64,000 bases of DNA from a virus (lineage: Duplodnaviria; Caudoviricetes), in IMG/VR virus record IMGVR_UViG_3300045257_000193, positions 357 to 64,356 of that record. One strand, given 5' to 3'. Below, in pieces: positions 1-64,000 of the stretch. A program made the translations under genes and the position numbers. A model generated the notes under the pieces. That model had not been told where the DNA came from, searched no databases, and saw only the letters and a list, made by a program, of their open reading frames with translations. How positions within the stretch are numbered: the stretch's first letter is position 1; the number at the start of each line of letters is the position of its first letter.

Positions 1-124
1 TGGAATATGGGAATATTAAATCCGGCATTGATTTTTGAATAGATAAAGCTTCACTAAATTCTTTAAGATTATATATTCTTTGGCAACATAATCCACAACT
101 TGTGCATGGGAATTTATCAATCAT
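1..124 (-). CDS. CxxCxxCC (YkgJ-like) cysteine-cluster protein, 3' end outside window
   Basis: Hand translation from ATG at 124: MIDKFPCTSCGYCCQRIYNL...; open to the window edge; not in the ORF track. Confidence 0.6.
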   Translation of the reverse strand, partial: MIDKFPCTSCGLCCQRIYNLKEFSEALSIQKSMPDLIFPYS

Positions 125-212
125 AATTTTTTTATTAACTAAACATTAAAGATAAGACTTTTAAGTCTAAACATTGCATTTAGGTATTTTTGTTTATATA
201 AAAACTAATACT

Positions 213-653
213 ATGGCTTTAAAGACATTAAGATATATAGCCGGCTCAGGCGGATTCCCTTCTGCCGGATCACTCCCAGCAGCAGTAACAAAAACAGGAA
301 CAATTACTTCTTTATTAACTATTGTTACCGGAACGGGGACGCAGTTTACTAAGGATTTAGTAAGAGGTCAATATTTATACAATTCATCAACTAATGAGGT
401 TAGAAAAATAACAGGTGTATCAAATGATACTACTTTAATAATTGAGTCAGCATTCACATCTGAACTATCTGCTTCTGCAGTTTATATGACTGAGGCTCAA
501 TATGTTTCTATTGCAATAACAGCAACGGGTGGGGCATTTAAAGACGGAGTTGCAATAGCAACCGGTCAATTTATATCATTCAATAGTGATTCGGCAATAT
601 CCCCATTCACATATTCAGGAAGTTTAACATTTGACGTAGGATACACCGAATAG
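213..653 (+). CDS. Putative virion/tail-associated beta-rich protein
   Basis: Thr/Gly/Ser-rich; GTITS..VTGTGTQFT motif typical of fibre domains; ATG 213 follows a TATTTTTG box at 185-192; directly precedes the fibre gene. Confidence 0.55.
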   Translation: MALKTLRYIAGSGGFPSAGSLPAAVTKTGTITSLLTIVTGTGTQFTKDLVRGQYLYNSSTNEVRKITGVSNDTTLIIESAFTSELSASAVYMTEAQYVSIAITATGGAFKDGVAIATGQFISFNSDSAISPFTYSGSLTFDVGYTE

Positions 654-655
654 TT

Positions 656-3574
656 ATGAGCAGAAATAATATATTAGTAATCCCGCAAGGGACAGGTGGA
701 GGCGGCGGCGGTGGAGGTTTGACTTCATTTAATGGTCGCACAACTCCAGCAGCAGTCCCTACAGCTGGCGACTATGATACATTTTATTATACTAAAGCAC
801 AAGGGGATGCTAGATATCTACAACTTGGCAATAATCTTTCTGACTTAGCTTCAGCATCTACAGCCAGAACAAATCTGGGACTTGGAACACTTGCTACTCA
901 AAATGGTGTATTTTCTGGAACTTCTTCCGGAACAAATACCGGAGATCAGACAATAACATTAACCGGAGATATTACTGGTAGTGGCTCCGGATCTTTTGCA
1001 ACTACTATTGGTGCTGGTAAAGTAACGAATGCGATGCTTTCCGGATCAATCGCATATAGTAAATTATCTCTTTCTGGAGCACTATTGCCTACCGATTTCC
1101 CTAATCAATCAGCAAATGTTTTCTTTTCTGGTCCTTCATCTGGATCAGCTGCAACTCCTTCTTGGAGAGCGTTAACACTTGCTGATATGCCTGTATTTAC
1201 AGGGTATACTTCCGGTCCAGGTGTAATTAGTTCTACCGATACAGCATTTACAGCCATTCAGAAATTGGATGGTAATGCTCAAAAGAATAGAGAAACAGGT
1301 ACAATATATAATGAAGGTTTTGCTTCAGGAACAATAGCCACAAACTATACTGTAATAGGTGGGGCTGGCCCAACGTTTACACTAACAGGTAGTTCTATTG
1401 TTGTAAGTGGTGGAACGGGTGTTTATACGCAAGGGATTTCATTGAAAGATTATCCGCTTGTTTCTGATAGATGGTTATGGACTGCTGAATACACGCTTGG
1501 TGACGTAAATACTGCTGGAATTGCCTTTGGCGTTTATTCTGCAACGCGGTCTTTAATAATTCAGCTTGACACGACAACATCTGCGACATCTGTATTCAAA
1601 ATACAAGATGGATCATTTGACATTAGTAATACTATTAATGATTTCAACTCAAGTATAGCGGTAGCATCAGGAGATTCTATTCGAATTTCAATTGAGTATC
1701 TTGATAATAACTTAAATGTTATCGCATATAATAAAACTGCAAAAACAACATTAAAGTATACCTTCTACTTCTCAGAAGGTGGTGCTGCAACTCCGGCTGA
1801 ATATACATATGGGTCACCTACTATATTTGCAATTGGTGGTAATAACCATGCAGTCACGCTAAGTACTATTAAAGATAGGAATCTATATAATTGTGATTAC
1901 TTCTTTACAGGTGATTCAATAATGAAAGGATATTCTGGTTGTGATGCAGAATATACATTTGTTGGATTGCTTAGACAGGAAGGAATTTCTCTTGCTAAAC
2001 TGGCTACCCACTCAGCCGTTATATCTGATTTCAACAACCAGGCATACATAAACTATTTATTGAAGGTAAACCCGACAATAGCAATAGTTAATTTTATTGG
2101 TACAAATAGTGTTGTAGGTGTCGGTGCAACTCAGGCAGTTATTGACTACAACGCTTTGGTTACGCGCCAGAAGGCTGCTGGATTTACAGTAATACATATT
2201 ACAGCTCTTGATAGATCTGGCGTAACTGCTGGGATAAATACATTTAATGCAAACATATTCTCTACATATCCAACAGATACTATTATTGATGCAAATGCAA
2301 TAATGGGTGCAAACTCTTCTGGATTAATGGATGGAATCCATCCTTATGTAGAAGGACATAGAATATTAAAAAATGCAATCAAGCCTTATCTGCAAGTTAA
2401 AACAAGTACAATTCCAAGACATTTTGTAGACAGAAGTGCGCGTATTTTATCATTAAGTGGTAATACTGTATCAAGTAATGCAACATTTACAACAACAGAT
2501 ACTTCATTAACATTAAATACTGCAAACTTCTCAAACTTTACATTTAATGGATATATCTCTATATTCAAAACATCTACCGGAGAAACTGAGTTGGCTTCTT
2601 ATAATGGGCGTGATTCAACAAGTAAATTAATAGGCGTAACTAGGGGCTTATACAATTCAACAGCATTAGCCATTGCAAGTTCTAGTGATGCTGTTATATC
2701 TACTATATTAGATATAAAAAGTGCAAGCCAAATTTCAACACCATATTATACTGAAAGAGTGGTACCTTCTGGTGGTGGAACCGGATTTGTATGGAATAGG
2801 CTTGGACCAATGACAAATGGCGATCAATACCACTGGCATGTTACCACTGCTTCAAACCTTGTTAGATTTTCTTCTGTAGGAAGTTTATTTATGCGTTATA
2901 CGCGTAACGCTACTACCGATGTAGTTGAACAAATGTACCAAACATATACATCAGGAACACTCACAACCAATTATAGACAATCGTTAGATGCTAACGGGCT
3001 ATTTATATTAGTTGCTGGAGCAGGTTCTACTTCTTATGTTTGGGCTGCTGATGCATCAAGAAACTTCTGTATTGGGAGCAACACTACAATATATAGAACA
3101 ACAAATGCTGGAGGTAACGTAACAGCACAAATATTCTTAAATCCAGCTCAATCTGTTACTGCTGGAGTAGGGTATGCTTATGATACAACGAATGGAATGT
3201 CATTTACGCAAGGTAATGGTACTAGAATGGTTGCTGGAGCAGCGTTCAAACCTATTAACTTAACAGCAACAGCTGGTAGTGAAGCTATGGATTTAGGTGT
3301 TTATACTCAAACGGGCGGTACGGCAATGGCGGTACGTGCAACATTTGGAGCTTCTACATTAACATTAATTGATGCTTATAATTTAGTAGTAGGCACAACA
3401 ACAGGCACAAAAATAGGTACTGCAACAACACAAAAAATAGGGTTTTGGAATGCAACGCCAGTAGTTCAACAAACTGGTGGGGCAGCAACAGCGGGAGTAG
3501 CATATACAAGTACAGAACAAGCAATGTTGAATGCGCTATATACAATGGCTCGTAATACAGGGTTACTATCTTAA
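656..3574 (+). CDS. Tail fibre/spike with SGNH (GDSL-like) hydrolase domain
   Basis: Fibre repeat NNLSDLASASTARTNLGLG; SGNH blocks FTGDSI, IGTN and DGIHP. Confidence 0.8.
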   Translation: MSRNNILVIPQGTGGGGGGGGLTSFNGRTTPAAVPTAGDYDTFYYTKAQGDARYLQLGNNLSDLASASTARTNLGLGTLATQNGVFSGTSSGTNTGDQTITLTGDITGSGSGSFATTIGAGKVTNAMLSGSIAYSKLSLSGALLPTDFPNQSANVFFSGPSSGSAATPSWRALTLADMPVFTGYTSGPGVISSTDTAFTAIQKLDGNAQKNRETGTIYNEGFASGTIATNYTVIGGAGPTFTLTGSSIVVSGGTGVYTQGISLKDYPLVSDRWLWTAEYTLGDVNTAGIAFGVYSATRSLIIQLDTTTSATSVFKIQDGSFDISNTINDFNSSIAVASGDSIRISIEYLDNNLNVIAYNKTAKTTLKYTFYFSEGGAATPAEYTYGSPTIFAIGGNNHAVTLSTIKDRNLYNCDYFFTGDSIMKGYSGCDAEYTFVGLLRQEGISLAKLATHSAVISDFNNQAYINYLLKVNPTIAIVNFIGTNSVVGVGATQAVIDYNALVTRQKAAGFTVIHITALDRSGVTAGINTFNANIFSTYPTDTIIDANAIMGANSSGLMDGIHPYVEGHRILKNAIKPYLQVKTSTIPRHFVDRSARILSLSGNTVSSNATFTTTDTSLTLNTANFSNFTFNGYISIFKTSTGETELASYNGRDSTSKLIGVTRGLYNSTALAIASSSDAVISTILDIKSASQISTPYYTERVVPSGGGTGFVWNRLGPMTNGDQYHWHVTTASNLVRFSSVGSLFMRYTRNATTDVVEQMYQTYTSGTLTTNYRQSLDANGLFILVAGAGSTSYVWAADASRNFCIGSNTTIYRTTNAGGNVTAQIFLNPAQSVTAGVGYAYDTTNGMSFTQGNGTRMVAGAAFKPINLTATAGSEAMDLGVYTQTGGTAMAVRATFGASTLTLIDAYNLVVGTTTGTKIGTATTQKIGFWNATPVVQQTGGAATAGVAYTSTEQAMLNALYTMARNTGLLS

Positions 3575-3579
3575 TAATT

Positions 3580-3813
3580 ATGACAAAAGAAGAAATTACA
3601 TCGCAGGCAATAGTTGAAAATATAGGACAGGATGAACAAGATTCAGCCCTTACTATGTTTTCAGTAAAAATTCAAGATTCAGAATTTAAATATGGGATTG
3701 GAATTGATTTAGAAGCTGGCAAATCAAGACTAGATGGATTGAGTGAAAAAGAGCAATTTGAACTAGTAATTTCAGAAAATTTGAATGATATTTACGATAA
3801 GTTAAACCAATAA
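3580..3813 (+). CDS. Hypothetical acidic protein
   Basis: 77 aa ORF in operon after the fibre gene. Confidence 0.6.
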   Translation: MTKEEITSQAIVENIGQDEQDSALTMFSVKIQDSEFKYGIGIDLEAGKSRLDGLSEKEQFELVISENLNDIYDKLNQ

Positions 3814-3824
3814 ACAAACAGAAA

Positions 3825-4298
3825 ATGAAAGTATTACCATTAGATTTAGCACCAGTAGCAACATTAATCTCTACGTACGAAGAAGGGAAATTAGTGTCAG
3901 GGCTATTACTGGAACCTACATTAACAACAGGAACTTTGAATCGGTTAATTAAAATAAGATCTAAATTCTTGGCTGCAAACGAAGATTACGAAACAGCAAG
4001 ATTGGCTATTGGCGATAGAAATGGAATTAAAGCAGGAGACGTATTAGATGAAAATAATGAAGATCATAAACAATTCTTCATTGAATTTCAGGAGCTTATT
4101 TCAACTCCGGTAGATATTGATTTTACTTCAGTGTCACCTGACTTTATTGACAATATTGTTATTTCTGAAAGCAAAATAATCGACGGATTTAAAGACAATC
4201 TTGAAGCATTATATGTACTTCTGGAGATTATTAAAGGTGAATATGAATATGTAGCGCCTGTTAAGGAAGCGGTATTGACTCCTGAGATTACTGAGTAA
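3825..4298 (+). CDS. Hypothetical protein (possible fibre-assembly chaperone)
   Basis: 157 aa acidic helical protein; position after the fibre gene. Confidence 0.5.
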   Translation: MKVLPLDLAPVATLISTYEEGKLVSGLLLEPTLTTGTLNRLIKIRSKFLAANEDYETARLAIGDRNGIKAGDVLDENNEDHKQFFIEFQELISTPVDIDFTSVSPDFIDNIVISESKIIDGFKDNLEALYVLLEIIKGEYEYVAPVKEAVLTPEITE

Positions 4299-4873
4299 TG
4301 ATTGACTTAACTAAAATACAAACAGGTGACGTAATGTTTCTACGGGTTCGATGGAATCCGTGGAACATTAAAACCTATTTGTCCAGGCTAATTAATTTCG
4401 GAATTAATTTTTGGGATGGATTACTAAACGGCGTTTTCGGAGCAGATTATACATATTGCCCATGCAACCATGTGGGCATATTCATTAATGAAAATGGTAC
4501 CATATATTTATGTGAAGCGGATGAATTTGGCTTTACTAGGAAAATATCCAGCATAAGACTTCGTGATATAAACAATAACGATATCTGGGTTAAGAGATTC
4601 CCAGATTTAAATAACGTAGAAGATGACATAAATAAAATGCTTGGAACTAAGTATGATTATGGTTTTCTTATTCGTGAATTTGGCGATCTATTGACAGACA
4701 AAAAGTTTGAAGGTTCAAAGATGCATGATTTTAAAGAGGGTGTTTGTTCAAATATAGTAGCAAAGATATTAAATTCAAGTAACCCGGATCTATGTAAAAG
4801 TCCTTATAACTATACACCAAAGGATATTTACTTTGAAAAAGGTGGCATATTATTAACAGATATATATAATTGA
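4298..4873 (+). CDS. Permuted papain-like NlpC/P60 amidase (YiiX/YebB-like)
   Basis: QTGDVMF, NHVGI (His), KYDY, CSNIV (Cys), TPKDI in the permuted order. Confidence 0.75.
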   Translation: MIDLTKIQTGDVMFLRVRWNPWNIKTYLSRLINFGINFWDGLLNGVFGADYTYCPCNHVGIFINENGTIYLCEADEFGFTRKISSIRLRDINNNDIWVKRFPDLNNVEDDINKMLGTKYDYGFLIREFGDLLTDKKFEGSKMHDFKEGVCSNIVAKILNSSNPDLCKSPYNYTPKDIYFEKGGILLTDIYN

Positions 4874-5304
4874 TGGATACACTATTGATGGAAGTCGCAA
4901 AATATTCATGGATAGTAGCCGTAATGGTTGCAATGTTTCTGCTTATTTTGTGGCTTCTATATAAAATTAACAACAGCAATATTGATAAGGTAAAAACGGA
5001 ATTAATGACTAGCATTAATAATGTGAAAATTGATATGATAGAAAATGCCAATAAAATAAAAATTGGTGTTGATAAGGACGTTGTAGTCCTTAAATCAGAT
5101 CAGGACCATCTATCAAAACAGCTTGAAGAGGTTAAGTTTAATATCCATAATGTGAATAAAAACATGGTAACTATGCAGCACGATGTTAGAACTATGAACC
5201 GGACTATGGATAAGGTGAGTCACACGCTTACACTTCTGTCGATTCAAATGGGCAGCAATTTAAAGGATGCGATAAAGGATAGTATTGATAATCTAGGAGA
5301 ATAA
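4870..5304 (+). CDS. Membrane-anchored coiled-coil protein (lysis cassette)
   Basis: N-terminal TM helix plus coiled coil; directly upstream of the endolysin. Confidence 0.55.
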   Translation: MMDTLLMEVAKYSWIVAVMVAMFLLILWLLYKINNSNIDKVKTELMTSINNVKIDMIENANKIKIGVDKDVVVLKSDQDHLSKQLEEVKFNIHNVNKNMVTMQHDVRTMNRTMDKVSHTLTLLSIQMGSNLKDAIKDSIDNLGE

Positions 5305-5307
5305 ACT

Positions 5308-5820
5308 ATGAAAATGACACCACAAGATTTTACTAAAGTATACTATCCTTATGCCTTACAGTGTGAAAAAAGCACAGGTATTTCTGCGTTAGCTATACTA
5401 GCCCAGGCGGCATGGGAAAGTGGATGGGGTGAACACACTATAGATAATAATTTCTTCGGTCAAAAGGATTCTGATAAGGATCACTCAAATGCAAAATTAG
5501 TAACAACTACCGAATACAGTTCAAGAGCTGACCTAAAGTTCCCGGAAATAATTTCAATTACGCCATATACTAATTCGTTGGGGCAAAAAAAATATAAATA
5601 TTTAATTAAGGACTGGTTTACAACCTACTCAACTCCAGCTGAAGGATTTGAAGATCATGCACAGTTCTTTATTCGTAATCCAAGGTATTCACAAGCCATG
5701 AAAGTAAAGGTTGATCCAGAATTATTTATACAAGAAGTTTCTAAGGCTGGCTATGCAACAGATCCTAACTACGACAAGAATTTAATATCTATTGTTCATA
5801 CATTAAAGAAATTTATATAA
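5308..5820 (+). CDS. Endolysin, GH73 glucosaminidase (FlgJ-like)
   Basis: LAQAAWESGWG, NNFFG and GYATDPNY motifs. Confidence 0.9.
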   Translation: MKMTPQDFTKVYYPYALQCEKSTGISALAILAQAAWESGWGEHTIDNNFFGQKDSDKDHSNAKLVTTTEYSSRADLKFPEIISITPYTNSLGQKKYKYLIKDWFTTYSTPAEGFEDHAQFFIRNPRYSQAMKVKVDPELFIQEVSKAGYATDPNYDKNLISIVHTLKKFI

Positions 5821-6110
5821 TGAACAAGATACTTTCATACATAGGCGCAAGTTTCGATACCACAAAAGAAGGTGCCAGCGCGCGCAAACTTACAGCCTTT
5901 TGGTTTGTAATGCTCACTACATATATAGAAATTAAGCATGTAGACAAGGAAAGTATAGTTATGATATCGTGCATTGATGTGGCTGCAGCATTTTTATGTC
6001 TATCAATTATTAGTATTACTGATATAATTAATTTAAGAAGTGGTAATACCACTGTAAGTAAACAAGAAATTACAATTAAGGATACTAAAACTGAGTCGCC
6101 AACACAATGA
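5820..6110 (+). CDS. Putative holin
   Basis: Small, two hydrophobic segments, SARKL motif, charged C-terminus; follows the endolysin. Confidence 0.6.
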   Translation: MNKILSYIGASFDTTKEGASARKLTAFWFVMLTTYIEIKHVDKESIVMISCIDVAAAFLCLSIISITDIINLRSGNTTVSKQEITIKDTKTESPTQ

Positions 6111-6529
6111 TATACCCAGTCATAATCATACTAACAGTTCTAATCCTTATCACAATTGCAGGTTATTGTAATGGGGTAATGGATTATATAAAAATGCATA
6201 ACCTGGATTCTGAAAGCTGGAAAAATAAATGGGAGTGGATAATTACCGAAAATGGAGAAGAAAGACAACCGTATATAAAACAATGGTATTATCTAGGATT
6301 GTATTCACCTGCATTTAAAGAAGAATACCCATTCTCAAGCACTATTTTAGTTTTCTTAACCGATGAATGGCATAGTGAAAAGTGGACAATGTTTCTGATG
6401 TACGAGTTTATTATTTCTACCGGATTTGTTTGCTATGAAAACCTTGATTGGTGGTTAGTTCCAGTCGGAATAATTATCTTAAAAACAGTGCGTGGCTTAG
6501 GATTCACCTTAAAATACGATAAGAAATGA
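6107..6529 (+). CDS. Membrane protein
   Basis: Several TM segments, SWKNKW and FLTDEWH motifs. Confidence 0.6.
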   Translation: MIYPVIIILTVLILITIAGYCNGVMDYIKMHNLDSESWKNKWEWIITENGEERQPYIKQWYYLGLYSPAFKEEYPFSSTILVFLTDEWHSEKWTMFLMYEFIISTGFVCYENLDWWLVPVGIIILKTVRGLGFTLKYDKK

Positions 6530-6602
6530 AATATTATAACGCGCTAATGATTGTTGTTGTAATTGTAATAGCTATATTACTATATATGAACAACGTTAAG
6601 TA

Positions 6603-7130
6603 ATGTTTGCCATCGGACCGATATTAGACTTTATTAAAAATCTATTCCCATTCATTGTTTGCGGAGTAATATTCCTATTATTTCACTTGTGGCAAAAGTC
6701 ACAGCAAGAGTTAGAAAATGCTAAAACTATTGCTGGATTTAAAGAGTCGCACTTCGCTATCAGTAAGGATCTATTAAAAGAGCAACTTCAGAATAAGTGG
6801 AATGATTCAATACTAACAACTAACGGATATAAGACAAAGAATGTACAGGCGGTCACTAATATCCATTACCACAAGACAGAAATTGTAAGCAAGGACTCTG
6901 TGGTGACTATCATGGATTCTTCCGTGTGCATCGATTACAATTACAAAGGATTTAAGTTAAGTGGGTGTAATGGCACCTATACGGACGATCGGGACTTTGC
7001 TGCAACGGGGTTTGTAATCAACCAGCCTACTAAAAGGTTTTTATTTATCAAGTACCGTAAAAGGCCAATACTAAAAGCATGGACCTCTTACGGGGATACT
7101 CTAAATGTTAGTTTGATTCAGAAGAAGTAG
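6603..7130 (+). CDS. Putative spanin-like membrane protein
   Basis: N-terminal TM, coiled coil, last gene of the lysis cassette. Confidence 0.45.
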   Translation: MFAIGPILDFIKNLFPFIVCGVIFLLFHLWQKSQQELENAKTIAGFKESHFAISKDLLKEQLQNKWNDSILTTNGYKTKNVQAVTNIHYHKTEIVSKDSVVTIMDSSVCIDYNYKGFKLSGCNGTYTDDRDFAATGFVINQPTKRFLFIKYRKRPILKAWTSYGDTLNVSLIQKK

Positions 7131-7133
7131 GTA

Positions 7134-7688
7134 TTAATAAATGCCTAAGTCAATAAATATTTCCTTGTCTGTAATCTTTTGTATAGAAGGATTTGATCCT
7201 CTCATTTCTAATACAACAGGGACTAACACCATTTCCTCATAGAACACTTCTTGATATTCTCTAAACATGAATTGCTTGTATCTGTTGTCTTTGCCTAATA
7301 GGGTTATGTACCTTCCATCATATTCTACGCGGTAATCTCCAGCAAAGTGAGGTTCTATTGGTACAGTAATAACAGTTGGAGGCTTATTGACACCTTCAAC
7401 CATTCCTTTATCAACTGAGAACTGGTACCACTTTTTAAGCTCTTCCTTCTTCTTTCCAACTTCTTGGCGCATATATGTTGTATTGATATACATAAGCTTT
7501 TCTTCGTCTAACAATTCCATGTACGCTACGATATGAGCGAACTCTTCAACTAGGCGTGTGTTATTACTTTTTTCTTGTCCATTCTGCACATCATCCAGGC
7601 CAAACACAATTGCCTTACTTGCGCGCTGAGCTGTCTCACTACATTCTTCTGCCAACTTTGTTAGCAGATATTGAACTCGATTCATCAT
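7134..7688 (-). CDS. MazG-like nucleotide pyrophosphohydrolase with C-terminal extension
   Basis: KLAEECSETAQ...EEFAHIVAYMELL resembles the MazG EExxE/EExxD helices. Confidence 0.65.
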   Translation of the reverse strand: MMNRVQYLLTKLAEECSETAQRASKAIVFGLDDVQNGQEKSNNTRLVEEFAHIVAYMELLDEEKLMYINTTYMRQEVGKKKEELKKWYQFSVDKGMVEGVNKPPTVITVPIEPHFAGDYRVEYDGRYITLLGKDNRYKQFMFREYQEVFYEEMVLVPVVLEMRGSNPSIQKITDKEIFIDLGIY

Positions 7689-8401
7689 AATATTTTTGTT
7701 CTACAATAATGTATACTATCCTGAACACCGCCTTTTGCGGGATCGTACTTGTTGCGTGGGTCGTTGTGACAATCACATGTCTGATTAATCACTTTTGCGA
7801 TTATATATTCCTGCCTCATTACATAATACTTCTTGCCTTCTATCTCATTCTCAAACTCGGAGTTCTCAAAGAAATGAATGGTATCTCCAACTGTAAAATC
7901 AACCGCGCCACCAATGTACGGAGATGGCACATGATCTACTATTCCGGTTAAACTTTGAATCTTCTCTATACTATACAGTAAGGCGCTTTCAACGCTTTTC
8001 TTAGGAGTTATAAGTACGTGTCCGGCGATAGTTTTAATCTCACCGTCGCGGACCACACATATGATGCTGTCATACCTAACCTTCAGATACATTTTATCTT
8101 CATGCACGATCAGGTTTTCATCATTGAAGGCAATGTAGTAGAAGTAGGCTTTGTCGCCGACCTTAACTTCCATTTCACAATCCTGCAGCTTATGGTACGA
8201 AAAGTCCATAGCATCCGATCCAAGTCGATCCGGAACAGATACAACCTCGCCGTAAATACGAATACGATCATTTGGGTTGTACGTTCCGTCATTAAATGCC
8301 AGCTTTCCGTCATAAAGGAATAGGGTGGTGCCACCGATCTGTAATTCGTTTTCTGACTTCTTATATACCCTTAGTAGGACAAAATCTTTTGAACACTTCA
8401 T
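7685..8401 (-). CDS. Tandem double GroES-like co-chaperonin
   Basis: Two GroES-like repeats: DFVLLR..GEVVSVP..EVKVGDKAYF and HVLITP..FTVGDTIHF..IEGKKYYVMRQEYIIA. Confidence 0.7.
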   Translation of the reverse strand: MKCSKDFVLLRVYKKSENELQIGGTTLFLYDGKLAFNDGTYNPNDRIRIYGEVVSVPDRLGSDAMDFSYHKLQDCEMEVKVGDKAYFYYIAFNDENLIVHEDKMYLKVRYDSIICVVRDGEIKTIAGHVLITPKKSVESALLYSIEKIQSLTGIVDHVPSPYIGGAVDFTVGDTIHFFENSEFENEIEGKKYYVMRQEYIIAKVINQTCDCHNDPRNKYDPAKGGVQDSIHYCRTKIL

Positions 8402-8661
8402 ACCTTTTTAATTACGCACAACAATTCACTTTCCTTTACTATCAAATATTCATTATCCCCATCCTTAATAGAGTTAACGGAATGCTTAGGGTAAAATACA
8501 ATATCCCCAGGCTGCACAGAACATTCCGGCGTTCCCACTGAAATAACGGTTCCTTTTACTGGCTTTGGAATAGCTGCATTAGGAATGATAATCCCCGACG
8601 CTGTTTTAGATTCATTGGCGATTGGTTCGATCATTACCCAATCATGAAGTGGTTGTACCAT
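8398..8661 (-). CDS. groES: Co-chaperonin GroES (Cpn10)
   Basis: QPLHDWVMI, mobile loop KTASGIIIP, GTVISVG, VQPGDIV, YLIVKESELL. Confidence 0.9.
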   Translation of the reverse strand: MVQPLHDWVMIEPIANESKTASGIIIPNAAIPKPVKGTVISVGTPECSVQPGDIVFYPKHSVNSIKDGDNEYLIVKESELLCVIKKV

Positions 8662-8693
8662 ATATTTTTTTCTTTCTGTAAAAATTAATTATA

Positions 8694-8742
8694 CAAATAT
8701 ATTACTTTTTAATTGGATTGCAAATTTTATTTAATAGATTTG
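8694..8742. promoter_or_regulatory. Divergent Bacteroidota-type promoters
   Basis: TATATTTG on - strand (8694-8701) towards groES; TAGATTTG on + strand (8735-8742). Confidence 0.65.
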
Positions 8743-8769
8743 TGATAGAAATAATTGGTCAAAATAAAT

Positions 8770-8985
8770 ATGTATATACGAAACATTGACAAGGAAGAAA
8801 AAATGAATAGGTGGAAGATTGAAAATAATGTAGAAACTGCTGGTGATATCATTTCTGATAAGACAGCTATTGTCCAAACAATAATTCAAGGTTTATTTGG
8901 TTGTTATTCAGTTGTAATAGTTCCAATATCAAGCACTCTTGATTTAGGAATTGGTTGTGGTCGTGCTGTAAAAATCGAATTTTAA
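8770..8985 (+). CDS. Hypothetical protein
   Basis: First ORF after the + strand promoter; ATG 8770 preferred to TTG 8755. Confidence 0.45.
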   Translation: MYIRNIDKEEKMNRWKIENNVETAGDIISDKTAIVQTIIQGLFGCYSVVIVPISSTLDLGIGCGRAVKIEF

Positions 8986-8987
8986 TT

Positions 8988-9119
8988 ATGGCAGAAAACA
9001 CGCCTTTTGGATACAAAGAAAACGAAGACCTTGATAACTTTGTTTTTGAGGATTTGACCGATCAGTATCTTGATGCCGAATATCCATACATAGAAACCAT
9101 TGAGGAGGAAATAGAATGA
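8988..9119 (+). CDS. Very acidic 43-aa peptide
   Basis: MAENTPFGYKENEDLDNFVFEDLTDQYLDAEYPYIETIEEEIE; ATGA overlap with the next ORF. Confidence 0.6.
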   Translation: MAENTPFGYKENEDLDNFVFEDLTDQYLDAEYPYIETIEEEIE

Positions 9120-9208
9120 CACCAGCGCACATATTAATATCGATTATCTTTTTTGTATTAGTTATTATTTCTATTGCATGGGTTGTCAATCTTTACAATC
9201 ATAATTAA
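9116..9208 (+). CDS. 30-aa transmembrane peptide
   Basis: MTPAHILISIIFFVLVIISIAWVVNLYNHN; coupled at both ends (ATGA, TAATG). Confidence 0.5.
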   Translation: MTPAHILISIIFFVLVIISIAWVVNLYNHN

Positions 9209-9654
9209 TGGGTCCTCGAATATTTAATGGTACGCAATTTAATTTATATGACATATATAAATCAAAGAATAATTTAATAATAAAAGAATATATAAAAGTA
9301 TCAAAAATGGAAAGAGAAATAATAAGTAAAGAAATTGGCGATCCAATAAATATTGATAGGTATATTCCAAATGGTCATGAAAGATTATATCTCGAAATAG
9401 ATTCATTAATTAATTCACTAATTAAATTAAAGGATGATGGCGCTACCCATATTTATGTAGATGGTGAATCTGAAAGCGATTCCTCTATAGTTAATAGTAT
9501 AGAAATTCAGGCTGTATTAAATATTATAGAATCGGACGAAAGTTTTGAAGAAAGACAGCGCAAAAGCAATGAAGCTGCTGAAAATAGTCGTAGATTTTTT
9601 GAACAGTTGGAAAGGCAGCAATACGAAATACTCAAGAAAAAATTTGAATCGTGA
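9208..9654 (+). CDS. Hypothetical protein
   Basis: ORF in operon; alternative start at 9307. Confidence 0.55.
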   Translation: MGPRIFNGTQFNLYDIYKSKNNLIIKEYIKVSKMEREIISKEIGDPINIDRYIPNGHERLYLEIDSLINSLIKLKDDGATHIYVDGESESDSSIVNSIEIQAVLNIIESDESFEERQRKSNEAAENSRRFFEQLERQQYEILKKKFES

Positions 9655-9805
9655 GCAACAGGTTAGAAATCCTTAATGCTAATTATTGGCAGCATTATAA
9701 AGCAGCTCAAGAACTTGCTGGTTTTTTATATTTAAAACATCCGCGCAGGGTTGCTATTGAGGCAGAGTTAAATAAATTATTAACAGAAATACATAAGTTA
9801 AGCAA

Positions 9806-11110
9806 ATGAAAGAAGAAGTAAAAAAACAAGATCCAGTAGAAGCAATGATCGCTACTCAATTGGAAAGATTTGAAGTAAAGCCAGAAGAACTACAGGCAAT
9901 AGTAAAACAATATTCAGAACTAGTTGTAACTGGTGTAAATGATAAGTCCGGTAGAAAAGCAGTTTCAGAAGCCAGAAAGCACTTAAAAAGATTACGCACC
10001 GGTATTGACAACAATAGTAAAGAGTTTAGAGAAAATTTCAACAAAGTTTCAAAAGCTATTATTGGAAAGGCAAAAGAACTAGTTTCAATTGTTTCCCCAG
10101 AAGAAGAACGACTAGAGCGTATCGAAAAAGATATTGAAGAAGAGGAGGAGGAAATTGCCCGCGTTAAAGCATTCGAAGAACAGGAACGAATTATTGCTCG
10201 AACAAAGCTATTAGAAGGCTATGGCGCCACTTTCAACGGTGTTCAGTATCAACTCGGAGATAATACCATAACAATCGCTGAGGTTCGCTTATTTACCGAT
10301 ACAGAGTTTAATAGGGTTGAGACTTTCTTCAGGGAGGATTATGAAAACTTTGAGCAGTTAAAACTACAGGCGGAACTGGACCGTATCGCTTTCATAAAAG
10401 AACTTTCAAATGATGCAGCAGTATTCATAATAGACCTTGGTTTTAAACCAGAAGATTTTCCACATAAAGAATTTGAAACTATAGAAGAGCTTGATGATTT
10501 TAAAGTTTGGGCAGAAAATAAGATCGCCAAAGAAAAGAAAGATAAAATCGATGCAGAAAATAAACGCATTGCCGACGAAGAACTAAAAGCAGAACAAGCG
10601 CGCCTGGCAGAAATTGCAGCAAAGCAGAAAGCTCAACAGGATGAACTAGACCGCAAGCAGAAAGAACTAGATGATCAATTGGCGTCGGTTAAAGCTCAAC
10701 AAGAGAAGGATGCTTACAATGCAAAGGTAAATCTATTTGAATCGCGTAGATCTCAATTATTAAACACCCCAAACCTAATACACAAAGCAGTTATAGATAA
10801 TATTGGCTCTGGATTTTATTCATTAAATGATGAAATATGGATATCATTTCTTCATGGATGTAAAAATGACTTTGAAAAAGAGCAAGAGCGCCTCGCAATA
10901 GAAGCAGAAGAAACTGCAGCTGCAGAAGAAAAGCGCCGTGCTGAAATGGAACCGGACGTAGATGTTTTAAAACAAATCGCTGTGGATATTAAAGGCTCAA
11001 TTGTAGATCATAAAATGAAGTCATCAAAAGGCCAAGCAGTTATAAATAACATCAACGAACTGAAACGTAAGACTATAACTTACATCGAAGAACAAATTAA
11101 ATCACTTTAA
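9806..11110 (+). CDS. Long coiled-coil protein (DUF1351-like N-terminus)
   Basis: YSELVV..ARKHLKRLRTGID pattern; extended E/K/A heptads. Confidence 0.6.
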   Translation: MKEEVKKQDPVEAMIATQLERFEVKPEELQAIVKQYSELVVTGVNDKSGRKAVSEARKHLKRLRTGIDNNSKEFRENFNKVSKAIIGKAKELVSIVSPEEERLERIEKDIEEEEEEIARVKAFEEQERIIARTKLLEGYGATFNGVQYQLGDNTITIAEVRLFTDTEFNRVETFFREDYENFEQLKLQAELDRIAFIKELSNDAAVFIIDLGFKPEDFPHKEFETIEELDDFKVWAENKIAKEKKDKIDAENKRIADEELKAEQARLAEIAAKQKAQQDELDRKQKELDDQLASVKAQQEKDAYNAKVNLFESRRSQLLNTPNLIHKAVIDNIGSGFYSLNDEIWISFLHGCKNDFEKEQERLAIEAEETAAAEEKRRAEMEPDVDVLKQIAVDIKGSIVDHKMKSSKGQAVINNINELKRKTITYIEEQIKSL

Positions 11111-11448
11111 TGGAAAACACCCTTACAATACCCCTAGTAAAACACACCACAGGCAATTCAAAGCCAAATCAACTATTAGGAGCCGGATCTAAATTCTTTA
11201 AACTTGTATTTACCGATGAAATAATAAATCATTTGGGCAGGGAAGTTAAAGTAAATCTACGGCTCAATGATGCCAACTTCCCATGCATCGTAATCGAAAA
11301 GTTCGGGCAGATAGATCATGGTACACCTAGTATTATTTCAGGAAAGACTCTTCGCATTCCATCCAAGTTAGTGGATGAATGGTGTGATCTAGGTGATTAC
11401 AACGTGGAGTTCGGGGTGGAGTGTATCGTATTAACTAAAAATAATTAG
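11110..11448 (+). CDS. Hypothetical protein
   Basis: Coupled ORF (TAATG). Confidence 0.55.
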   Translation: MENTLTIPLVKHTTGNSKPNQLLGAGSKFFKLVFTDEIINHLGREVKVNLRLNDANFPCIVIEKFGQIDHGTPSIISGKTLRIPSKLVDEWCDLGDYNVEFGVECIVLTKNN

Positions 11449-11457
11449 TGTATATTA

Positions 11458-11605
11458 TTTGATTATTCCGAAGTAAATAATTAGTTTTGATTCAAGAATC
11501 GATCTGACACTATAGATTCAAAAAACATTAAAAGAATTGCCATTCTCAGAAAATTACCGAAGTCAGATCCGGTGAGAAGTACGTGGATGGCATCTTTATT
11601 TTATT
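11458..11605 (+). promoter_or_regulatory. Promoter plus two-hairpin kissing-loop leader 1
   Basis: TTTG(11458)-N20-TAGTTTTG(11482); loop GATCTGAC 11501-11508 complementary to loop GTCAGATC 11562-11569; stems GAATC/GATTC, TGCCAT/ATGGCA, TTCTC/GAGAA, ACCG/CGGT. Confidence 0.7.
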
Positions 11606-11791
11606 ATGGCAGAATATAAATTATCTGATTTCTACGACGAAGAAACAGTTGAAGAAATCAAGGATCAATCAGGTCTTGGCGATGCGGTTTTATTGCCAGC
11701 AGAAAATCTATCAGACCTTATGAAGGCGGAATTTTTATGTGAGATATTCAATAAATTCACACTTGCTCAATTGCAGGAAAAACTTAAATAA
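11606..11791 (+). CDS. Small acidic hypothetical protein
   Basis: 61 aa, first ORF after leader 1. Confidence 0.55.
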   Translation: MAEYKLSDFYDEETVEEIKDQSGLGDAVLLPAENLSDLMKAEFLCEIFNKFTLAQLQEKLK

Positions 11792-11792
11792 C

Positions 11793-12215
11793 ATGGAAAC
11801 AATTAATGCATCAGAATTATCTGTACTTCTTGATATTGACAAGAAGTCTGCAGTAAAAAAGATTGTATTTTGCCTTGACAAAAACAATATATGGTACGAT
11901 ATAGATGACACTAAAAATGTGTCTGTTAGCACCGAAATTCTAAGCAAGCACCTTGGTGTTGATTTCAACTTTTATATTAAAAATATACAGGAAAAGTACT
12001 TGACATCGCCAACTACAAGGGGGTTTATTTTTAATTATCCGATTAATGAAAAATTAAAGCTTAATCCAAAAACTAAGACTTATCCAAAGACAGTGTCTAT
12101 TCCGAGATATATTTCACAGTTTTTGACAGACGATCAAAAAGAGACCATTGTTCAGGAATGGAAGGATAGATATAATTCTCAAAAGGATTTCATAAATGTA
12201 ATTTTCAAGAAGTAA
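11793..12215 (+). CDS. Hypothetical protein (possible N-terminal HTH)
   Basis: METINASELSVLLDIDKKSA; ATG at 11793. Confidence 0.55.
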   Translation: METINASELSVLLDIDKKSAVKKIVFCLDKNNIWYDIDDTKNVSVSTEILSKHLGVDFNFYIKNIQEKYLTSPTTRGFIFNYPINEKLKLNPKTKTYPKTVSIPRYISQFLTDDQKETIVQEWKDRYNSQKDFINVIFKK

Positions 12216-12218
12216 TCT

Positions 12219-13001
12219 ATGGCAAACACAAATACGCACTCATTTAACATTGATGACGCTATAGAGTACGGTGTTCACGAAGCGATACTTCTTTATAATA
12301 TTACTTATTGGGCAAAATACAATAAGGCAAATGGTAAAAATTATTATGAAGTAGATCCAGAACAATATCCAAAACTGTCGGGTCAGAAAAGGTATTTCAC
12401 ATATAACTCCATAAAGGCTTTTAGTGAACTATTCCCTTATTTTTCTGTGGATCAAATAAGATTGATTATTAAAAAGCTTTGTGAAAAAGGCGTTTTAATA
12501 AAAGGTTGCTACAACAAATCTTCATACGATAGAACAATTTGGTATGCATTATATGACGAGAAGTCGATTGGGGTAATCACACAAGACCATTTGGTAGAAA
12601 TCCCAAATGAATTTGGTAGAAATCCCAAACCTATACCAGATATAAACACAGATGTAAACTCAGGTATAAATATCATATCTCGAACTATTGCTTTACTGAA
12701 TGAAAAATCAAATTCAAAATATCAGCCTACACGTAAAAGCACAGTTGCAGTAATTAAAGCAAGACTTGCCGAAAAGTTTACGGAAACAGATTTATCATTA
12801 GTTGTGGTTTCCAAAAGTAACCAGTGGTTAAATGATCCAAAAATGTCCGCATTCCTTCGACCAGAAACTCTTTTTGGCAATAAGTTTGAAGGATATTTGA
12901 ACGAAGCTTTGCGTGCGGCGGCAAAACCGAAAGGAACACAGGAATCAATACAAGACAAAGTAGCGGCGGCGGCGGCAACAAGTGAATTTAACCAGAAGTA
13001 A
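12219..13001 (+). CDS. Phage replication initiator (wHTH N-terminus, conserved phage C-terminal domain)
   Basis: YGVHEAILL..LCEKGVL..DRTIWY N-domain; FLRPETLFGNKFEGYLN C-domain; internal iterons. Confidence 0.8.
   Translation: MANTNTHSFNIDDAIEYGVHEAILLYNITYWAKYNKANGKNYYEVDPEQYPKLSGQKRYFTYNSIKAFSELFPYFSVDQIRLIIKKLCEKGVLIKGCYNKSSYDRTIWYALYDEKSIGVITQDHLVEIPNEFGRNPKPIPDINTDVNSGINIISRTIALLNEKSNSKYQPTRKSTVAVIKARLAEKFTETDLSLVVVSKSNQWLNDPKMSAFLRPETLFGNKFEGYLNEALRAAAKPKGTQESIQDKVAAAAATSEFNQK
12567..12672 (+). repeat. Iteron array, probable replication origin
   Basis: ATTTGGTAGAAATCCCAAA at 12589-12607 and 12611-12629 (22-bp period, degenerate copy at 12567); then three 12-bp repeats CAG(A/G)T(A/G)TAAA at 12637-12672. 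Confidence 0.7.
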
Positions 13002-13002
13002 G

Positions 13003-14934
13003 ATGGGTAAACTGAAATTTATACCGGTAAAGGATAAGATCCCTCAAGTTAAGGATTGGCAAACATCAACAGAAGATTTTGAAATAACCGGCGATCGCGG
13101 ACTTGTTACAGGGTTATTATCAGACAATCTAGAGGTTCTTGATTTTGATTTAAAGCACGAAGTAATTAAAGGCACATTAATGCCAGCGTATAAAGAAATG
13201 GTTTTGTCTTACGATAAAAACCTTTTAAGTCGCTTAACTGTACAAAAAACGGCAAACGGTGGATATCACTTTATGTACCGTTGTGAGGAAATTGAAGGGA
13301 ATTTAAAATTAGCATCGAGAGGAGTAACAACTGAAGAGAAGTTAATCAGTCCACATTTGAAGGTGATGGTGCTAATTGAGACTCGCGGACTTGGAGGACA
13401 GGTTGTTGTAAGTCCAACTCCTGGATATGAAATAATACAAGGTACTTTAGAAACAATTCCTACAATCACAGTAAAACAACGAGAAATATTAATTACCTGC
13501 GCCCGATCATTCAATGAGTTTGTAGAAGTTGTTAAGCATCAGACAATCCCAAACCCTAGCGGTATGGCAAGAATGTCCCCCTGGGAAGATTTCAATTTAA
13601 GGGGTGATACAGTATCTTTGCTTGAATCTTGCGGTTGGACTCATGTAATGACCAAAGGAAGTAAGATACACTTCAAAAGACCTGGTAGTACAGATGCATT
13701 AACGTCTGGTAATTACGACACAGAAAAGAATATGTTTTCTGTATTCTCCACATCCACGGAATTTGATATAAACAAGGGATATAAGCCATTTGCCGTGTAT
13801 GCGATGTTGAAGCATGGCAACGACGTTAAAGCAGCAGCAAGAGATTTGTATAACCAAAACTATGGAGAGCGCAACGAGTTTAAACCGGCAGAAGAATTAA
13901 AGCCAGCCCGAATTGTTGAGGATGACGACGACTTTAGTTTCCTTTCAGACGAGTCAGATATTGGTCAATACTTGGAACAGGTCCGGAATAATACGTTTGA
14001 ACTTGGTTTATGCATGGGTTCTGCTACTATCGATAAGTACCTTCGATATAAGCGTGGTAATCTCATGATGATAAACGGGTCTGACAACGTAGGTAAAACA
14101 ACTACAATTATCTGGCTGTACGTTCAGTGGTCAAAGGTAAATGGATTGAAATGGTTTATCTATACAACAGAAAATACCAACGGGTCGATAGCGGAGGACG
14201 TTATGGTTTTTTATATAGGTAAGAAATTAGATCAGTGTACTCCGGAAGAATTTTCTGAAGCTAAAAACTTCTTTAAAAAGCACTTCTTTCTGGTGAGACA
14301 AGTTGAAACATCTTTTGATTATGAAGAAGTGATCTTGATGGCCCGGAAAATGATAAGCAAGTACAGTATCGACGGCATGTTAATAGATCCTTTTTATAGT
14401 GTGCTTGGTGATATTAATGAGCAGAAGACGAGCGATCACGCATATCAGTATAAAGTTATAAGGGCTGTCAAATCATTTGGTCGAATGAACGGCGTTTCAA
14501 CATATATAAACATTCACTTAGCAACAGCCGCTTCACGTAAAGTAGATGCAGACGGCCATATGATTGCGCCTCAAAAGTCTGATTCTGAAGGCGGCAATAA
14601 GGGGTCTAACGTTGCTGACGAGTTCATTACTATACACAGAAAGACTCAGCACCCGGAACACTGGATGATAACTGAACTCCACGTTAGAAAAATTAAAGAG
14701 CGTAAAACTGGAGGTATGGTAACTCAAATGGATTCTCCAGTTATGCTAAGAATGAATAAGGATTTCTGTGGATTTACTGTAATCGGAGACGAGCAGAAGT
14801 ATGTGGAGCCTAAGAATAGTTTAAGTGAACGCACTCGAATATCTGGAAACGATAATTGGGTAAGTGAACAATCAGATACATTTCAGGACTGGTATAGTAA
14901 AATAGAGAAAGATGACGAGCCAGCACCTTTTTAA
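13003..14934 (+). CDS. Bifunctional Prim-Pol primase fused to SF4 (DnaB-like) helicase
   Basis: LEVLDFD, KTANGGYHF, IETRGLGGQVVVSPTPGY; Walker A GSDNVGKTT; Walker B MLIDP. Confidence 0.85.
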   Translation: MGKLKFIPVKDKIPQVKDWQTSTEDFEITGDRGLVTGLLSDNLEVLDFDLKHEVIKGTLMPAYKEMVLSYDKNLLSRLTVQKTANGGYHFMYRCEEIEGNLKLASRGVTTEEKLISPHLKVMVLIETRGLGGQVVVSPTPGYEIIQGTLETIPTITVKQREILITCARSFNEFVEVVKHQTIPNPSGMARMSPWEDFNLRGDTVSLLESCGWTHVMTKGSKIHFKRPGSTDALTSGNYDTEKNMFSVFSTSTEFDINKGYKPFAVYAMLKHGNDVKAAARDLYNQNYGERNEFKPAEELKPARIVEDDDDFSFLSDESDIGQYLEQVRNNTFELGLCMGSATIDKYLRYKRGNLMMINGSDNVGKTTTIIWLYVQWSKVNGLKWFIYTTENTNGSIAEDVMVFYIGKKLDQCTPEEFSEAKNFFKKHFFLVRQVETSFDYEEVILMARKMISKYSIDGMLIDPFYSVLGDINEQKTSDHAYQYKVIRAVKSFGRMNGVSTYINIHLATAASRKVDADGHMIAPQKSDSEGGNKGSNVADEFITIHRKTQHPEHWMITELHVRKIKERKTGGMVTQMDSPVMLRMNKDFCGFTVIGDEQKYVEPKNSLSERTRISGNDNWVSEQSDTFQDWYSKIEKDDEPAPF

Positions 14935-14984
14935 CCAAAACATTTGTATATATCAATTTAATAGTTTATTTTTGAATCAGAAAT

Positions 14985-15212
14985 ATGTATAGAGTCAACT
15001 TTACCTGCTGGGTCAAACCAAACCCGCTCAATAAAAAACCGGATGTATCAGATTGTATTTCATACTGGTATGAAGAAGTTGGAAATGATATTGAGCAGCT
15101 TAAAGCAAATGCGCGGAAAGCGTGGGGAGAAAATAAAGGTCCAAAGAGATTTAGGCTTTCACAAATAGTGAAAGGCGGAACTGACATACTGATTGAAGAA
15201 CATAACATTTAA
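14985..15212 (+). CDS. Hypothetical protein
   Basis: Follows a TATTTTTG box near 14967. Confidence 0.55.
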   Translation: MYRVNFTCWVKPNPLNKKPDVSDCISYWYEEVGNDIEQLKANARKAWGENKGPKRFRLSQIVKGGTDILIEEHNI

Positions 15213-15215
15213 ACA

Positions 15216-15611
15216 ATGGAATTGATAAAAACAAAGATGGGTAGGGTTGGTAACAACAAGAAATACGAGAATAAATTATTTATGTCAATCCAGCAAACGC
15301 GAGGAACAATGACTGATGATACAGCTAAATTTCTTGGCATTGAAACAGTTGGAATGATAGCGTTTTTTAGGAATGAAGGGAAAATATACATTAGTGTAGC
15401 TAAACTTGGCGATGATGTTTCAGATTACAAAAAAGTTGCAAGAGTTAACGGAAGATTTGGAATGTACACCAAGTCGCTCTGTTCATCTTATGGAGCAATT
15501 AAAGCAGGTGATTACGAAATAAAGATTCCGCCAGTTTCGGTTAATGGGAAAGATTGTTACGAGTTAAAGGTGATCAAGTATAAGCCAAAAAGTAAGGTTA
15601 AAAATAAGTAA
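15216..15611 (+). CDS. Hypothetical basic protein
   Basis: 131 aa ORF in operon. Confidence 0.55.
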   Translation: MELIKTKMGRVGNNKKYENKLFMSIQQTRGTMTDDTAKFLGIETVGMIAFFRNEGKIYISVAKLGDDVSDYKKVARVNGRFGMYTKSLCSSYGAIKAGDYEIKIPPVSVNGKDCYELKVIKYKPKSKVKNK

Positions 15612-15615
15612 AATC

Positions 15616-15851
15616 ATTTCAGCCAAGTATAGTACCTTCGAGTACGTGAGGCTGGGATAAAAACTATCTGCTGAAGATAAACATCCGCTACAAGAGAATG
15701 TGACGTGGAAGTGCTGCTAAGGGCACGTTGTTTATTGTAAGATAAAGTGATTAAAGGTAATGAGTAAGAAACATGTAAAAGTAGTTCTCTCAAACTCCTA
15801 GCGCATTCAGAGTTGCGGCTTTATTCCACTTAGAAATGGACAGATAGTTTT
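15616..15851 (+). ncRNA. Candidate structured ncRNA (~240 nt, multi-stem, possible pseudoknot)
   Basis: ORF-free gap; ATTTCAGCC/GGCTGGGAT hairpin; 11-bp closing helix AAAACTATCTG/CAGATAGTTTT enclosing several further stems. Confidence 0.6.
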
Positions 15852-15863
15852 AATTTATAAAAT

Positions 15864-16196
15864 ATGCCAACACCCTGCCCCAAGCCAGAGAAGCGACAAC
15901 CGAAAGAGAAGAAGCCGCTGAAGCGCGTAGGTAAACCTAATCTAGTTTCCAGTAAACGTATGATTCAGAATGCTGAGTACAAAATCGCAAGAGAAGAATA
16001 CCTTTCGGAATACGTTGTGTGTGAAGTGAAAGAATGCATGCATCCATCGGAACAAATTCACCATAAAAAAGGTCGGACAGGCAGTTTGTTGACAGATAAA
16101 AGATTCTTTCTAGCCGTATGTGCTTACTGTCATGCAGAGATCGAGAATAAGCCTGAATGGGCTAAGAAAATGGGGTATAGTTTAAATAGAATATAG
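15864..16196 (+). CDS. Small Zn-binding HNH nuclease with basic N-terminus
   Basis: CEVKEC..QIHHKKGR..LAVCAYCH. Confidence 0.75.
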   Translation: MPTPCPKPEKRQPKEKKPLKRVGKPNLVSSKRMIQNAEYKIAREEYLSEYVVCEVKECMHPSEQIHHKKGRTGSLLTDKRFFLAVCAYCHAEIENKPEWAKKMGYSLNRI

Positions 16197-16573
16197 TGAT
16201 CAGTAAAAAACCAGTAGCTAAGCGCAGCAAATACGGAAACGTAAAGACAGAATACAGCGGATATAAATATGATTCAAAAGCAGAGGCGCTGTATGCCCAA
16301 CATCTTGATTTAAGAATACGAGCCGGAGAGGTGGAAAAATGGGATCGCCAGGTAGTTGTTCATTTGGATATAGGCAAGGTTAAGATTTGTAAATACATAG
16401 CCGACTTTGTTGTAACGCTTAAAGACGGGTCGGTAGAATGGATTGATGTAAAAGGAGTTAAAACTTCTGTATTCCAAATAAAGCATAAGTTATTAAAGGC
16501 ATTAAGGCCTGATATAAAATTAATACTTATAGAAAAGAAGAAGCCGGCAAAGAAAAATATTAAAAAGAAATGA
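16196..16573 (+). CDS. DUF1064-family PD-(D/E)XK endonuclease
   Basis: SKYGN..YDSKAEA..KYIADF..IDVKG. Confidence 0.8.
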   Translation: MISKKPVAKRSKYGNVKTEYSGYKYDSKAEALYAQHLDLRIRAGEVEKWDRQVVVHLDIGKVKICKYIADFVVTLKDGSVEWIDVKGVKTSVFQIKHKLLKALRPDIKLILIEKKKPAKKNIKKK

Positions 16574-17265
16574 GAATAGTAGCAATAGGGGATACTCACG
16601 GACGAGACACGTGGAAGAAAATTGTTGATAAAGAAATGGATGCAGATAAAATTGTATTCATGGGAGACTACTTTGATAGCAAGGATAATATCAACGCTGA
16701 AATTCAAAAGTTAAACTTTAAAGAAATTTGCGAGATAAAGCAGTTGTATCCTGAAAAGTTCATTTTGTTATTTGGCAATCATGATTTTCATTATATCAGA
16801 GGTATACGCGAACAATATAGCGGATTTCAGGAATGGCAAATGACTGATATTGGGGAGTTAGTCCATAATGCCATAGATAAAAATATAGTGCAGATGTGCT
16901 ATATGAACGGAAACTTTATGTTTACTCACGCAGGAGTTACTAAAACTTGGTGTGAAAACAATGGAATAGATTTGTCACAGGATATCGAAGAAGCAATAAA
17001 TCTAAAGTTCTATTTTAATCCTGCAGCATTCAAGTTTAAGGCTGGCAAAAACGCTAGTCAATATGGTGATGATGTTACTCAATCCCCAATATGGGTAAGA
17101 CCATCAAGCTTATTAGAGGATCAGATAAACGATTATATACAGATTGTTGGCCACACAGTTCAGAAAGAAATTGTTGACTATATAGCATTAAGTTTAATTG
17201 ATACGATCGAAGTTGGTGAGTATTTATCAATAACTAACGGGAAGCGTAAAACAGAAAAACTATGA
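16570..17265 (+). CDS. Calcineurin-like metallophosphoesterase
   Basis: GDTHG, GDYFD, GNHD, HAG, VGHT. Confidence 0.9.
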   Translation: MRIVAIGDTHGRDTWKKIVDKEMDADKIVFMGDYFDSKDNINAEIQKLNFKEICEIKQLYPEKFILLFGNHDFHYIRGIREQYSGFQEWQMTDIGELVHNAIDKNIVQMCYMNGNFMFTHAGVTKTWCENNGIDLSQDIEEAINLKFYFNPAAFKFKAGKNASQYGDDVTQSPIWVRPSSLLEDQINDYIQIVGHTVQKEIVDYIALSLIDTIEVGEYLSITNGKRKTEKL

Positions 17266-17867
17266 GCGAACTAGATTTCTCCGGACTATACTGGAATGCA
17301 CATAATACAAAGAAGCCACTGGTAGATTTATACCCAGAGATAAACCAATACCCAGAACTTCGCTACGGCGGCATATACAAACAGGATAGTATACTAAAGT
17401 ATATAAATTACCTATACTCAGAAGGAACGCCGCTAATCAAGAAGTTCAAGGATAACCTTTTAGCTAGAAAGACGGAAGCGCTAAAACTTGCCGGTATAAA
17501 ACTTAATGACCATGTAAAATCAGATCTATTCGAATTTAAGGATCCGGAATTTACCAAGGCAGTTGTAAAGTTCCTGGCAATTCAGAATAACCCTCTTTGG
17601 GCCAATATTGTGGTGGATAATCAATTCATGGAGGATAACATGCTTATCGTGTTATCGCAATCCTTAGATGGCAAAGACAAGGATATTGCACAGACAGCAA
17701 AGATTAAAGGTGATCTGCTTAGGATAAATTCGGAAGTACGCGATCGATTGACTGGATATTACAAGGAGTTCTTTAAAAATGATACCGCACTTCAGAATGC
17801 GGCTAAGAAAGTAGAGTTTAGGGCAACAAATCCCGAAAGCGTGGCTAAAATCAATAGAGACTTTTAA
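17262..17867 (+). CDS. Hypothetical protein (possible terminase small subunit)
   Basis: Helical ~200 aa protein upstream of TerL; function inferred from position only. Confidence 0.35.
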   Translation: MSELDFSGLYWNAHNTKKPLVDLYPEINQYPELRYGGIYKQDSILKYINYLYSEGTPLIKKFKDNLLARKTEALKLAGIKLNDHVKSDLFEFKDPEFTKAVVKFLAIQNNPLWANIVVDNQFMEDNMLIVLSQSLDGKDKDIAQTAKIKGDLLRINSEVRDRLTGYYKEFFKNDTALQNAAKKVEFRATNPESVAKINRDF

Positions 17868-17868
17868 T

Positions 17869-18165
17869 ATGGATACCGGAGAAAAATCACCCAAACCAAT
17901 TGATAATATAGCAATAGGTGTAAATAACACCCCTACTGGATTATCAAATCATGATATAAAATGGAGTATAACAACCGATCACAGACTTATTATTAAAAAG
18001 CCTTTACAAATAAATTGGGAACCAAAAGAAGATATTACAACATATGAATTAGCTCAATGCCAAAATATATTAATGATAATATCAAGAGGGCCAATAATGC
18101 CAGAATGGATAGATATGACACCTACATACATGCGCCACTTTAATATAATAGATCCAAACAAATAA
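17869..18165 (+). CDS. Hypothetical protein
   Basis: WEPKEDITTYELAQC motif; in operon. Confidence 0.55.
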   Translation: MDTGEKSPKPIDNIAIGVNNTPTGLSNHDIKWSITTDHRLIIKKPLQINWEPKEDITTYELAQCQNILMIISRGPIMPEWIDMTPTYMRHFNIIDPNK

Positions 18166-18176
18166 AACCTAAAACT

Positions 18177-18521
18177 ATGTGTACATCTACTACAATATCG
18201 CCAGAAGAAGTTATCGATATCATTTGTCAATTCTACGAACTAGATGTTGAAAAATTAGTCAAGAGAAAAGAAACCGGACGGCATCACCGTTCTAAAGAAT
18301 ACGTAAAAGGACGCCAATTCTTCGCATACTGGATGATGAAAAACACAGAATTATCTCAAACAAAAGTTGGAAGATACTTAGATGGTGTTGACCATTCCAC
18401 GATCAGCCATTCAGTTGATACCGTTTTAGAAGAAATGAACTTGTATTCTCGCTATAAAAAGGAGATATTTACTTTAAATCAGCTAATACAGGAAAGAGAA
18501 GCAGCATTAGCAGTAGCATAA
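18177..18521 (+). CDS. DnaA domain IV-like HTH protein
   Basis: RQFFAYWM..SQTKVGRYLDGVDHSTISHS matches the DnaA C-terminal RDHTTV signature. Confidence 0.8.
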   Translation: MCTSTTISPEEVIDIICQFYELDVEKLVKRKETGRHHRSKEYVKGRQFFAYWMMKNTELSQTKVGRYLDGVDHSTISHSVDTVLEEMNLYSRYKKEIFTLNQLIQEREAALAVA

Positions 18522-18523
18522 AT

Positions 18524-18787
18524 ATGGCAAAGATGTTCATACCATACATGGGTAAGTTAGATGGAAGTGCATTTGTTCCTTGCTCAGATATAAAATTGAA
18601 AACCAAGAAAAGGCTGAATAGAAAAGCTTGGTTATTTTATAAAAATAAACCATTAGGCAGACTATCCAGAGCTATGTTTGTTTCAGCAATTGAATATGAT
18701 CTTGCTATTTTAGAGCAACCGCTTAGAATAAAAATGAACAAACTAGTTTTAGATACATTGCTTGATGGATATATAATTGGTAGATAA
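18524..18787 (+). CDS. Hypothetical protein
   Basis: ORF in operon. Confidence 0.5.
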   Translation: MAKMFIPYMGKLDGSAFVPCSDIKLKTKKRLNRKAWLFYKNKPLGRLSRAMFVSAIEYDLAILEQPLRIKMNKLVLDTLLDGYIIGR

Positions 18788-19344
18788 TGGAGCAGGAAGA
18801 AGAAGTAAGAGAGGTGATGATTGAAGGGTATCCGGATTACGGAGTGGATACCCTTGGGAACGTTTGGTCGTATAAGAAGGGTATTAGAAAGAAACTAAAC
18901 CATACAATTGGATCGCATGGATATCCATATATTTCTACATCGGTAAAAAGTGTAGTAAAGAAATTTACAATTCACCGTCTCGTTGCTAAAGCATTTCATG
19001 AAAATCCGGAGAGCAAACCAATGGTTAACCACATAAATGGAATAAAAACCGACAATAGGGCAATCAATTTAGAGTGGTGTAATAATAGTGAGAATTTAAG
19101 GCATGCATATCGTGTAATGAAGGTTGTTCCACACAGTGTAGGAAAGTTTGGCGTTTTGCACCACAATTCTAAGCCAATAATTCAAATGACTAAGAATGGT
19201 GAATTTGTAGCGGAACATGCGGCAATAGCTGAAGCTGCAAGACATATAGGATTAAGTCACACATCTATAATCAAAGTACTATCAGGTAAAGGTTCAACTT
19301 GTGGAGGGTTTACGTGGAAATACAAGGAGGTGACTAGTGTTTAA
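18787..19344 (+). CDS. NUMOD4-HNH-NUMOD1 homing endonuclease
   Basis: IEGYPDYGVDTLGNV; IHRLVAKAF; [18 protein letters not shown]; GGFTWKY. Confidence 0.9.
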   Translation: MEQEEEVREVMIEGYPDYGVDTLGNVWSYKKGIRKKLNHTIGSHGYPYISTSVKSVVKKFTIHRLVAKAFHENPESKPMVNHINGIKTDNRAINLEWCNNSENLRHAYRVMKVVPHSVGKFGVLHHNSKPIIQMTKNGEFVAEHAAIAEAARHIGLSHTSIIKVLSGKGSTCGGFTWKYKEVTSV

Positions 19345-21400
19345 GCCTTTTGAAAATGGTACATCAGTTGTTATTCAGGATATAGAGATATTCTTGCCAC
19401 CCTTCCCTTTTGTGCCAAATTACTACGATGGGAGTGGTGATTTAATTGTTTCCGATGTTTTATTTTCAGATCAAGAAAAGGAAGGTCAATATTGGAGACG
19501 AGTTTTTGATCAAGTCTCTTATAATGAAAGGCGCAAGGAAGAAAAGCGACTTCAAAAACAGAACCCAGAATATATTGACGAAGACTTAGAGGAAATTAGA
19601 ATCCTTGAGTGGAAACGCCGTATGAACGGTGTTTGGATGATGAATAATGGCGATCCGGTCTATATGCCCGGCTTATATTATTTCTACCTAGCTCATTGGG
19701 TAATGGACACCGGATACGCAAAATTCAGGATACCAGACTTAGAAGATTTTTTATTTTGGCAGTATTGCTGTGAGGATCCATTATGCTTAGGTATGTTAAA
19801 GGTCACGGTTAGGCGTAACGGAAAGACGTACCAGGCAACAGTTAAGACTGCAGAGTATGTAATTAGACAAAGATTTAAGCACGGAGGAATACAGTCAAAA
19901 GCAGATGCCGATGCAAAAAAAGTTTATACTAAACACTTAATACAGCCATTAAAATATGTTGTTGACTTTTTCAAGCCAACGATGGACGAACAAAAAGGCG
20001 CAGCTCCTAAAAAGGAACTTTCATTATCTAAAACAATAACAAAAGACACTGATCAGCACGAAGCGTTTGAAACTGAACTTGGGTCTCTTATCGATTATAA
20101 GCCATCAGACATTATGGGTTATGACGGGGATAAATTACACAGATTCACGCACGACGAAGTTGGAAAGACCACATTAATAGACGTTTACGAAAGACACAGA
20201 GTTGTCCGTAAATGTTGTACGGATACCGAGACGGGCCATTATATCGGCAAAATGATAGCTACAACAACTGTTGAAGATATTGAAAAAGGCGGCAAGGAGT
20301 TTAAAGAATATTGGGACGGATCTAATCAAAAAAAGAAACATCCACAAACCGGACAAACAGAATCAGGATTGTACAGATTCTTTGTTCCGGCTTTTAGAAC
20401 AAAGCATTTTGATAAATATGGTTATCCGGACGAAGATCGCGCTAAGAAGGAAATATTGGCAATGCTTGAAAGCTATTCCAATAATCCCAAAATGCAGACT
20501 GCTGAGAGAAGGATGAATCCAATGACAGAAGCAGATCTTTTCGCATCTGATGCCGAACATTGCCCTTTTAACGTAGCCGTAATCGATAGCACGTTGCAAT
20601 ATATATCAATGCTTCCGGATAATGATAGGGAGCGTTGTAGAAGATTTGATTTGGTATGGGAAATTCCTGATGTAAAAGTAAAAGCAATCCCCAATTCAAC
20701 AAATGGTCGGTGGTCTATATCCTGGTTGCCGCCAGAATCTGATCAAAATCAAGTGCATGATAGCGGAGGTTCAGAACATAGATTTAAACCACTGAATGAT
20801 CATAAGTTTGCAATGGGGTGTGATCCGGTATCTATGGGTATAGAAGCTGTACACGGAAGTTCTTGTGCAGCCATAGCTGTCTATAGAAAGGCGGACGTTC
20901 ATCATGAGGCTGAATTGTTTTCCGAAAACTTTATAGCTGATTATGTGCATGACCCAGATAATCCAGAAGAGTTTTATGAAGACCAAATAATTGCTTGTTT
21001 CTTTTTTGGATGCGAAGTTCTTATAGAAAAAAACAAGTTCGATATTTACAATTACATGAAAAGGCGTGGGTATTTATCCTTTGTGATGTCTCAGCCTGAG
21101 AACACCGTATCTATCACCCACAAGGGAGAAATGAAAGAGGGGATATCTGCTGGTACATATACTATTGATTTATATGTAACAAGGTTAAAGTCTTGGTGGT
21201 CTCTACATGGTCACAGATGTAGGCAAGAAAGGGTTTTAGAGGACGCCAGAAGCTTTACCGTTAAAACTCGCGGCGAACACGATTTAACCGTTGCTTGCGG
21301 CTGGGCCAGACTTGCCGCGGAGAAACCATACAAACCGAAGACGGTTAATATACCGATCGGCTCACTATTTTCATTTAGGGAGCAACAAAGTAGACATTAG
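19337..21400 (+). CDS. terL: Terminase large subunit (crAss-like type)
   Basis: GLYYFYL adenine-binding region, RRNGKT Walker A, HDEVGK Walker B, MGCDP RNase H fold, HDLTVA. Confidence 0.9.
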
Positions 21401-21942
21401 TCTAATCGCCTCCAAAGGAACCCGCCAGCGATTTTGCCAGGAGTTTTAGATGCTATGACTATAGAGTTCATTCCTATTTTGTTATCATTATAGGCTTGTT
21501 TTATTGATTCATATACTTTAACTGGGATACTATCAATAGTAAGTTTTTCAATCCTTATACCAGCAATTCTATCCTTTCCGAACCTAGTTCGAACAGACCC
21601 TACTTTGCCAAGGGTATCATGAGAATGGTATTCATTTTCTTGATACGTACACCATTCTAAATTTTCAACTCTGTTATCGGTCTTTATACCGTTAATATGA
21701 TTAACGCATGGCTTATTATCCGGGTTTGGAATAAAGTGCAACGCAACCAGCCGATGCACTGTAAAAAACTTTCTTTTTGCATTATTACTTAATCCAATCC
21801 TAGGATACCCATATCTATTATTTGGAGTAGCTCTTTTCTTTTTCTGCTTAGTTGTCCAATAGTCTAATGAAAATACTTCTCCATTAGTATTTATAGTGTA
21901 TAGGTTTTCGTAATTAATAATTGGCACTTCTAAAATTTCCAT
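21397..21942 (-). CDS. NUMOD4-HNH homing endonuclease
   Basis: [13 protein letters not shown]; VHRLVALHF; [19 protein letters not shown]; ATG 21942 chosen because the upstream sequence is leader 2. Confidence 0.9.
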
Positions 21943-22050
21943 ATAACAAAATTGACCTTTACATACTAGGAATGTCTCACGATTCTGTTCTATAAAGGCC
22001 AATGATAAAGATTTTTTGCCCTATTGTGAGACAAGCGATAAACAAATATA
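21943..22050 (-). promoter_or_regulatory. Promoter plus two-hairpin kissing-loop leader 2
   Basis: TATATTTG (22043-22050, -); loop TGTCTCAC (22026-22033) complementary to loop GTGAGACA (21973-21980); stem TTGGCCTTTA/TAAAGGTCAA followed by TTTTG. Confidence 0.7.
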
Positions 22051-22104
22051 TGAAATATAAAAATAAAAAACTAAATTAGCGTAACTTATTGAAAATAATT
22101 AACT

Positions 22105-24498
22105 ATGAGGTCATTCTCCACAAGTTCAGATATATCTCTAATTACAGATAAATACCAGACGTTAAGTTCGGGGAGGCCCTCGCACTTAATCCCGCCCAAC
22201 CGAAAGGATAAGGCTTGGTGCCTACAAATGGTAAGGTGCGCTTACAACGAGTTCAGGAATAACTGTCCGAACTTGTTCTATAATGCTGCTGCCAACTACA
22301 CGGAAAATATACGATACTTTCAGGCACTCCTTGATCCGGAACGTTATATGGATCAGTATGATAATAATCAGTCAGTAACAGAGAACCAAACCAGCGTAGC
22401 AAGGGATAAGAGGATATTAAACGTTGCCTCTAAATATATCAGGATACTTAAAGGTAGATTGTCGGACCTGAAATTCGATATTACAGCTACTCCTATTAAT
22501 GCTTTGGCACGTCAGCATGAGGAGGAATTTACTTCTCGTATCCGTGCCGCAATGAAAGCAAAGAAAATTGCTGATCAGTATAATCTTCCTGAGATCAATA
22601 AAATGCTGCAGGAACTAGGGTTTGATAGTTTACCAGCAGATACCGAAGAATTAGAAATACAAAAGTCTAATTTATCAATGCCGTATCAAATGGCAATGAA
22701 TATTGAATTATTCTTACAGTATGCTAACCAGGTTGATAATTTAGAAAGAAAGTTACAGGAAGAAGACCTGGATGTTATTTTACAAGGGTGCTACGCTACA
22801 AAAGTTACAACGGATGCAGATGGTACACCAATAGCAGAGAAGATAGATCCAAGATCACTTTTAGTTGGATTTAGTAATACAGAAGATTTTAGGGACGTTT
22901 CGGAAATTGGCCAGTATAGGGCCATATCAGTACCTGAATTAAAAGAGGAAGATATCGACCAACAATTAACTGAGGATGATTATTTTGACATAGAAAATAA
23001 TGTTGCGGGAGTAAATGTTAATAATATTGACCGAGCTATTTATTTCGCGGATAAATATCTGTCTAAAAAAGTATTGATCTTAGATTTGTACTTTTATTCA
23101 TGGGACGAAGAAGTAAAAGTTCTAAAGAATAATTCCCAAGGGAACCCTAGAATTCACATGAAAAACTTCGACTATTACAGAAATAGAGAAGATGAATTCT
23201 ACAAAAACAATCCTGGCAAAGAAATATTCAGAACAAAAAATCAAGTTGTATACAAAGCATCGTGGATTGTTGGGACTGATTACTTATACAATTGGGGATT
23301 ATTCAGAGATACGGCTAGATCACAATCGGACCCATACAGAACTAAGTTGCCTATTCTCATTACGGCACCACTTATCAAGGATGGTCAGACTCATTCAATG
23401 ATGGATGAAATTAAACCAATTATTGATGCAGTTCAGTTAAACTGGCAAAGAATACAAGAAGTAGTTGCAAAAGCAATGCCACCAGGGTTTACTATTGATC
23501 CTAATGGGCTTATGGATGCAGTTCAAAGTATCGGAGACAAAAAATACGATTTCCAAAAATTGCTACAAATGGCAACAAAGGAAAACATTCAATTAGTTTC
23601 AGCGAGTAAATATGCAGCTCATGGCAATAAATCTGTAGAGTTGAATTACGGTGGATTAGGTCCTGACTTCCAAGGATGGATTACGGCACTTAATTACAAT
23701 CTCACTTTAATTCAAGAGATTACCGGATTCAATTCAGTTGCGGCAGGATCACCTGAAAAATACATGGGGAAAGGTGTTTCTGATAACGTAATGCAGACAG
23801 CGGACTTCTCTATTAAACACTTATACGAAGCAAAGCGCATGCATTGGGAAGATATCAATAGGCTGAAAACAACCTTGGGTATGGATCTTATTGCATCCGG
23901 GAAAGCGATTGGCATTAAGAAAGCAATCGGATCAGAAGCATTCGATTACATGCAGATCAATGCACAGGCAAGTAAATATGAATATAGTATTTCTGTTAAC
24001 TATAGAGCATCAGCTGAAGTTTGGGCAGATCTATATGCTGCAGCTAAAAATGCCCAGGCAGTCGGTCCGGAACAAGGTGGTATTACACTAGATGACTACC
24101 TTCAATTAACAGAGTGTACAACATTAAAACAAGCAAAGGCATATCTGTATATAACAATTAAGAATCACAGAAGACAAGCGCAGGATCAGCAACGTCAAAT
24201 TGTACAAGAGAAAGCGCAATCGGATCAGGAAACAGCTAAAAATTCTGCAATGATTCGCCAGCAAGAGTTACAGGCACAGGCTGAAATTGATTCTAATAAA
24301 ATAAAAATGCAATTAGATGCAGATCTTACAAAGTTGAAAGCTACGCATGAGTATACAATGATTGAACAGGAAGCTCAAAATCAAAGTAAATCAAATCATA
24401 TCGTAACTAAGGAAACGTATAATTTGCAGGATACGCAGATTAAGGCCAATGCCAACATAGACAGGCTTAGAACTACTGGCAGCGGCGTTGAAAAATAA
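22105..24498 (+). CDS. Portal protein
   Basis: 797 aa after TerL; EKIDPRSLLV and IQEITGFNSVAAG motifs; Gln-rich C-terminal coil as in P22/crAss portals. Confidence 0.85.
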   Translation: MRSFSTSSDISLITDKYQTLSSGRPSHLIPPNRKDKAWCLQMVRCAYNEFRNNCPNLFYNAAANYTENIRYFQALLDPERYMDQYDNNQSVTENQTSVARDKRILNVASKYIRILKGRLSDLKFDITATPINALARQHEEEFTSRIRAAMKAKKIADQYNLPEINKMLQELGFDSLPADTEELEIQKSNLSMPYQMAMNIELFLQYANQVDNLERKLQEEDLDVILQGCYATKVTTDADGTPIAEKIDPRSLLVGFSNTEDFRDVSEIGQYRAISVPELKEEDIDQQLTEDDYFDIENNVAGVNVNNIDRAIYFADKYLSKKVLILDLYFYSWDEEVKVLKNNSQGNPRIHMKNFDYYRNREDEFYKNNPGKEIFRTKNQVVYKASWIVGTDYLYNWGLFRDTARSQSDPYRTKLPILITAPLIKDGQTHSMMDEIKPIIDAVQLNWQRIQEVVAKAMPPGFTIDPNGLMDAVQSIGDKKYDFQKLLQMATKENIQLVSASKYAAHGNKSVELNYGGLGPDFQGWITALNYNLTLIQEITGFNSVAAGSPEKYMGKGVSDNVMQTADFSIKHLYEAKRMHWEDINRLKTTLGMDLIASGKAIGIKKAIGSEAFDYMQINAQASKYEYSISVNYRASAEVWADLYAAAKNAQAVGPEQGGITLDDYLQLTECTTLKQAKAYLYITIKNHRRQAQDQQRQIVQEKAQSDQETAKNSAMIRQQELQAQAEIDSNKIKMQLDADLTKLKATHEYTMIEQEAQNQSKSNHIVTKETYNLQDTQIKANANIDRLRTTGSGVEK

Positions 24499-24535
24499 TA
24501 ATTTGTATTAATGATTTTTATTATTAACTTTGGTT

Positions 24536-24607
24536 AAAGTTTAGTTAGATAAGTAGTTTAAATTAGGTTTAAGTTAGCCGGGGGTAGTAGCTCGGCTAAC
24601 TTTTTTT
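24536..24607 (+). ncRNA. Candidate trans-acting small RNA (~70 nt)
   Basis: TTTG(24502)-N19-TAACTTTG(24525) promoter; no ATG; ends in intrinsic terminator AGTTAGCCGG..TCGGCTAACT plus T-run. Confidence 0.6.
24571..24607 (+). terminator. Intrinsic terminator
   Basis: GC-rich hairpin AAGTTAGCCG/CGGCTAACTT plus poly-T. Confidence 0.8.
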
Positions 24608-24615
24608 GCCTCATA

Positions 24616-24650
24616 AAAAAACTACCACACAAGTTAATGTATGGTAGCTT
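24616..24650 (-). terminator. Intrinsic terminator of the 24681-24953 gene
   Basis: On - strand CTACCATAC/GTGTGGTAG followed by a T-run. Confidence 0.6.
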
Positions 24651-24680
24651 AGAAAACATAAACAAACCAGAAAGAAAGTT

Positions 24681-24953
24681 TTAAGCGTCTAATGCAATAA
24701 TTGCGGCTACGGTTAATGTAGACTCGTAAAGTTTTGCTGCAAACTTTGATGGATCAGCATATTTGAATAAAGACTGTACACCAGTTGCGGCAGTTACCGC
24801 TGCTGATACAGAACTCATTTCAACAATATAAGCCTTATTAAAAGTTTGTGTTACTGCATTCGCGGCTAATTTTCTAACTCCGCCTGGGAAGTCTGGAATT
24901 AAACCAAGCTCACCTTTAACTACTGGAATTTGTAAGAAAGTTGTAGTGCCCAT
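24681..24953 (-). CDS. Small Ala/Thr-rich protein, possible capsid decoration protein
   Basis: 90 aa with its own terminator; structural-protein-like composition. Confidence 0.5.
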   Translation of the reverse strand: MGTTTFLQIPVVKGELGLIPDFPGGVRKLAANAVTQTFNKAYIVEMSSVSAAVTAATGVQSLFKYADPSKFAAKLYESTLTVAAIIALDA

Positions 24954-25034
24954 AATTTTTTTATTTTAATTGATGGGATAAAAATAGGCTAAATTAAATT
25001 TTCAATTTATAATTATACCATAAAAGGTAAGTTA

Positions 25035-25346
25035 TTATTTTTTCACATTAACTCCAAGTATTCTCCTAAATTCATATTTTAATTGTCTTCCTGATTCTGA
25101 TCTTGAAAAAGCGCATAACTCACATGCGAATAAAAGTGTCACATGATACCTCTTTCTGAGTAAAACTTCTGGCGCATCAAACAACATACTTTTATGTTTG
25201 AAAAAATCAATACCCTCTTCACCTAGCTTGTGAAAATTTTTAACCCACCGGCTATAATGTTCAGGCTTATATCCCAAGGCTATAAAAAGGCTTCGGGAAT
25301 CTACACAACTAATAGAATTATATTCTGTAACCTTAAAACTTTTCAT
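25035..25346 (-). CDS. AntA/AntB-like antirepressor
   Basis: VDSRSLFIALG..YSRWVK..EGIDF..YHVTLLFACELC; TACCTTTG box at 25387-25394 (-). Confidence 0.7.
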   Translation of the reverse strand: MKSFKVTEYNSISCVDSRSLFIALGYKPEHYSRWVKNFHKLGEEGIDFFKHKSMLFDAPEVLLRKRYHVTLLFACELCAFSRSESGRQLKYEFRRILGVNVKK

Positions 25347-25422
25347 TAACTAATCATAAACGGTAAGTTGCCATTTTACTAATAATCAAAGGTATTATTT
25401 TTAGGCCAGAAAAACTACAAAC

Positions 25423-26529
25423 ATGGCAGAAAATACAGATAATACACAAGAACAGGTAGCGGAGGCCATAACAAGCACCCATAACCCGTTTGAACAGGTT
25501 GAAGAAGCGGCAAGCAGACAATTCGTAGCTAACGAAGTATTTGGTGATCCAGTTGAAGAAACTGCTGCAAACCAAGAGGATGCTAATACAGCTACCACTC
25601 CGGCAGCAACCCCTCCTGCAGACGAGCAGGTTGAAGAAAATGATGACCCGGTTTCTTGGCTAAATGAACAGTGGAGGGCACAAGGAGTTAAAATTGAATC
25701 CCTTGATGATATTCCATATATAGTTAGTGAATATCAAAAGTTACTTGCAATAAAGAAACCAGACTATACGCCGGAAGAAATTGCAAGGATTAAACTTGGA
25801 AGAGAAACTGGGAATTGGGGATTATATGATGAAATAGTATCTATTGATACTAAAACAATCAATATTAAAAACCCAGAAGAGGCAAAAGATATAATGAAGA
25901 CCAAGTTTATACTTGAGCATCCAGAAATGTCAAGACCTTTTGCGGAAAAGTTATTTGAAAAGAATTTAAGTAAAACATTTTCTGAAGAAGATTCAGAAGA
26001 GTTTATAGCACAATATTTAGAACACGAGGCTGCAATAGCAAAGAAGTGGTTAGAGGAAAAGAAGGCTTCAATCAATATCGCTGAGGATAGCACCGTTGAG
26101 GAAGTTAAACAGACAGATGACCAGTGGTTTGCTCAAGTAGATAAGGTTATTAATCAAATAGTACAAGACAAGTTACAGGTAACTTATGAAGTAGAAGATA
26201 AGGCGGTTAATGTGGTTATTGACCAAGATGAACTTCGAGAACTAAGGGACGCAATGGACTCGCCTCAGACATGGTTGAGAGATAACATTCTAAATGAAAG
26301 AGGGGAATACGATCATGAGAAACTGGCACATCTTATTATCAAGGACCTTCACAGTGCAAAAGTTAATAAAGAGTTCTATGAACTTGGCCGAGTTCACCAA
26401 GAGCAGCACCTATTAACAAAACAGCGTGGCACAACCATGCAAACAACAGCTACAGGAGCACCAAGGAACAATTCTGATCCAAGGGACGGAGTAGCAGATG
26501 CTTTCTCAAAATTAACTAGAGGTTACTAA
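25423..26529 (+). CDS. Putative capsid scaffolding protein
   Basis: Very acidic helical protein directly upstream of the major capsid gene. Confidence 0.65.
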   Translation: MAENTDNTQEQVAEAITSTHNPFEQVEEAASRQFVANEVFGDPVEETAANQEDANTATTPAATPPADEQVEENDDPVSWLNEQWRAQGVKIESLDDIPYIVSEYQKLLAIKKPDYTPEEIARIKLGRETGNWGLYDEIVSIDTKTINIKNPEEAKDIMKTKFILEHPEMSRPFAEKLFEKNLSKTFSEEDSEEFIAQYLEHEAAIAKKWLEEKKASINIAEDSTVEEVKQTDDQWFAQVDKVINQIVQDKLQVTYEVEDKAVNVVIDQDELRELRDAMDSPQTWLRDNILNERGEYDHEKLAHLIIKDLHSAKVNKEFYELGRVHQEQHLLTKQRGTTMQTTATGAPRNNSDPRDGVADAFSKLTRGY

Positions 26530-26543
26530 AAAAATAACAAACA

Positions 26544-27917
26544 ATGAGCGATATCATTAATAATTCAACCCAAGGCCCAAATCAGAATAGTTTTATCCCA
26601 TCGATTACATCGGGACAATTACTACGTAGTGACGGGCTTTTATGGAAAAAAATATTCAGACAAGCGGACGAGCAAGATTTCTTGATGTTCATCGAATCTA
26701 TTCAGGCATGGAAACTTGCTGATGACGTAGGCGTAAGATGGCATGAAGAAGGTTATGTAATGGCTAACGCAACTATTGCATCATTTACGGGTGGTGCATC
26801 AGCGGGCGCAGCAGCAGTAATTACATTGCCGGCATCAGCTCACCAGAACTCTGGTACACGTTCTCCTTTCAAAGAAAACAACATCTTGAAAGTCGATGGA
26901 ACACAAATGTTTGTTGTATCTAAAAACACAACAACTCCAAATGCGCACACAATCACTGTAACACCGTTGCCAACAACAGTTACATTGAACACTGTTCTTG
27001 CAGCAGGTAAAACAATCATTATTTCCGGTTCAGCTTACGGCGAACAGACTGGTTATACTGAAGGTATGATGAACTTACCGATCAAGTTTGAAGAACAAAC
27101 TGGTATCGTTAAGACTAAGATCACTACTTCAGGAACGTTAGCTTCTAACGTAATGAAAGTTCCGGGTGCATTATCAGGGTCAGATCGTTTCTTGTATGAA
27201 GCTGATATGAAGTGTTTCTTACAACACAAATCAGAGGTTTCATTAGCAGCGTTAATTGGCCCAGGTGGTACAACAACTGATGCAGCTGGTAAAACAGTAC
27301 AAGTTGTAAAAGGTGCTATCACACAAGTGTTAGAAAGAGGTAACGATTACGGTTACAATGGTTCATTAACGTATAATGATATCCAAAACTTGACTCGTAT
27401 CCTTATTAAGCAACGCGCAGGTAACGAACATTTGATGAATGTTGGTCACGAAGCGGACTTAATGATCGAGCAATTTGTAAGTGATTCAATGAGAAATGGT
27501 GCAAGAATTTATCTTGATAACCAAAATGGTACATTGAAAGGTCAGAAGTTGGTTGACTTCGGTTGCGATGGTTTCAGATTATCTAACTTCACTTTTGTGA
27601 AAAAGAGAATGTCTGAATTTAATAACCCTGTCAGCTTATATGCACCGGGACAAGAGTATCCATACTATGTTTGGACTACGCCGATCGCTAACACAAAAGA
27701 TCCGGTATCAGGACAAGCAGGATATGCATTGCAATTTGCATACAAAGGTATCCAAGGACCTAAAGGGATGAATTTCGATCGTAAGTTCTATGCTCCAACG
27801 CCTGGTGGTGATGGCCGTACTTCTGAGATTGATGAAGTAAACTTCCGTTATTTGACTGAATTTGCACCATTGTTAGCACTTGCAAACCAATCAGTAATAA
27901 TGAGAAAACTTTCATAA
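26544..27917 (+). CDS. Major capsid protein
   Basis: 457 aa, VRWHEEG motif, strong codon bias, followed by a terminator; crAss-like gene order. Confidence 0.85.
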   Translation: MSDIINNSTQGPNQNSFIPSITSGQLLRSDGLLWKKIFRQADEQDFLMFIESIQAWKLADDVGVRWHEEGYVMANATIASFTGGASAGAAAVITLPASAHQNSGTRSPFKENNILKVDGTQMFVVSKNTTTPNAHTITVTPLPTTVTLNTVLAAGKTIIISGSAYGEQTGYTEGMMNLPIKFEEQTGIVKTKITTSGTLASNVMKVPGALSGSDRFLYEADMKCFLQHKSEVSLAALIGPGGTTTDAAGKTVQVVKGAITQVLERGNDYGYNGSLTYNDIQNLTRILIKQRAGNEHLMNVGHEADLMIEQFVSDSMRNGARIYLDNQNGTLKGQKLVDFGCDGFRLSNFTFVKKRMSEFNNPVSLYAPGQEYPYYVWTTPIANTKDPVSGQAGYALQFAYKGIQGPKGMNFDRKFYAPTPGGDGRTSEIDEVNFRYLTEFAPLLALANQSVIMRKLS

Positions 27918-27924
27918 TAAAATT

Positions 27925-27953
27925 AAGGGGTGGTGATTCGTCACTACCCCTTT
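27925..27953 (+). terminator. Intrinsic terminator
   Basis: AAGGGGTGGTGA TTCG TCACTACCCCTTT. Confidence 0.8.
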
Positions 27954-27982
27954 CTTAATAAAAACCAAAAGAAAAGAAAACA

Positions 27983-28882
27983 ATGAGCACACTAGAACAA
28001 ATATTAGAAAAAAAACCATTAACTGCAGCTGAAGCAAAAGATAAATTAAATCCTGAATATGTTGCTGATCTTGGATTAAAAAACCTTGAAAGAGACGAAA
28101 GGATTGTATTTAAGGTATTACAAAAGCCAATTGTTGCTTCGGATACCAGCGGACAAAAAAAGGATATTTACAAGGCTTCACAACGCGTTCCAAATAAATG
28201 CACAGTATATGATGGGAAGGCAATGTATGAAGTATCATATCCTGAAGAAATTAGCTTTTATCGCGAATCAAACAGCGAGATTGTAATCACCGGGAAAGAG
28301 CCACATAAGTTTGCTTTGCTATGGTTCCTTAGAATGTCAAATAACAACCTAAGTAATCCATATGCTATCCAAGGAAGTGAATATATCTTCGAGGAAGTTG
28401 CAGAGTTAATGAAATCTCAAAATGCTTTAGATAAAGAAGTAGAAGTTGCAACACTTATTACTTTTATTAAATCTAAGTCATTGGAAGATGTTGCACAGCT
28501 TTGTAAGCAGTTGAATGTTGCATGTGGAGAGACACAAGTTGAGAAGCAGATGGCTTTGATCGAATACATCAAGAACGATACAAATAGAAATAGATTCAGA
28601 TCAACGTCTATTAATGCGCTTGGAACTATTAAGGAATTGATTAACAAGTCAATTGAGCTTGATATCCTATCATTGGACAATGAGACTAAAATGTGGTCAA
28701 GACGAGTTGATGACAGAAGTATTGATATTGTACAGGTTTCTATTGGTGAAGATCCAAAAGACTTCCTTGTTAAATACTTTATTTCCAATGACAAAGGTAA
28801 AAAACTGAAGACATTCTTCGAACAAAAAACAATTTCTATACTTGCCGAGCGGAAGGCAACGCAAGTTGGAAAGAATATCTAA
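27983..28882 (+). CDS. Conserved protein downstream of the major capsid gene
   Basis: 299 aa; position typical of crAss-like head modules. Confidence 0.55.
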   Translation: MSTLEQILEKKPLTAAEAKDKLNPEYVADLGLKNLERDERIVFKVLQKPIVASDTSGQKKDIYKASQRVPNKCTVYDGKAMYEVSYPEEISFYRESNSEIVITGKEPHKFALLWFLRMSNNNLSNPYAIQGSEYIFEEVAELMKSQNALDKEVEVATLITFIKSKSLEDVAQLCKQLNVACGETQVEKQMALIEYIKNDTNRNRFRSTSINALGTIKELINKSIELDILSLDNETKMWSRRVDDRSIDIVQVSIGEDPKDFLVKYFISNDKGKKLKTFFEQKTISILAERKATQVGKNI

Positions 28883-28907
28883 AAAAGTAATTTGACACTC
28901 TTAAATT

Positions 28908-28942
28908 AAGACTATTCACCTTCATTGGTGAATAGTCTTTTT
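28908..28942 (+). terminator. Intrinsic terminator
   Basis: AAGACTATTCACC TTCATT GGTGAATAGTCTT TT. Confidence 0.8.
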
Positions 28943-28953
28943 AATTAAAAAAA

Positions 28954-31900
28954 ATGATACAGAATACGCTATTATTCTCAACAAAGTTCAATGTAGTTCC
29001 GACTACTGGAAAATTTGTATTAACCGATTTGTCACCATACGCTGGAGAAGGCATCGCCTTAACTAATGTAAAAGGTGTCTTCAAAATTGAAGGGCCTAGT
29101 GGTATAATTTATAACAATACGAATTTTGCAGCACCGGATATTGCTGCCAATGTAAGTTTAATATTTAACTCTGTATCATTGCCATTAGACACAGATGGAA
29201 ATATATTGAAAGGTACATATGTAATTACCTATAAAATTAGAGTAGCCGGCGGCGTTCAGTCAGGAGATTATACTTTTGTAGACACATCGTACTATTGCTA
29301 TGTAGCTCCGGTAGGGGATATTCAAGTGACAAATAGTGTAAGGCTAGCGAAAGTTACAAGTCAAGATTTGACTTCATATCCAATCAATGGCATTGTCCCA
29401 ACTATTTCAAGAACACATACATTGTGGTATCCATCTAGCTTGGGTTTGTCACCGACCGTATCTGGATTAGCTGAAATACAATTGTCATACCCAAATGTTT
29501 ATACAGGGACGTATACCGGTAAAATATCTACCGTTGCATCCTATGTATTTACTGATGGATTAATTGTTGACTACCTGATTACTGCAGTTGACGAAACAAT
29601 TGTTGACAATAAAACGCTTTGTGATATTTATTGTGGGATTAAGAATCTTACAAACGAAATGCTTACAGCTAGATCCACTGGAGATTTTGGCAAAGCTGAC
29701 AAAATACAGGAAACACTATCCTTAGTGTCAATACTATTCACGCTTTACGACGATGCAATTACTTGCGGCAAGGAAGATGATGCTACAAATTGGCTGAATC
29801 AAATAATTGCTATTGCAAACATTACAGTAGGATGTGGATGCACTGGCGACGAACCTACATTAGTTATTCCTGATGGGGGTGCCGGATCTGGCGGGGATGT
29901 AAATGTTCTAGGAGACTCATCGTTTGGAACAGCGGTAACATCCTCTACGGTAGGCTCAACAACTACATATACAGTTCGATTAACTGAGACGTATAAAGAT
30001 TTAATACTATCGGCCCTTCAATCACAGGACCTATCAGTTACAGCATTCAGAGCAGCCGGGATTCCAGAAGAGGCTAGAGGCGTTACAGTAACACCTATTA
30101 CATCAGGTGGTGGTACAATATCATTAACTCCTGGAGTATCTAAAAAAGTTTTAGTATTAACTGGTTCACCTTCATTATCATCATCACTAACAGTACAAAC
30201 CGTAGGAACTCCTATTGATGGTGATTCTTTTATTGTAGACTATAGAGCAACGTTAACGCCTAATGGCAATAATGTTACAATATTTGGGTTGGGGTTATCT
30301 CCTTCTGAAGCTGCTAGTGGAAATTGTTTAATATACACATGGTACGCAGCATCAAATACAACATGGTATGCTAAGTTAATTAGTAATCAAGCTGGATCAG
30401 CAATACAGGATGGATTAGCATTTTGGGTTGCCGGATCTGACTTTGTACTATCTAAAACTGTTTTATATGGATCTAATCCATCATTGATTTATAAAAATAT
30501 TCAAGCGTCCGGGTCTGGATCAAATCCTCCAACAGGAACAACGGCTAGTAATACGTGGTGGCAATTTGTTGGTAATAAATCGGCATTATATGATTCAAGT
30601 GATAATATAGTATTCGATGTTACAAGTGGCAAGCCATTAATAATTCCAACATTAAATAATTCAGCATCTACATTTAATTTCCTTGTACTTGAGGGGCAAG
30701 AAGTTAAAACTCGTGCATTGGCAACTTTAGCATTAGCTGGAACTACATTAACAACTGATAAAATATTAGTTGGTGGTGCCAGCAATATCGCTGTAGAAAA
30801 GACTTTAAATAGCGCTTTATTAAGAGCAATACCAGTTGGTAATATTTCTGGCCCTACATTTTACATACAGAACTTAATTAACTCCGGAACGATTACCATC
30901 GACCCTAGTCTTAGTACAAGACCGTATGTATTAAATGGTACCGTTACTCTTATAGGGAATGTATCAGTAGTTGCCAATGTTGGAACATCTATTCCTGGGG
31001 ATAACTTATGGATAGATTATAAGTCTATCGCAACACTTGGTGGTAATTCACTTACAATACTAGGAGTTACAATATCCGCCGCCGATGCATTAGCTGGTAA
31101 CTTTGGTATATATGGATACTTTGATAGCGGTTCAAGTGTTTGGGTTGGTCGAAAAATATCGTATGGGGTTGCACTTCCGATTGGAACAGTTAATCAAACG
31201 GTACGATATAACTCCTCAAACGTTCTTGTGGCTGACCCAAATGTATTACAAGATAATGTTGGTAATCTAATAGCTGCAGTATCAGTAAAGTCTGGATCAG
31301 GGCATAGTGGTATAGGTACTTCAGTGGTAGTAGCCGGAACCAGCAACGTTATAGATGGTAATAACAATATTGTTGGTGGTGCTGTAAACACGGTTTCCGG
31401 AGCAAATAACTTAGTTTCTGGGAATACAAATACGGTCGCTGGCATAAGAAATACAGTTTCAGGTCAGCAAAATAATATCACAGGTAATTCGAATCTTGTT
31501 TCAGGTCAGCAAAACACAGTTTCAGATAACTTCGCAGTAGTGACAGGTGTTTTAAATAGCGCAACGGGGATAACAAAAATAATCGGATCAGCAAATACTG
31601 GAACCGGCTCTGGTGGGTGTACAATAGAAGGAGATAATAATAGTCTTGATTTCTTTGGCGCATTATATGTTAGAATCATTGGTAATTATGCAAAAGCTGT
31701 AAATAGCTTTACACAAATATTCTCTACTGGTAATGGCGCACTTGGTAAACACCAAGAGGAAAAAGGCTTATTGTTCGGAACAACTACATCGGCAACCCCG
31801 TTAGTATTAAAACTAGATGTTGTAAGTCTTTTGTTTACCCTTCAGCCAAACGCAGCATATATATTCCAATGTAAGGTTGTAGGTATACAATCAGCAGGAT

Positions 31901-32142
31901 CAGCCGGCACAGTTGGGGATACGCATGCAATGGTAATCAAAGGAGCAGTTAAAAATATTGCCGGAACAATTACTTTGGTTGGGACACAGGTTGTTGATGG
32001 AGACTTCTCAGATGCAGCAGCTTCTACGTGGACAGCAGTATTCTCTGCTAGTACAAGCACATTGAACCTAACAGTTACCGGGCAGGCAAATAAAACGATA
32101 GAATGGACAGCATGCTTAACCGCTGTTAACGCAGGATACTAA
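28954..32142 (+). CDS. Multidomain virion fibre/adhesin protein
   Basis: Cys-rich hinge, duplicated ~80-aa beta domain, Trp-rich CBM-like module, GxxNxV repeats resembling a YadA-like beta-roll. Confidence 0.7.
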   Translation: MIQNTLLFSTKFNVVPTTGKFVLTDLSPYAGEGIALTNVKGVFKIEGPSGIIYNNTNFAAPDIAANVSLIFNSVSLPLDTDGNILKGTYVITYKIRVAGGVQSGDYTFVDTSYYCYVAPVGDIQVTNSVRLAKVTSQDLTSYPINGIVPTISRTHTLWYPSSLGLSPTVSGLAEIQLSYPNVYTGTYTGKISTVASYVFTDGLIVDYLITAVDETIVDNKTLCDIYCGIKNLTNEMLTARSTGDFGKADKIQETLSLVSILFTLYDDAITCGKEDDATNWLNQIIAIANITVGCGCTGDEPTLVIPDGGAGSGGDVNVLGDSSFGTAVTSSTVGSTTTYTVRLTETYKDLILSALQSQDLSVTAFRAAGIPEEARGVTVTPITSGGGTISLTPGVSKKVLVLTGSPSLSSSLTVQTVGTPIDGDSFIVDYRATLTPNGNNVTIFGLGLSPSEAASGNCLIYTWYAASNTTWYAKLISNQAGSAIQDGLAFWVAGSDFVLSKTVLYGSNPSLIYKNIQASGSGSNPPTGTTASNTWWQFVGNKSALYDSSDNIVFDVTSGKPLIIPTLNNSASTFNFLVLEGQEVKTRALATLALAGTTLTTDKILVGGASNIAVEKTLNSALLRAIPVGNISGPTFYIQNLINSGTITIDPSLSTRPYVLNGTVTLIGNVSVVANVGTSIPGDNLWIDYKSIATLGGNSLTILGVTISAADALAGNFGIYGYFDSGSSVWVGRKISYGVALPIGTVNQTVRYNSSNVLVADPNVLQDNVGNLIAAVSVKSGSGHSGIGTSVVVAGTSNVIDGNNNIVGGAVNTVSGANNLVSGNTNTVAGIRNTVSGQQNNITGNSNLVSGQQNTVSDNFAVVTGVLNSATGITKIIGSANTGTGSGGCTIEGDNNSLDFFGALYVRIIGNYAKAVNSFTQIFSTGNGALGKHQEEKGLLFGTTTSATPLVLKLDVVSLLFTLQPNAAYIFQCKVVGIQSAGSAGTVGDTHAMVIKGAVKNIAGTITLVGTQVVDGDFSDAAASTWTAVFSASTSTLNLTVTGQANKTIEWTACLTAVNAGY

Positions 32143-32801
32143 TGAATATTGACGAAGCTAAAGATTTCATATTCGCTATTGCCAGGAAAAATCAGATAGG
32201 CAATATTCCAATAACCCAATTGAATGGATATTTCGAAAGGGCGCAGTTGGATATTGTTTCTGAATTAAGGACGGCATTCCAGCAGACATCCATCATTTCG
32301 GATAATTTATCACCATTGATAACTCCTGTAGAAATATACAATCAAGGGGATGTATTCAATAAGCCAAGTGATTATTTATATTGGGTGGATCTATATTCTT
32401 TTGCTTTTACAAATAATAAGGATTGTGGAGTATTACCGGATAAGCAATGGGTGCCAATAGAATTAATACCACAAAATAAGTTAGCATATAGAAACAGATC
32501 AACAATAGTTCCAGCCGATACCATGTATCCAGTTGCAGTTGATTATGATAAATACTATCTTGTATTGCCGGCACCAAGTAAAGTTCAATTAACATACATC
32601 AGGGTACCTAAAAAGCCTAAGTGGGGATATATCGATACACCGCAAAGGCCAGTATATGATCCGACAACTTCTCAGGATTTTGAATTGCCGGAGATAACAC
32701 ACAAAGAGATTTGTTTTAGGGTATTATCATTTATGGGAATAGCTACAAGGGACGCTGATTTATATCAAACCACTACAGTAAATGACAGACCAGGTAACTA
32801 A
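32142..32801 (+). CDS. Tail ring/adaptor protein 1 (tail tubular A/P22 gp4-like)
   Basis: LTYIRVPKKPKWGY..DFELPEITHKEI pattern seen in crAss-like ring proteins. Confidence 0.65.
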   Translation: MNIDEAKDFIFAIARKNQIGNIPITQLNGYFERAQLDIVSELRTAFQQTSIISDNLSPLITPVEIYNQGDVFNKPSDYLYWVDLYSFAFTNNKDCGVLPDKQWVPIELIPQNKLAYRNRSTIVPADTMYPVAVDYDKYYLVLPAPSKVQLTYIRVPKKPKWGYIDTPQRPVYDPTTSQDFELPEITHKEICFRVLSFMGIATRDADLYQTTTVNDRPGN

Positions 32802-33369
32802 GTTAGCAGAACAGGTAATGCGCCTCCTGAATGGGGGAGATTACTCACCATCTGATTCTAAATGGGATATCAGGGAGATTGCTATTGCCGTTGAACAGGC
32901 TTCAGCTAAATTAATACGACTAAGAACATTTGAAGAGTATAGATCTGGTGAACCAAATTCACCAGGTCAATATTTGGCAACATTTACAGGAATACCCATA
33001 CAACGCGATACAACTAGAAATTTATCGTATATTGATATTCCGGCTAAGTATATTTCCCTTCCAAAAGGGCGCGGAGTACATTCGATAGGTCCGGAAGGGA
33101 ATGAATTTGTAAAATACATTCCGCTTGATGCGGGGGCTTTAAACTTCACAAACATCAGACAGGCACCATTCCTTCAAGGAAATTCAGGTTACTGGCTAGA
33201 AGGAAGTAATGCTTACTTCAGCAATGAGTTAAAGGGAAATGTAGTTATTAAATTAATTACCGGATCAGATCTAGTTGCCGATATGGAATCAGATATTGTA
33301 ACACAGGTTTATTCTATTTACAGAACAGAAAAACTAGAAGATAAAGTTATTAACGCTCAGGAGGAATAA
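32782..33369 (+). CDS. Tail ring protein 2
   Basis: ~200 aa, overlapping, in the ring-protein cluster. Confidence 0.55.
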   Translation: MTDQVTKLAEQVMRLLNGGDYSPSDSKWDIREIAIAVEQASAKLIRLRTFEEYRSGEPNSPGQYLATFTGIPIQRDTTRNLSYIDIPAKYISLPKGRGVHSIGPEGNEFVKYIPLDAGALNFTNIRQAPFLQGNSGYWLEGSNAYFSNELKGNVVIKLITGSDLVADMESDIVTQVYSIYRTEKLEDKVINAQEE

Positions 33370-34136
33370 TGGATCAGGGATACACCACATTAGATCAAAT
33401 AGTTCGCGAGGCTTGCATAGAATCCGATGATGCTGGACTACACAACTACAACAAATTTATGTTGTGGGCCATGGAAGGTCTGCAGGAAATGCGTATCGAT
33501 GATTTCCAGGAAATTAAATCCATCCTTGTAACTACTTCTACAATTGCTACGGTACCATTCCCAGTTGATATGGTTAAATGGACAAAGATCGGTGAAGTAT
33601 CCGGTGATCGAGTAAAAGTTTTTACGATCAATAACTCTTTAATGCTTAATCATAAAACTGATTGCGGCATTGAACAGAATAATCCCAAGTATCAGGCTAA
33701 ATCATACTACAACATTGCTAAAAATGATGTAGAGACATTGGATGGTTATTTCTTTTATGGATACGGTAGTTCAGGCGCTATTTACGGATACGGTAATGGT
33801 GTACAGGGTGATGGGCAATTCAGAGAAGATAAATCACGCAGAGAGTTCCAGTTCAGCTCACAGTATGCCTCAAAAGATATTGTACTGGAATACGTTTCAA
33901 CCGGTTTAAACCCTTCCGGACAGTCTTATATCGAAGAATCAATAAGAAAAGCAGTTAAAGAGTACATTTTCTGGTGGAAGACGGAACGCGATCGGACAGC
34001 GAGTGGCGGAGAGAAGGATCGGGCCAAATATCTGTACGATCAGGCAGCAAGAACAGCGCAGCGAAGAAACATGATTGACTTAGATACAATACAAGCTATA
34101 GTACGTAAGTCTTATTCACAGACTCCAAGAGGTTAA
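33369..34136 (+). CDS. Tail ring protein 3
   Basis: PFPVDMVKWTKIG..IVLEYVSTG..AVKEYI pattern. Confidence 0.6.
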   Translation: MDQGYTTLDQIVREACIESDDAGLHNYNKFMLWAMEGLQEMRIDDFQEIKSILVTTSTIATVPFPVDMVKWTKIGEVSGDRVKVFTINNSLMLNHKTDCGIEQNNPKYQAKSYYNIAKNDVETLDGYFFYGYGSSGAIYGYGNGVQGDGQFREDKSRREFQFSSQYASKDIVLEYVSTGLNPSGQSYIEESIRKAVKEYIFWWKTERDRTASGGEKDRAKYLYDQAARTAQRRNMIDLDTIQAIVRKSYSQTPRG

Positions 34137-34188
34137 AATAAACAGTAGTCAATACGATAATTGATCGTACCAGATTGACTCATTTGCG

Positions 34189-34222
34189 AACACCTTCATT
34201 AATTTGGAGGTGTTTTTATTTT
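34189..34222 (+). terminator. Intrinsic terminator (probably bidirectional)
   Basis: AACACCTTCA/TGGAGGTGTT plus T-run. Confidence 0.7.
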
Positions 34223-34680
34223 ATATGAAAAGCAATATATACAGCACAAAATAATGAGGCCATTAATGATAAATGTGCAAATAATAAATCATGAGTATAA
34301 TCATGTTTAATAAATCTTTTATTAAACCATATAAAAGACATGCATGAAAAACTCATTATTAACGAAAGCAATAGTGTATTTGTATTCATAATCTTAAATT
34401 TTAACTCGATTACCTTTAAACATGATTTAGATTCTTTGAGAGAAGTGATTGTTAAGGTTAAGCTAGTCTAAAACCCCTCCTATAAAAGACTAGCCTAACA
34501 ATACCATGATTTGAGTTCAATCGTTCGTTTCATGTGCATCAGAAAAAGCTATCCAATCTTAATGCGGTTTTAAATTTAACCTATTGTACAATAAAACAAT
34601 GGCCTGATCCAACGCACTATAAGAACGAAGTTTGAGGCAAACAAAACGACCAACAATTTAATTAATAGCACCTCTATTAA

Positions 34681-34832
34681 TGTAGGGCACAAAATTAAAG
34701 CCCTAATGATCTCGTACATCAATTAGGGCTTTGTTGATTATGCTCTACTAAAGCATAGATTGGAAAGACTTTCATAGGTGTACGAGACCCGATTTATATA
34801 TTCAAAATTAATACTATTTTTCAATAGTACAA
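34681..34832 (-). promoter_or_regulatory. Promoter plus two-hairpin kissing-loop leader 3
   Basis: TTG-N19-TAATTTTG (34803-34810, -); loop TCTCGTACA (34779-34787) complementary to loop TGTACGAGA (34710-34718); 11-bp stem AAAGCCCTAAT/ATTAGGGCTTT. Confidence 0.7.
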
Positions 34833-34843
34833 TAGATAATTTA

Positions 34844-37800
34844 TTATTTATTTGTCCTTTGATTAATTTGAGAATACAAGTTCAGATACCTAAGACGGAA
34901 TAAGCTATCCCCATCGTAACGGAAAGTAACATTGAACAAGTGAGAACTAATAAGGTTGCCTTCCCACTTGCTCAATCCGGATGAAGTATCTCCCGGAACA
35001 TCACATTGCCAATCTTTATTTATACGTTCAAAGGCACCATTCTCAATTGTTGTAATCTGGCCATCTTGGTTAGTGATTGACTCACACCAAAGAGGCGTGT
35101 CGCTTTCCTGAGATATAAAGTTGGCTATCTTCTGCATATTTGGTTCTGCATTAAATATAACCTCAATACGGCTAGGATATTTTACACCATAGAAAGTATT
35201 AACCGGACCTGCTTCATGTTTATACATCTTACCATCCTTAAAAGTGTAAAGCTGCAGCTGAATATAAGCGAACTGCTCAGGAAGGAAACTAAAGAAAGAT
35301 GACCATGTATTTGGGTAATCCTGACTTGCCGGATCAATGAATCCTATATTTTCATCATCAAATCTAAAGTATTGAGTTCTAAACTTTGGGTCAAACCCGG
35401 TAAAGCATCTATCCGAAACTTTGTTATAGAAATATGATCGCGCTTTGTAGTTACCGGATATATCGAATATGCTGTTGAATGTGTTATATCTTAAAGCGCA
35501 CCCTTTTAGCTTGCTCCAGAAATAAATATAGTCATCATATTTGTTCACTGATTCGGGGTTAACGCAGCCATATCCACCAGGCAGCTTTCTTGCTGAGTTC
35601 AATAGGTGATCTGATATGATAAGGTTATCGCTTCCATCCGCATTCGCAAGCATGGCTTTATTAACATATACAAGCGCTGCTTCCTGCTCACAATTTATAA
35701 GAAGTATTTGTTCTTGGGAAGTCATCTTTCTGATAGCACCCCATGTATAATCTAATTGATATGAGTTAAAGGAATAGAATGTACTTGTTCCATTAATACT
35801 TGCCCCATCAATATATCTGTCTGAATATCGAATGGTGTCCCTTCTTCTTGTTTGTCTTTCACCGTCAAGTAAAACAACGTTTGGCCTACCATTAGCCTTC
35901 TCCCATATTCCAGCTCTATTTAAGTTATCCGGACTCATAGAGAAGAAAGGATATTGAGAATAGCCTCTGCCTAAACTAAAGTCAATTACGCCTCTTTTTC
36001 TATAATTTATTCTAATGTCCTTAGCGTACATTGGAGCATACATCATATAATGCGTGTCCCCTTCAAATATACTGAACGAGGTTTTAGAATATTGTCTCAG
36101 ATCGGTTTTAGAATTATTTATAGGATAACAATCGCCATATTCATAAAAGAATATATCATCTGATCCAGTATGAGGTGTATATATTTCAATAAATGCACCT
36201 GACCCTAAAATATTATCTTCCAGCAATCTTTGGTCGAATTTAACTTTAAGGTATCTACCCTCAACAAAATCCTTTATTTCAAGATCAAGAATACCTGAAT
36301 ATGTTCCAGTGCTAGAATAGTAAATATTTAATCTATCTCCTGATTGAAAAACGTATGGAGTTTCACAAGAGGGGTTGTATACTTGTCTTGCAACGGTATT
36401 CGTACTATTAAATTGGTTTTCTTCAAAGTTGGTTGTATTGTTCCAGTTATAAATATCTATTAGAATATCAACAGCTGAATCAAGCCCTGCTTTAGAGAAT
36501 TCATTTATTTTCTCCCCTCTACGGTTAACTCCGCCTACATATATTGCGGTCCCGTCAGGGGAGTATCCAATTATATAATCATTTTCATCACTATTAAATG
36601 GAACACTATCTGGCGTTCCTGGCCAAGTATAGTGTTGTACTGGCTTATATCTAGCTTGAGTAAATATTAAACCAGCTTGGTTATAGTTTCCTCCGGCACT
36701 TTTTGCCCAATATGTTACCTCTTTGTATATTGGCTTATCAGTATCGCTAAGGCCATATTCATATACTGGAAGTGGGCTACTCCAATCATTCCCATCAGCA
36801 ATCATGTTGTTTACCCGTCTTTCTCCTGGAGTTGCGCCAAGCGGAGGTAAATAAAGAGTTACATTTTCTTTTGTTTGTGCAGCGGCAGTTCCAATTACTT
36901 TTCTTATGAAAGATGGATTACCATTAGAGTCATAGCCAGATACATATAGGATATCATTCGTAATACCCTGTACAAATCTTGTAACTTTATTATTGTTTGT
37001 TCTAACAATTTGATAATGTGTTGCCCATTCTGGCGGAGATCCAGCGATATCAAAGTCAAAACACCAAACTTTCTCCTTGTCACCAGCCCTATAATCCGGA
37101 GGTGTTAAAACTTTTAATCGTTGGTCTGTGTAAACGCCCGACTTTTGTCCAAACTCATTATAAAAAACAAGGCCTATTTCATATTTAGAATTATTCTTCC
37201 ATACCATGAAATTCCCAACTAATTCTGCTTGGCTAGGTCCTGTAATTGTATCGGTAAAATAATCTACACTTTTTCTTCCCTGACTAACATTTCCAATAAC
37301 CAAATTAAATTCAGCAAACCCTTCAAGCGTGTTTCCTATAAGATTTCTATTATCTACTGTTTCAATAGTTTCACACGGCCAAATATCATCATATGGCCGC
37401 TCAGTATCAGTTGGTGCTATTACGCTAAAAGATAAATCATTTCTAAATTGTACAGATAAATCTTCATTACTGCCATATACGGACAAATCAGTATCGGATA
37501 ATATTAATTGATCCCATTCAGTCTGATTGATAACTTCATCTACTTTAGTTCTTTTAAATAATTTAAAAGGCCCTAAATATGTATTTGCGTATGCAAAATC
37601 TATATATTTAATCTTTGTATTATAGTAAAGTCCGTCAATACCTCCAGCTCTAAAGACCCTAAACTCATTGATTTTAAATTGAGAATAAATGGCATCATCT
37701 AAAACTAGCGTAGTATATTTACTGCTAACTAGTTTAGAATAAGGTGACCAAGAGCTTTGTTGCCCATTGTCATATACAAATCGATATATGAAATAGTAGT

Positions 37801-38341
37801 TTTCTTTCCGGTAAAAATTAGTATTAACAACTCCAGTTTGCTGCAATTGTATTTGCAAAGGAAACGTGGGTGGAGTTTTTATTAAAGACATATCAAACTC
37901 AATTGGATCAAATAAAAATTCCAATACGTTTATTTGTCTTGGGTATTTAGATCCACCTTCAGTCCATGTAAGTAAGTTGTTTATAAGCGTTACGGAATGA
38001 ATGATCAAGTCTGATTCCCACCCCAAATTGCCAATAACTAATTGAGTAAAATTAGTGCCATCAAAAACACTTATCGAGTCGTTATTATTTGAATTCCAAG
38101 TAAAAACGTATATTTTATTTTTTGATGTATCAGAATACTTACCTATTGTTTTATTATCCCCAGGCGCAAGTGCATTTGGAATCTCGACATTACCCAATAC
38201 CGGTTCGATAATACCATCTTTACTATTGTTTACAATATTTACCCTACAGTTTTCAACTCTTCTAGAAAATGTTTTGTCTACACCTTCATCAGCAGTATCA
38301 AAATCCATTCCGATTACAACTCTTTTATCCTGTAGATTCAT
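34844..38341 (-). CDS. Tail stabilisation/muzzle protein (P22 gp10-like, crAss-like)
   Basis: GMDFD..GNVEI N-terminus, FIYRFVYDNGQQSSWSPYS, YEIGLVFYNEFGQKS, GGYGCVNPES, WSSFFSFLPE, NTFYGVKY. Confidence 0.8.
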   Translation of the reverse strand: MNLQDKRVVIGMDFDTADEGVDKTFSRRVENCRVNIVNNSKDGIIEPVLGNVEIPNALAPGDNKTIGKYSDTSKNKIYVFTWNSNNNDSISVFDGTNFTQLVIGNLGWESDLIIHSVTLINNLLTWTEGGSKYPRQINVLEFLFDPIEFDMSLIKTPPTFPLQIQLQQTGVVNTNFYRKENYYFIYRFVYDNGQQSSWSPYSKLVSSKYTTLVLDDAIYSQFKINEFRVFRAGGIDGLYYNTKIKYIDFAYANTYLGPFKLFKRTKVDEVINQTEWDQLILSDTDLSVYGSNEDLSVQFRNDLSFSVIAPTDTERPYDDIWPCETIETVDNRNLIGNTLEGFAEFNLVIGNVSQGRKSVDYFTDTITGPSQAELVGNFMVWKNNSKYEIGLVFYNEFGQKSGVYTDQRLKVLTPPDYRAGDKEKVWCFDFDIAGSPPEWATHYQIVRTNNNKVTRFVQGITNDILYVSGYDSNGNPSFIRKVIGTAAAQTKENVTLYLPPLGATPGERRVNNMIADGNDWSSPLPVYEYGLSDTDKPIYKEVTYWAKSAGGNYNQAGLIFTQARYKPVQHYTWPGTPDSVPFNSDENDYIIGYSPDGTAIYVGGVNRRGEKINEFSKAGLDSAVDILIDIYNWNNTTNFEENQFNSTNTVARQVYNPSCETPYVFQSGDRLNIYYSSTGTYSGILDLEIKDFVEGRYLKVKFDQRLLEDNILGSGAFIEIYTPHTGSDDIFFYEYGDCYPINNSKTDLRQYSKTSFSIFEGDTHYMMYAPMYAKDIRINYRKRGVIDFSLGRGYSQYPFFSMSPDNLNRAGIWEKANGRPNVVLLDGERQTRRRDTIRYSDRYIDGASINGTSTFYSFNSYQLDYTWGAIRKMTSQEQILLINCEQEAALVYVNKAMLANADGSDNLIISDHLLNSARKLPGGYGCVNPESVNKYDDYIYFWSKLKGCALRYNTFNSIFDISGNYKARSYFYNKVSDRCFTGFDPKFRTQYFRFDDENIGFIDPASQDYPNTWSSFFSFLPEQFAYIQLQLYTFKDGKMYKHEAGPVNTFYGVKYPSRIEVIFNAEPNMQKIANFISQESDTPLWCESITNQDGQITTIENGAFERINKDWQCDVPGDTSSGLSKWEGNLISSHLFNVTFRYDGDSLFRLRYLNLYSQINQRTNK

Positions 38342-38350
38342 ATTGGTTAA

Positions 38351-38710
38351 TTATTCTGGTAAAGAACTTAAATCTAAAGTCCCTGAAGTAGTATTTAAAA
38401 TTTCAATGTAGATATGGCCAGACTGGTAATTATTTAAATCTCTAGCTCTAACTCTTATGTTTATAGGGTTGTCACAGCTATATTTGATAGTTCTATTTTT
38501 ATCTATTGTAGTAAAAGAAAAAGCTGGCCCACTTTGAGGCGCATCTACCACCGTATCATTATCTAGGTAAGAAGTCACAGTAGTATTTTCAGGAACTTCG
38601 TATTCCAGGAAATATAAAGTTGATGGCTTTGTTGGCATAGGGTCGTTATTTTTTTTATTGCAAGAACAAATAATCAAACATGCAAATAAGGTAAATATTA
38701 AGTTTTTCAT
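38351..38710 (-). CDS. Lipoprotein
   Basis: MKNLIFTLFACLIICSC lipobox followed by NKKNNDP; TATATTTG promoter at 38733-38740 (-). Confidence 0.75.
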   Translation of the reverse strand: MKNLIFTLFACLIICSCNKKNNDPMPTKPSTLYFLEYEVPENTTVTSYLDNDTVVDAPQSGPAFSFTTIDKNRTIKYSCDNPINIRVRARDLNNYQSGHIYIEILNTTSGTLDLSSLPE

Positions 38711-38827
38711 AGTAGTAAGGTTTAGGTTAATACAAATATATTCAAAATTATATGTAATAATAGCAAAAATTTTAGATATTATTAGTAAAATTGGTTAATA
38801 TTGTTAATGTAAATAAATGATACCAAT

Positions 38828-39556
38828 ATGGCTATACCATTAGCACTTATAGGAATGGCAGCGGATGCTGGGATGAAGGCTCAAACTGCATATAGTCAAG
38901 ATAGGCAGCGCAAGCAACTTCAGGCTGCAGCGAAAGTCAGGCCAATTTTAGGTATTCCAACTGCTTTGCAGGAGAAGGCTAATTTGGCTAAGAATATGGC
39001 TAATAGTTCCCTTTTGCCAGCACAGGGATACTATGAAAATCAATTAGGCGCCAGTACATCCAGAGCAAACAGGGAAATACAAAATACTGGCGGGTCGGCC
39101 AGCGACGTTATAGCTGGATTGACTCAGGTTGACGCAAATAACAGAAATCAACTATCAGCCTTAGCAGCTGCAGGAGCAGAAAATCAGCAACAAAATAAAG
39201 CTAGTTACGGGAATACTTTATCAGAAGTAGCCGGACAGCAGAATGAAATGTTTGATTATAATCAAAACCAACCATATCAAAGCCAACAGTTAAAGATACA
39301 ATCACTGAGAGATTCTTCTAATAGAAATCTTAACAACGCAATAAGTTCAGGTATTGATCTTGCATCTAATTATGATACAGGAAAACAAATGGACGATGTG
39401 TACGGTACTAATTACTATGGTGGGAATAGACAAGTAGGAGCAAGAGCGCCACGCAGTAGCAGGTCTGCTTCAGGAGCACCTTCGGCCCCGAATGCGCCAC
39501 AACAATATAGCCCAATGTTTAATAATACTAACTTAGGGATGGCCCCAATACAATAA
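38828..39556 (+). CDS. Putative ejected/cargo virion protein 1
   Basis: MAIPLALIGMAA hydrophobic start; Gln/Ala/Asn-rich, typical of podovirus pilot proteins. Confidence 0.65.
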   Translation: MAIPLALIGMAADAGMKAQTAYSQDRQRKQLQAAAKVRPILGIPTALQEKANLAKNMANSSLLPAQGYYENQLGASTSRANREIQNTGGSASDVIAGLTQVDANNRNQLSALAAAGAENQQQNKASYGNTLSEVAGQQNEMFDYNQNQPYQSQQLKIQSLRDSSNRNLNNAISSGIDLASNYDTGKQMDDVYGTNYYGGNRQVGARAPRSSRSASGAPSAPNAPQQYSPMFNNTNLGMAPIQ

Positions 39557-39566
39557 TAATTTATAG

Positions 39567-41366
39567 ATGGCAGCACCAGATTTAACTTCTCAGAAATTAT
39601 TAGCTACTAATCCAGACCAAGGTTTTGGAGATTCAGTTGTATTGCCATACCGTCCGCGAGGTTTTGATTATACCCCATATCAATTTATGGGCGCTAATGA
39701 AGATCGTGCAGCAAAAGAAAGGGCAGCCAAGGCTGATAGGGACCTTAAAATGTTAGCTGATTTTGGTAAAATTAGTAATGATACAAAGGGCAATCCAGAG
39801 TTGCAGTACAAACAAGGAGAATATAAAAAGTATTTTGCTGGTAAATTAGATAGGGGGGAGAATATACCAAAAGAGGAATTGGCTGCAGCACAAGCGGATT
39901 TAGATTTACATTCTGCAATAAGTAAGGATGAAAAGAATAAGTATGATAATGAAATATCTACTGTTATTCCGGCTTATGCACAAACATATGGAGATGCATA
40001 TAATAAAGGATTAGCAGCACATGCTGCAGCAAAAGGCGAAGGTGGATATTGGACTACTCCGCAAGGTGGTTTTAGGGCGCAATCTGACCCAACAGAAGCT
40101 ACACACCTTTATGATGCTGAAACAGCAGTAAAAGATTTTGCTGGAAATTTTAAGATGTCTTCTCAAACAAATGAGAACTCTTGGGAAAATCCAGAAAAGG
40201 CCGGTTCTAAAAAAACAACAGCAGGAGCATTATTCATGGTTTCGGATCCAAAAAATCCGGGACAAATGAAGATAGGTGTTGGGCAACAACATGTAGATGC
40301 TTTGTTATCAGAAAAAAACGGTGTTCTTCAAAAAAAAATAGATAAAGAAATGGTTTTCCCTCAATTCCAAAAGGATGCTGAGGAAATAGCGAGACTATCA
40401 AAAACAGATAAAAATTACGCTAAGTATGCATTGATGACTCCTGAACAAATAGCTCAAGATTTAATTACCAATGGCAACCCTTTACGCAAAGGTCAGGGCG
40501 GGACAAGTTTAAATGCTGCAGGATATCGTAACCAAATAGCAAAAGAAATGCTTGAGGTGCATAATCAGAAAACGCAAGGTTTAGTTGAAAGCAATGAAGA
40601 AAAGTCAGCCGTAGATAGTTCTACAGGGGGTAATGCATCGACAAACGTTATTGCAACTCCAGGTGAATATTCCCATACAACAACAACAGCTGCTCCAACA
40701 TATTACACCGACCCAGTTACAGGAAAAGTAACAAGAACAACATATAAAATAAATCCAGGGCCAGTTCCGGGCGTCTATTTCTCAGTTAAAAAGGGAGAAA
40801 ATGGGCCAGCAACTCCAGGTTTACCACCATTAACAACGAACGTTAAAAATCTACGTAATTTAACAACCGGTCAGATACTTCAAAAAACAACAACAGATCC
40901 TACATTCCAAATAACGCATGCTGGTTTTGGGCTTATTGATCCACAAGGGAAAAAAATAGGCGGACCTATAGATGTTACAACTGCTCGGTTAAATGAGTTA
41001 GCCAATAAATGGAAAGAGTATTATGCTAATGGAATGAAAGGTACTAAGCCAGATAGTTTTGGTAATTATACCGGACAGGATATAGCAACTGGATTTGTTA
41101 ATGAAAAAGTAAATGTTGAAAATGATGAAGCCGCCAAAAAGAAAGCTGAAGAAACTGGTGGAGAATACTTATATTCAGAGGATGAATCTGGTAAAAAGAT
41201 AGCAACAATAAGATATGCGGTTCAGACACCATTTAGCCAACAAGATGCAATAGGTAGTCACGTAAGGGCTAATACTAACTATTACAATAGGACTAAATTG
41301 TCTCCAGAAGAACAAGCGTTAAGAGATGCTTGGGATAAATACGATAAAGCATTACACGGATATTAA
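39567..41366 (+). CDS. Putative ejected/cargo virion protein 2
   Basis: 599 aa, Cys-free, between the other cargo genes. Confidence 0.6.
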   Translation: MAAPDLTSQKLLATNPDQGFGDSVVLPYRPRGFDYTPYQFMGANEDRAAKERAAKADRDLKMLADFGKISNDTKGNPELQYKQGEYKKYFAGKLDRGENIPKEELAAAQADLDLHSAISKDEKNKYDNEISTVIPAYAQTYGDAYNKGLAAHAAAKGEGGYWTTPQGGFRAQSDPTEATHLYDAETAVKDFAGNFKMSSQTNENSWENPEKAGSKKTTAGALFMVSDPKNPGQMKIGVGQQHVDALLSEKNGVLQKKIDKEMVFPQFQKDAEEIARLSKTDKNYAKYALMTPEQIAQDLITNGNPLRKGQGGTSLNAAGYRNQIAKEMLEVHNQKTQGLVESNEEKSAVDSSTGGNASTNVIATPGEYSHTTTTAAPTYYTDPVTGKVTRTTYKINPGPVPGVYFSVKKGENGPATPGLPPLTTNVKNLRNLTTGQILQKTTTDPTFQITHAGFGLIDPQGKKIGGPIDVTTARLNELANKWKEYYANGMKGTKPDSFGNYTGQDIATGFVNEKVNVENDEAAKKKAEETGGEYLYSEDESGKKIATIRYAVQTPFSQQDAIGSHVRANTNYYNRTKLSPEEQALRDAWDKYDKALHGY

Positions 41367-41375
41367 TAAATAAAC

Positions 41376-44300
41376 ATGCCAGAAGCAGTAATACAAAGAG
41401 CGGATCAATATCTAGCAGACAAATTTAATAACGGTGTTTTAACACCTGATAAATCAGCCGCATTAGTTGCGAATCCTGAGGTATATAATAATGCATTGGC
41501 TAAAATGTATACCGATAAATATTCAGGATCATTTGAAGATTTTGACAAGTTTAAATCCGCATATCAATCCCAATACGGTGATCCTTTTAAAAAAAAAGAA
41601 CCATCGGCACCCTCTTCAACAGAAAAAAAGGTACAGAGCTTCGATACAAAGCAGAGAATACAGCAACCATTGACGACAGCTCTTCAGGAGGCAGCTACGC
41701 CAACACAAGAAACGTCTTTAGAGAATTATGTAACGCCATCCGACGGGGCACAATTAGCTACATTCCAAACTGGTGGAGAAAGAAAACAGATTCCTGTAGC
41801 CGATGCATTACAACCATTAAGCACGCAATCAAAGCAGCAAGAAGCGGATGCACTGCGTTCCGAACAGTATTCAAAAGGGCTTTTGCAGAATACCAATCAG
41901 GCACCTACGACAGCAATACCGAAGACTGATTTTTCTGTCGCATCAGAATCAACAGTCCCACAAATAAATAAGCCATTAACATTTGATGAAGCCAAGAATT
42001 TATCTTTTGGCAATGTACCGACTGTTATGGATGAAGCTTTAGGTTCGGCAAACGAATTTCTTGCCCCCTTAAACAAGGCTGTATATGATGCAATACCTCA
42101 AGCAGTACTTACATTAAATAATATTGCTGGATATGGAGCAGAAAAGTTCACAGGAACGCCATCACCATATACTTTTGAGGAATATAATAAAGCCTACGAC
42201 AATTCGTCTCCTATGGGGAAGGCCGCAATGTGGCTAACCGGAATCAAAGAAGCTACAATGTGGCATGATTTTAATGAAGAAAATATGTCCGCTTCTCCTG
42301 AATTTGAGCAAAGTATTTTAGGTGGGGTTAGTTCTGGATTAGGCCAAGGAATTACTATGATCGCCGGGACTGGCGCCGTAAATATGCTTAGTAAAGGTAA
42401 GCAATTATTGGATGCAGCAAAATATGCCAATGCATTATCAAAATCAGGATCAATTATAGGCGCAGGTGCTCAGGCGGCTAAAACGATTGCTACACAACCA
42501 GCAACATACGTTGCCGCATCACAAGTATTCAATTCTGAATTTCAAGATGCTTATAATCAAACAGGTAATGCCGATGCTGCTTTTAAGTCCGCAGTAATAA
42601 ATACTGTTGGGTCAGCTGGTCTTGAAGCTATGCCTATTATGTCATTTATGGGTAGGCTAGATAAAGTAACTGGGGGAGGATTAAAACAAACATTAATAAA
42701 CGGATTTAAGGGTGGTCTTGAAGAAGCAACAACTGAGGTTTTGCAGCAAGCGTTATCAAATATGGTAGCATCCAATTTGTATGATGACACCAGAAATATT
42801 ACTGATGGCATGGTTCAATCAGGCGAAGTTGGAGGGTTGACCGGATTTGCATTGAATATTATAGGCGCATCCCTTGGAGCTAAACTAAGAGCAACAACGG
42901 ACCCATATGAGGCTCAGGAAATAAAGAAGACTCAAGAATATGTTCAAGCAAAAAAGGATTTATTTGATAAAGAGCAAGAACAGATAGTCGCAAATATGGA
43001 AAATCAGATAATATCAATGAATACTACTGAAATGCAAAAACAACTAAATGTAGAGAATATAACACCTAAAGAATTTTCCAATGTAATGCAGGTTATGCAA
43101 ACTATGCCTAACTCAGAAGCAATTACGCCTAAAACTGTAGGGGTTACAAATAAGATCAATGGCTTATTAGTTGAAAAACAAGATATATATTCTAACGTAT
43201 TAAGCGTTGAGCAACAAGAGGTAGCAGATAAAAGAGCTGAAAAAATAGATACAGAAATAAGAGATCTTACAAATACTATTGGTGAGATATATGCTAACCC
43301 ATCCAAAAAACAAATAGAAGAAAATGATAATAAAATTGGGCAACAAGTTCCAGGTGAAGAGCGAATCGGGCAAGAATCTGAGCAAGCCAAACCTATCGAA
43401 ACAACAAGCGGAACGGAGACTGAAACAAGTCGAGATATTCAAGCACATGAAGAAGTAGCTCCTAATCAGGAAGAGGATTTGACCGACCCTGAAGTAATTG
43501 CTACTAAATATCATGAAGAACGAACAAATCCGGTACATATTACCCCAGCAGAACGCGCTATTGCAGACTTGTTAAGATCGGGTGTATCCAAAGAAGGAGT
43601 TAGAAGACAAGGTGATGTTAATAAATTTAATAACTCCATGGCGCGCGCTTATTTTAAAGAAGGTGCAAATACTATTGATCAGGTAGCACAGCAAGCAAGC
43701 AGCACTATCAATCCGGAAGGTGATGGAAATGAAGTTACCCCGGAAGATGTGTGGGATTTTATGAATAAATACCCACAAGGTCCCGACCAAATTGATAGAC
43801 CAGCGGGAAATCCAAGATTAAGGGAATTATCCGATAAATACGAAGAGGTAACAGGCAAGCAGTTAAATAAAACAATAGCTAAAAAAATAGCTGAGGCGAA
43901 ATCAACACCACCTCAAAATATTAAAGAAGATCCTAACTCAGTAATTGATAAATATACGGATGAGAATGGGGATGTAAAGTTAGATGAACTTGAAAAAGAT
44001 ATATCGGCATTACCGTTCCTATATGATTTAACACCAGAAGAAACTAAAATAGTAGAAAATTATGTCAAAGAGAGCAGAAAAGCTGACCGAACTAGTAGCG
44101 AAAGCACTAGCGCAATACCGGTTGAACAACCCGAAAGAAAAACAACCATTGCCGACAAATCAGAAACCATCCGCGAAATAAAGGATAAGAAGCTAACCCA
44201 TGTAAAGGGAGTGGCAATGGGCAGCGGAGTTGCAAAAGGTACCTATTTAAGCACCGAGAAAGGCAATAGATACCAAGGCCGTGGTAAAAAGTTCAATGCT

Positions 44301-47300
44301 GATGTAAATATTAAAAATCCATATACTACATCAGAGAATAATCTGAATAAAGAGCGTGGGGATGTGCTCAAAAGCAATATCAATCAATTCTCCGAAACAG
44401 ATTTTGAAGGCGCAGAAATACCTCCCAATCCAATAATAGATGACTTGAGTAACTCCGGCACTGAAAAACTAGCGGACTTATTCACAAAGAACTTACAGGA
44501 TCAAGGATATGATTCTATGTACTTCCCGGAAAGTAAAACCCAGGAAGGCGAACTTGTCGTATTTGACAAAGGTAAAGTAACATTAACAGAAGATCCCGAA
44601 ATTACGGATGCTATGAAGATGTCGCGTGAGGCATATGATCAGAAATATCCAGAAGGTAATTATGATGAAGCACGCGCTGAATATACAAAAGATACAGAAA
44701 ATCTACAGGAGGCTAATAAAAAAGGAGAAACTTTAGAAGGAGTTATCCTAATGGAGAAAGGCTTTTTGAAAGCAGTTCCAATGGACACACGTTTCAAAAA
44801 AGGTACAGACAAGTTAAAGCAAGCATGGATCAAGGCAACAAGAGTTGGCGGCGCTATTCCATTTGATCTCGTTTTCAACTATTCCTATATACGAAAAAAT
44901 ACTATCGCTCAAAAGATTGAAGAAGTTGAGCATACAATGAAACAGGTAGAAAAATCTATTACTAAACACCTTGGGGGTAAAAGCAAAGTTACAAAAGAAC
45001 AATTAGTAGCTATCGACCATGTATTACACGGGGAGACGCCTTCTATAATTCTTCCTTCTGAAGTATTAGCTGAAGTTTCAACATTAAGAAGTGTTATTGA
45101 TGGATTATCACTTGAAATGAAAAACTCTGGGATGCTTTCAGATTCAATGCAAGCAGTTATTGATCAGAATATGGGTACATACCTGAATCGTTCATATAAG
45201 AAGTGGAATGATCCAGTATGGAAAGAGAATGTTCCGGAAGAAACGATGAATAAAGCTGTTGCTTATCTTAAAAATGAGTACATCAAATTTTATACTGCCA
45301 AATATCAAAAGTCTCAGGAGGCGTTTAAAAATAAGGATAAGCGCATTCGTGATTTCAGAACTACTATTGCAAACAAGCAATCTAAAGTTGATGAAAATAA
45401 TGCCAAATTAGCTGAATATAAATCCAAACATGATGCATATATAGCTAAGATCGACAATAAGATAAAGTCATTAAAGAAACGCCCAAATAAAGAGCAAGTA
45501 GGCCCTGATTTATCTGGCAAAACCAAGCAGACAAAACACGAAGGTAAAATAGCGTATCTTGAAGCAGTTAAAGCTGATTCTATTAAAGACTTCAATTCTA
45601 TATACGATACTAAAAAATCTCAATTTGATAAGCAGAATGCAAAAATAGAGGCCGCCATAGCTAAAGCTGAGAATGCAGCATATAATATGCAGCAGAAAAA
45701 CTATCCGGAAGTAATGAAGGAAAGTTTGGATAAGTTTACAAGCCCTGACGATGGGGAAATAAGCGCACTTATCAATCAAATCCTTTATGCGCCAACGGAT
45801 AATATCAACCCAAGTGGTAAAGCCGGAGCAATATCAGGATCATTCTTAAAGCAGCGTAGTGAAAGATTAAATCAAAGTCCAGAGATAAGAGAATTAATGG
45901 GTGAATATCAAGACCCATATATTAACTTCTTGTCTACGGCAAATAAAATGATTACTTCTATTCAGAACTATACTTTCCAGAAGCAATTAAAGGCTCAAGG
46001 AATGGGTACTATATTCTCTGATAAACCAACAGGTGATTTCCACCGACAAATTGAAGGGGATGCATGGAAAGGATTAATAGAAGATGGTGATGTATACACT
46101 ACAGAAACATTTGAAGCGGCATTAAAAGAACTAAACGGAATGATTCAGCAGGATATGAGTCCTGGAATGAAAACATTTAGGGCTATCGTATCCTTAGTTA
46201 AAGTAGGCAAGACTGCAGCGTCTGCTCCAGGAGCCGTAGCCAATTATATTTCTAACGTATCAAATATTGTTAGTAATGCATGGAATCCTACGTATGCAGC
46301 AAAAAAATGGGTTCAGTTAAGTAGACCACAATTAGTAGAAGAGATAAAAGATCTAAAAAAACTAGGTATTTTAGGGCAAAGTGTTTCTGGTAGAGAGTTA
46401 GCTGATCGTATTAAAGATACAGCTGGATATGTGCCTTTTGAAACTTATTTAGAATCGGTACCCGGATTAGACATTTTCTCAAAAGGAATAAAAGGTATAG
46501 TTTCTGGCAGTAAAAAGATATTTGAGGTTGGTGATGAATACGCCCGCGTTATTGGATTCTATGCAGAGGTTGAAAGATATCGTACAGTTCATACAGATTG
46601 GACCGAAACTCAATTACGTGATAATGCAGCTAAGATTGTATCCAATAATTCGCCAACATACGATCTGGCCTATCCATGGGTTAAAAACTTCAGAAATTCT
46701 CCTTGGTTCTCAACATTTGCGACATTCCCTGCAGAGATTTATAGGACAACCACAAATCAAGCATATCAAATTAAGAAAGACCTATCCAAGTCTGAAACAA
46801 GGGCTATCGGCGTAACGAGATTAGCCGGAATATTAACTTCAATGGGTTTTGGAGCTTATCAGATTATGCAAATGGCAACCACCATGATTAGCGGGGATGA
46901 TGAAGATGAAAGGGATTTAAGATTATTTGTTCCTGAGTATTCAAAATTTAATCCATTGCTATTATATAGAAAAGATGGTGACGAATACACATATACTGAT
47001 GCCGGCAGATTTACATACTATAACAATTTCATATCTCCAATTATAGCTTTCTCAAATGGAGATATAGAAAAAGAGGAATTTGATTCAAGAATATATAATT
47101 CCATTGGACAGATGTTACAGCCATTTACTGATATAAATATTGTCACAGAAGCGGGTGCTGATATTGCATTTGGATATAAGTCTGGTACCGATGAAAAAAT
47201 ATATAGCGAAAATGATTCAAATACAGAAAAACTACGTAAAATATCTGAGCATATCGGGAATAAACTGGAACCAACAAATGTTAAGGTGGGCCGCAGCTTT

Positions 47301-47744
47301 TATGATTTAGCAGTATACGGTAAGACAAAACACGGGTCAGAAGTAACGCTAGAAACTGCTGCATTAAGCGCATTTGGGGTTAAATCAAGAGTCCTAAATG
47401 TTACAAAGCAATTTACATATCAATTTTATACTCAAAAAGAGCAAGGTGATTCGGATAAAAATGCATTTGAGAGATCATATAAAAATGCCAGATCTGAAGA
47501 AGAAAAATCTAAAGCAATTGAAATTTACAAGACGCAAGTTGTAAATCAAATAAATAAAATGTCTTATCTTTATCATGCAGCTTTAAGACAAGGGGCAAAC
47601 TTAGCAGAAATTAATAAGCATACTGCTAAAATGCCTCAATTAATTAAAGTTGGCATTAGAACAAATAGTGGATTATACGATCCTAATAAGGCAGCAGATA
47701 TTTTAATAAAAATGTACATTAAAGATTTAACCAATAAAAAATAA
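41376..47744 (+). CDS. Large polyvalent ejected protein with ART-like domain
   Basis: 2122 aa; Gly/Ala-rich membrane-inserting segment (EEATTEVLQQ); H..GTYLS..GYDSMYF..ELVVFD ART-like region; YLNRSY and FATFPAEIYRT large-polyvalent-protein motifs. Confidence 0.7.
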   Translation: MPEAVIQRADQYLADKFNNGVLTPDKSAALVANPEVYNNALAKMYTDKYSGSFEDFDKFKSAYQSQYGDPFKKKEPSAPSSTEKKVQSFDTKQRIQQPLTTALQEAATPTQETSLENYVTPSDGAQLATFQTGGERKQIPVADALQPLSTQSKQQEADALRSEQYSKGLLQNTNQAPTTAIPKTDFSVASESTVPQINKPLTFDEAKNLSFGNVPTVMDEALGSANEFLAPLNKAVYDAIPQAVLTLNNIAGYGAEKFTGTPSPYTFEEYNKAYDNSSPMGKAAMWLTGIKEATMWHDFNEENMSASPEFEQSILGGVSSGLGQGITMIAGTGAVNMLSKGKQLLDAAKYANALSKSGSIIGAGAQAAKTIATQPATYVAASQVFNSEFQDAYNQTGNADAAFKSAVINTVGSAGLEAMPIMSFMGRLDKVTGGGLKQTLINGFKGGLEEATTEVLQQALSNMVASNLYDDTRNITDGMVQSGEVGGLTGFALNIIGASLGAKLRATTDPYEAQEIKKTQEYVQAKKDLFDKEQEQIVANMENQIISMNTTEMQKQLNVENITPKEFSNVMQVMQTMPNSEAITPKTVGVTNKINGLLVEKQDIYSNVLSVEQQEVADKRAEKIDTEIRDLTNTIGEIYANPSKKQIEENDNKIGQQVPGEERIGQESEQAKPIETTSGTETETSRDIQAHEEVAPNQEEDLTDPEVIATKYHEERTNPVHITPAERAIADLLRSGVSKEGVRRQGDVNKFNNSMARAYFKEGANTIDQVAQQASSTINPEGDGNEVTPEDVWDFMNKYPQGPDQIDRPAGNPRLRELSDKYEEVTGKQLNKTIAKKIAEAKSTPPQNIKEDPNSVIDKYTDENGDVKLDELEKDISALPFLYDLTPEETKIVENYVKESRKADRTSSESTSAIPVEQPERKTTIADKSETIREIKDKKLTHVKGVAMGSGVAKGTYLSTEKGNRYQGRGKKFNADVNIKNPYTTSENNLNKERGDVLKSNINQFSETDFEGAEIPPNPIIDDLSNSGTEKLADLFTKNLQDQGYDSMYFPESKTQEGELVVFDKGKVTLTEDPEITDAMKMSREAYDQKYPEGNYDEARAEYTKDTENLQEANKKGETLEGVILMEKGFLKAVPMDTRFKKGTDKLKQAWIKATRVGGAIPFDLVFNYSYIRKNTIAQKIEEVEHTMKQVEKSITKHLGGKSKVTKEQLVAIDHVLHGETPSIILPSEVLAEVSTLRSVIDGLSLEMKNSGMLSDSMQAVIDQNMGTYLNRSYKKWNDPVWKENVPEETMNKAVAYLKNEYIKFYTAKYQKSQEAFKNKDKRIRDFRTTIANKQSKVDENNAKLAEYKSKHDAYIAKIDNKIKSLKKRPNKEQVGPDLSGKTKQTKHEGKIAYLEAVKADSIKDFNSIYDTKKSQFDKQNAKIEAAIAKAENAAYNMQQKNYPEVMKESLDKFTSPDDGEISALINQILYAPTDNINPSGKAGAISGSFLKQRSERLNQSPEIRELMGEYQDPYINFLSTANKMITSIQNYTFQKQLKAQGMGTIFSDKPTGDFHRQIEGDAWKGLIEDGDVYTTETFEAALKELNGMIQQDMSPGMKTFRAIVSLVKVGKTAASAPGAVANYISNVSNIVSNAWNPTYAAKKWVQLSRPQLVEEIKDLKKLGILGQSVSGRELADRIKDTAGYVPFETYLESVPGLDIFSKGIKGIVSGSKKIFEVGDEYARVIGFYAEVERYRTVHTDWTETQLRDNAAKIVSNNSPTYDLAYPWVKNFRNSPWFSTFATFPAEIYRTTTNQAYQIKKDLSKSETRAIGVTRLAGILTSMGFGAYQIMQMATTMISGDDEDERDLRLFVPEYSKFNPLLLYRKDGDEYTYTDAGRFTYYNNFISPIIAFSNGDIEKEEFDSRIYNSIGQMLQPFTDINIVTEAGADIAFGYKSGTDEKIYSENDSNTEKLRKISEHIGNKLEPTNVKVGRSFYDLAVYGKTKHGSEVTLETAALSAFGVKSRVLNVTKQFTYQFYTQKEQGDSDKNAFERSYKNARSEEEKSKAIEIYKTQVVNQINKMSYLYHAALRQGANLAEINKHTAKMPQLIKVGIRTNSGLYDPNKAADILIKMYIKDLTNKK

Positions 47745-47748
47745 GACT

Positions 47749-47898
47749 ATGAAAATCACAATGGGTCCCGGCAAGGGTAAAAAAACAGAAGTAACTAAAA
47801 GAACATTCGATAGCCCAAGCGGCCGCGAGTCAGACAATGTTACAATGGTGAAAACTAAAACCTCTGTTCCAGGAGTAAAAAAATGGAAAAGACTATAA
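47749..47898 (+). CDS. Small basic protein (49 aa)
   Basis: MKITMGPGKGKKTEVTKRTFDSPSGRES...KKWKRL; not in the ORF track. Confidence 0.55.
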   Translation: MKITMGPGKGKKTEVTKRTFDSPSGRESDNVTMVKTKTSVPGVKKWKRL

Positions 47899-47899
47899 T

Positions 47900-48175
47900 A
47901 TGCTAGTTCCAACCAAACCTACAGCAGAACAGCGCAAGGCCATAAAAGCAAAGTATAAGGCCAAATTAGAAGAAGCGCGCGAAAAGGAAAAAGCTAGATC
48001 AGCACGATTCAAAGATGATGAAGGTGCCGAGAAAGCTGTCAAACAAATGACAACGAAACAAGGTTATGATCCAAATCCATTAGCACCACGTGGTGGAGGG
48101 CAAACTGAAATGGCACCACAGCCAGGTAAGTCAAGACCGAAGTTCAGAGCATCAACTATATTTGGAGGAAATTAA
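47900..48175 (+). CDS. Small basic protein
   Basis: Lys/Arg/Ala-rich, 91 aa. Confidence 0.55.
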   Translation: MLVPTKPTAEQRKAIKAKYKAKLEEAREKEKARSARFKDDEGAEKAVKQMTTKQGYDPNPLAPRGGGQTEMAPQPGKSRPKFRASTIFGGN

Positions 48176-48501
48176 TACCGGTACCACCAAAGCCTAGTAC
48201 CTTGCCAATCGGTGAAGACTATAATGAAATTATCATTAGCCATAGGAATGTTTATGTCATAAATCCCGTCTTGGGAAATGGTATAAACTTCCTTATTTTG
48301 CCCATTCCTAACCTCTACCTTTACAATATTCTTTAGATTAAGCACCAATGTAAATTGTCCATCTTCATATGCGGAAACGCCGTAAAAGCAACTTGATCTT
48401 GTAAATCCATTTTTAGTAAAATTATGCGATTCCAGTTCAATGTTGATTTGAGCGAAGGATAGTATCGGCACAAGGAGTAATAGTATAAGTAGTTTTTTCA
48501 T
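48172..48501 (-). CDS. Secreted protein
   Basis: Signal peptide MKKLLILLLLVPILSFA|Q (Gln at +1 is typical of Bacteroidota). Confidence 0.6.
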   Translation of the reverse strand: MKKLLILLLLVPILSFAQINIELESHNFTKNGFTRSSCFYGVSAYEDGQFTLVLNLKNIVKVEVRNGQNKEVYTISQDGIYDINIPMANDNFIIVFTDWQGTRLWWYRY

Positions 48502-48505
48502 AATA

Positions 48506-49090
48506 TCACTTTTTGTTAGTATTAATATCAATAATTTTATATTTCCAGATAAATAATCTACTTAAAGGACCTCTCCCGTTAATGGCGCGTATTATTTGAA
48601 TACCTTTAATGTTATTTTCTCTTGCAGCGCTTGTTATGCTTCTATATTCACAAATTAAATTACCATCTAAACTTAATTTTAATATTGGCTTTCTTGAGTA
48701 AAATCCTTTTTGCCTATTTAATGGATTTTGTTGTTTTCTTTTTATGCCTAATACATCTCTTGCGTGAATTGCATTTTCTTTTACATTAACCCATTCTAAA
48801 TTTTCAACTCTGTTATCGGTCTTTATACCGTTAATATGATTAACGCATGGCTTATTATCCGGGTTTGGAATAAAGGTCTCTGCAACTATTCTGTGGATCC
48901 TGACAGTTTTTGATGTGCCATTTAATGAAAGGGAAATATTGCAATATTGAGCCCTTGATAAATCCTTACCGATGCCAGGTGTGATCTTTTTTATCTTGCC
49001 GAACTTATATGTGTAAACATCTCCATCTGGCGTTATGGAGTAATGGTTTTCATACCCTTTTATCCAAGTTGGTATTGGTTTACTTTCCAT
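48506..49090 (-). CDS. NUMOD4-HNH-NUMOD1 homing endonuclease
   Basis: IKGYENHYSITPDGDV; IHRIVAETF; [19 protein letters not shown]; YRSITSAAR. Confidence 0.9.
   Translation of the reverse strand: MESKPIPTWIKGYENHYSITPDGDVYTYKFGKIKKITPGIGKDLSRAQYCNISLSLNGTSKTVRIHRIVAETFIPNPDNKPCVNHINGIKTDNRVENLEWVNVKENAIHARDVLGIKRKQQNPLNRQKGFYSRKPILKLSLDGNLICEYRSITSAARENNIKGIQIIRAINGRGPLSRLFIWKYKIIDINTNKK
48791..48875. repeat. 85-bp perfect direct repeat of 21652-21736
   Basis: Identical sequence CCATTCTAAA...GGAATAAAG in two HNH genes. Confidence 0.9.
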
Positions 49091-49595
49091 TATTCAAAAA
49101 TTGGTTTAGTATTTCTTTTATATCGTTTGAAATTGGGTCAATAATTGCTCCTAGTCTATTAGGTCTTTGTTTTAAAATCTCGCAATACTCGTTAATTTCG
49201 CTGAACAATAACTCATAATTATGCTGAATATCATCCTTCTCTTTTCTGGCTTGCTCTAATGCTTCAATTTTAGCATTAAATAATATAATTCGATCTTCAT
49301 ACTTTTCTTCGGCTTGCTCTACTGCTAGGGATGCGAAGGATTCCGCAAATCTTAACCATTCATCAGGAGTTATTGGAGCTTTATGATTTTCCATTTCATA
49401 AAAATAAAATCTTTCCGCACTCAGCAGGCTCTTTACCTCTTCATGTTCGACTTTTGGAGCTTTTAAAGCATCATCGAAAATATTATAAGCCCAATGCTCG
49501 ATAGAAGTTTTATCGTTTTCTCCAAAGTATTGTTTTAATAGCTTTAATTGCCAAATTGGAATATTGACCGATATCTGTTGTTCTGTGTTTCCCAT
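49080..49595 (-). CDS. Hypothetical protein
   Basis: 171 aa in the early array. Confidence 0.55.
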   Translation of the reverse strand: MGNTEQQISVNIPIWQLKLLKQYFGENDKTSIEHWAYNIFDDALKAPKVEHEEVKSLLSAERFYFYEMENHKAPITPDEWLRFAESFASLAVEQAEEKYEDRIILFNAKIEALEQARKEKDDIQHNYELLFSEINEYCEILKQRPNRLGAIIDPISNDIKEILNQFLNNGK

Positions 49596-49860
49596 ATTAT
49601 AGTTTGGTTATGAATTGATTGGTTTTAAATAGCCACATTGCGTACATTTTAACCAACCATCTCCTGTTGAATAAAAAGTATGTTGGCAATTATACTCGAT
49701 TATGTACCGTTGTTTTTGTTTCACCTAACTCATGGCTTCATTTTTTCATAGCATGTTAAACATACATGAAATTTTTTTACTATAAGCCCGACTGGAGGGC
49801 TTAATAATATAGCTCCAAATTCTTTTAATTCTTTTTTACAATAATCACAAATTGGATTTA

Positions 49861-50466
49861 TCATTTCTGTATGTCGTTTATGTTGATAGAATTTGCAACC
49901 TGATTGCCGAATGCATCCCAACCGTCACGATTATTTCTCGCAAACAATTCCAATCTTCTGTCGTAACTAACATGCTCCACCAATTCATAAAACCATTCAG
50001 GTTTAACAGAGTGCGGAAGCCTTTCAGATAAAAATAATGTTGGAAATGCCTCCTTCGTTTTTAATCTTAAATTCCCTTTTGTGGCGAATATGAAATGTTC
50101 CGTTGCACCTCTAAAATAATATCCTGTTTTCATAGATGGCGTACCGTTAGACTTAACTTTGCCCCAAGTAACAACCGTTTTAGGATCAAACCCCCAATCT
50201 TTACATAATTGCCATCCACGTTCAATAAATGCGTTTGTGACCCATAAGTATAAATGTGCTTTGTCTTCACTCATTCTCCTAATTGGCATGTCAGACAACT
50301 CTTTGATGCTCATAGAGCCGTATCGTTCGTGGCTTGAAGGAGAAGCACCATAGCTATTCGGCCTATGCTGTTTACTTGATGCTGGGCCACTTCCCGAATA
50401 TCTCCAAGGCGGATCGGCTACAATAGTTTTATATCGGGTTATCCCCTCTATAGGGTTAGATTCCAT
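49861..50466 (-). CDS. MT-A70 family N6-adenine methyltransferase
   Basis: IVADPPW, HLYLWVTN, TWGK, GYYFRGATEH, HSVKP, LELFAR, GWDAFGNQ. Confidence 0.92.
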   Translation of the reverse strand: MESNPIEGITRYKTIVADPPWRYSGSGPASSKQHRPNSYGASPSSHERYGSMSIKELSDMPIRRMSEDKAHLYLWVTNAFIERGWQLCKDWGFDPKTVVTWGKVKSNGTPSMKTGYYFRGATEHFIFATKGNLRLKTKEAFPTLFLSERLPHSVKPEWFYELVEHVSYDRRLELFARNNRDGWDAFGNQVANSININDIQK

Positions 50467-50707
50467 AATTAACTATTTTTAAACATTTTTTACAACAATC
50501 TAGTCTTTGTTCTTCTGAATAAAGAGATTCGATATTAACAAACTTTTCATTCTCATCAACTATTCCACCTTTTAACTTGCATGCCGAACGATTACCTTCA
50601 TAAGCATCCTCCCAAGGCTTGCCACGCATGGCAGGAATATAGAAGTGCTGCTTTAAAAGTCTTTCGCCATCGAAACTATCAGCTGTATGCCATTTTCCTT
50701 TTACCAT
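50456..50707 (-). CDS. Small Cys/His protein
   Basis: QHF..SAC..CCKKC putative metal site. Confidence 0.55.
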   Translation of the reverse strand: MVKGKWHTADSFDGERLLKQHFYIPAMRGKPWEDAYEGNRSACKLKGGIVDENEKFVNIESLYSEEQRLDCCKKCLKIVNYGI

Positions 50708-50733
50708 TGCTTTGTTTGTTGTGTGGTGGTTAC

Positions 50734-51036
50734 TTATACGTTTGTGGTTTGTTGGTTGTGCCAGCGAATGAAATCACGAACTACCATAAATGTTTTATCA
50801 ATACTAGCACCCTGAGTTATAGGGCTAGTTAGGTATGATACTTTTTGATTTGGATTAAACCAAAGGCGAGTTCTTATAGTAGATACTGAAACTTCTCTAA
50901 CTGATTCCATTTTACCTATCTTCCCCACTACTGGCATTAAATCATTCCAAGTAATAGGATTAGGCATTATTGAACCTGTAAAATTTGTAAGCAAAGCCCA
51001 ATCTTCGGAGCTAAGTTGTACCTCTTGTTGTTCCAT
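50734..51036 (-). CDS. Hypothetical protein
   Basis: WNDLMPVVGKI motif common in Bacteroidota phage proteins. Confidence 0.6.
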   Translation of the reverse strand: MEQQEVQLSSEDWALLTNFTGSIMPNPITWNDLMPVVGKIGKMESVREVSVSTIRTRLWFNPNQKVSYLTSPITQGASIDKTFMVVRDFIRWHNQQTTNV

Positions 51037-51039
51037 AAT

Positions 51040-51372
51040 TTAAGATTTTAATTTTATCCAGCCTCTTTGTACTTGCTCTTCTACTGATATACCCATCCAA
51101 GGCACTGAATAACCTTTTGATCGTAAATAATCAATTGCTTGGGGTATGTCGCTTTCTTTAAATGAAAGATTACTGGTAATATCTCTATCTTCATCCGTTA
51201 TCATTGATAATGGAGTGAGAAGTAAATAGAATTTATACTTATCATCATCACCAATTACCTCAGGATATAATTTACAGGATTTGATAGAGCTAGCCCATAA
51301 TGATGATCTTAGTATATGTTGACCATAATACTGTGCGAAGAATCTAGCCTTCTCTTGTTGTTCTGCTGTCAT
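51040..51372 (-). CDS. Hypothetical protein
   Basis: LLLTPLSMITDED..DYLRSKGY motif. Confidence 0.6.
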   Translation of the reverse strand: MTAEQQEKARFFAQYYGQHILRSSLWASSIKSCKLYPEVIGDDDKYKFYLLLTPLSMITDEDRDITSNLSFKESDIPQAIDYLRSKGYSVPWMGISVEEQVQRGWIKLKS

Positions 51373-51674
51373 GATTGAGAAACGTTAACAGGTGGATCAA
51401 TTAAACTGGCTGTATTTCTTTTTCGGTCAATACAACCGTTTTCATCACAATAGTTCATGCCACAATTTCCCGTACATGGCAATAAGCTTTTATAACGCGT
51501 AACCAACTCTGAAAAAATAATATCAAAATCAGTTAATCGTGGCGGTATATGCATTACAAAATTTTTGCCACCTGTTTTGCATGCGTTGCTAATAAATTCT
51601 TTACATTCTTTTATTAGTTCTTCAGCAGGCATATTTTCTAAATTCTGTTGAAATTCTTCGTGTGTCATAATCAT
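51369..51674 (-). CDS. Hypothetical protein with Cys cluster
   Basis: CTGNCGMNYCDENGC. Confidence 0.55.
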   Translation of the reverse strand: MIMTHEEFQQNLENMPAEELIKECKEFISNACKTGGKNFVMHIPPRLTDFDIIFSELVTRYKSLLPCTGNCGMNYCDENGCIDRKRNTASLIDPPVNVSQS

Positions 51675-51862
51675 TTACCTTTCGGCTTTTTAATGTAGGT
51701 TTTAAGTTTCTTATCTATTTTAGAATCACAGGCTTTTGAATACCATTCCCTGTAATCTTCCTCCTTTGACTTTGGAACTCTTCGGCCGAATACCGTTACT
51801 GTTTCCTCTCCGTACTTAAATGGCTTCGCTCCGCCTGCTCCTTTAATTGTGTGTTTGCCCAT
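51671..51862 (-). CDS. Small basic DNA-binding protein (RHH-like)
   Basis: KGAGGAKP..ETVTVFGRRVPKS pattern. Confidence 0.5.
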   Translation of the reverse strand: MGKHTIKGAGGAKPFKYGEETVTVFGRRVPKSKEEDYREWYSKACDSKIDKKLKTYIKKPKGK

Positions 51863-52062
51863 TATGAATTTAGTATTAGCATGCTGACAGTATCGGAAAT
51901 GGTATAACCTTGCTTATATAGTTTTCTGCACAATTTTACGTGTTTTGTGTTGAACTTTATTAAAACATATTGCTTTAATCTTTTACCGACCTCTTTTTCA
52001 AAATCATTAAGAGATATTTTATTATCACTATTTTCAGATAATTGTCCGTAAGTATTTGCCAT
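51862..52062 (-). CDS. Hypothetical protein
   Basis: Coupled ORF. Confidence 0.5.
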   Translation of the reverse strand: MANTYGQLSENSDNKISLNDFEKEVGKRLKQYVLIKFNTKHVKLCRKLYKQGYTISDTVSMLILNS

Positions 52063-52433
52063 TATGCTACAACCGTTTTAGATCCGAATTGGTATGATTC
52101 AACAACATCGGTAGTTCTTTGTCCAAACTTTTTCATAAATTCTAAAACGCTCATTCCCTTTTTAACTGCAAAAATTCTAACCTTATCTTGATTCATTTCA
52201 TTAGTAGCACCTTTAACCATTTCTTCAATTTTTTGATCAAAAGTGATTTTTTTGAAAGATTCTTTAAATTCTAAATCTGTTTGTCCTGACGCTTTTGCAC
52301 CACAAGACGACCCGTAATAGAACTCATTGTTTGAATCATCAGCCATTACAAATGTTCCTTTTAAGCCTGTTTTGCCACAGTAATCACATTCGTTAACTGA
52401 GTCTGTAAATCCGATTATTCTAAGTGCTTTCAT
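52062..52433 (-). CDS. Zn-finger protein
   Basis: CDYCGKTGLK..YYGSSC; ATG 52433 downstream of the TATATTTG promoter at 52464-52471. Confidence 0.65.
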   Translation of the reverse strand: MKALRIIGFTDSVNECDYCGKTGLKGTFVMADDSNNEFYYGSSCGAKASGQTDLEFKESFKKITFDQKIEEMVKGATNEMNQDKVRIFAVKKGMSVLEFMKKFGQRTTDVVESYQFGSKTVVA

Positions 52434-52569
52434 ATCTGTAAGTGTTTTACGTTCGAACTGATACAAATATACAACTTTAATTAATCAATGCAACACATTC
52501 ATTAATTATTTTACAAAATATTTATCGGTTCTCATTCCCCTGAATAAGTATCTTTCGTTGTTCATAAAA

Positions 52570-52872
52570 TTAAAACTTTGATTTTGCTAAAACTTCTTTG
52601 ATATATTTATCAGCACGTAATAATTCTCTATCCATTGCGGTTTCTGTTTCCTTATTTCTACTTTCAAGAACATTCATGGCTAACCTTAGAGCATTCTCTA
52701 TCGTTACGGCTTGATATTTATTAATTATAAGTTCTTCTATTACTCTTTCTGGCAATTCGGCCAATAGTTTAGATGTTATATTTTGTTTTGATTCAGACTC
52801 GGAACCCATCATTATTTTATCGAAATCGGATATTAACGTTCCACAAACGCCAATCCTTTTACCTTTAGGCAT
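52570..52872 (-). CDS. Hypothetical protein
   Basis: ORF in the early array. Confidence 0.55.
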   Translation of the reverse strand: MPKGKRIGVCGTLISDFDKIMMGSESESKQNITSKLLAELPERVIEELIINKYQAVTIENALRLAMNVLESRNKETETAMDRELLRADKYIKEVLAKSKF

Positions 52873-53110
52873 TGTCTTTCTGTTTAGGTGGTGAGGATAA
52901 ATTTCTGTAATACTTTATAAATATGTATTCAGGTATTTTGTTACCTAAGTAATCGTAAAAACAGCCGTCAGTATCTAGGCTTACAGTTGTTGACTTAAAT
53001 TCAAATAGGTGAGGATAGCATACTAGTACGTCTTTGTCTAATTCTGGTAAGCCAAAGTACTTAATACTTTTCCACCCTGTTGTAATAAATATCCAGTATG
53101 CTTTTATCAT
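52865..53110 (-). CDS. Hypothetical protein (DUF551-like)
   Basis: WKSIK..LPELDKDVLV pattern. Confidence 0.5.
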   Translation of the reverse strand: MIKAYWIFITTGWKSIKYFGLPELDKDVLVCYPHLFEFKSTTVSLDTDGCFYDYLGNKIPEYIFIKYYRNLSSPPKQKDNA

Positions 53111-53198
53111 TTTATTTAGCTGTTTAAATGGTTGCGAAGCTCTTCAAAATAAAACACTACATCGTTTCCCTTGTTTCTTTATAAGTTTTGCCATACTC

Positions 53199-53381
53199 TT
53201 ACTTTTTTATCTCTGTTATCTCGATGGGTACGCAGCGGTAGCCAGCCTTATACATTTCTTTCCAGCTCTTATAGTGAGGTACATAATCCTTAACAGCCTT
53301 ATCTTTGGTTTGACCTGCATAAAATGAGATATACCACGGCAGAATATTTCCTTGCGGATGTTTTATTGCGTATGCTTTCAT
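53199..53381 (-). CDS. Hypothetical protein
   Basis: WKEMYKAGYRCVPIEI motif. Confidence 0.55.
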   Translation of the reverse strand: MKAYAIKHPQGNILPWYISFYAGQTKDKAVKDYVPHYKSWKEMYKAGYRCVPIEITEIKK

Positions 53382-53602
53382 AAGAATGGTGTTTTATGTG
53401 AAATGTATTCTTGAAATCCACAAGGCCGATAGCCTATGTAATTGGTTTCATTTTCTCTCCTTCCCTCGAGGTTTGAAAATCTGGCATGTGTTAATATCTT
53501 TGAATTGATACCTACCATAACCCCATCTGAATAACGAGCAAGTATATATCTATGGCTTTTAAGTGCCGTAATCAAATGTTTTACTTGAAGATGTGCTTTC
53601 AT
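53378..53602 (-). CDS. Hypothetical protein
   Basis: Coupled ORF. Confidence 0.5.
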   Translation of the reverse strand: MKAHLQVKHLITALKSHRYILARYSDGVMVGINSKILTHARFSNLEGRRENETNYIGYRPCGFQEYISHKTPFL

Positions 53603-53617
53603 AGGTTTTATGTTTAC

Positions 53618-53944
53618 TTATATGGGGTGAACCGACTTTGTTATTGCTCCATTATGAACGACTTCCATGTTACATACATCTTCGATCGTTATTTTCAATT
53701 CATGCTCTATATGTTGCCATATCCTCCAGCATGATCCGCCACCTTCTGGAATATCACCGTTTTGATCGACTATATTAAATAGTATTTGCTTTTCCCTATT
53801 CAGCACAACAAGCAAGTATCGCATATCGGAAACTGCAATAATCTCAATGCCATAGTACATTTCCTTTGGCTTTCTTCCATCATTTAAGGCATCGATCAAA
53901 GCGTTTGACTTGTCTACTAATCGGCTGAATAAGTCTAGTTGCAT
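53618..53944 (-). CDS. Hypothetical protein with N-terminal QLDLF clamp-binding-like motif
   Basis: MQLDLF start. Confidence 0.55.
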   Translation of the reverse strand: MQLDLFSRLVDKSNALIDALNDGRKPKEMYYGIEIIAVSDMRYLLVVLNREKQILFNIVDQNGDIPEGGGSCWRIWQHIEHELKITIEDVCNMEVVHNGAITKSVHPI

Positions 53945-53945
53945 A

Positions 53946-54254
53946 TCAAAACGTGTAAGTGTGTTTATAATTTTTACGTGTAACTGTTAATGCAAAACGA
54001 CAACTCCACACTGTCATAACCTGACCACGTTTTAATTCCATTGCTCTGCCTCCATTAACACTGAAATACATTTTGTGAGGGTAATGATTATACAATTGTG
54101 TCATGCAGTGTACGGTGTCTTTCCGTGCGTATACGAAGGCATAATCAATATCATATCCGATCGGTGTGCGAGTTGTGTCTGACTGCGCTCTAGTAAAGTG
54201 AGCAAAGCCAAGCAAAAGAGCTAGGATTACAATAAGTATTTTAAGTATTTTCAT
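53946..54254 (-). CDS. Secreted protein
   Basis: Signal peptide ending FTRA|Q. Confidence 0.55.
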   Translation of the reverse strand: MKILKILIVILALLLGFAHFTRAQSDTTRTPIGYDIDYAFVYARKDTVHCMTQLYNHYPHKMYFSVNGGRAMELKRGQVMTVWSCRFALTVTRKNYKHTYTF

Positions 54255-54453
54255 TATGATTTATTTATTAATATGATATACAAATACGCCAAAAATGCTA
54301 AGCATTACCCCTTCAATTGCAACATAAAGTCTAGCCATATGGCTCCATGATACAGGATTTAGATCTAAATAATAAAACCCTGAAATCAAATAAGCTATGC
54401 CAATAATCAATATTGGAATAATTATGTAAAATAATTTTTTTTATTATCATAAC

Positions 54454-55428
54454 CTATTCCTCCAGATATTTAATATTAAATTCTTTTTCTACTAGTTCAA
54501 TAGCGTAATCCTCAAACGAACACACTTTATAGTGTCCAGTAAAATAAGGCTTGATTTCTTCTATTGTAAATTTTCTTTCAAGGGTTTTCTTTTCCACTTC
54601 CGATTTAAGTCGTTGATTAGCTTCTTTGGGTGAAAGGTATGCTTTGGAAAAATTTGGACTGCTAAAATTCCATCCTTCTATCGTTACTCTTTCTCCAACT
54701 GGTCTAATTTCAAGTTTCATAATGTCGATATCCCAAGCAGGAGTATCATGAAATATTTCCGTATTTTCATACACCCCTATACTCTTACGCTGTACGGGAG
54801 CGGGACAAACTTCGAATTTCATAGACCACGGCACAGGAGAATACCCATTATCAGTATTACCATCATCGTCTAATACAGTTTGAAAATCCCCTTTTTCATA
54901 TAAATCAGATCTCAATTGATAAGGTTTATTAAGCGTGTGTGATGACATGGAGAAATCTACACTTACAATCTTAATCCACTCTCCGACTCTTGCTATTAGC
55001 TTAGGGGTGGCGTTGTAACCTACTTTAGAAAAGAACTCTTCAACTGTGTGCAGCTCGGTAAAGCCTTCACAAATAAATTCTTCTAAATAAGGAATTGCTT
55101 CATTATTTACTTTGCCTGAATGAATATAATCTATATTCATATATGAACGTGTTTGCACTCCTTCCTGATTATTTACCCATTCGTTAATTTCATCTGCATT
55201 CTCTGGTGTTCTCTTAATACACCATCCTTTCGGTTCTGGCTGTACGTGGTCTACTGGATCAACTACGGTGCAATCGGATTTAGGAATAAAAACTCTTAAA
55301 TATGGCAATTTGAAATATTCGCCTTTGTCCTTAACCATAAATTCGCATCCTTGTTGATTGACGTACCAAACACGCTCGTCTTTATGAGATAGATTTGTAT
55401 TTACTTTTACTTTTACCAAGCCTTCCAT
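54454..55428 (-). CDS. Multidomain hypothetical protein
   Basis: 324 aa, mosaic of small domains. Confidence 0.6.
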   Translation of the reverse strand: MEGLVKVKVNTNLSHKDERVWYVNQQGCEFMVKDKGEYFKLPYLRVFIPKSDCTVVDPVDHVQPEPKGWCIKRTPENADEINEWVNNQEGVQTRSYMNIDYIHSGKVNNEAIPYLEEFICEGFTELHTVEEFFSKVGYNATPKLIARVGEWIKIVSVDFSMSSHTLNKPYQLRSDLYEKGDFQTVLDDDGNTDNGYSPVPWSMKFEVCPAPVQRKSIGVYENTEIFHDTPAWDIDIMKLEIRPVGERVTIEGWNFSSPNFSKAYLSPKEANQRLKSEVEKKTLERKFTIEEIKPYFTGHYKVCSFEDYAIELVEKEFNIKYLEE

Positions 55429-55695
55429 TTCCTTTACTGTTTACTGTTATTACTTTTATATCTATCTGTTTTCATGAGGAGAAGAACAGAAGTCAAACTC
55501 CATAGCACTATATTTTACATTTGGCTTATTATAAAATCCAACACATAGATAATTATATCTGCCATATCTTTCCCATTGACCTTTCAGGTTGATTTTAAAA
55601 TGAATATTTGTGATTTCTGGTAGCATATATTTCACTTCTGTTTAAATTTTCTATACTGTTTTTCCTGTATTCTTTTTAGCTCAACCATTAAGCGG

Positions 55696-56538
55696 TTAAA
55701 CCATATGGGGTTGGGTTCGAGGAGGTTCATAATAAGGGATAAGTAATTTAATCGTTTCTCCACCGTATGAATTCTGAGTTTTTTCAATGAATTCTTGTGG
55801 TGTATACTTTTTGCTTTCAATTCCTTTAATGAAGGAATCTCTACCCATTTGACAAGATCCAGTTAACTTATTGTGAGCTTTTGAAAATTCTTCAATCGAA
55901 TACAATTCATCTTTTTTAAATTGATCGACGAACATTTTAATTCGGTCTTCAATTGGTAGATTATCCTCAAACTTTTCATTAGCTTCCTTGAAAGCTTCTT
56001 CTACAGTATCGGCATGAGCAAAGTAATTGCCAACTTTTGCAACAAAACATGGTGTTGTAGTTAAATCAGAATTAAGTATCCGACCTTTAACTAAGTTATT
56101 TCTGATTAACTTATCAATTATTGTGTTTACGCCATCAATTTTATATACCTTGCCTTCATTAATAGTTAATATGCCACTGCCACTGCCACTGCCATTGCCA
56201 TCGCCATCGCCATTGCCATCGCCATTGCCATAGCCATCGCCATAGCCATTGCCATCGCCACTGCCATAGCCATAGCCATTGCCATAGCCACTGCCCTTGC
56301 CACTGCCATAGCCATCGCCATAGCCATCGCCATAGCCATTGCCATCGCCACTGCCATAGCCATAGCCATCGCCATCGCCATAGCCATAGCCATAGCCACT
56401 GCCCTTGCCACTGCCATAGCCACTGCCGTCGCCACTGCCATAGCCATCGCCATAGCCCTTGCCATAGCCATCGCCATAGCCATTGCCGCCGCCGTCGCCG
56501 TTGTTATTTATGGATAGGAATATTTCTAAGCCTTCCAT
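55696..56538 (-). CDS. Gly-X repeat protein
   Basis: About 110 residues of (G-Y/D/N/S/K)n, then IDGVNTII..FAHADT..HNKLTGSCQMGR domain; ATG 56538. Confidence 0.75.
   Translation of the reverse strand: MEGLEIFLSINNNGDGGGNGYGDGYGKGYGDGYGSGDGSGYGSGKGSGYGYGYGDGDGYGYGSGDGNGYGDGYGDGYGSGKGSGYGNGYGYGSGDGNGYGDGYGNGDGNGDGDGNGSGSGSGILTINEGKVYKIDGVNTIIDKLIRNNLVKGRILNSDLTTTPCFVAKVGNYFAHADTVEEAFKEANEKFEDNLPIEDRIKMFVDQFKKDELYSIEEFSKAHNKLTGSCQMGRDSFIKGIESKKYTPQEFIEKTQNSYGGETIKLLIPYYEPPRTQPHMV
56173..56499 (-). repeat. Hexamer-period coding repeat (GGC-NNN)n
   Basis: Units GGCTAT/GGCGAT/GGCAAT/GGCAGT/GGCAAG. Confidence 0.9.
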
Positions 56539-56819
56539 ACTTTTTGAGCATTTAAATTTTTGATAGCAAATTCTGTACAAGGTATAATCTGCTCAAATTT
56601 TTCAATCAAAATAGTTTCTACCTGAACAGTAACTCTTGATGTCTCAAGTATTCCAGTTTGTGAAATATCTTCAACTGTATTAGCTCCATTCCAGCGATAA
56701 ATTTTCCGGGCATTTTTAATTAATACCTGCGATCCTTCAATTTCTGCAACTTCACCGAAAAATACGCCAGCCATATTAGAGCGTACTACACAAATTTTAC
56801 CTTTTAATAAATCTTTCAT
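56526..56819 (-). CDS. Small Sm-like beta-barrel protein (DUF6948-like)
   Basis: VVRSNMAGVFFGEV..IKNARKIYRWNGA..IIPCT; habitual partner of Gly-X repeat genes; TATCTTTG promoter at 56883-56890 (-). Confidence 0.65.
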   Translation of the reverse strand: MKDLLKGKICVVRSNMAGVFFGEVAEIEGSQVLIKNARKIYRWNGANTVEDISQTGILETSRVTVQVETILIEKFEQIIPCTEFAIKNLNAQKVWKA

Positions 56820-56923
56820 AATTGGTTTGTTTAATTTTACTTTTGTTTATCGGGATTAACTTCCCATTGTTTTAACTTACTTCAAAGATATTAAATACAA
56901 ATTATATATGCAAATTAATTAAA

Positions 56924-57166
56924 TTATTTTATTATTATTTGTTCTATTAAGTGCCGTTTAAGTTTCGATATTTCTTCTATGTTTTTAGTATATGGTAAAA
57001 ACTTTTGGTGTGAAGGTCGATTAAAATTTTCTGTCTCAAACCATATAAGTTCATCAATTGCATCTTCTGGGTCATCATAAACAAATGGAACAACGTCGCA
57101 TTCTTGATATACAATCCCATAAAGGCTATTTCTTTTGCAAAGATTAAATTCCGTTATATTTTCCAT
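56924..57166 (-). CDS. Hypothetical protein
   Basis: 80 aa ORF. Confidence 0.5.
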   Translation of the reverse strand: MENITEFNLCKRNSLYGIVYQECDVVPFVYDDPEDAIDELIWFETENFNRPSHQKFLPYTKNIEEISKLKRHLIEQIIIK

Positions 57167-57173
57167 ATTTTAT

Positions 57174-58004
57174 TTATTCCCCAATTAATAATGCTTTTAA
57201 TAATAAATAATCTTCTGTTAAATCTTCGCACTTTATTAATTCGTCGGTGGCGCGCCCGTAATTCAAATTAGCCGTGCTGATAATCCAGTTTTCTTTGTGT
57301 TTGAATCCTGTTAGCTGGCTAATCATATTTGCATAGATTGAAAGCTGCAGGGAGTAGTGCATAAAGTTACAATCTTGAAGCATTCCAAACGGTGGCAACA
57401 TTCTCTTATTCATAAATGCTGATCGTTCTATCTTTTTGTTGGTTTTATAATCTAGTACCATAAATGTACCGTTGTCAAATACTGGTAAATCTGCCAAGCC
57501 TCCAAGTTTCATGCTGTGATCCCATATTAGCATTTCAGTTAAGCAATATCTGCCCGTACTTGGAATACTTAAAACGTCTGTGTTAATGTATTCGTAGAAC
57601 AGTCCTTGAAATTCTATCCCGCCGTTGGAAATAATTTCCTGCTCCCTTTTACTATGCTCTAAAGTTCCAAGCTCTGCTTCATGTTTCCATTTAGCTAGGT
57701 GAAAGTCCTTCCGTTCAATTAAGGCATCAGCCCATTCACGTTCCATTAGTTTGTCCCAGAAGGTGTGAATGTTTTCCCATCCGCCAGCATGCTTCTTTAG
57801 GGCTCTAAAATGATTCTCAGGAAGAATCTCTTTTATCGCTTTGTATTTGGCTGTCTGATCATCGTAGAAAGGGGCCTTATATTTTTTAATGATACCGGTT
57901 GAGGATTCATATTGCTCGCCCGTAGCATTAAAGTAGGAGTGATTCTCCTCGTTAAAAACTATCCCGTCCTTGTGCCGGAGATCAAAGGATCTGTTCTGGA
58001 TCAT
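57174..58004 (-). CDS. PD-(D/E)XK Cas4-like exonuclease
   Basis: FNEENHSY, GTLEH, E..GLADL..VLDYKTNK, HYSLQLSIY; ATG 58004. Confidence 0.85.
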   Translation of the reverse strand: MIQNRSFDLRHKDGIVFNEENHSYFNATGEQYESSTGIIKKYKAPFYDDQTAKYKAIKEILPENHFRALKKHAGGWENIHTFWDKLMEREWADALIERKDFHLAKWKHEAELGTLEHSKREQEIISNGGIEFQGLFYEYINTDVLSIPSTGRYCLTEMLIWDHSMKLGGLADLPVFDNGTFMVLDYKTNKKIERSAFMNKRMLPPFGMLQDCNFMHYSLQLSIYANMISQLTGFKHKENWIISTANLNYGRATDELIKCEDLTEDYLLLKALLIGE

Positions 58005-58160
58005 TATTCTTAAGACATTTATCAAAATCATCAAGAATATTACCCCATTCCAAAAGTAATTCGGTAGGGATTGGTTCACCTTTAATAGTAAGCTCATGAG
58101 CTTTTAACTCATATTTTCTTACCTGTTTATGAACGGCAGATTGTTTATCAGTCATTTTTA

Positions 58161-58460
58161 TTAAAGTTTAGCTCCAAGATTTCGTAATCTAATTTCAACT
58201 TCTCTGAATGATTGCTTCCCGAAGTTTTCTATAAATGTAAATGCTGCATCATTACCATGCTCATCTTTTATTTTATTAAACATATCAGTTAGTTCTTGGT
58301 GTGTAACTTGGGATGGAAGTTTACTTTTATCTTTTATATCTGGTTTTACTTTTTCTTTATAGGGAGATTTAACAATTACTATCAAACAGAATGCCATTAC
58401 TGCCATGAGCATTAATACTAATCCCAATAAGAAGCAAACTTGAATTACTATTATTTCCAT
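58161..58460 (-). CDS. Membrane-anchored hypothetical protein
   Basis: N-terminal TM helix. Confidence 0.55.
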   Translation of the reverse strand: MEIIVIQVCFLLGLVLMLMAVMAFCLIVIVKSPYKEKVKPDIKDKSKLPSQVTHQELTDMFNKIKDEHGNDAAFTFIENFGKQSFREVEIRLRNLGAKL

Positions 58461-58539
58461 AAGTTTTAAATTTTAAAATTAAAGTTTTTGTATTGTAAGA
58501 ATGTAAATCGTTGCCCGTAGTCTGTTATTCAGTATTCGG

Positions 58540-58866
58540 CTATTCGTGGGTATGTCCTTTACTATGGTATATTATTTTTGTACCTATAGCTTTTGCATCG
58601 CCAACTAACCATTTCCCATGAATTGTATTATCCATTAAAAATTTATCTCTAATTTCTATATACAACTCATTTTTTCTGCCCGTAGGTTGGACCTTATCTA
58701 TTGGGGTGAAATCCAGGTCAAAATCCGGATTCACGCGCTGGCAGATGTGTGAGCGTATAAATCTGCGTAAATGTAAACGGGTGCGAATGGCTATTTTATG
58801 CCAATTAAAATAAAAAGCAAGGAATAAACCAATAGTTACAATTTCGGTGAATAGTGGGTATTTCAT
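58540..58866 (-). CDS. Membrane-anchored hypothetical protein
   Basis: N-terminal TM helix. Confidence 0.55.
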   Translation of the reverse strand: MKYPLFTEIVTIGLFLAFYFNWHKIAIRTRLHLRRFIRSHICQRVNPDFDLDFTPIDKVQPTGRKNELYIEIRDKFLMDNTIHGKWLVGDAKAIGTKIIYHSKGHTHE

Positions 58867-59027
58867 ACGTTTATAGCTTTTGAAACTTTTCTAATCTGTG
58901 ATAGCACGGATACATGGGCGCAAACTAAATTTGCTGCGGTTGTAGTGTTTAAAACTGGCGGTTTTGCCCATTCTAAATTCTCAATTTTATTATCTCCTTT
59001 GGGGGGTTATAAATCGTTCCCATAATT

Positions 59028-59216
59028 TTAAAATATGTTTTGGTTAGTCGGCGCGTTTGCCCATCTTAAAATTTCTTTCATTGGTGTATTAAGGGGGAAA
59101 TTTGTTCCCTTTAATGGCATTTTATCATCACCTTTGTATACATGTGCGAACTTTTCACCTTCTTTAGTTTTTACAACTAGTTTGATATTTTCCTGAATGT
59201 ATGTATTTGTTTTCAT
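59028..59216 (-). CDS. Hypothetical protein
   Basis: 62 aa ORF. Confidence 0.55.
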   Translation of the reverse strand: MKTNTYIQENIKLVVKTKEGEKFAHVYKGDDKMPLKGTNFPLNTPMKEILRWANAPTNQNIF

Positions 59217-59330
59217 GGCTTCAAGGATTTGCTAACGTGTTTAATTTGGCTAGTAATTGATATAATTAAAGCCTGTACACACAGGTTTAATTTTGTTTTA
59301 CTTATTTCTAATTCTTGGCTATTCATAATC

Positions 59331-59567
59331 TCAAAGGGTTGAAATGAATGTTTCTAACTGTTCAATACATTGTTTATCGCTTGCCGTATCGCTATCCTGC
59401 AATACAATATCAAGCACTTGTTTTTGCAATTCTATATCCTGAATTTTGTTTATGGCATAAATAGCAAAACATAAAGTTTGAGTATAGTTTTCATGCTCTT
59501 TTGTTTGCTCGATTTCTTCGGCAATATCGAAAAGGGTGCTTTTGTCAATAGGGGTGAGGTTTGCCAT
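59331..59567 (-). CDS. Small acidic hypothetical protein
   Basis: 78 aa ORF. Confidence 0.55.
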   Translation of the reverse strand: MANLTPIDKSTLFDIAEEIEQTKEHENYTQTLCFAIYAINKIQDIELQKQVLDIVLQDSDTASDKQCIEQLETFISTL

Positions 59568-59579
59568 AGTTAAAAGGGT

Positions 59580-59923
59580 TTATTCGTTATAAAGTTTTTC
59601 ATATGCACTTTCAAGGCTATGACCTGTATTAAGAAGCGGATTAACTCTTTTAAAGAAGTCTATTGCTCTTTGCATTCTATTGTTATTTGCGTACAAAGAC
59701 TTGTATTCTGTATCTTCATCTCTATTACGGGCTGAAATCTTTCGCTCTACTGGCATAAGGTTAATTACTCCACGCACTTCAAAGCGATATTGAATATCGT
59801 ACACTTTGTAGTACATTTCATTAATTGCAATAACATCATTAATATTAATCTCTTGCTTCAATGACATAGGACAATCAAATACTTTCGTGTCATTGCCATT
59901 GTATAAATATAGCGTATGAAACA
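59580..59923 (-). CDS. Hypothetical protein
   Basis: Likely start MFHTLYL near 59923; start approximate. Confidence 0.5.
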
Positions 59924-60256
59924 TAGAATTATGAGTTGATTTTGTCAATAATCTCCTTTACTGTGTTTATATTATCGGCACTCGCTTTAATATTCAAGCT
60001 AATACCATTTGTTAAATTAGTAGGGTATATATTCCCTTCTTTATCTTTCTTAAAAAGGAATCCGCCGTACATTAACGGGATAGTGTTTGTTTGTGTCTTC
60101 ATGATTACAAAGTGTTATGTTTTACTTCTTTTATTTCATCTGCATTAAATGGCACTTCCCGCCCTCCCACGGTTAGCCAAAAGAACCCGTACTGTAAGTA
60201 TGCCACGGGGTAAGACGTGCGCCCGTGGTGGGGCGTGTGTAGTATGGCGGTCATAA

Positions 60257-60637
60257 TTAGTTGTTATCTAATTCAAATGCTAATTGCTCCACACATAACC
60301 ACGCTAATACATTAGTAATTGCGCCCTGTTCGGTTTTCTTATTCCCGCCTAAAAAGTTGTATAGGTCTTGTTTATCCTTCTTTGAAATTGTATCACGTCG
60401 GAAAATACCGAAGCCTCCAACCATAGTTGCAACGTCTTCGCCTAAATTGTCTGCCATTTCATTTAATAGCTCAACTATTAAAGACTGATTTTTCATTGCA
60501 AAGGCATGTGTTTCATTGTGGTAGATAAATCCAGAAATTCCTGCGGATGCATCTCTATAATCTGAAATGTTAGCTTTGAATTCTTTTAAAGATACGTCTA
60601 ATTGTTTTAAAACGGATTTTTGTAGTTTCTTATTCAT
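60257..60637 (-). CDS. Conserved early phage protein
   Basis: SAGISGFIYHNETHAF..NVLAWLCVE motif; conserved ACTACT-ATG leader. Confidence 0.6.
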   Translation of the reverse strand: MNKKLQKSVLKQLDVSLKEFKANISDYRDASAGISGFIYHNETHAFAMKNQSLIVELLNEMADNLGEDVATMVGGFGIFRRDTISKKDKQDLYNFLGGNKKTEQGAITNVLAWLCVEQLAFELDNN

Positions 60638-60684
60638 AGTAGTAGTAATTAAATAGGTTTAAATGATAGGTTTAAATGATAGGT

Positions 60685-60756
60685 TTAGATAGATGTAACA
60701 ATAGTAATAAGTGCAATGAATGCGGTAATAAGCGGAAGTAGTAAAAAGATTTTCAT
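60685..60756 (-). CDS. 23-aa hydrophobic peptide
   Basis: MKIFLLLPLITAFIALITIVTSI; conserved leader and promoter-like box directly upstream. Confidence 0.5.
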   Translation of the reverse strand: MKIFLLLPLITAFIALITIVTSI

Positions 60757-60875
60757 AAGTAGTAGTAGTATTTTAGGTTTCTTTAATTATTATACTGTAA
60801 AGATAAGGTAAAGGTTTCGTTTATGCAACAATTATTTAATTTATTTTTACTATTTATTTGTAATTTATAACTAAT

Positions 60876-61082
60876 CTAAATAGTATTTGTATTGATTGTG
60901 ATTTTGTGGCCAAGTGCGCCCGCTATGGCTGTAATTTGTCCGATTGTGGCATCGGTTATCCCGCTTTTAATTCTCCAAAGGGTGGTACGATGTATTTTAA
61001 CTTTCTTAAGAAGTTCTACGTCCGTGATGCCTTGGCGGGCTTGTTCGGTGCCTAGGAAGTGTATAATTTCGGTGGGTGTCAT
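60876..61082 (-). CDS. XRE/Cro-like HTH regulator
   Basis: RQGITDVELLKKVKIHRTTLWRIKSG..TIGQITAIAGALG. Confidence 0.85.
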   Translation of the reverse strand: MTPTEIIHFLGTEQARQGITDVELLKKVKIHRTTLWRIKSGITDATIGQITAIAGALGHKITINTNTI

Positions 61083-61084
61083 AA

Positions 61085-61357
61085 TTATAATTCTTGAGAA
61101 TGTGTTGCTAATGCGTAATAGTAGTAATCGGTGCTGCCAGAATCTTCATAAGTTTCATAAATATCATATGCATCTATGTATCCTTCTTGCGAATATTTAG
61201 CCGACTTGATTGAGCCTATTTTGCGAATAGTTACATCACCATCAAATGCGCTTTCGGCTTCGTGAACTAAATCGGTGTAATCATTTGAGGCGATAATGTC
61301 CGCTGATCCTTGGTGTAGTTCTGTTTGTCCTTGAATTCTGAAATTTAGATTGTTCAT
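61085..61357 (-). CDS. Small acidic early protein
   Basis: ATG 61357 with AAACCTAAA..ACTACT leader; D/E/Y-rich. Confidence 0.6.
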   Translation of the reverse strand: MNNLNFRIQGQTELHQGSADIIASNDYTDLVHEAESAFDGDVTIRKIGSIKSAKYSQEGYIDAYDIYETYEDSGSTDYYYYALATHSQEL

Positions 61358-61382
61358 AGTAGTAAGTATAAATAGTTTAGGT

Positions 61383-61817
61383 TTATTTAATAAGTGAGTT
61401 GTATTTTTGCTCCATAAATGTGTCAATTTCTTCGTATAATTCTCCATCCCAAAAACGACCGGAATTTTTCGATTCAAATTCAACAGCCCACTTCATTAAC
61501 AAATTGATTGCGCCTATTTGCCCGATTTCTTGCTTTGAAGCTATTTTAGTTACATAATTACCAGACGCACACATAATGCCGAATGTTTCAGCAAATGAAA
61601 TAAATATAGGGTGCTGTGCCATGTATACAATATCAGACATATCCATTAATTCCCATAATCCTATAACATCATCTGAACTATTAAATATATCTCCGCATTG
61701 GTCATTTTGTTGAATAGCATATATAATACTTTCCTCTTGATCTTCATCAATTAAAATATTGTCCGCTGATTCTATTTTAATTTGATTTGTTCCTATTGCA
61801 ATAATTTCAGTTTTCAT
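61383..61817 (-). CDS. Acidic early protein
   Basis: ATG 61817, first gene after the promoter at 61851. Confidence 0.6.
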   Translation of the reverse strand: MKTEIIAIGTNQIKIESADNILIDEDQEESIIYAIQQNDQCGDIFNSSDDVIGLWELMDMSDIVYMAQHPIFISFAETFGIMCASGNYVTKIASKQEIGQIGAINLLMKWAVEFESKNSGRFWDGELYEEIDTFMEQKYNSLIK

Positions 61818-61850
61818 ACGTGTAGTAGTTTTGTTTAATAATCTATACGA

Positions 61851-61881
61851 CAAATATAATAGATTGGTTTCTATTGTGCAA
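61851..61881 (-). promoter_or_regulatory. Strong early promoter with palindromic operator
   Basis: TTG-N20-TATATTTG; inverted repeat AATAGA-N6-TCTATT (61858-61875) in the spacer. Confidence 0.7.
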
Positions 61882-62035
61882 CTATGTTATATATTATTTT
61901 TATATATTATTATAATTTGTAATCATTCTAAACAAAATGATCTATTTAACATAACGTAACGCCTTAGAATCGCCTGTATAAAAATAATGTGTACATATAT
62001 ACGGTGTATACGCCTGTATAGCGTTGTTCACGGAG

Positions 62036-62119
62036 TGCGTTAAGGATAGTAGCGGAACTCCTTTTTGCCTTCGAACAAAAAGAGTGGGAGCGGATAGCCT
62101 GACCTGCAAGGGAACGCCC
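62036..62119 (+). ncRNA. Flavo-1-like structured Bacteroidota repeat/RNA element
   Basis: GCGTTAAGGATAGTAGCGGAACTCCTTTTTG..CAAAAAGAGTGGGAGCGGATAGCCTGACC..GGAACGCCC matches the motif as I remember it; not verified by search. Confidence 0.55.
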
Positions 62120-62316
62120 TAAACCAAGTTAAAGTCAAGGGAAAGTACATAATCATATAAGGCGTTATACACTCCGTTACTTCCTTCATAGTCTTGCGAT
62201 AGTTCAAATCCCTGCATTACTCCTATACAATCATCGATGTTCATTCGTCCTGTGAATAGATAATCAATGAATAGGGTGTATATACGTTCACTCCTGCTAC
62301 TTGTCATTAGAATCAA
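62119..62316 (-). CDS. Hypothetical protein
   Basis: 65 aa, overlaps the upstream wHTH gene. Confidence 0.45.
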   Translation of the reverse strand: MILMTSSRSERIYTLFIDYLFTGRMNIDDCIGVMQGFELSQDYEGSNGVYNALYDYVLSLDFNLV

Positions 62317-62815
62317 TACCTTTTAATTTATTATCCTCTATAACCTGTAGGGCTGCTTTTATCATATGGGGATTATTAGCGAGTTTATTAATGGCTTTCT
62401 GCTTGCGCTCTCTTATGCGGTCAAAATAGCTCCCCTCTAACTCAACAGCGTGTATTGTCTCCCCTTTATAACTATTAAGACGATTAGTAATACGGTCAAT
62501 AGCGGACAGTCCCGCAACAGTTAACGAGTATCTGCGCTTATCGACTGTCACATAACCCATTTCGACCAAGTTCTTAAGGTTATTCAATATCATAGGCGCG
62601 CTCATAGGATTGTGTAAGCCAACCATACGGGCGAATATTCCCGCATTATGCGTATCAATGTTGTAGATAGTGAGTAAAACACTAGCCTGATACGTATTTA
62701 TATTCGCCTCGCTCCTAAATATCTTATAATATGCTGGCATGAGCTGCACAAGTCTGTGTATCTGTAGCGGTGGGATGGTATAAATAGGCCTTTCTGTGTT
62801 CTCTTCTTTCTTCAT
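62297..62815 (-). CDS. MarR-like winged-helix protein
   Basis: INTYQASVLLTIY..LKNLVEMGYV..RRYSLTVAG. Confidence 0.7.
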   Translation of the reverse strand: MKKEENTERPIYTIPPLQIHRLVQLMPAYYKIFRSEANINTYQASVLLTIYNIDTHNAGIFARMVGLHNPMSAPMILNNLKNLVEMGYVTVDKRRYSLTVAGLSAIDRITNRLNSYKGETIHAVELEGSYFDRIRERKQKAINKLANNPHMIKAALQVIEDNKLKGIDSNDK

Positions 62816-63003
62816 AGTCGTATATGTTTGTCCAAATCGCCCCGTGAATGGTTATATAATGATATATGGTGTCATAAATATACCAAAACGTAGGGATTTC
62901 GCAAAGCGGGTGGGGGGTTACTTCACGTATGGAGTACGTAACCATTAAAAATACCTAAACAAATTGTGTATAGTCTCGATTTTTACGGGGGTTTGACCTA
63001 GTT

Positions 63004-63591
63004 TTAGTCCAAAAGTTTATTTTTCAGTGGCTTTATACCATCATAAATACCTATGCCTGCATATTCCCACCTGTAGCCACCTGCTGTTTTATATCTTCCT
63101 GACAATGCACCACTAATTGATATGTTGGTTAATTTATATACGCTTTTAACGGAGGGATATATACATTCCATCCCGTTCGGGTGTATCTGCCTTACAAATT
63201 TAGGGTGCTGTTTGCCTCCGTACTTGTGGCCGTATGCCCTTTCTTTATCTTCATCCTGCTTTACATTGCGCCTAAAGTGCAGCATATTCTCGCTGTTCGT
63301 GCACCATTCCAAGTTTGTGTAGTGATTGTTGTTTTTATTGCTGTCTTTATGATTGACAAATTGCTTATTTTCTGGATTTGGAATGAATGCTTGGGCAACG
63401 AGTTTATGTACGTATATATCCTTATTGTTTATAGACGCCCTATAATATCCGCTTTCTGTCTTCTCTTTTTTGTGTTGCCTGAACGCCCTGTATTTGTAAT
63501 GCCTACTAAATACGTTACCCATGTGATCTACGAAATACTCATACATCTTTGTTTCTATTGGCAATCTTCTTAACGCTTCTTTATATTCCAT
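63004..63591 (-). CDS. HNH homing endonuclease (NUMOD4/NUMOD1-type)
   Basis: YFVDHMGNV; YVHKLVAQAFIPNP; VNHKDSNKNNNHYTNLEWCT; TAGGYRWEY. Confidence 0.9.
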   Translation of the reverse strand: MEYKEALRRLPIETKMYEYFVDHMGNVFSRHYKYRAFRQHKKEKTESGYYRASINNKDIYVHKLVAQAFIPNPENKQFVNHKDSNKNNNHYTNLEWCTNSENMLHFRRNVKQDEDKERAYGHKYGGKQHPKFVRQIHPNGMECIYPSVKSVYKLTNISISGALSGRYKTAGGYRWEYAGIGIYDGIKPLKNKLLD

Positions 63592-64000
63592 GCACAAATA
63601 TAAGCAATGCGGAACTAATAAGGAATAGGCTTTGTTATATTATTTACATAGCTTATTTCGTTATATAATTTTTATTATGTTAAGTAGTAAGTTTCATACC
63701 TTTTCGTTACCACCTCCCCTATCGAGAGGGGCTGAGGTCTATATTTAAAAACTTTAAATAATTCTCCTGTGTTATTTCAATTTATACGCCTTCCTGCCCC
63801 TAATCCCTTGCCCTTATTCGGCTATTCGGCTTGACGTGCTGTGCTCTATTCGGCTCACGGAGGCTTATCTTTTTTCAGGAAAGCTATATATCGTACCCAA
63901 TGGGTCTGTGCAGAACACTTTGAAAAACGCGAGGGTGGCGGGTGCAGAATACATGTAAGTTCAGGGAGACACTACACGCAAATTTTATTTTTTATCCTGC

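Follow-up and report, generated by a model that had tools for sequence, protein, structure and literature searches.

Do three unrelated intergenic sites of one phage carry the same kind of leader RNA, and what would such a leader do for the genes behind it? A preliminary description of the 64,000-nt stretch of DNA analysed here (the window) had reported at each site a promoter, two hairpins with mutually complementary loops and a U-rich tract, and had read these leaders as candidate kissing-loop switches. The source phage is a crAss-like Bacteroidota phage. Letters and coordinates were confirmed for all three sites (Table 1), and the interpretation was partly supported. By its layout, a structured leader RNA behind Bacteroidota-type promoters is a real class: TAnnTTTG box, 5' arm, A/U-rich linker, long hairpin and U tract follow each other at three of three sites. 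The complementarity of the two arms is likewise perfect over 8-9 nt at each of them, but what was called loop 1 belongs to a genuine hairpin at site 1 and a weak one at site 3 only. Judged from the sequence, the element looks like a real, uncatalogued candidate control element. No named family fits it, as had been noted; the Rfam models, those of the C4 family and of riboswitches included, gave no match at the three sites.

Table 1. Features of the three leaders and of the genes they precede (minus-strand features in transcript order).
Site	Feature	Position	Strand	Remarks
1	Promoter	11459-11489	+	-33 TTG 11459-11461, 20-nt spacer, -7 box TAGTTTTG 11482-11489
1	Predicted transcription start	~11494	+	from box position
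1	Hairpin 1	11496-11519	+	5-bp stem, 14-nt loop; MFE fold -3.7 kcal/mol
1	Hairpin 1 stem GAAUC/GAUUC	11496-11500 with 11515-11519	+	
1	Arm 1 GAUCUGAC	11501-11508	+	inside hairpin 1 loop
1	A-rich linker AAAAAACAUUAAAAGAAU	11520-11537	+	
1	Long hairpin (H2)	11538-11592	+	fold -20.2 kcal/mol
1	Arm 2 GUCAGAUC	11562-11569	+	in 10-nt apical loop of H2
1	U-rich tract	11593-11605	+	then first-ORF ATG at 11606
1	Leader 1 operon	11606-14934	+	61-aa ORF, 158-aa ORF, replication-initiation protein, primase
1	260-aa replication-initiation protein	12219-13001	+	PHROG replication initiation protein, 4.9e-39
1	650-aa Prim-Pol primase/helicase	12982-14934	+	
2	-7 box TATATTTG	22050-22043	-	predicted transcription start ~22038
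2	Arm 1 UGUCUCAC	22033-22026	-	transcript ~+6 to +13
2	Long hairpin (H2)	22003-21951	-	13-bp lower stem; fold -15.4 kcal/mol
2	Arm 2 GUGAGACA	21980-21973	-	
2	U tract	21950-21943	-	then HNH gene ATG at 21942
2	HNH endonuclease gene	21397-21942	-	Pfam HNH_3, 4.5e-10
3	-7 box TAATTTTG	34810-34803	-	predicted transcription start ~34798
3	Weak hairpin 1 GGGU[CUCGUAC]ACCU	34790-34776	-	4 pairs, -2.0 kcal/mol
3	Arm 1	34789-34779	-	
3	Middle hairpin AUGCU..AGCAU	34756-34740	-	in linker
3	Terminator-like hairpin	34732-34697	-	7-nt loop GUACGAG; -16.9 kcal/mol
3	Arm 2 UGUACGAGAUC	34718-34708	-	
3	U tract	34699-34691	-	

Leader 1 indeed stands at the head of the replication operon, where a PHROG replication-initiation protein is followed by a Prim-Pol primase (Pfam matches Phg_2220_C and Prim-Pol). 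Its start was placed from the box, which according to PMC9723704 sits at -12 to -5 relative to the start of transcription. Among the modelled folds, only that of site 1 contains a convincing hairpin 1 (-3.7 kcal/mol). The arm duplex of this site amounts to -13.2 kcal/mol (shuffle P=0.0075). Leader 2 was correctly assigned to the HNH gene. In its predicted fold, most of arm 1 is taken up by the 5' side of a weak hairpin rich in G-U pairs, the 8-nt apical loop CGUGAGAC contains 7 of the 8 nucleotides of arm 2, and the duplex again reaches -13.2 kcal/mol (shuffle P=0.001). Leader 3 heads an ORF-poor region, as described; its arms UCUCGUACA and UGUACGAGA form 9 Watson-Crick pairs, or 11 pairs if one G-U is included, with a duplex energy of -17.4 kcal/mol (shuffle P=0.0035). 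No ATG occurs within 15 nt after its hairpin. The box is found 34 nt past the stop codon (34844) of a 1165-aa gene, and since the site is directly downstream of that codon, the big hairpin could also be the terminator of this gene. Non-cognate arms in the window pair with only -3.6 to -9.6 kcal/mol. The z-scores of the whole-leader folds are modest (-1.7, -1.3 and -2.9 for sites 1, 2 and 3). The leaders of sites 1 and 2 measure about 112 and 96 nt, to be compared with a median 5' UTR of 24 nt reported for a Flavobacterium (PMC9723704); at the other intergenic boxes of the window presumed to be promoters, an ATG mostly follows within a few tens of nucleotides.

How much of this could chance produce? 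The window contains 122 perfect inverted repeats of at least 8 nt with a gap of 20-100 nt; its dinucleotide shuffles (n=20) contain 114.5 +/- 7.2. The comparison with shuffled controls, proposed at the outset, thus had two outcomes: generic inverted repeats are at chance level, so that bare complementarity is not special, but matches between a 5' arm and an apical loop exceed chance. For the latter, the first 40 nt past every TAnnTTTG box, on both strands, were compared with the apical loop (+/-2 nt) of each hairpin of at least 8 bp within 135 nt. The longest match was 2-6 nt in 76 of the 79 box-by-hairpin combinations, and the only outliers were the three reported sites with 8, 8 and 9 nt. 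Non-cognate pairings in the window reach at least 8 nt at a rate of 0.53%; against 0.42 expected combinations, the three observed correspond to a binomial P of 0.0086.

Independent evidence came from 43 loci in other phage contigs, found by primase alignment. Every TAnnTTTG box located 850-1900 nt ahead of the primase was taken, giving 46 distinct leaders, 38 of them with a hairpin domain of at least 8 bp; pairing was scored between the first 40 nt of the leader and unpaired runs inside this domain. Cognate pairing of at least 7 nt was present in 10 of the 38 leaders, where 1.16 were expected from the non-cognate rate of 3.06% (P=1.5e-7), and pairing of at least 8 nt in 4 of 38 (0.19 expected). 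Two of the ten positives are doubtful, since L237 and L266 could pass for a plain nested stem or a match between A/T-rich segments; another two, L247 and L260, are relatives of one another. Site 1 is of a type conserved by position, heading the replication operon in distant relatives. Each clade uses its own pair of sequences, such as ACCAUCAC/GUGAUGGU, GUCAGAG/CUCUGAC, GUUGCAG/CUGCAAC, UUCACAAC/GUUGUGAA, GAUGCCG/CGGCAUC and UGCAAAACGAAU/AUUCGUUUUGCA. In the nearest relative, G002, the promoter block is kept at the equivalent place, including 15 nt at the -33 element of site 1; neither the leader nor the first genes share homology with those of site 1, and the replication initiator belongs to a different PHROG family. 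This leader nevertheless repeats the layout: the loop of hairpin 1 is exactly AGUGGAUA and the apical loop of the long hairpin exactly UAUCCACU (fold z=-4.2). A motif like the linker of site 1, AAGCAUUAA, is present in both G002 leaders.

Single genomes carry several elements with different pairs: the present phage has three, G002 has two, and L247 and L260 each show a tandem pair. Every member inspected has a U tract after the long hairpin; in those with a visible first-gene ATG, namely sites 1 and 2 and most of the relatives, the distance from hairpin to ATG is about 8-20 nt. The kissing loop of the preliminary description is one form of a broader pseudoknot between a 5' arm and a terminator loop, because the partners vary in relatives: on the 5' side they extend from a hairpin loop of 8 nt to a free transcript end, on the 3' side from the apical loop to a bulge within the long hairpin. 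Scans with broad, loose definitions showed no class-wide excess over decoys: a loose scan of 130 leaders gave 24 against 17, 19 and 20 in decoys, a second broad scan 7 against 4, 10 and 5, a set of 1175 combinations 5 against 0, 3 and 7 for matches of at least 8 nt and, for matches of at least 7 nt, 18 against 6, 17 and 24, and upstream versus downstream controls 61/48 versus 45/61.

That pairing sequences vary from copy to copy while complementarity is kept had been noted from the three sites; in relatives of the site 1 type this is borne out by true compensatory change. These relatives, subfamily A, were found with a pattern that leaves the apical hairpin free (13 metagenome and 3 viral loci), and the alignment holds 17 sequences, 15 of them distinct. 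Of the cells of the 7-bp loop-loop helix, 99% are paired, and three of its seven pairs show compensatory double changes (GC/CG/AU, AU/GC and AU/UA). The covariation score of the whole structure was 0.325 as compared to 0.126 in shuffles, none of 500 reaching 0.325, and fell to 0.01-0.07 when partners were slid by one to three columns. The exception is one mismatched recombinant, L316, with the loops GUAGAGG and CUCCUAC. G-U pairs are tolerated in the stems (column pair 52/102, for example, is G-U in 5 sequences), which places the structure on the transcribed RNA strand.

The same does not hold for sites 2 and 3, which belong to the class by architecture, without demonstrable homology, and rest on the in-window statistics together with the common architecture. 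The covariance model of subfamily A misses all three sites: run unfiltered, it returned 16 matches with E values of 0.98-8.5, and no site was matched on its own strand. Neither site 2 nor site 3 has a homologue in the two nearest relatives, G001 and G002, and the HNH cassette of site 2 is missing from the equivalent junction in G001. Among 36 HNH relatives in other phages, the box was present at only 5 loci and the layout of site 2 at none. One may ask whether only site 1 lies in a conserved element, sites 2 and 3 being ordinary promoter and terminator neighbourhoods whose complementarity of 8-9 nt is a coincidence singled out by eye. The chance level of 8-nt inverted repeats, the modest in-window excess, the lack of homologues in the relatives compared, the failure of the subfamily A model (R1) at both sites, the weakness of their hairpin 1 and the position of the site 3 hairpin, where the 1165-aa gene needs a terminator, would all fit this. 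We nevertheless regard it as improbable: the 79 combinations yielded just three outliers, two of which are these sites, with low individual shuffle P values, their complementary segment coincides with the apical loop of the long hairpin in both cases, their TAnnTTTG boxes are intergenic and followed by unusually long leaders, and other phages, too, carry multiple differently addressed copies per genome.

Our preferred explanation, to which we give slightly better than even chances, is that all three sites encode structured 5' leaders of a single architectural class, located close behind their promoters and acting in cis; an attenuator or gate would be the most likely role. Host sigma-A RNA polymerase would start about 5 nt past the TAnnTTTG box, and the initial 10-40 nt of RNA would contain arm 1, which either occupies the loop of a small hairpin or stays free at the 5' end. 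Beyond the A/U-rich linker, the long hairpin and the U tract have the layout of an intrinsic terminator. Arm 2, in an unpaired loop of this hairpin and complementary to arm 1 over 7-12 nt, would form with it a tertiary helix (kissing loop or H-type pseudoknot) coexisting with the long hairpin. Just 8-13 nt separate the hairpin from the start codon at sites 1 and 2, so that the downstream gene would be expressed from this promoter only by read-through. The unit might set or time transcription into dosage-sensitive genes, namely replication initiator, primase and HNH nuclease, and the tertiary helix might fold or lock the terminator hairpin or present it to a releasing factor. The link from structure to gating is weak, because a helix between loops does not obviously affect formation of the lower stem of the terminator.

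The leader may instead stabilise the transcript or set its translation as a 5' UTR fold, with no control of termination. A 5' end buried in a hairpin or pseudoknot would slow decay that depends on this end, and hairpin plus U tract would offer an unstructured U-rich landing site for Shine-Dalgarno-independent initiation before the AUG. The fold of relatives starts at the predicted +1 or only a few nucleotides away from it (start position after PMC9723704): the GCCGAAAGGC hairpin of subfamily A begins at +1, and in L230, L242 and L274 the 5'-terminal nucleotides themselves are in the long-range helix. The short spacing between hairpin and AUG is in line with this, as is initiation without Shine-Dalgarno use, described for Bacteroidota in PMC9723704. 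A GC-rich stem base followed by 5-9 U is, however, the textbook signal of an intrinsic terminator, no credible gene start follows site 3 or the G002 element L083:6930-7050, and it is left unexplained why the loop of the terminator has to be the pairing partner. We consider this reading unlikely. Marginally lower still we rank a self-addressed riboregulator in trans, where a short terminated RNA accumulates with genome copy number and its free arm pairs with nascent leaders of the same address, raising termination or blocking translation. Complementarity in cis would then be a by-product of having regulator and target on one transcript, as in P4 CI or P1/P7 C4, and different pairs would be independent channels. 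Arms that are hypervariable yet always complementary are the pattern expected of a specificity determinant, and the energy gap between cognate and non-cognate duplexes, as well as the multiple different pairs within single genomes (this phage, G002, L247, L260), argue in the same direction. The element moreover heads replication genes as in P4, where, as PMC4825925 reports, CI RNA pairs with seqA and seqC of the leader and premature termination prevents replication-gene expression. Yet with arms only 30-60 nt apart on one molecule, intramolecular pairing should beat pairing in trans; there was no sign of RNA processing sites, additional arm targets in the window did not exceed chance (one or two stray 8-mers each), the Rfam C4 family did not match, and the annotated part of the phage contains no lysogeny module.

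A DNA-level signal, such as an inverted-repeat operator or origin, or a ligand-sensing riboswitch appears most improbable to us. The element does adjoin replication genes, and guanidine-IV and corrinoid riboswitches are reported to kiss a sensor hairpin to the expression platform (PMC11611296; PMC10327014). G-U pairs of the stems, however, are C-A mismatches on the opposite strand, and a single protein could not recognise arms whose sequence changes from site to site. For a ligand pocket, no unpaired nucleotides are conserved across subfamilies, L253 for example having an uninterrupted 14-bp hairpin, and the riboswitch models of Rfam found no match.

Several known systems share parts of this architecture. 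The PR' - 6S RNA - tR' unit of lambda, released by Q, also has an intrinsic terminator within about 100-200 nt of the promoter and makes a short RNA until polymerase is let through into the operon; it is not known to pair its 5' end over a long range with the loop of its terminator, and the promoter is where Q acts. In ColE1 RNA I/RNA II, fully paired 7-nt loops are a stable recognition unit, but between two molecules from opposite strands. In C4 of P1/P7, compensating sequence pairs define specificity. P4 CI RNA resembles the phage leaders by sense-orientation complementarity inside the leader of an operon containing replication genes, and its pairing leads to premature termination (PMC4825925). 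CI and C4 are, however, released from the leader by processing and exert their effect in trans, in lysogens, whereas the 3' partner here is the loop of a terminator hairpin adjoining the start codon. For site 2, a parallel is the free-standing HNH gene mobE of phage T4, a mobile endonuclease whose transcript level is reported to be limited by an intrinsic terminator (PMC2790892), although mobE lacks its own promoter, has the terminator inside the gene and shows no loop pairing.

Close in outline is the guanidine-IV riboswitch (mepA motif), a two-hairpin 5' leader in which the upstream hairpin kisses that of the intrinsic terminator and the kissing loop decides read-through (PMC11611296). There the interaction is ligand-induced, disfavours the terminator and uses conserved loop nucleotides; the phage loops are hypervariable, with 7-12 plain Watson-Crick pairs and no conserved pocket seen, and their pairing is compatible with the terminator hairpin. 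The L5-L13 contact of corrinoid riboswitches likewise joins the loop of an upstream domain to that of a regulatory hairpin (PMC10327014), but within a large conserved aptamer. The conjugation operons of pLS20 are described as using a zipper-type attenuator (PMC13401043), again in a long leader of a mobile element and with an upstream segment complementary to the terminator region before the first gene. That segment pairs with the strands of the terminator itself to give an antiterminator, whereas the arm of the phage leaders pairs with a loop or bulge, which spares the stem at sites 1 and 2; at site 3 it competes with no more than the top 3-4 pairs of the terminator.

The sequences that a preliminary description had reported for three candidate kissing-loop leaders (sites 1 to 3) were all recovered in place, which confirmed the observation. 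Each leader carries directly upstream a TAnnTTTG box, the motif of Bacteroidota sigma-A promoters. Such boxes number 85 in the window, 19 of them outside ORFs of at least 60 aa, and for the boxes taken for promoters an ATG mostly follows a few tens of nt downstream. Since a study on Flavobacterium psychrophilum places the box at −12 to −5, with a median 5′ UTR of 24 nt (PMC9723704), the transcription start was set about 5 nt after each box. We counted as members of the class those leaders in which structure begins within about 25 nt of the predicted start and arm 1, the 5′ segment, is complementary over at least 7 nt to arm 2, a loop segment of the long 3′ hairpin. At sites 1, 2 and 3, the arms start at about +8, +6 and +10 and are complementary over 8, 8 and 9 nt, and in the folds they coincide with apical loops. 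At site 3 up to 11 pairs can form, one of them G-U, and the minimum-energy fold pairs both arms. Cognate arm duplexes, with both partners from one leader, amounted to −13.2, −13.2 and −17.4 kcal/mol at the three sites, whereas non-cognate combinations, with partners from different sites, gave −3.6 to −9.6 kcal/mol. The long hairpins (−20.2, −15.4 and −16.9 kcal/mol) are followed by UCUUUAUUUUAUU, UUUGUUAU and UUUAAUUUU, respectively. A stable hairpin with a GC-rich base and an immediate U tract is the signal of an intrinsic terminator, and by their sequence all three sites conform to it.

Anatomy of the three leaders and of the gene next to site 3 (positions in the window)
Site	Feature	Position	Strand	Description	Basis
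1	Leader	11458-11605	+		
1	TAnnTTTG box	11482	+		
1	Hairpin 1		+	GAAUC/GAUUC stem, 14-nt loop with GAUCUGAC	fold
1	Long hairpin		+	55 nt, 10-nt apical loop with GUCAGAUC; then U-rich tract	fold
1	First ORF	ATG 11606	+	61 aa	downstream of U-rich tract
2	Leader	21943-22050	-		
2	TAnnTTTG box	22050	-		
2	Arm 1		-	UGUCUCAC, about 6-13 nt into the transcript	sequence
2	Long hairpin		-	53 nt, apical loop CGUGAGAC, then UUUGUUAU	fold
2	HNH gene	ATG 21942	-		directly after U tract
3	Leader	34681-34832	-	box 34 nt past the stop codon of the muzzle-domain gene	
3	TAnnTTTG box	34810	-		
3	Weak hairpin 1		-	GGGU[CUCGUAC]ACCU; then small middle hairpin	fold
3	Putative terminator hairpin		-	36 nt, loop GUACGAG	fold
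3	Muzzle-domain gene	34844-38341	-	1165 aa, with the C-terminal domain of the crAss-virus muzzle protein	

Bare inverted repeats such as those at sites 1 to 3 are not beyond chance. Perfect repeats of at least 8 nt with a gap of 20-100 nt numbered 122 in the window versus 114.5 ± 7.2 in shuffles, and longer ones 25 versus 30.3 (at least 9 nt), 4 versus 8.7 (at least 10 nt) and 2 versus 2.3 (at least 11 nt). The specific box-arm-loop layout, by contrast, modestly exceeds chance in the window. For this comparison the 135 nt following every TAnnTTTG box, on both strands, were folded, and the first 40 nt were compared with the apical loop of any hairpin of at least 8 bp. The longest match measured 2-6 nt in 76 of the 79 combinations, and 8, 8 and 9 nt in sites 1 to 3 only (shuffle P of 0.0075, 0.001 and 0.0035, respectively). 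Non-cognate pairing of at least 8 nt occurred in the window at a rate of 0.53%, corresponding to 0.42 expected cases versus three seen (P = 0.0086). The proposed comparison of loop complementarity with shuffled controls was divided in its outcome: 8-nt repeats as such are common there, but the combination of box, arm and hairpin loop is modestly in excess. Hairpins with a 4-bp stem gave no separation when their loops were matched with upstream versus downstream sequence (61 and 48 versus 45 and 61). A loose two-hairpin descriptor was dropped, having returned thousands of matches (6373 in real sequence versus 5865 and 8236 in decoys).

The nearest relatives of the phage are two IMG/VR contigs, G001 (16.5 kb) and G002 (50.5 kb), with proteins 70-84% identical to those of the window. 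Sites 2 and 3 are not conserved in either of them. Between the genes for the 687-aa and 797-aa proteins, the window has the HNH cassette and its leader on the minus strand, while the corresponding place in G001 is taken by a 143-aa ORF, unrelated and encoded on the plus strand; hence site 2 moves together with the HNH gene. This junction (21397-22104 in the window, L082:2338-3000 in G001) is a cassette hot spot between two conserved genes. On the 3′ side of the muzzle-domain gene, the DNA of G002 is unrelated to that of the window. At L083:6930-7050, G002 has a promoter of its own, followed by GGUUCAG as 5′ arm, a linker rich in A and a terminator hairpin with CUGAACC in its loop. The following stretch, L083:7050-7700, is GC-richer and ORF-poor, then holds a short ORF, and looks like an HNH-cassette remnant because 25 nt of it are 96% identical to the HNH gene of the window.

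At the position of site 1, G002 has kept 15 nt surrounding the −33 element as well as a TATCTTTG box, whereas the leader and the first two genes are non-homologous to those of the window and the replication initiators belong to different PHROG families. The leader of G002 nevertheless has the same construction: the loop of hairpin 1 is exactly AGUGGAUA, the apical loop of the long hairpin exactly UAUCCACU, and a U tract and an ATG follow (fold z = −4.2). Over the whole region (11449-13001 in the window, L104:3709-4771 in G002) the flanks, a 434-aa gene and the primase, are conserved, while leaders, first small ORFs and initiators differ, which looks like a swap of a replicon-specificity module. 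When the five leaders of the window phage and G002 were aligned with MAFFT, the only common sequence was a short motif in the linker, CA(A)AAGCAUUAA(A). This motif, present at 11520-11537, L104:3773-3790 and L083:6962-6980 in leaders otherwise unrelated, may with its three cases be due to chance or mark a protein site.

Beyond the two relatives, leaders were sought through the primase, which has hundreds of relatives. Among these are primases of 63-85% identity (P0002, P0004-P0006), encoded on contigs of up to 72 kb that would be expected to hold true homologues of sites 1-3. Alignment of 30 primases led to 80 viral loci, 43 of them with enough DNA upstream of the primase match. From these, all TAnnTTTG boxes lying on the strand of the primase and 850-1900 nt upstream of it were taken, giving 46 distinct leaders once identical ones were dropped (L231 = L230), and 38 of these have a hairpin domain of at least 8 bp. 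A cognate match of at least 7 nt between the first 40 nt and an unpaired run of the leader's own domain was found in 10 of the 38, against 1.16 expected from the non-cognate rate of 3.06% (P = 1.5e-7); two of these ten, L237 and L266, resemble an ordinary nested stem or an A/T-rich match, and two others, L247 and L260, are mutually related. At a threshold of 8 nt, 4 of the 38 remained versus 0.19 expected, and a looser variant of the test returned 8 of 46 versus 2.13. Further leaders fit by eye (L241, L242, L265 and L274, as well as L253, found by a covariance model). The arm pairs of the primase-upstream leaders all differ. Their 5′ partner is an 8-nt hairpin loop in L247, L255, L261 and L265 and the extreme 5′ end of the transcript, with helices of 8-13 nt, in L230, L242 and L274. 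The 3′ partner is either an apical loop of 8 nt or a bulge of 7-8 nt (the latter in L234 and in a second element of L260), and in every case it coincides with nucleotides that the fold of the long hairpin leaves unpaired (fold z of these leaders, −1.7 to −6.2). Directly ahead of the 262-aa gene preceding the primase, L247:8400-8534 and L260:9048-9182 (both +) hold this second leader-like element, composed of a GGCGAAAGCC hairpin, a hairpin 1 with loop CUUGGAAC and a long hairpin in which GUUCCAA forms a 7-nt bulge. Its arm pair is UUGGAAC/GUUCCAA, so that these phages possess two differently addressed elements in tandem.

Broader searches were less productive. Over 130 leaders of 79 loci, matches of at least 8 nt between the first 35 nt and the rest showed no excess (24 versus 17, 19 and 20), nor did apical-loop tests over all loci (7 versus 4, 10 and 5; in a separate version with at least 8 nt, 5 versus 0, 3 and 7). 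The extra apical-loop matches distant from primase genes were discarded as coding-region noise. A DNA search of the phage collection gave nothing useful, and matches of the 260-aa protein were confined to its promiscuous C-terminal domain. A 14-nt promoter pattern had at least 119 matches; among the matches listed, the box is correctly spaced in two, G002 itself and L166, the latter with a 7-nt arm pair. At 36 loci with HNH relatives, a box was present within 330 nt upstream in five (L321, L333, L334, L339 and L345), none of which has the leader layout. The pattern search of bacterial genomes returned no match, and among 13 bacterial loci obtained by primase alignment the three examined have no box 700-2000 nt upstream.

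Covariation could be followed in subfamily A, the best-sampled subfamily of the leaders. Starting from three loci sharing a backbone, metagenome contigs were scanned with a pattern that fixed the flanks of the apical hairpin and left its 14 nt free, and at least 13 loci were found. Across 16 sequences, 14 of them distinct, 99% of the cells for the seven loop-loop pairs hold a standard pair, and three alleles occur: GUAGGAG/CUCCUAC, GUAGAGG/CCUCUAC and GUAGCAG/CUGCUAC. The covariance model R1, built from these 16 sequences, also finds L261 (E = 8e-10; GUUGCAG/CUGCAAC) and L253 (E = 0.018), and with L261 added both sides change in three of the seven pairs. The covariation score of the whole structure was 0.325 versus 0.126 in shuffles, none of 500 reaching it, and fell to 0.01-0.07 when the partners were slid. 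The invariance of the middle stem and of part of the lower stem is uninformative, since the search pattern fixed them. The codons past the ATG vary among the leaders; this, together with the second element in L247 and L260, indicates that the leader behaves as a module in front of varied genes at the head of the replication region. In L316:1675-1787 (−), hairpin 1 carries the allele GUAGAGG and the apical loop CUCCUAC, so that one pair is a mismatch and another a G-U; over the 3′ half its sequence equals that of L247, and L316 is either a natural recombinant or a chimeric contig.

R1, a narrow model with an effective sequence number of 1.19, did not match sites 1 to 3 even with filters off. 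As MAFFT could not align different subfamilies, covariation across them is given in the form of the cognate versus non-cognate comparison. What links site 1 to the class is its architecture and its position, with a promoter some 1.4 kb ahead of the primase and at the head of the replication operon; for sites 2 and 3 the only links are architecture and the statistics within the window. Compensatory changes between the two arms, whose absence in homologues had been named as grounds for refutation, were seen for the class and, in G002, at the position of site 1; sites 2 and 3 gave no homologues to compare. Of the modular RNA control element with re-coded pairing that had been proposed, the structure held, in the layout of the leaders, their conserved architecture and a tertiary helix covarying on the RNA strand; the control function is what we infer.

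Our preferred reading, to which we give slightly better than even confidence, is that the leader acts in cis as an attenuator or gate. Transcription from the leader promoters would mostly stop after about 100 nt, and read-through would be needed to express the downstream genes, whose ATG at sites 1 and 2 lies another 8-13 nt on. Within this mechanism the part played by the tertiary helix is the weakest link. Since the helix leaves the terminator stem of sites 1 and 2 intact, it is no classical antiterminator. Nucleation or locking of the long, interrupted hairpin is one possible role; alternatively, the helix could create a compact fold recognised by a factor or bury the 5′ end. A stabilising or translational 5′ UTR seems to us rather unlikely. 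The distance from hairpin to ATG, 8-13 nt at sites 1 and 2 and roughly 8-20 nt in relatives, would suit such a function; at site 3 the U tract has no start codon behind it. For sites 2 and 3, chance complementarity is a distinctly improbable account, with the commonness of bare repeats on its side and the excess of the full layout against it. A DNA signal or a riboswitch is scarcely credible: G-U pairs occur in the stems, which puts the structure on the transcribed RNA strand, and the guanidine-IV, corrinoid and other Rfam riboswitches were rejected because their covariance models do not match and conserved nucleotides of a ligand pocket are lacking.

A trans-acting, self-addressed riboregulator, by analogy with P4 CI, would best explain arm pairs that are hypervariable yet matched, but intramolecular pairing would compete with it, and we regard it as unlikely. 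With equal reserve one may see in the leaders programmable, self-addressed RNA gates: each promoter-proximal terminator would release an RNA of about 100 nt whose arm pair serves as a private address, and this RNA would act back in trans on nascent leaders of the same address only. If so, a virulent crAss-like phage would run several orthogonal copy-number-sensing channels for its replication genes and selfish nucleases, and a logic like that of P4 CI would have had an independent origin in Bacteroidota phages, its diversity coming from the exchange of address pairs along with gene cassettes.

Some other features of the window deserve mention. It takes up almost all of an IMG/VR virus record of 64,356 bases, whose completeness is estimated at 60%, and no tRNA was found in it. 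Among the sequencing runs listed for the phage none is of RNA, and the single DNA run may be the source sample. Just past the 797-aa gene, 24525-24613 (+) has a TAACTTTG box with a strong terminator hairpin and a run of T behind it, but no ORF, and looks like a small RNA gene or a bidirectional terminator; its longest arm-loop match in the box-by-hairpin scan is below 6 nt, and G002 has an analogous unit at 35697 (−). In the replication operon, a 255-nt ORF-free gap ahead of a 110-aa ORF (15612-15866, +) is structured (−61.8 kcal/mol, z = −2.3); as a member of the leader class it was rejected, having no promoter box. A 2122-aa ORF (41376-47744, +) adjoins virion genes and is presumably about as large as the RNA polymerases that crAss-like phages package in the virion. 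The sole Rfam match at gathering score in the window is Flavo-1, an RNA family otherwise described from Flavobacteria. Lying inside a phage contig at 62035-62108 (+), it is full-length, with 48.4 bits versus a gathering score of 42, and overlaps a 55-aa ORF on the opposite strand in a crude ORF map.

The preliminary description could not assign the leaders to a named family, and we agree: the element is absent from Rfam 15, with only chance-level matches at E up to 10 at sites 1 to 3 and none in eight related loci. Several known systems served as working analogies. The corrinoid riboswitch reportedly uses an L5-L13 kissing loop (PMC10327014). The PR′-tR′ unit of lambda likewise offers a parallel. 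The guanidine-IV riboswitch is a close one (PMC11611296), with no Rfam match at the sites. P4 CI RNA is another (PMC4825925), and C4/CI-type antisense RNAs of P1, P7 and P4, which are processed out of the leader and act in trans on two target sites, were set aside for want of an Rfam model match. In the pLS20 zipper attenuator (PMC13401043), an upstream segment complementary to the strands of the terminator stem leads to an antiterminator. A zipper-type attenuator was likewise rejected: at sites 1 and 2 arm 1 is complementary to the apical loop, and at site 3 to the loop together with 1 and 3 nt beside it. The terminator limiting T4 mobE is an analogy for site 2 (PMC2790892). The leaders belong to none of these systems, whose Rfam models are unmatched and whose tested defining features are absent.

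In the literature on crAss-like and Bacteroidota phages that our search covered, most subscription journals lying outside it, no description of such leaders was found. Gene control of Bacteroidota and their phages is poorly known, and their promoters are unusual. To our knowledge, they have no Shine-Dalgarno sequences and few characterised RNA regulators. An element in which only the architecture and a freely re-coded tertiary helix of 7-12 bp are conserved would be a modular RNA part, programmable by sequence, of a kind unusual in nature; it is placed at the entry to replication genes and to the mobile nuclease cassettes of phages abundant in the environment. Should it gate transcription, it would offer a handle on phage timing and a natural template for orthogonal RNA parts in Bacteroidota. 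All in all, the proposal of a modular RNA control element with re-coded pairing is partly supported; in kind it would fall among the known leader attenuators that rely on long-range loop pairing.

Follow-up and report, generated by a model that had tools for sequence, protein, structure and literature searches.

A conserved stem-loop beside a phage-specific spacer in an intergenic gap of an uncultured phage

The DNA analysed here, hereafter the window, is a stretch of 64,000 nucleotides that covers nearly all of an uncultured phage contig (IMG/VR virus record IMGVR_UViG_3300045257_000193; 64,356 bp, linear, ~60% complete). On its + strand, Pfam/PHROG profile searches identified a Phg_2220_C protein upstream of a Prim-Pol/helicase gene (12982-14934), which is followed by a 75-aa ORF and then by a 131-aa ORF (15216-15611, + strand). 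The latter has no Pfam or PHROG match, but has homologues in the related loci L003 (64% identity) and L005. A search of viral contigs with the 131-aa ORF returned only the contig of L003, and tblastn against cultured phages returned no match. After a gap of 252 nt (15612-15863) comes a 110-aa HNH-like ORF (15864-16196, + strand), which matches PHROG 7108 (E 7.6e-11) and PHROG 740, 'HNH endonuclease' (E 3.2e-5). The PHROG 740 match and a CxxC...HH...CxxCH pattern visible by eye agree with the HNH label that an earlier note on this DNA had given to the ORF, whereas no Pfam family at E<=10 and no PDB profile lends it support. Further 3', the + strand carries a DUF1064/resolvase-like ORF, a metallophosphoesterase, small ORFs, an HNH_3/NUMOD homing endonuclease and the large terminase.

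The distant cultured relatives of the Prim-Pol protein are Cellulophaga phages, and those of the HNH-like ORF are Flavobacterium phages. No relatives of the Prim-Pol protein were found in prokaryote genomes. When the whole window was scanned with cmscan at gathering scores, the sole match was a full-length Flavo-1 RNA motif (RF01705) at 62035-62108 (+ strand), with 48.4 bits against a gathering score of 42. Together, the two groups of cultured relatives and the Flavo-1 motif suggest a host of the Flavobacteriia type. The function of Flavo-1 is not established, and the presence of this host-type RNA motif on a phage contig may merit a study of its own.

A 55-nt block upstream of the gap (14950-15004), spanning the sequence just 5' of the 75-aa ORF and extending into it, is 100% identical to positions 11-65 of L003, whereas the flanking genes are only ~64-80% identical. 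Inside this block, at 14967-14974, lies TATTTTTG, which fits the Bacteroidota -7 promoter word. The block is likely to represent the promoter and leader of a small operon.

The gap itself contains no + strand ORF of at least 20 aa. Its description in the earlier note as the only large ORF-free gap was overstated, because similar gaps lie at 3575-3824 and 11449-11738 when ORFs of at least 90 aa are listed; the second of these holds only ORFs of 46-61 aa. The earlier note read nearly the whole gap as one multi-stem, possibly pseudoknotted RNA of ~240 nt, consisting of a 5' hairpin followed by an 11-bp closing helix with several smaller helices inside, and suggested an unclassified non-coding RNA, a ribozyme or an RNA associated with the HNH nuclease. 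The 3' end proposed for this RNA does lie 12 nt 5' of the HNH ATG. As detailed below, the small 5' hairpin is conserved, strand-specific and absent from Rfam, whereas the large RNA is unsupported.

The conserved hairpin module occupies ~51 nt (15611-15661, + strand), as defined by CM R1, pair counts and RNAalifold. Its 5' part is the single-stranded AAAUCAUU, and the hairpin proper starts 4 nt past the stop codon of the 131-aa ORF. A variable basal stem of 9 bp (15616-15624 with 15650-15658) is followed by an AAG/A internal loop and by an apical part with the order UAU-A-GUAC, loop, GUAC-GUG. The apical part is invariant over 25 nt in the three distinct sequences available (window, L005/L006 and L088), the invariant set comprising AAG, UAU, A, GUAC, the loop, GUAC, GUG and A, with two U-G pairs. 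The 5' hairpin thus folds at 15616-15658 as the earlier note had drawn it, U-G pairs included, and taken alone it has a folding z of -2.22.

Alignment of the three hairpins shows that 47 of the 48 cells of the 16 pairs are paired (97.9%); in a control in which the partners were slid by 1-3 columns, pairing drops to 20-56%. Three of the nine basal pairs have changed on both sides (C-G/U-A/A-U, G-C/A-U and A-U/G-C), and four further pairs show a one-sided change via G-U. The covariation is modest, with 13-22 of 500 shuffles of the three sequences reaching the observed values. When RNAalifold was applied unguided to the three whole gaps, it returned exactly these 16 pairs and no others. Compensatory change that keeps base pairs was found in the hairpin only, in its basal stem and over three sequences.

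The hairpin is also strand-biased. With RNA parameters, the + strand is more stable than the - strand by 2.1-2.7 kcal/mol in all three sequences, in agreement with the earlier remark that the G-U pairs favour the + strand. Under DNA parameters the hairpin reaches only about -4 kcal/mol, which is weak, and the two strands do not differ.

No Rfam family matched the hairpin or any other part of the gap, either at gathering scores or at E up to 10 (cmscan of 15300-16300 and 15600-15870), and no tRNA or tmRNA was found. A canonical intrinsic (rho-independent) terminator was considered and rejected, because no U-tract follows the hairpin in the window, L005 or L088, where the sequence 3' of it is GAUAAAAACU, AGUAAUAAUC and UAUAUUGUAA, respectively. 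A terminator scan of the gap gave one weak 5-bp site (15711-15726), no more than shuffles yield.

To collect relatives, we ran protein-guided scans of viral contigs, which gave 80 loci with HNH-like relatives and 19 with Prim-Pol relatives. When the window gap was compared with 85 loci by blastn and nhmmer, only its first 52 nt matched, in L005/L006 (85% identity, E 2e-9). A scan of metagenome contigs with the exact apical pattern added L088, a 1.4-kb A+T-rich contig, whose hairpin agrees with that of the window over all 25 nt of the apical part and in the 5' flank AAATCATT; the two basal stems differ completely. The L088 hairpin lies just past a stop codon, and the contig is ORF-free from there to its end. 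The fourth instance comes from X2, a 405-nt DNA contig of a close relative. Hence, the hairpin set consists of three distinct sequences plus the one from X2, four instances in total, and the module recurs in three further phage lineages (L005/L006, L088 and X2). CM R1, a covariance model of the hairpin, scored 82.6 bits for the window, 83.8 for L005/L006 and 72.8 for L088, and found a single copy per phage record (G000, G004, G005).

Over ~1.1 Mb of fetched loci, R1 detected no further member. Among the 19 Prim-Pol-relative loci only the L005/L006 contigs matched, and the 16.5-kb record of L003 has no hairpin. The exact apical pattern was found among viral contigs only in those of L005/L006, and gave 0 matches in genomes of 185,579 species. 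Looser patterns retrieved 59 viral stretches, 57 of them new; none fits R1 at E<=1, and by eye they are unrelated sequence. A looser-pattern match in Hymenobacter was rejected as well, being apparently coding sequence with a broken basal stem. Among cultured phages, blastn with 15216-16573 and with the 62-nt hairpin gave no match. The pattern scans of the collections were exact only, so divergent members may exist. Within the data reached, the hairpin family is real but rare.

L089, the other contig that the metagenome scan returned, was treated as unrelated, since it shares the apical part only and is a repeat-rich contig. Within its positions 780-1210 a palindromic word of the type GTAC-TCTAGA-GTAC is repeated many times, and one of the copies equals the apical 24 nt except for one mismatch. 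The repeats may form an iteron-like array belonging to some unrelated replicon.

The hairpin sits where close relatives differ. X2 matches the window at 15475-15595, continues with 123 other letters, matches again at 15611-15661 with 1 difference and then diverges, the next 110 letters being unlike the window. L003 keeps the order of the 75-aa, 131-aa and HNH-like genes, but only 2 nt separate the stop codon of its 131-aa homologue from the HNH ATG, which means that the whole gap is absent. In L005/L006 (HNH 78% identical, Prim-Pol about 80%), the 131-aa homologue is followed by a 273-nt gap, then by an extra 138-aa ORF and only then by the HNH gene; beyond the first 52 nt their spacer cannot be aligned with that of the window. 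The sequence adjoining the hairpin is different in each lineage. The extra ORF (2085-2501 in L005) has an acidic tail and no Pfam family, is absent from the window and from L003, and resembles an insertion of the moron type into the same hotspot.

A comparable location is known for the promoter-early stem-loops (PeSLs) of T4-type phages, which combine a strong sigma70-like promoter with a terminator stem-loop and are present many times in each genome, in hyperplastic regions (Arbiol et al. 2010, PMC2839356). Like them, the module is a short conserved intergenic stem-loop, located at the borders of segments that have been inserted, deleted or replaced between close relatives. It differs from PeSLs in being single-copy, in lacking a U-tract and in showing no promoter-like motif of the kinds searched for. 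PeSLs are the nearest described analogue of a conserved stem-loop module at indel boundaries.

The position of the gap directly 5' of the HNH-like ORF, with the proposed RNA ending 12 nt from the ATG, had prompted the suggestion of a guide or scaffold RNA, or a ribozyme, working with the HNH nuclease in the manner of the HEARO/omega RNA of IscB, which likewise is non-coding DNA 5' of an ORF with HNH-like residues. The comparative data contradict this reading. The partner of HEARO/omega RNAs contains RuvC, HNH and PLMP and has about 400-500 aa, whereas the protein here has 110 aa, no RuvC or PLMP and no Pfam domain. In addition, an Rfam match is missing even at E up to 10, RNA and gene do not co-occur in a conserved manner and the RNA body is unconserved. 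HNH relatives almost never have an upstream gap: in the 74 scored of the 80 loci the median is -1 nt, and only 4 of the 74 have at least 150 nt (with a crude gene caller). Among the closest relatives, L003 and L002 lack the spacer, and L005/L006, the only ones of the 80 HNH-relative loci with R1 matches, carry an intervening gene. Conversely, the sole conserved piece of the gap occurs without a nearby HNH gene in L088, where it adjoins unrelated ORFs that have no relative in the window or the loci and no Pfam family. Since neither hairpin nor gap is linked to the HNH gene among homologues, the idea of a nuclease-associated RNA is refuted, and we leave it with next to no probability. The HNH-like ORF is an ordinary neighbour of the gap, not its partner.

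The HNH-like gene itself looks mosaic, with a recombination joint inside it. Its first ~21 codons (15864-15926 in the window, 621-683 in L003) are nearly identical in the two phages, whereas the rest of the protein is only ~46% identical.

The remainder of the gap behaves differently from the hairpin. An 11-bp perfect inverted repeat, with its left arm (AAAACTATCTG) at 15660-15670 and its right arm (CAGATAGTTTT) at 15841-15851, is present as the earlier note had reported and extends to 14 nt at 93% complementarity. Its occurrence is nevertheless within chance expectation, the window containing 10 perfect inverted repeats of at least 11 bp within 250 nt against 7.5 +/- 2.5 expected from Markov simulations. 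The sequence between the arms (15671-15840) is a spacer specific to this phage; it has no homologue, and its folding does not rise above chance. The short complementary words that had been proposed to form its helices can all be read from the sequence, namely CCGC (15685-88) with GCGG (15815-18), AGAGAA (15693-98) with TTCTCT (15785-90), GACGTG (15702-07) with CACGTT (15724-29), and, also in the gap, TTTAT/ATAAA, AACTC/GAGTT, TCCA/TGGA and the crossing pair GAATGTG/CGCATTC. However, the nested architecture built from them has an energy of -42.8 kcal/mol, which is 19 kcal/mol above the MFE of the whole gap (-61.8 kcal/mol) and also above the mean MFE of shuffles.

The whole gap folds somewhat better than shuffles (z -2.29, 3 of 200 shuffles as good; z -2.21, 10 of 300), while the interior does not (z -0.29, 118 of 300 shuffles fold as well). 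For the stretch 3' of the hairpin, the strands give nearly the same z (+ strand -2.25, - strand -2.30). Because the two strands are equal and the interior is at chance, the signal downstream of the hairpin comes from the 11-bp repeat alone. The many small helices of the spacer are of the kind that a 170-nt A+T-rich sequence yields by chance.

No match to the interior was obtained by blastn, tblastx or nhmmer, whether in 173 loci (1.1 Mb) or elsewhere in the window, and local alignment of the spacer with those of L005 and L088 stayed at chance level (160, 336 and 328 of 500 shuffles). Two resemblances noticed by eye, a mini-hairpin with a TAGAAA loop and a colinearity of GAGTA-GAAAC/CATTCA between the window and L005, were supported neither by local alignment against shuffles nor by RNAalifold. 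A decayed gene at 15659-15863 was also considered and rejected, because tblastx and blastn yielded no match with E below 0.01 in the 173 loci or elsewhere in the window. Within 15612-15863 we found no iterons and neither a sigma70-like site nor TANNTTTG, a Bacteroidota -7 motif; these consensuses may not be those of this phage or its host.

The inverted repeat invites the reading of 15657-15854 as a small non-autonomous, MITE-like element inserted beside the hairpin. Terminal inverted repeats are indeed present (11 bp perfect, or 14 nt at 93%, within chance for the window), the left edge coincides with the point at which X2 diverges (15661), and L003 lacks the whole gap. However, no target-site duplication is visible at the edges, and the gap segment has no second copy in the phage record. 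A scan for the pattern of the repeat arms found none in viral contigs; in the genomes of 185,579 species it returned 5 matches, all with unrelated interiors, three of which are long palindromes less than 80 nt from a contig start. Moreover, X2 past its breakpoint lacks the right flank of the window and is thus not an empty site. We regard such an insertion as highly improbable.

An orphan non-coding RNA, whether it comprises the entire gap, comprises only the 192 nt that the 11-bp helix closes, or starts with the hairpin as the 5' handle of fast-evolving RNAs, would account for the z of about -2.2 of the whole gap and for the stretch of at least 205 nt without a sense-strand ORF that follows the hairpin in all three sequenced cases. 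Yet the interior folds like shuffles and the closing helix is within chance expectation. The three spacers lack homologues and resemble one another neither in structure nor in local sequence, the L005 gap (z -0.92) and the L088 stretch (z -0.41) fold no better than shuffles, and L003 does without a gap. With nothing 3' of the hairpin kept in sequence or structure, the single large RNA of the earlier note does not hold, and we consider an orphan RNA of any of these forms distinctly unlikely.

One variant starts from the hairpin. The module might be a new, horizontally exchanged RNA 'handle' that binds a protein and marks the 5' end of non-coding RNAs with variable bodies. The handle occurs in phages without detectable shared proteins, whose genomes are otherwise tightly packed. 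In the crAss-like phage phi14:2, abundant long non-coding RNAs of unknown function are reported to arise from intergenic regions (bioRxiv 10.1101/2020.03.07.982082). Together with the ORF-free stretches after the hairpin, such transcripts make a handle of this kind conceivable, if quite unlikely.

We favour, with moderate confidence, an explanation in which the gap is not one RNA but has two parts, a conserved hairpin module acting on the transcript and a phage-specific spacer. From the invariant apical 25 nt combined with a freely covarying basal stem, as expected for a hairpin recognised by a protein or an enzyme, we infer that the module works as RNA and in cis, as a recognised signal at a module boundary. 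In the transcript, the hairpin would lie where the replication-gene cluster ends and the next cluster starts, and it could be a processing site, a hairpin protecting a 3' end, or a termination or antitermination signal, resembling T7 RNase III sites or a site of the boxA-boxB type. A recombination or indel hotspot would start at the 3' edge of the hairpin, and the ~200 nt of spacer (15662-15863), together with the 11-bp repeat, would be a product of recombination at this boundary. Two observations weigh against the two-part explanation. Folding of the complete gap remains somewhat better than that of shuffles, and the ORF-free stretch of at least 205 nt in all three sequenced cases means that the hairpin could be the 5' portion of a longer non-coding unit that evolves fast, instead of a stand-alone signal.

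RNase III sites of phage T7 number about ten per genome and lie between cistrons; after processing, the upstream message retains a hairpin that protects its 3' end. They are likewise irregular sense-strand hairpins of ~45-60 nt, in which an internal loop separates a lower from an upper stem. The difference is that the hairpin described here occurs once per record, which speaks against a T7-like reading. We know of no RNase III dependence in this host group. The nut sites of lambda (boxA plus boxB) and the put sites of HK022 are antitermination RNAs that act in cis on the transcript and occur once or twice per genome. As in these, the module consists of a small hairpin whose apical sequence is conserved, immediately preceded on its 5' side by a conserved single-stranded word. 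Unlike them, the module lies ~650 nt from the nearest promoter-like block instead of immediately downstream of one; moreover, it does not resemble them in sequence, and neither an N-like nor a Q-like protein was identified.

A role at the DNA level is a serious rival. The hairpin might act as DNA, extruded or single-stranded, and be recognised by a protein that serves replication, recombination or nicking; repeated recombination would then explain the variability next to it. The module is ~680 nt 3' of the Prim-Pol/helicase gene, both its flanks are variable in X2 and its downstream flank is different in every lineage, as at a recombination or cassette boundary. A GTAC...GTAC apical palindrome is also present in the repeat-rich contig L089. 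On the other side are the weakness and strand symmetry of the hairpin under DNA parameters, the conserved U-G pairs, which favour one RNA strand, and its sense orientation just past a stop codon in all three cases with readable context. Furthermore, no HUH-type or other hairpin-nicking enzyme was found among the scanned neighbours, and the gap lacks iterons. A DNA-level role therefore appears unlikely to us.

With the HNH-guiding RNA or ribozyme removed as a candidate, what is left is a conserved stem-loop absent from Rfam, common to unrelated uncultured phages of soil and other metagenomes. If the hairpin, in our preferred reading, is a processing or antitermination signal, it would be among the first cis-acting RNA signals described for this Bacteroidota-type phage group, and a useful landmark of module boundaries. 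With four instances, its reach is limited for now.

Two other regions of the window deserve mention. At 18524-19344 (+ strand), between a DnaA_C-like gene and the large terminase, there are an 87-aa ORF and an HNH_3/NUMOD-like homing endonuclease (185 aa) whose gene overlaps the start of the terminase. In L003 and L005 the terminase directly follows the DnaA_C-like gene. The region looks like a free-standing homing-endonuclease insertion. The second region contains two large ORFs. One of 2122 aa (41376-47744, + strand) was considered as a virion RNA polymerase of the crAss type, but it is not recognisable as one: it lacks a DFDxD motif and matches nothing in Pfam or PDB. The other, of 1165 aa (34844-38341, - strand), contains a crAss muzzle-protein C-terminal domain (E 1.3e-6), and the phage may be distantly crAss-like.

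What the first reader, a model, noticed from the sequence alone, without database searches (positions are those of the whole stretch)
24502..24607. Small RNA antisense to the shared translation-initiation leaders of early genes
Seen: a consensus promoter and a strong terminator delimit about 70 nt with no start codon. Its unstructured 5' half (UUAGAUAAGUAGUUUAAAUUAGGUUU) is complementary to the AAACCUA...ACUAC(U)-AUG leaders at 60756 (ATAAGTAGT and TTAGGTTT blocks), 60637, 61357, 38710 and 18177. Inference: a trans-acting sRNA that blocks initiation on several early or host mRNAs, in a phylum that lacks Shine-Dalgarno-led initiation. It could act as an early-to-late or lysogeny switch.
Basis: partly seen in the sequence, partly recalled or inferred. 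Interest (0 to 1): 0.75.

Follow-up and report, generated by a model that had tools for sequence, protein, structure and literature searches.

The report
Orphan promoter-terminator RNA after portal gene
Right after its portal gene, this phage of flavobacteria-like hosts keeps a conserved promoter and terminator that probably make a 70-base non-coding RNA, but the proposed pairing of its 5' half to gene leaders is no better than chance.

Summary
The anatomy is real. A Bacteroidota-type promoter (TTTG-N19-TAACTTTG, 24502-24532; predicted +1 at 24537) precedes a 34-nt C-free segment with no start codon and a 12-bp intrinsic terminator (24571-24602, then T7). It lies in a convergent gap between the portal gene and a minus-strand two-gene cassette.

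The unit is under selection. Four-fold synonymous sites of portal are saturated (0.36 identity). Even so, all four available relatives keep a promoter at the same place, a hairpin with 6 compensated pairs, and the loop GTAGT(A/G)G.

The claimed antisense match of the 5' half to the leaders is not above chance. Duplex energies and complementary k-mer counts equal those of dinucleotide shuffles. The named leaders are generic best targets of any shuffle. The 5' half is the least conserved part.

One signal remains. The conserved hairpin loop is Watson-Crick complementary to ACUACU(AC) next to AUG in 4 of 97 leaders (9 of 400 permuted loops do as well). In a 60%-identity relative it matches 7 of 75 leaders (5 of 400).

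No RNA data exist for this contig.

Verdict: a likely small RNA that shares the portal terminator; its target is unproven. It would be a new member of a known kind.

The parts
22105..24498 (+). Portal gene (797 aa). Its mRNA would end at the same terminator.
   Evidence: PHROG portal phrog_6547, E 2.7e-51. Relatives at 83, 84 and 60% aa identity.
24502..24505 (+). -33 element TTTG, 3 nt after the portal stop codons
   Evidence: Present at the same place in all 4 relatives.
24525..24532 (+). -7 element TAACTTTG (TAHHTTTG type), 19 nt after the -33 element
   Evidence: L005 has TATATTTG. L002 and L004 have TAAATTGC, which fits the TAnnTTGY motif SM5 of F. psychrophilum (PMC9723704). The consensus and the G at -5 are from PMC6847099.
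24537..24570 (+). Predicted transcribed 5' segment: 34 nt, no C, no start codon. It holds the ATAAGTAGT and TTAGGTTT blocks.
   Evidence: It is the least conserved part (0.53, 0.53 and 0.32 identity). Its pairing to leaders is at chance.
24571..24602 (+). Terminator hairpin: 12-bp stem and 8-nt loop GGTAGTAG (24583-24590)
   Evidence: RNAalifold gives 12 pairs, 6 of them with changes on both sides; the G-U pairs fit the + strand only. The loop GTAGT(A/G)G is kept in 4 of 4 relatives. Loop complementarity to leaders.
24601..24607 (+). Run of 7 T (the first two are counted in the stem); predicted 3' end of an RNA of about 70 nt
24619..24650 (-). Separate intrinsic terminator of the convergent minus-strand cassette (13 pairs, T7)
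   Evidence: Identity to relatives is 0.78-0.91, and 0.72 to L005.
24651..24680 (.). A/C-rich tract, the best conserved piece of the gap. It lies in the 3' UTR of the 90-aa gene if read on the minus strand.
   Evidence: 28 of 31 positions identical in L002 and L004, 20 of 30 in L005. Its complement pairs to leaders at chance level.
24681..24953 (-). 90-aa gene of unknown family, the last gene of the convergent cassette. A weak AntA-like gene lies at 25035-25346.
60638..60690 (-). Leader of the 126-aa DUF7222 gene: three tandem AAACCTATCATTT units, then ACTACTACT-ATG. This is the best predicted partner of the 5' half and also matches the loop complement.
60757..60790 (-). Leader of a small hydrophobic ORF (ATG at 60756) with AAACCTAA and ACTACTACTACTT-ATG
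61358..61390 (-). Leader with AAACCTAA and ACTTACTACT-ATG (ATG at 61357)
38711..38740 (-). Short leader AACCTAAACCTTACTACT-ATG behind a TATATTTG box, at the head of the muzzle-like virion protein operon

Best explanation
The region 24502-24607 is a conserved orphan transcription unit. A host sigma-A-type promoter sits directly after the portal stop codon. Transcription is predicted to start at about 24537 and to stop at the same intrinsic terminator that ends portal mRNA. The product would be a non-coding RNA of about 70 nt. This layout matches 3'-UTR-type small RNAs that have their own promoter.

Shown here:
- The sequence elements are present.
- They are kept under selection in three diverged lineages.
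- The hairpin is formed by the + strand RNA.

Inferred:
- The promoter fires.
- The RNA acts as a riboregulator.

The 5' half evolves almost neutrally, and its match to leaders is explained by composition: a C-free RNA against G-poor leaders. The only single-stranded sequence that stays fixed is the hairpin loop GUAGU(A/G)G. If the RNA, or the portal mRNA 3' end that carries the same hairpin, works by pairing, the loop is the likelier contact. Its complement ACUACU(AC) sits directly before AUG in a small set of genes.
For: Promoter:
- TTTG-N19-TAACTTTG fits the published consensus.
- It is one of only 6 intergenic TAnnTTTG boxes that have a TTG 17-22 nt upstream. The other five precede a gene within 13-117 nt.
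- A full match of TTTG-N18-20-TAHH(TTTG or TTGY) stands at the same place in 4 of 4 relatives. It arises in only 0.6-1.2% of shuffled spacers.
- The variant box of L002 and L004 equals a promoter motif described in Flavobacterium.

Selection:
- Four-fold sites of portal are 0.36 identical between the window and every relative. Against that, the promoter is 0.74-0.77 identical and the hairpin 0.75-0.81.

Hairpin:
- 12 pairs, 6 with compensatory changes, and wobble pairs that fit only the + strand.
- Fold z-score -3.17.

Loop:
- At least 7 of 8 positions match the window in each of L002, L004 and L005 while the stem changes.
- With 0.36 neutral identity, 7 of 8 matches has a chance of about 0.004 per lineage (my arithmetic).
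- The loop complement is enriched in leaders. It reaches at least 6 nt in 4 of 97 leaders, against a mean of 0.77 for permuted loops (9 of 400 as good). It reaches at least 7 nt in 2 leaders (4 of 400).
- In the relative G001 it reaches at least 6 nt in 7 of 75 leaders (5 of 400) and all 8 nt in 1 (8 of 400).

Coding:
- There is no start codon in 24537-24607.
Against: - No transcript evidence exists. A start at 24537 is a prediction from a consensus.
- Only 4 sequences from 3 lineages could be compared.
- L002 and L004 lack the sigma-A box proper.
- A conserved promoter-like string just after a stop codon could serve another purpose.
- The loop-leader match rests on a motif (A at -3 and -6) that translation itself may select, and both partners are invariant, so there is no covariation. 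When G-U pairs are allowed the enrichment vanishes.
- A covariance model found no further copies in 255,020 plus 639,499 bases of held loci.
- Rfam has no match for this stretch.
Confidence: 0.5

Rival explanations
1. The region is only the 3' UTR and intrinsic terminator of portal mRNA. The promoter-like string is not used and no separate RNA is made.
For: - The hairpin lies where a terminator is needed, before a convergent cassette that has its own terminator.
- A-T-rich DNA yields such boxes by chance: 85 TAnnTTTG in the window, 74 of them not fully intergenic.
- No RNA run was available to check.
Against: - The full two-element promoter is kept at one fixed place in 4 of 4 relatives despite saturated neutral sites.
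- The 60-72 nt spacer between stop codon and hairpin is kept in all relatives.
- A plain terminator does not explain a fixed loop sequence.
Confidence: 0.25
2. One reading: the single-stranded 5' half (24537-24570) pairs with the shared AAACCUA...ACUACU-AUG leaders of several early genes and blocks their initiation.
For: - Exact 9-nt and 8-nt complements to the 60756 leader, and 7-8-nt blocks in four more leaders.
- The five named leaders rank 1, 2, 4, 5 and 10 of 97.
- The orthologous leader in the relative G001 (gene at 5219) is also that phage's best leader: -13.0, reached by 11 of 1500 shuffles.
Against: - Energies and k-mer counts equal those of shuffles.
- 60637, 60756, 61357 and 38710 are the top hit in 73 of 150 shuffles, so composition picks them.
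- Per-leader tests give 11, 18, 35, 50 and 27 of 150 shuffles as good.
- At least 12 genome windows pair better in both phages.
- The 5' half is the least conserved part.
- In G001 the two blocks stand in the opposite order to the leader.
- The minus-strand conserved tract, another G/U-rich sequence, scores the same.
Confidence: 0.07
3. The unit is a promoter-proximal terminator that acts as a regulated gate, like lambda PR'-tR' with its short 6S transcript. The short RNA is the default product, and antitermination would let transcription run on towards the capsid genes from 25423.
For: - The + strand genes from 25423 have no TAnnTTTG box of their own in the 77-nt gap upstream.
- Lambda 6S RNA is a short terminated transcript that Q extends (bioRxiv 10.1101/2024.10.31.621285, passages).
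Against: - Read-through would run antisense across two minus-strand genes for about 0.7 kb.
- No antiterminator gene was identified.
- This model does not explain the fixed loop sequence.
Confidence: 0.1
4. The shared words act at DNA level. AAACCTA would be an operator for a phage DNA-binding protein, found on the minus strand here and as three tandem copies before the DUF7222 gene.
For: - Three tandem AAACCTATCATTT units lie at 60650-60690.
- TTAGGTTT is kept in L002 and L004.
Against: - AAACCTA is not enriched overall: 17 copies against 14.1 +/- 3.6 expected.
- The word is not kept in L005, and the tandem repeat is absent from G001.
Confidence: 0.05

Closest known systems
3'-UTR-type small RNAs with their own promoter that share the terminator of the upstream mRNA (for example DapZ and MicL of enterobacteria; recalled, not from a call)
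   Same: The promoter is placed at the very end of a gene. The RNA is short and ends at that gene's intrinsic terminator. There is no ORF.
   Different: This one is encoded by a phage, in a phylum without Hfq-type examples. No transcript or target has been shown. The 5' part is not conserved, whereas such sRNAs usually keep their seed.
Phage antisense RNAs that block initiation of antirepressor mRNA: P22 sar (68/69 nt) and P1/P7 c4 (77 nt) (review PMC12197685, passages)
   Same: Similar size. Proposed action at translation start regions. c4 is said to present its complementary sequences in loops. A weak AntA-like gene lies in the neighbouring cassette.
   Different: sar overlaps its target; this unit overlaps no gene. 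The leaders of the two cassette genes are not among the 15 best predicted partners. No immunity function is evident.
Lambda 6S RNA from PR' to tR' (bioRxiv 10.1101/2024.10.31.621285, passages)
   Same: A promoter is followed closely by a terminator, giving a short RNA by default.
   Different: No Q-like factor or downstream co-oriented late operon directly follows. Convergent genes lie behind the terminator.
Chromosomal small RNAs of Flavobacteriia, for example Rfp18 of F. psychrophilum, whose pairing region is a stem-loop (PMC9723704, passages)
   Same: The same promoter grammar, an independent short transcript with strong structure, and pairing proposed through a loop.
   Different: No sequence relation was tested or seen. 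Rfam gives no family for this stretch.

Membership tests
Intrinsic (factor-independent) terminator | G+C-rich hairpin directly followed by a U run on the transcribed strand | tested here: met
   12 pairs, 6 of them G-C, an 8-nt loop and 7 T
Intrinsic (factor-independent) terminator | Structure kept by compensatory change in relatives | tested here: met
   6 of 12 pairs changed on both sides; the wobble pairs fit only the + strand
Bacteroidota sigma-A promoter | -7 box TAnnTTTG (TAHHTTTG) with a -33 TTTG about 19 nt upstream | tested here: met
   TTTG-N19-TAACTTTG; consensus from PMC6847099
Bacteroidota sigma-A promoter | Conservation of the elements in relatives | tested here: met
   The sigma-A box proper is kept in 2 of 4 relatives (window, L005). 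The other 2 (L002, L004) carry TAnnTTGY, a motif the source paper links to an alternative sigma factor. With either box the full promoter stands at the same place in 4 of 4.
Bacteroidota sigma-A promoter | Mapped transcription start | not testable with these tools
   No RNA run was listed for this DNA
Trans-acting base-pairing small RNA | Discrete stable transcript | not testable with these tools
Trans-acting base-pairing small RNA | Conserved single-stranded seed | tested here: inconclusive
   The 5' half is not conserved (0.53 and 0.32 identity). The loop is conserved in 4 of 4 relatives.
Trans-acting base-pairing small RNA | Target complementarity above chance | tested here: not met
   The 5' half is at chance. 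The loop alone gives 9 of 400 and 5 of 400 permutations as good, counting Watson-Crick pairs only.
Any Rfam family | Score at or above the gathering threshold | tested here: not met
   The only hit in the window is Flavo-1 at 62035-62108. In 24400-24750 all 9 weak matches have E of 0.32 or more and lie far below threshold.
Small protein gene | Start codon and open frame | tested here: not met
   No ATG, GTG or TTG in 24537-24607. The 68-aa frame of L002 is closed in the window.

The most novel reading that the evidence does not exclude
The conserved loop GUAGUAG is carried both by the small RNA and by the portal mRNA 3' end. It would be an anti-start-site seed for a phylum without Shine-Dalgarno pairing. 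It would kiss ACUACUAC-AUG, the phage's own version of the A(-3)/A(-6) start context. In this way it would tune translation of a cluster of small genes (60637, 60756, 61357, 38710, and their counterparts in the relative G001). This would parallel the C-rich loops of staphylococcal regulatory RNAs that bind Shine-Dalgarno sequences (recalled, not from a call).
Probability: 0.12. Interest if true: 0.75.

Novelty: new member of a known kind. Interest (0 to 1): 0.38.

Why it matters
Phage-encoded small RNAs are known almost only from phages of Proteobacteria. A 2025 review text holds no occurrence of words beginning 'Bacteroid' or 'Flavobacter' (PMC12197685). My searches for such RNAs in Flavobacterium or Bacteroidetes phages returned nothing relevant.

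A conserved small RNA in a crAss-like phage of a Flavobacteriia-type host would be a first handle on post-transcriptional control in a phylum that lacks both Shine-Dalgarno-led initiation and Hfq (the absence of Hfq is recalled, not from a call). The loop-to-start-site idea is directly testable with reporters in Flavobacterium johnsoniae.

As it stands, the evidence shows a conserved unit, not a function.

Tried and rejected
- No RNA holder was listed for the stretch. Only one DNA run was listed, and it may be the source sample. I did not lay reads.
The contigs behind 13 closer portal relatives (P0002-P0014, 54-87% identity) could therefore not be read. This is the main limit on the comparative test.
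- A megablast of 22000-26000 against phages found nothing. tblastn with portal found 85 records, all below 60% identity (best rows 19-22%): Flavobacterium 68, Cellulophaga 15, Maribacter 1, Caudoviricetes 1.
- Other scans for relatives:
  - An exact 21-nt pattern found 1 contig, which was already held.
  - The 90-aa protein profile found the same 3 contigs.
  - The portal profile on genome contigs found 1 distant MAG contig at 23% identity.
  - A looser DNA pattern gave at least 116 mostly chance hits. The covariance model matched none of the 78 listed loci I gave it, out of 80 listed; I left out L003 and L129, which are contigs already held.
- I rejected a pseudoknot between the loop and ACTACC at 24621-24626, because L002 changes one side only.
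- I rejected a conserved small ORF in the gap.
- I tested whether the conserved minus-strand tract is an anti-leader RNA. Its k-mer counts are at chance; its top-5 energy was matched by 5 of 120 shuffles.
- Cognate against cross pairing gave no clean pattern: -18.4 and -13.0 for the cognate pairs, -16.7 and -5.3 for the cross pairs.
- Supplements of PMC9723704 (promoter tables, SI D5) were not opened. They may say which sigma factor reads TAnnTTGY.
- timed out and was rewritten. Searches were my own slips in coordinates or term syntax, and I corrected them.

Full report
**Context.** The window is nearly all of a 64,356-base linear IMG/VR virus record, with completeness estimated at 60%. It encodes a large terminase (19337-21400) and a portal (22105-24498). 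It also encodes a 1165-aa virion protein with a crAss muzzle C-terminal domain and a 2122-aa virion protein. The nearest named phages, at about 19-22% portal identity, infect Flavobacterium, Cellulophaga and Maribacter. A Flavo-1 RNA motif lies at 62035-62108. Only 6 of 97 leaders carry a Shine-Dalgarno core. A is enriched at -3 (0.63) and at -11 to -13 (0.60-0.65). This is the start-site pattern described for Flavobacterium johnsoniae (PMC6847099, passages). A Bacteroidota host is therefore a sound inference. The only run that holds this DNA is a soil metagenome.

**The observation.** The finding lies in a convergent gap. Portal ends at 24498. A 90-aa gene (24681-24953) and a weak AntA-like gene (25035-25346; Pfam 26.2 bits, below the cut-off of 27) run the other way. 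The gap holds two back-to-back one-way terminators, one for each strand.

On the + strand, TTTG (24502-24505) and TAACTTTG (24525-24532) stand 19 nt apart. With G at -5 the start falls at about 24537. From there to the T run at 24601-24607 is about 70 nt with no ATG, GTG or TTG.

**Is the unit more than chance?**
- The strict two-element pattern occurs 8 times in the window, against 3.2 +/- 1.7 in simulated sequence.
- Among 11 fully intergenic TAnnTTTG boxes, 6 have a TTG at 17-22 nt upstream. Five of those precede a gene within 13-117 nt. This one has no gene to serve.
- Four related sequences could be read: L002 (83% portal identity), L004 (84%) and L005, which is identical to L006 over the stretch read (60%).
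- Four-fold synonymous sites in portal are only 0.36 identical between the window and each of them, so neutral positions are saturated.
- Against that background the promoter stretch is 0.74-0.77 identical, the hairpin 0.75-0.81, the minus-strand terminator 0.78-0.91 and the A-rich tract 0.90. The proposed 5' seed region is 0.53, and 0.32 to L005.
- All four sequences keep a full promoter at the same spot. L005 has the consensus TATATTTG. L002 and L004 have TAAATTGC, which matches the TAnnTTGY motif SM5 reported for F. psychrophilum promoters (PMC9723704, passages).
- Such a match arises in 0.6-1.2% of shuffled spacers.
- The hairpin has 12 pairs, 6 with compensatory changes, and its G-U pairs work only on the + strand.
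- Its loop keeps GTAGT(A/G)G in all four sequences while the stem is rewritten.

I conclude that promoter, hairpin and loop are under selection. This favours a real short transcript over an idle 3' UTR.

**The proposed mechanism.** I extracted 97 leaders (-40 to +9) and tested the 34-nt 5' part against them.
- The best duplex is -18.4 kcal/mol (60637). Dinucleotide shuffles of the RNA average -17.4 +/- 2.1, and 51 of 200 do as well. The top-five mean is matched by 36 of 200.
- Leaders holding a complementary 6-, 7-, 8- or 9-mer number 44, 22, 8 and 3. Shuffles give 50.4, 21.9, 8.3 and 2.7.
Four of them (60637, 60756, 61357, 38710) are also the top hit in 73 of 150 shuffles.
- The reason is composition: the RNA segment has no C and these leaders have almost no G.
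- Across the whole window at least 12 of 8526 sliding windows pair better than any leader.
- A second natural G/U-rich sequence, the minus-strand conserved tract, behaves the same way.
- In the relative G001 (50.5 kb) k-mer counts are again at chance.

One hint remains. The ortholog of 60637 (a DUF7222 protein) is also the best leader in G001: -13.0, reached by 11 of 1500 shuffles. However, at least 12 genome windows beat it, and the paired blocks stand in a different order.

**What the shared leader is.** ACTACT-ATG places A at -3 and -6 (and -9). In 60637 it also gives A at -12 and -13. These are the positive determinants measured in F. johnsoniae. The motif directly before ATG occurs in 4 of 97 leaders, or 5 if ACTACA is counted. 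It recurs in the small-gene cluster of G001. It is a strong start context, not evidence of a common regulator.

**The loop.** I singled out the loop for its conservation, not for its complementarity, so testing its complement is fair.
- Counting Watson-Crick pairs only, the window loop matches at least 6 nt in 4 of 97 leaders (-25 to +9). Permuted loops average 0.77, and 9 of 400 do as well. It matches at least 7 nt in 2 leaders (4 of 400).
- The G001 loop matches at least 6 nt in 7 of 75 leaders (5 of 400) and all 8 nt in 1 (8 of 400).
- With G-U pairs allowed there is no enrichment.
- Loop and motif are both invariant, so there is no covariation, and the two phages are not independent.

This is a lead, not a finding.

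**Comparison with known systems.** The layout is that of small RNAs that start inside or just after a gene and share its terminator (recalled). The proposed action resembles sar and c4 of P22 and P1/P7 (PMC12197685). The promoter-then-terminator layout resembles lambda 6S RNA. No Rfam family matches, and a covariance model of the four sequences finds no further copy. I found no report of a small RNA in a phage of Flavobacteriia or Bacteroidetes (searches; review text).

**Verdict.** This is a conserved orphan promoter-terminator unit that probably yields a 70-nt RNA (confidence 0.5). The multi-leader antisense role of its 5' half is not supported (0.07). A loop-based contact with ACUACU-AUG start sites is the boldest reading still open (0.12). 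Expression data and more genomes would settle it.

Noticed in passing
window 24651-24680: An A/C-rich tract between the minus-strand terminator and the stop codon of the 90-aa gene is the best conserved piece of the gap. It is identical at 28 of 31 positions in L002 and L004 although synonymous sites are saturated. It looks like a typical A-rich start region on the + strand, or a G/U-rich 3' UTR on the minus strand. Its complement pairs to leaders only at chance level.
   Followed up: partly
window 62035-62108 (+): A Flavo-1 RNA motif (RF01705, 48.4 bits against a gathering score of 42) sits inside this phage contig, on the strand opposite to the surrounding genes.
   Followed up: no
window 60650-60690 (-): Three tandem 13-nt units (AAACCTATCATTT) fill the gap between a small hydrophobic ORF (ATG at 60756) and the DUF7222 gene (ATG at 60637). 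The relative G001 has no such repeat at the matching place.
   Followed up: partly
window 21397-22002 (-): An HNH endonuclease gene lies between the large terminase and portal genes. By their ORF maps, L005 has no gene in that gap and L002 has a 143-aa + strand ORF instead. The HNH gene looks like a lineage-specific insertion.
   Followed up: no
window 34844-38341 (-) and 41376-47744 (+): A 1165-aa protein carries a crAss muzzle C-terminal domain (Pfam E 1.3e-06). A 2122-aa protein matches a virion structural PHROG. This points to a crAss-like virion in a phage whose only DNA holder is a soil metagenome.
   Followed up: no
window 18177-18521 (+): A 114-aa protein has a DnaA C-terminal helix-turn-helix domain (Pfam E 4.5e-13) and lies just upstream of the packaging genes.
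   Followed up: no
window 34681-34832 (-) and 11458-11605 (+): Other host-type TAnnTTTG promoters are followed by structured leaders. At 34803 there is a terminator-like hairpin with a loop complementary to an upstream segment. Promoter-proximal hairpins may be a theme of this phage.
   Followed up: partly
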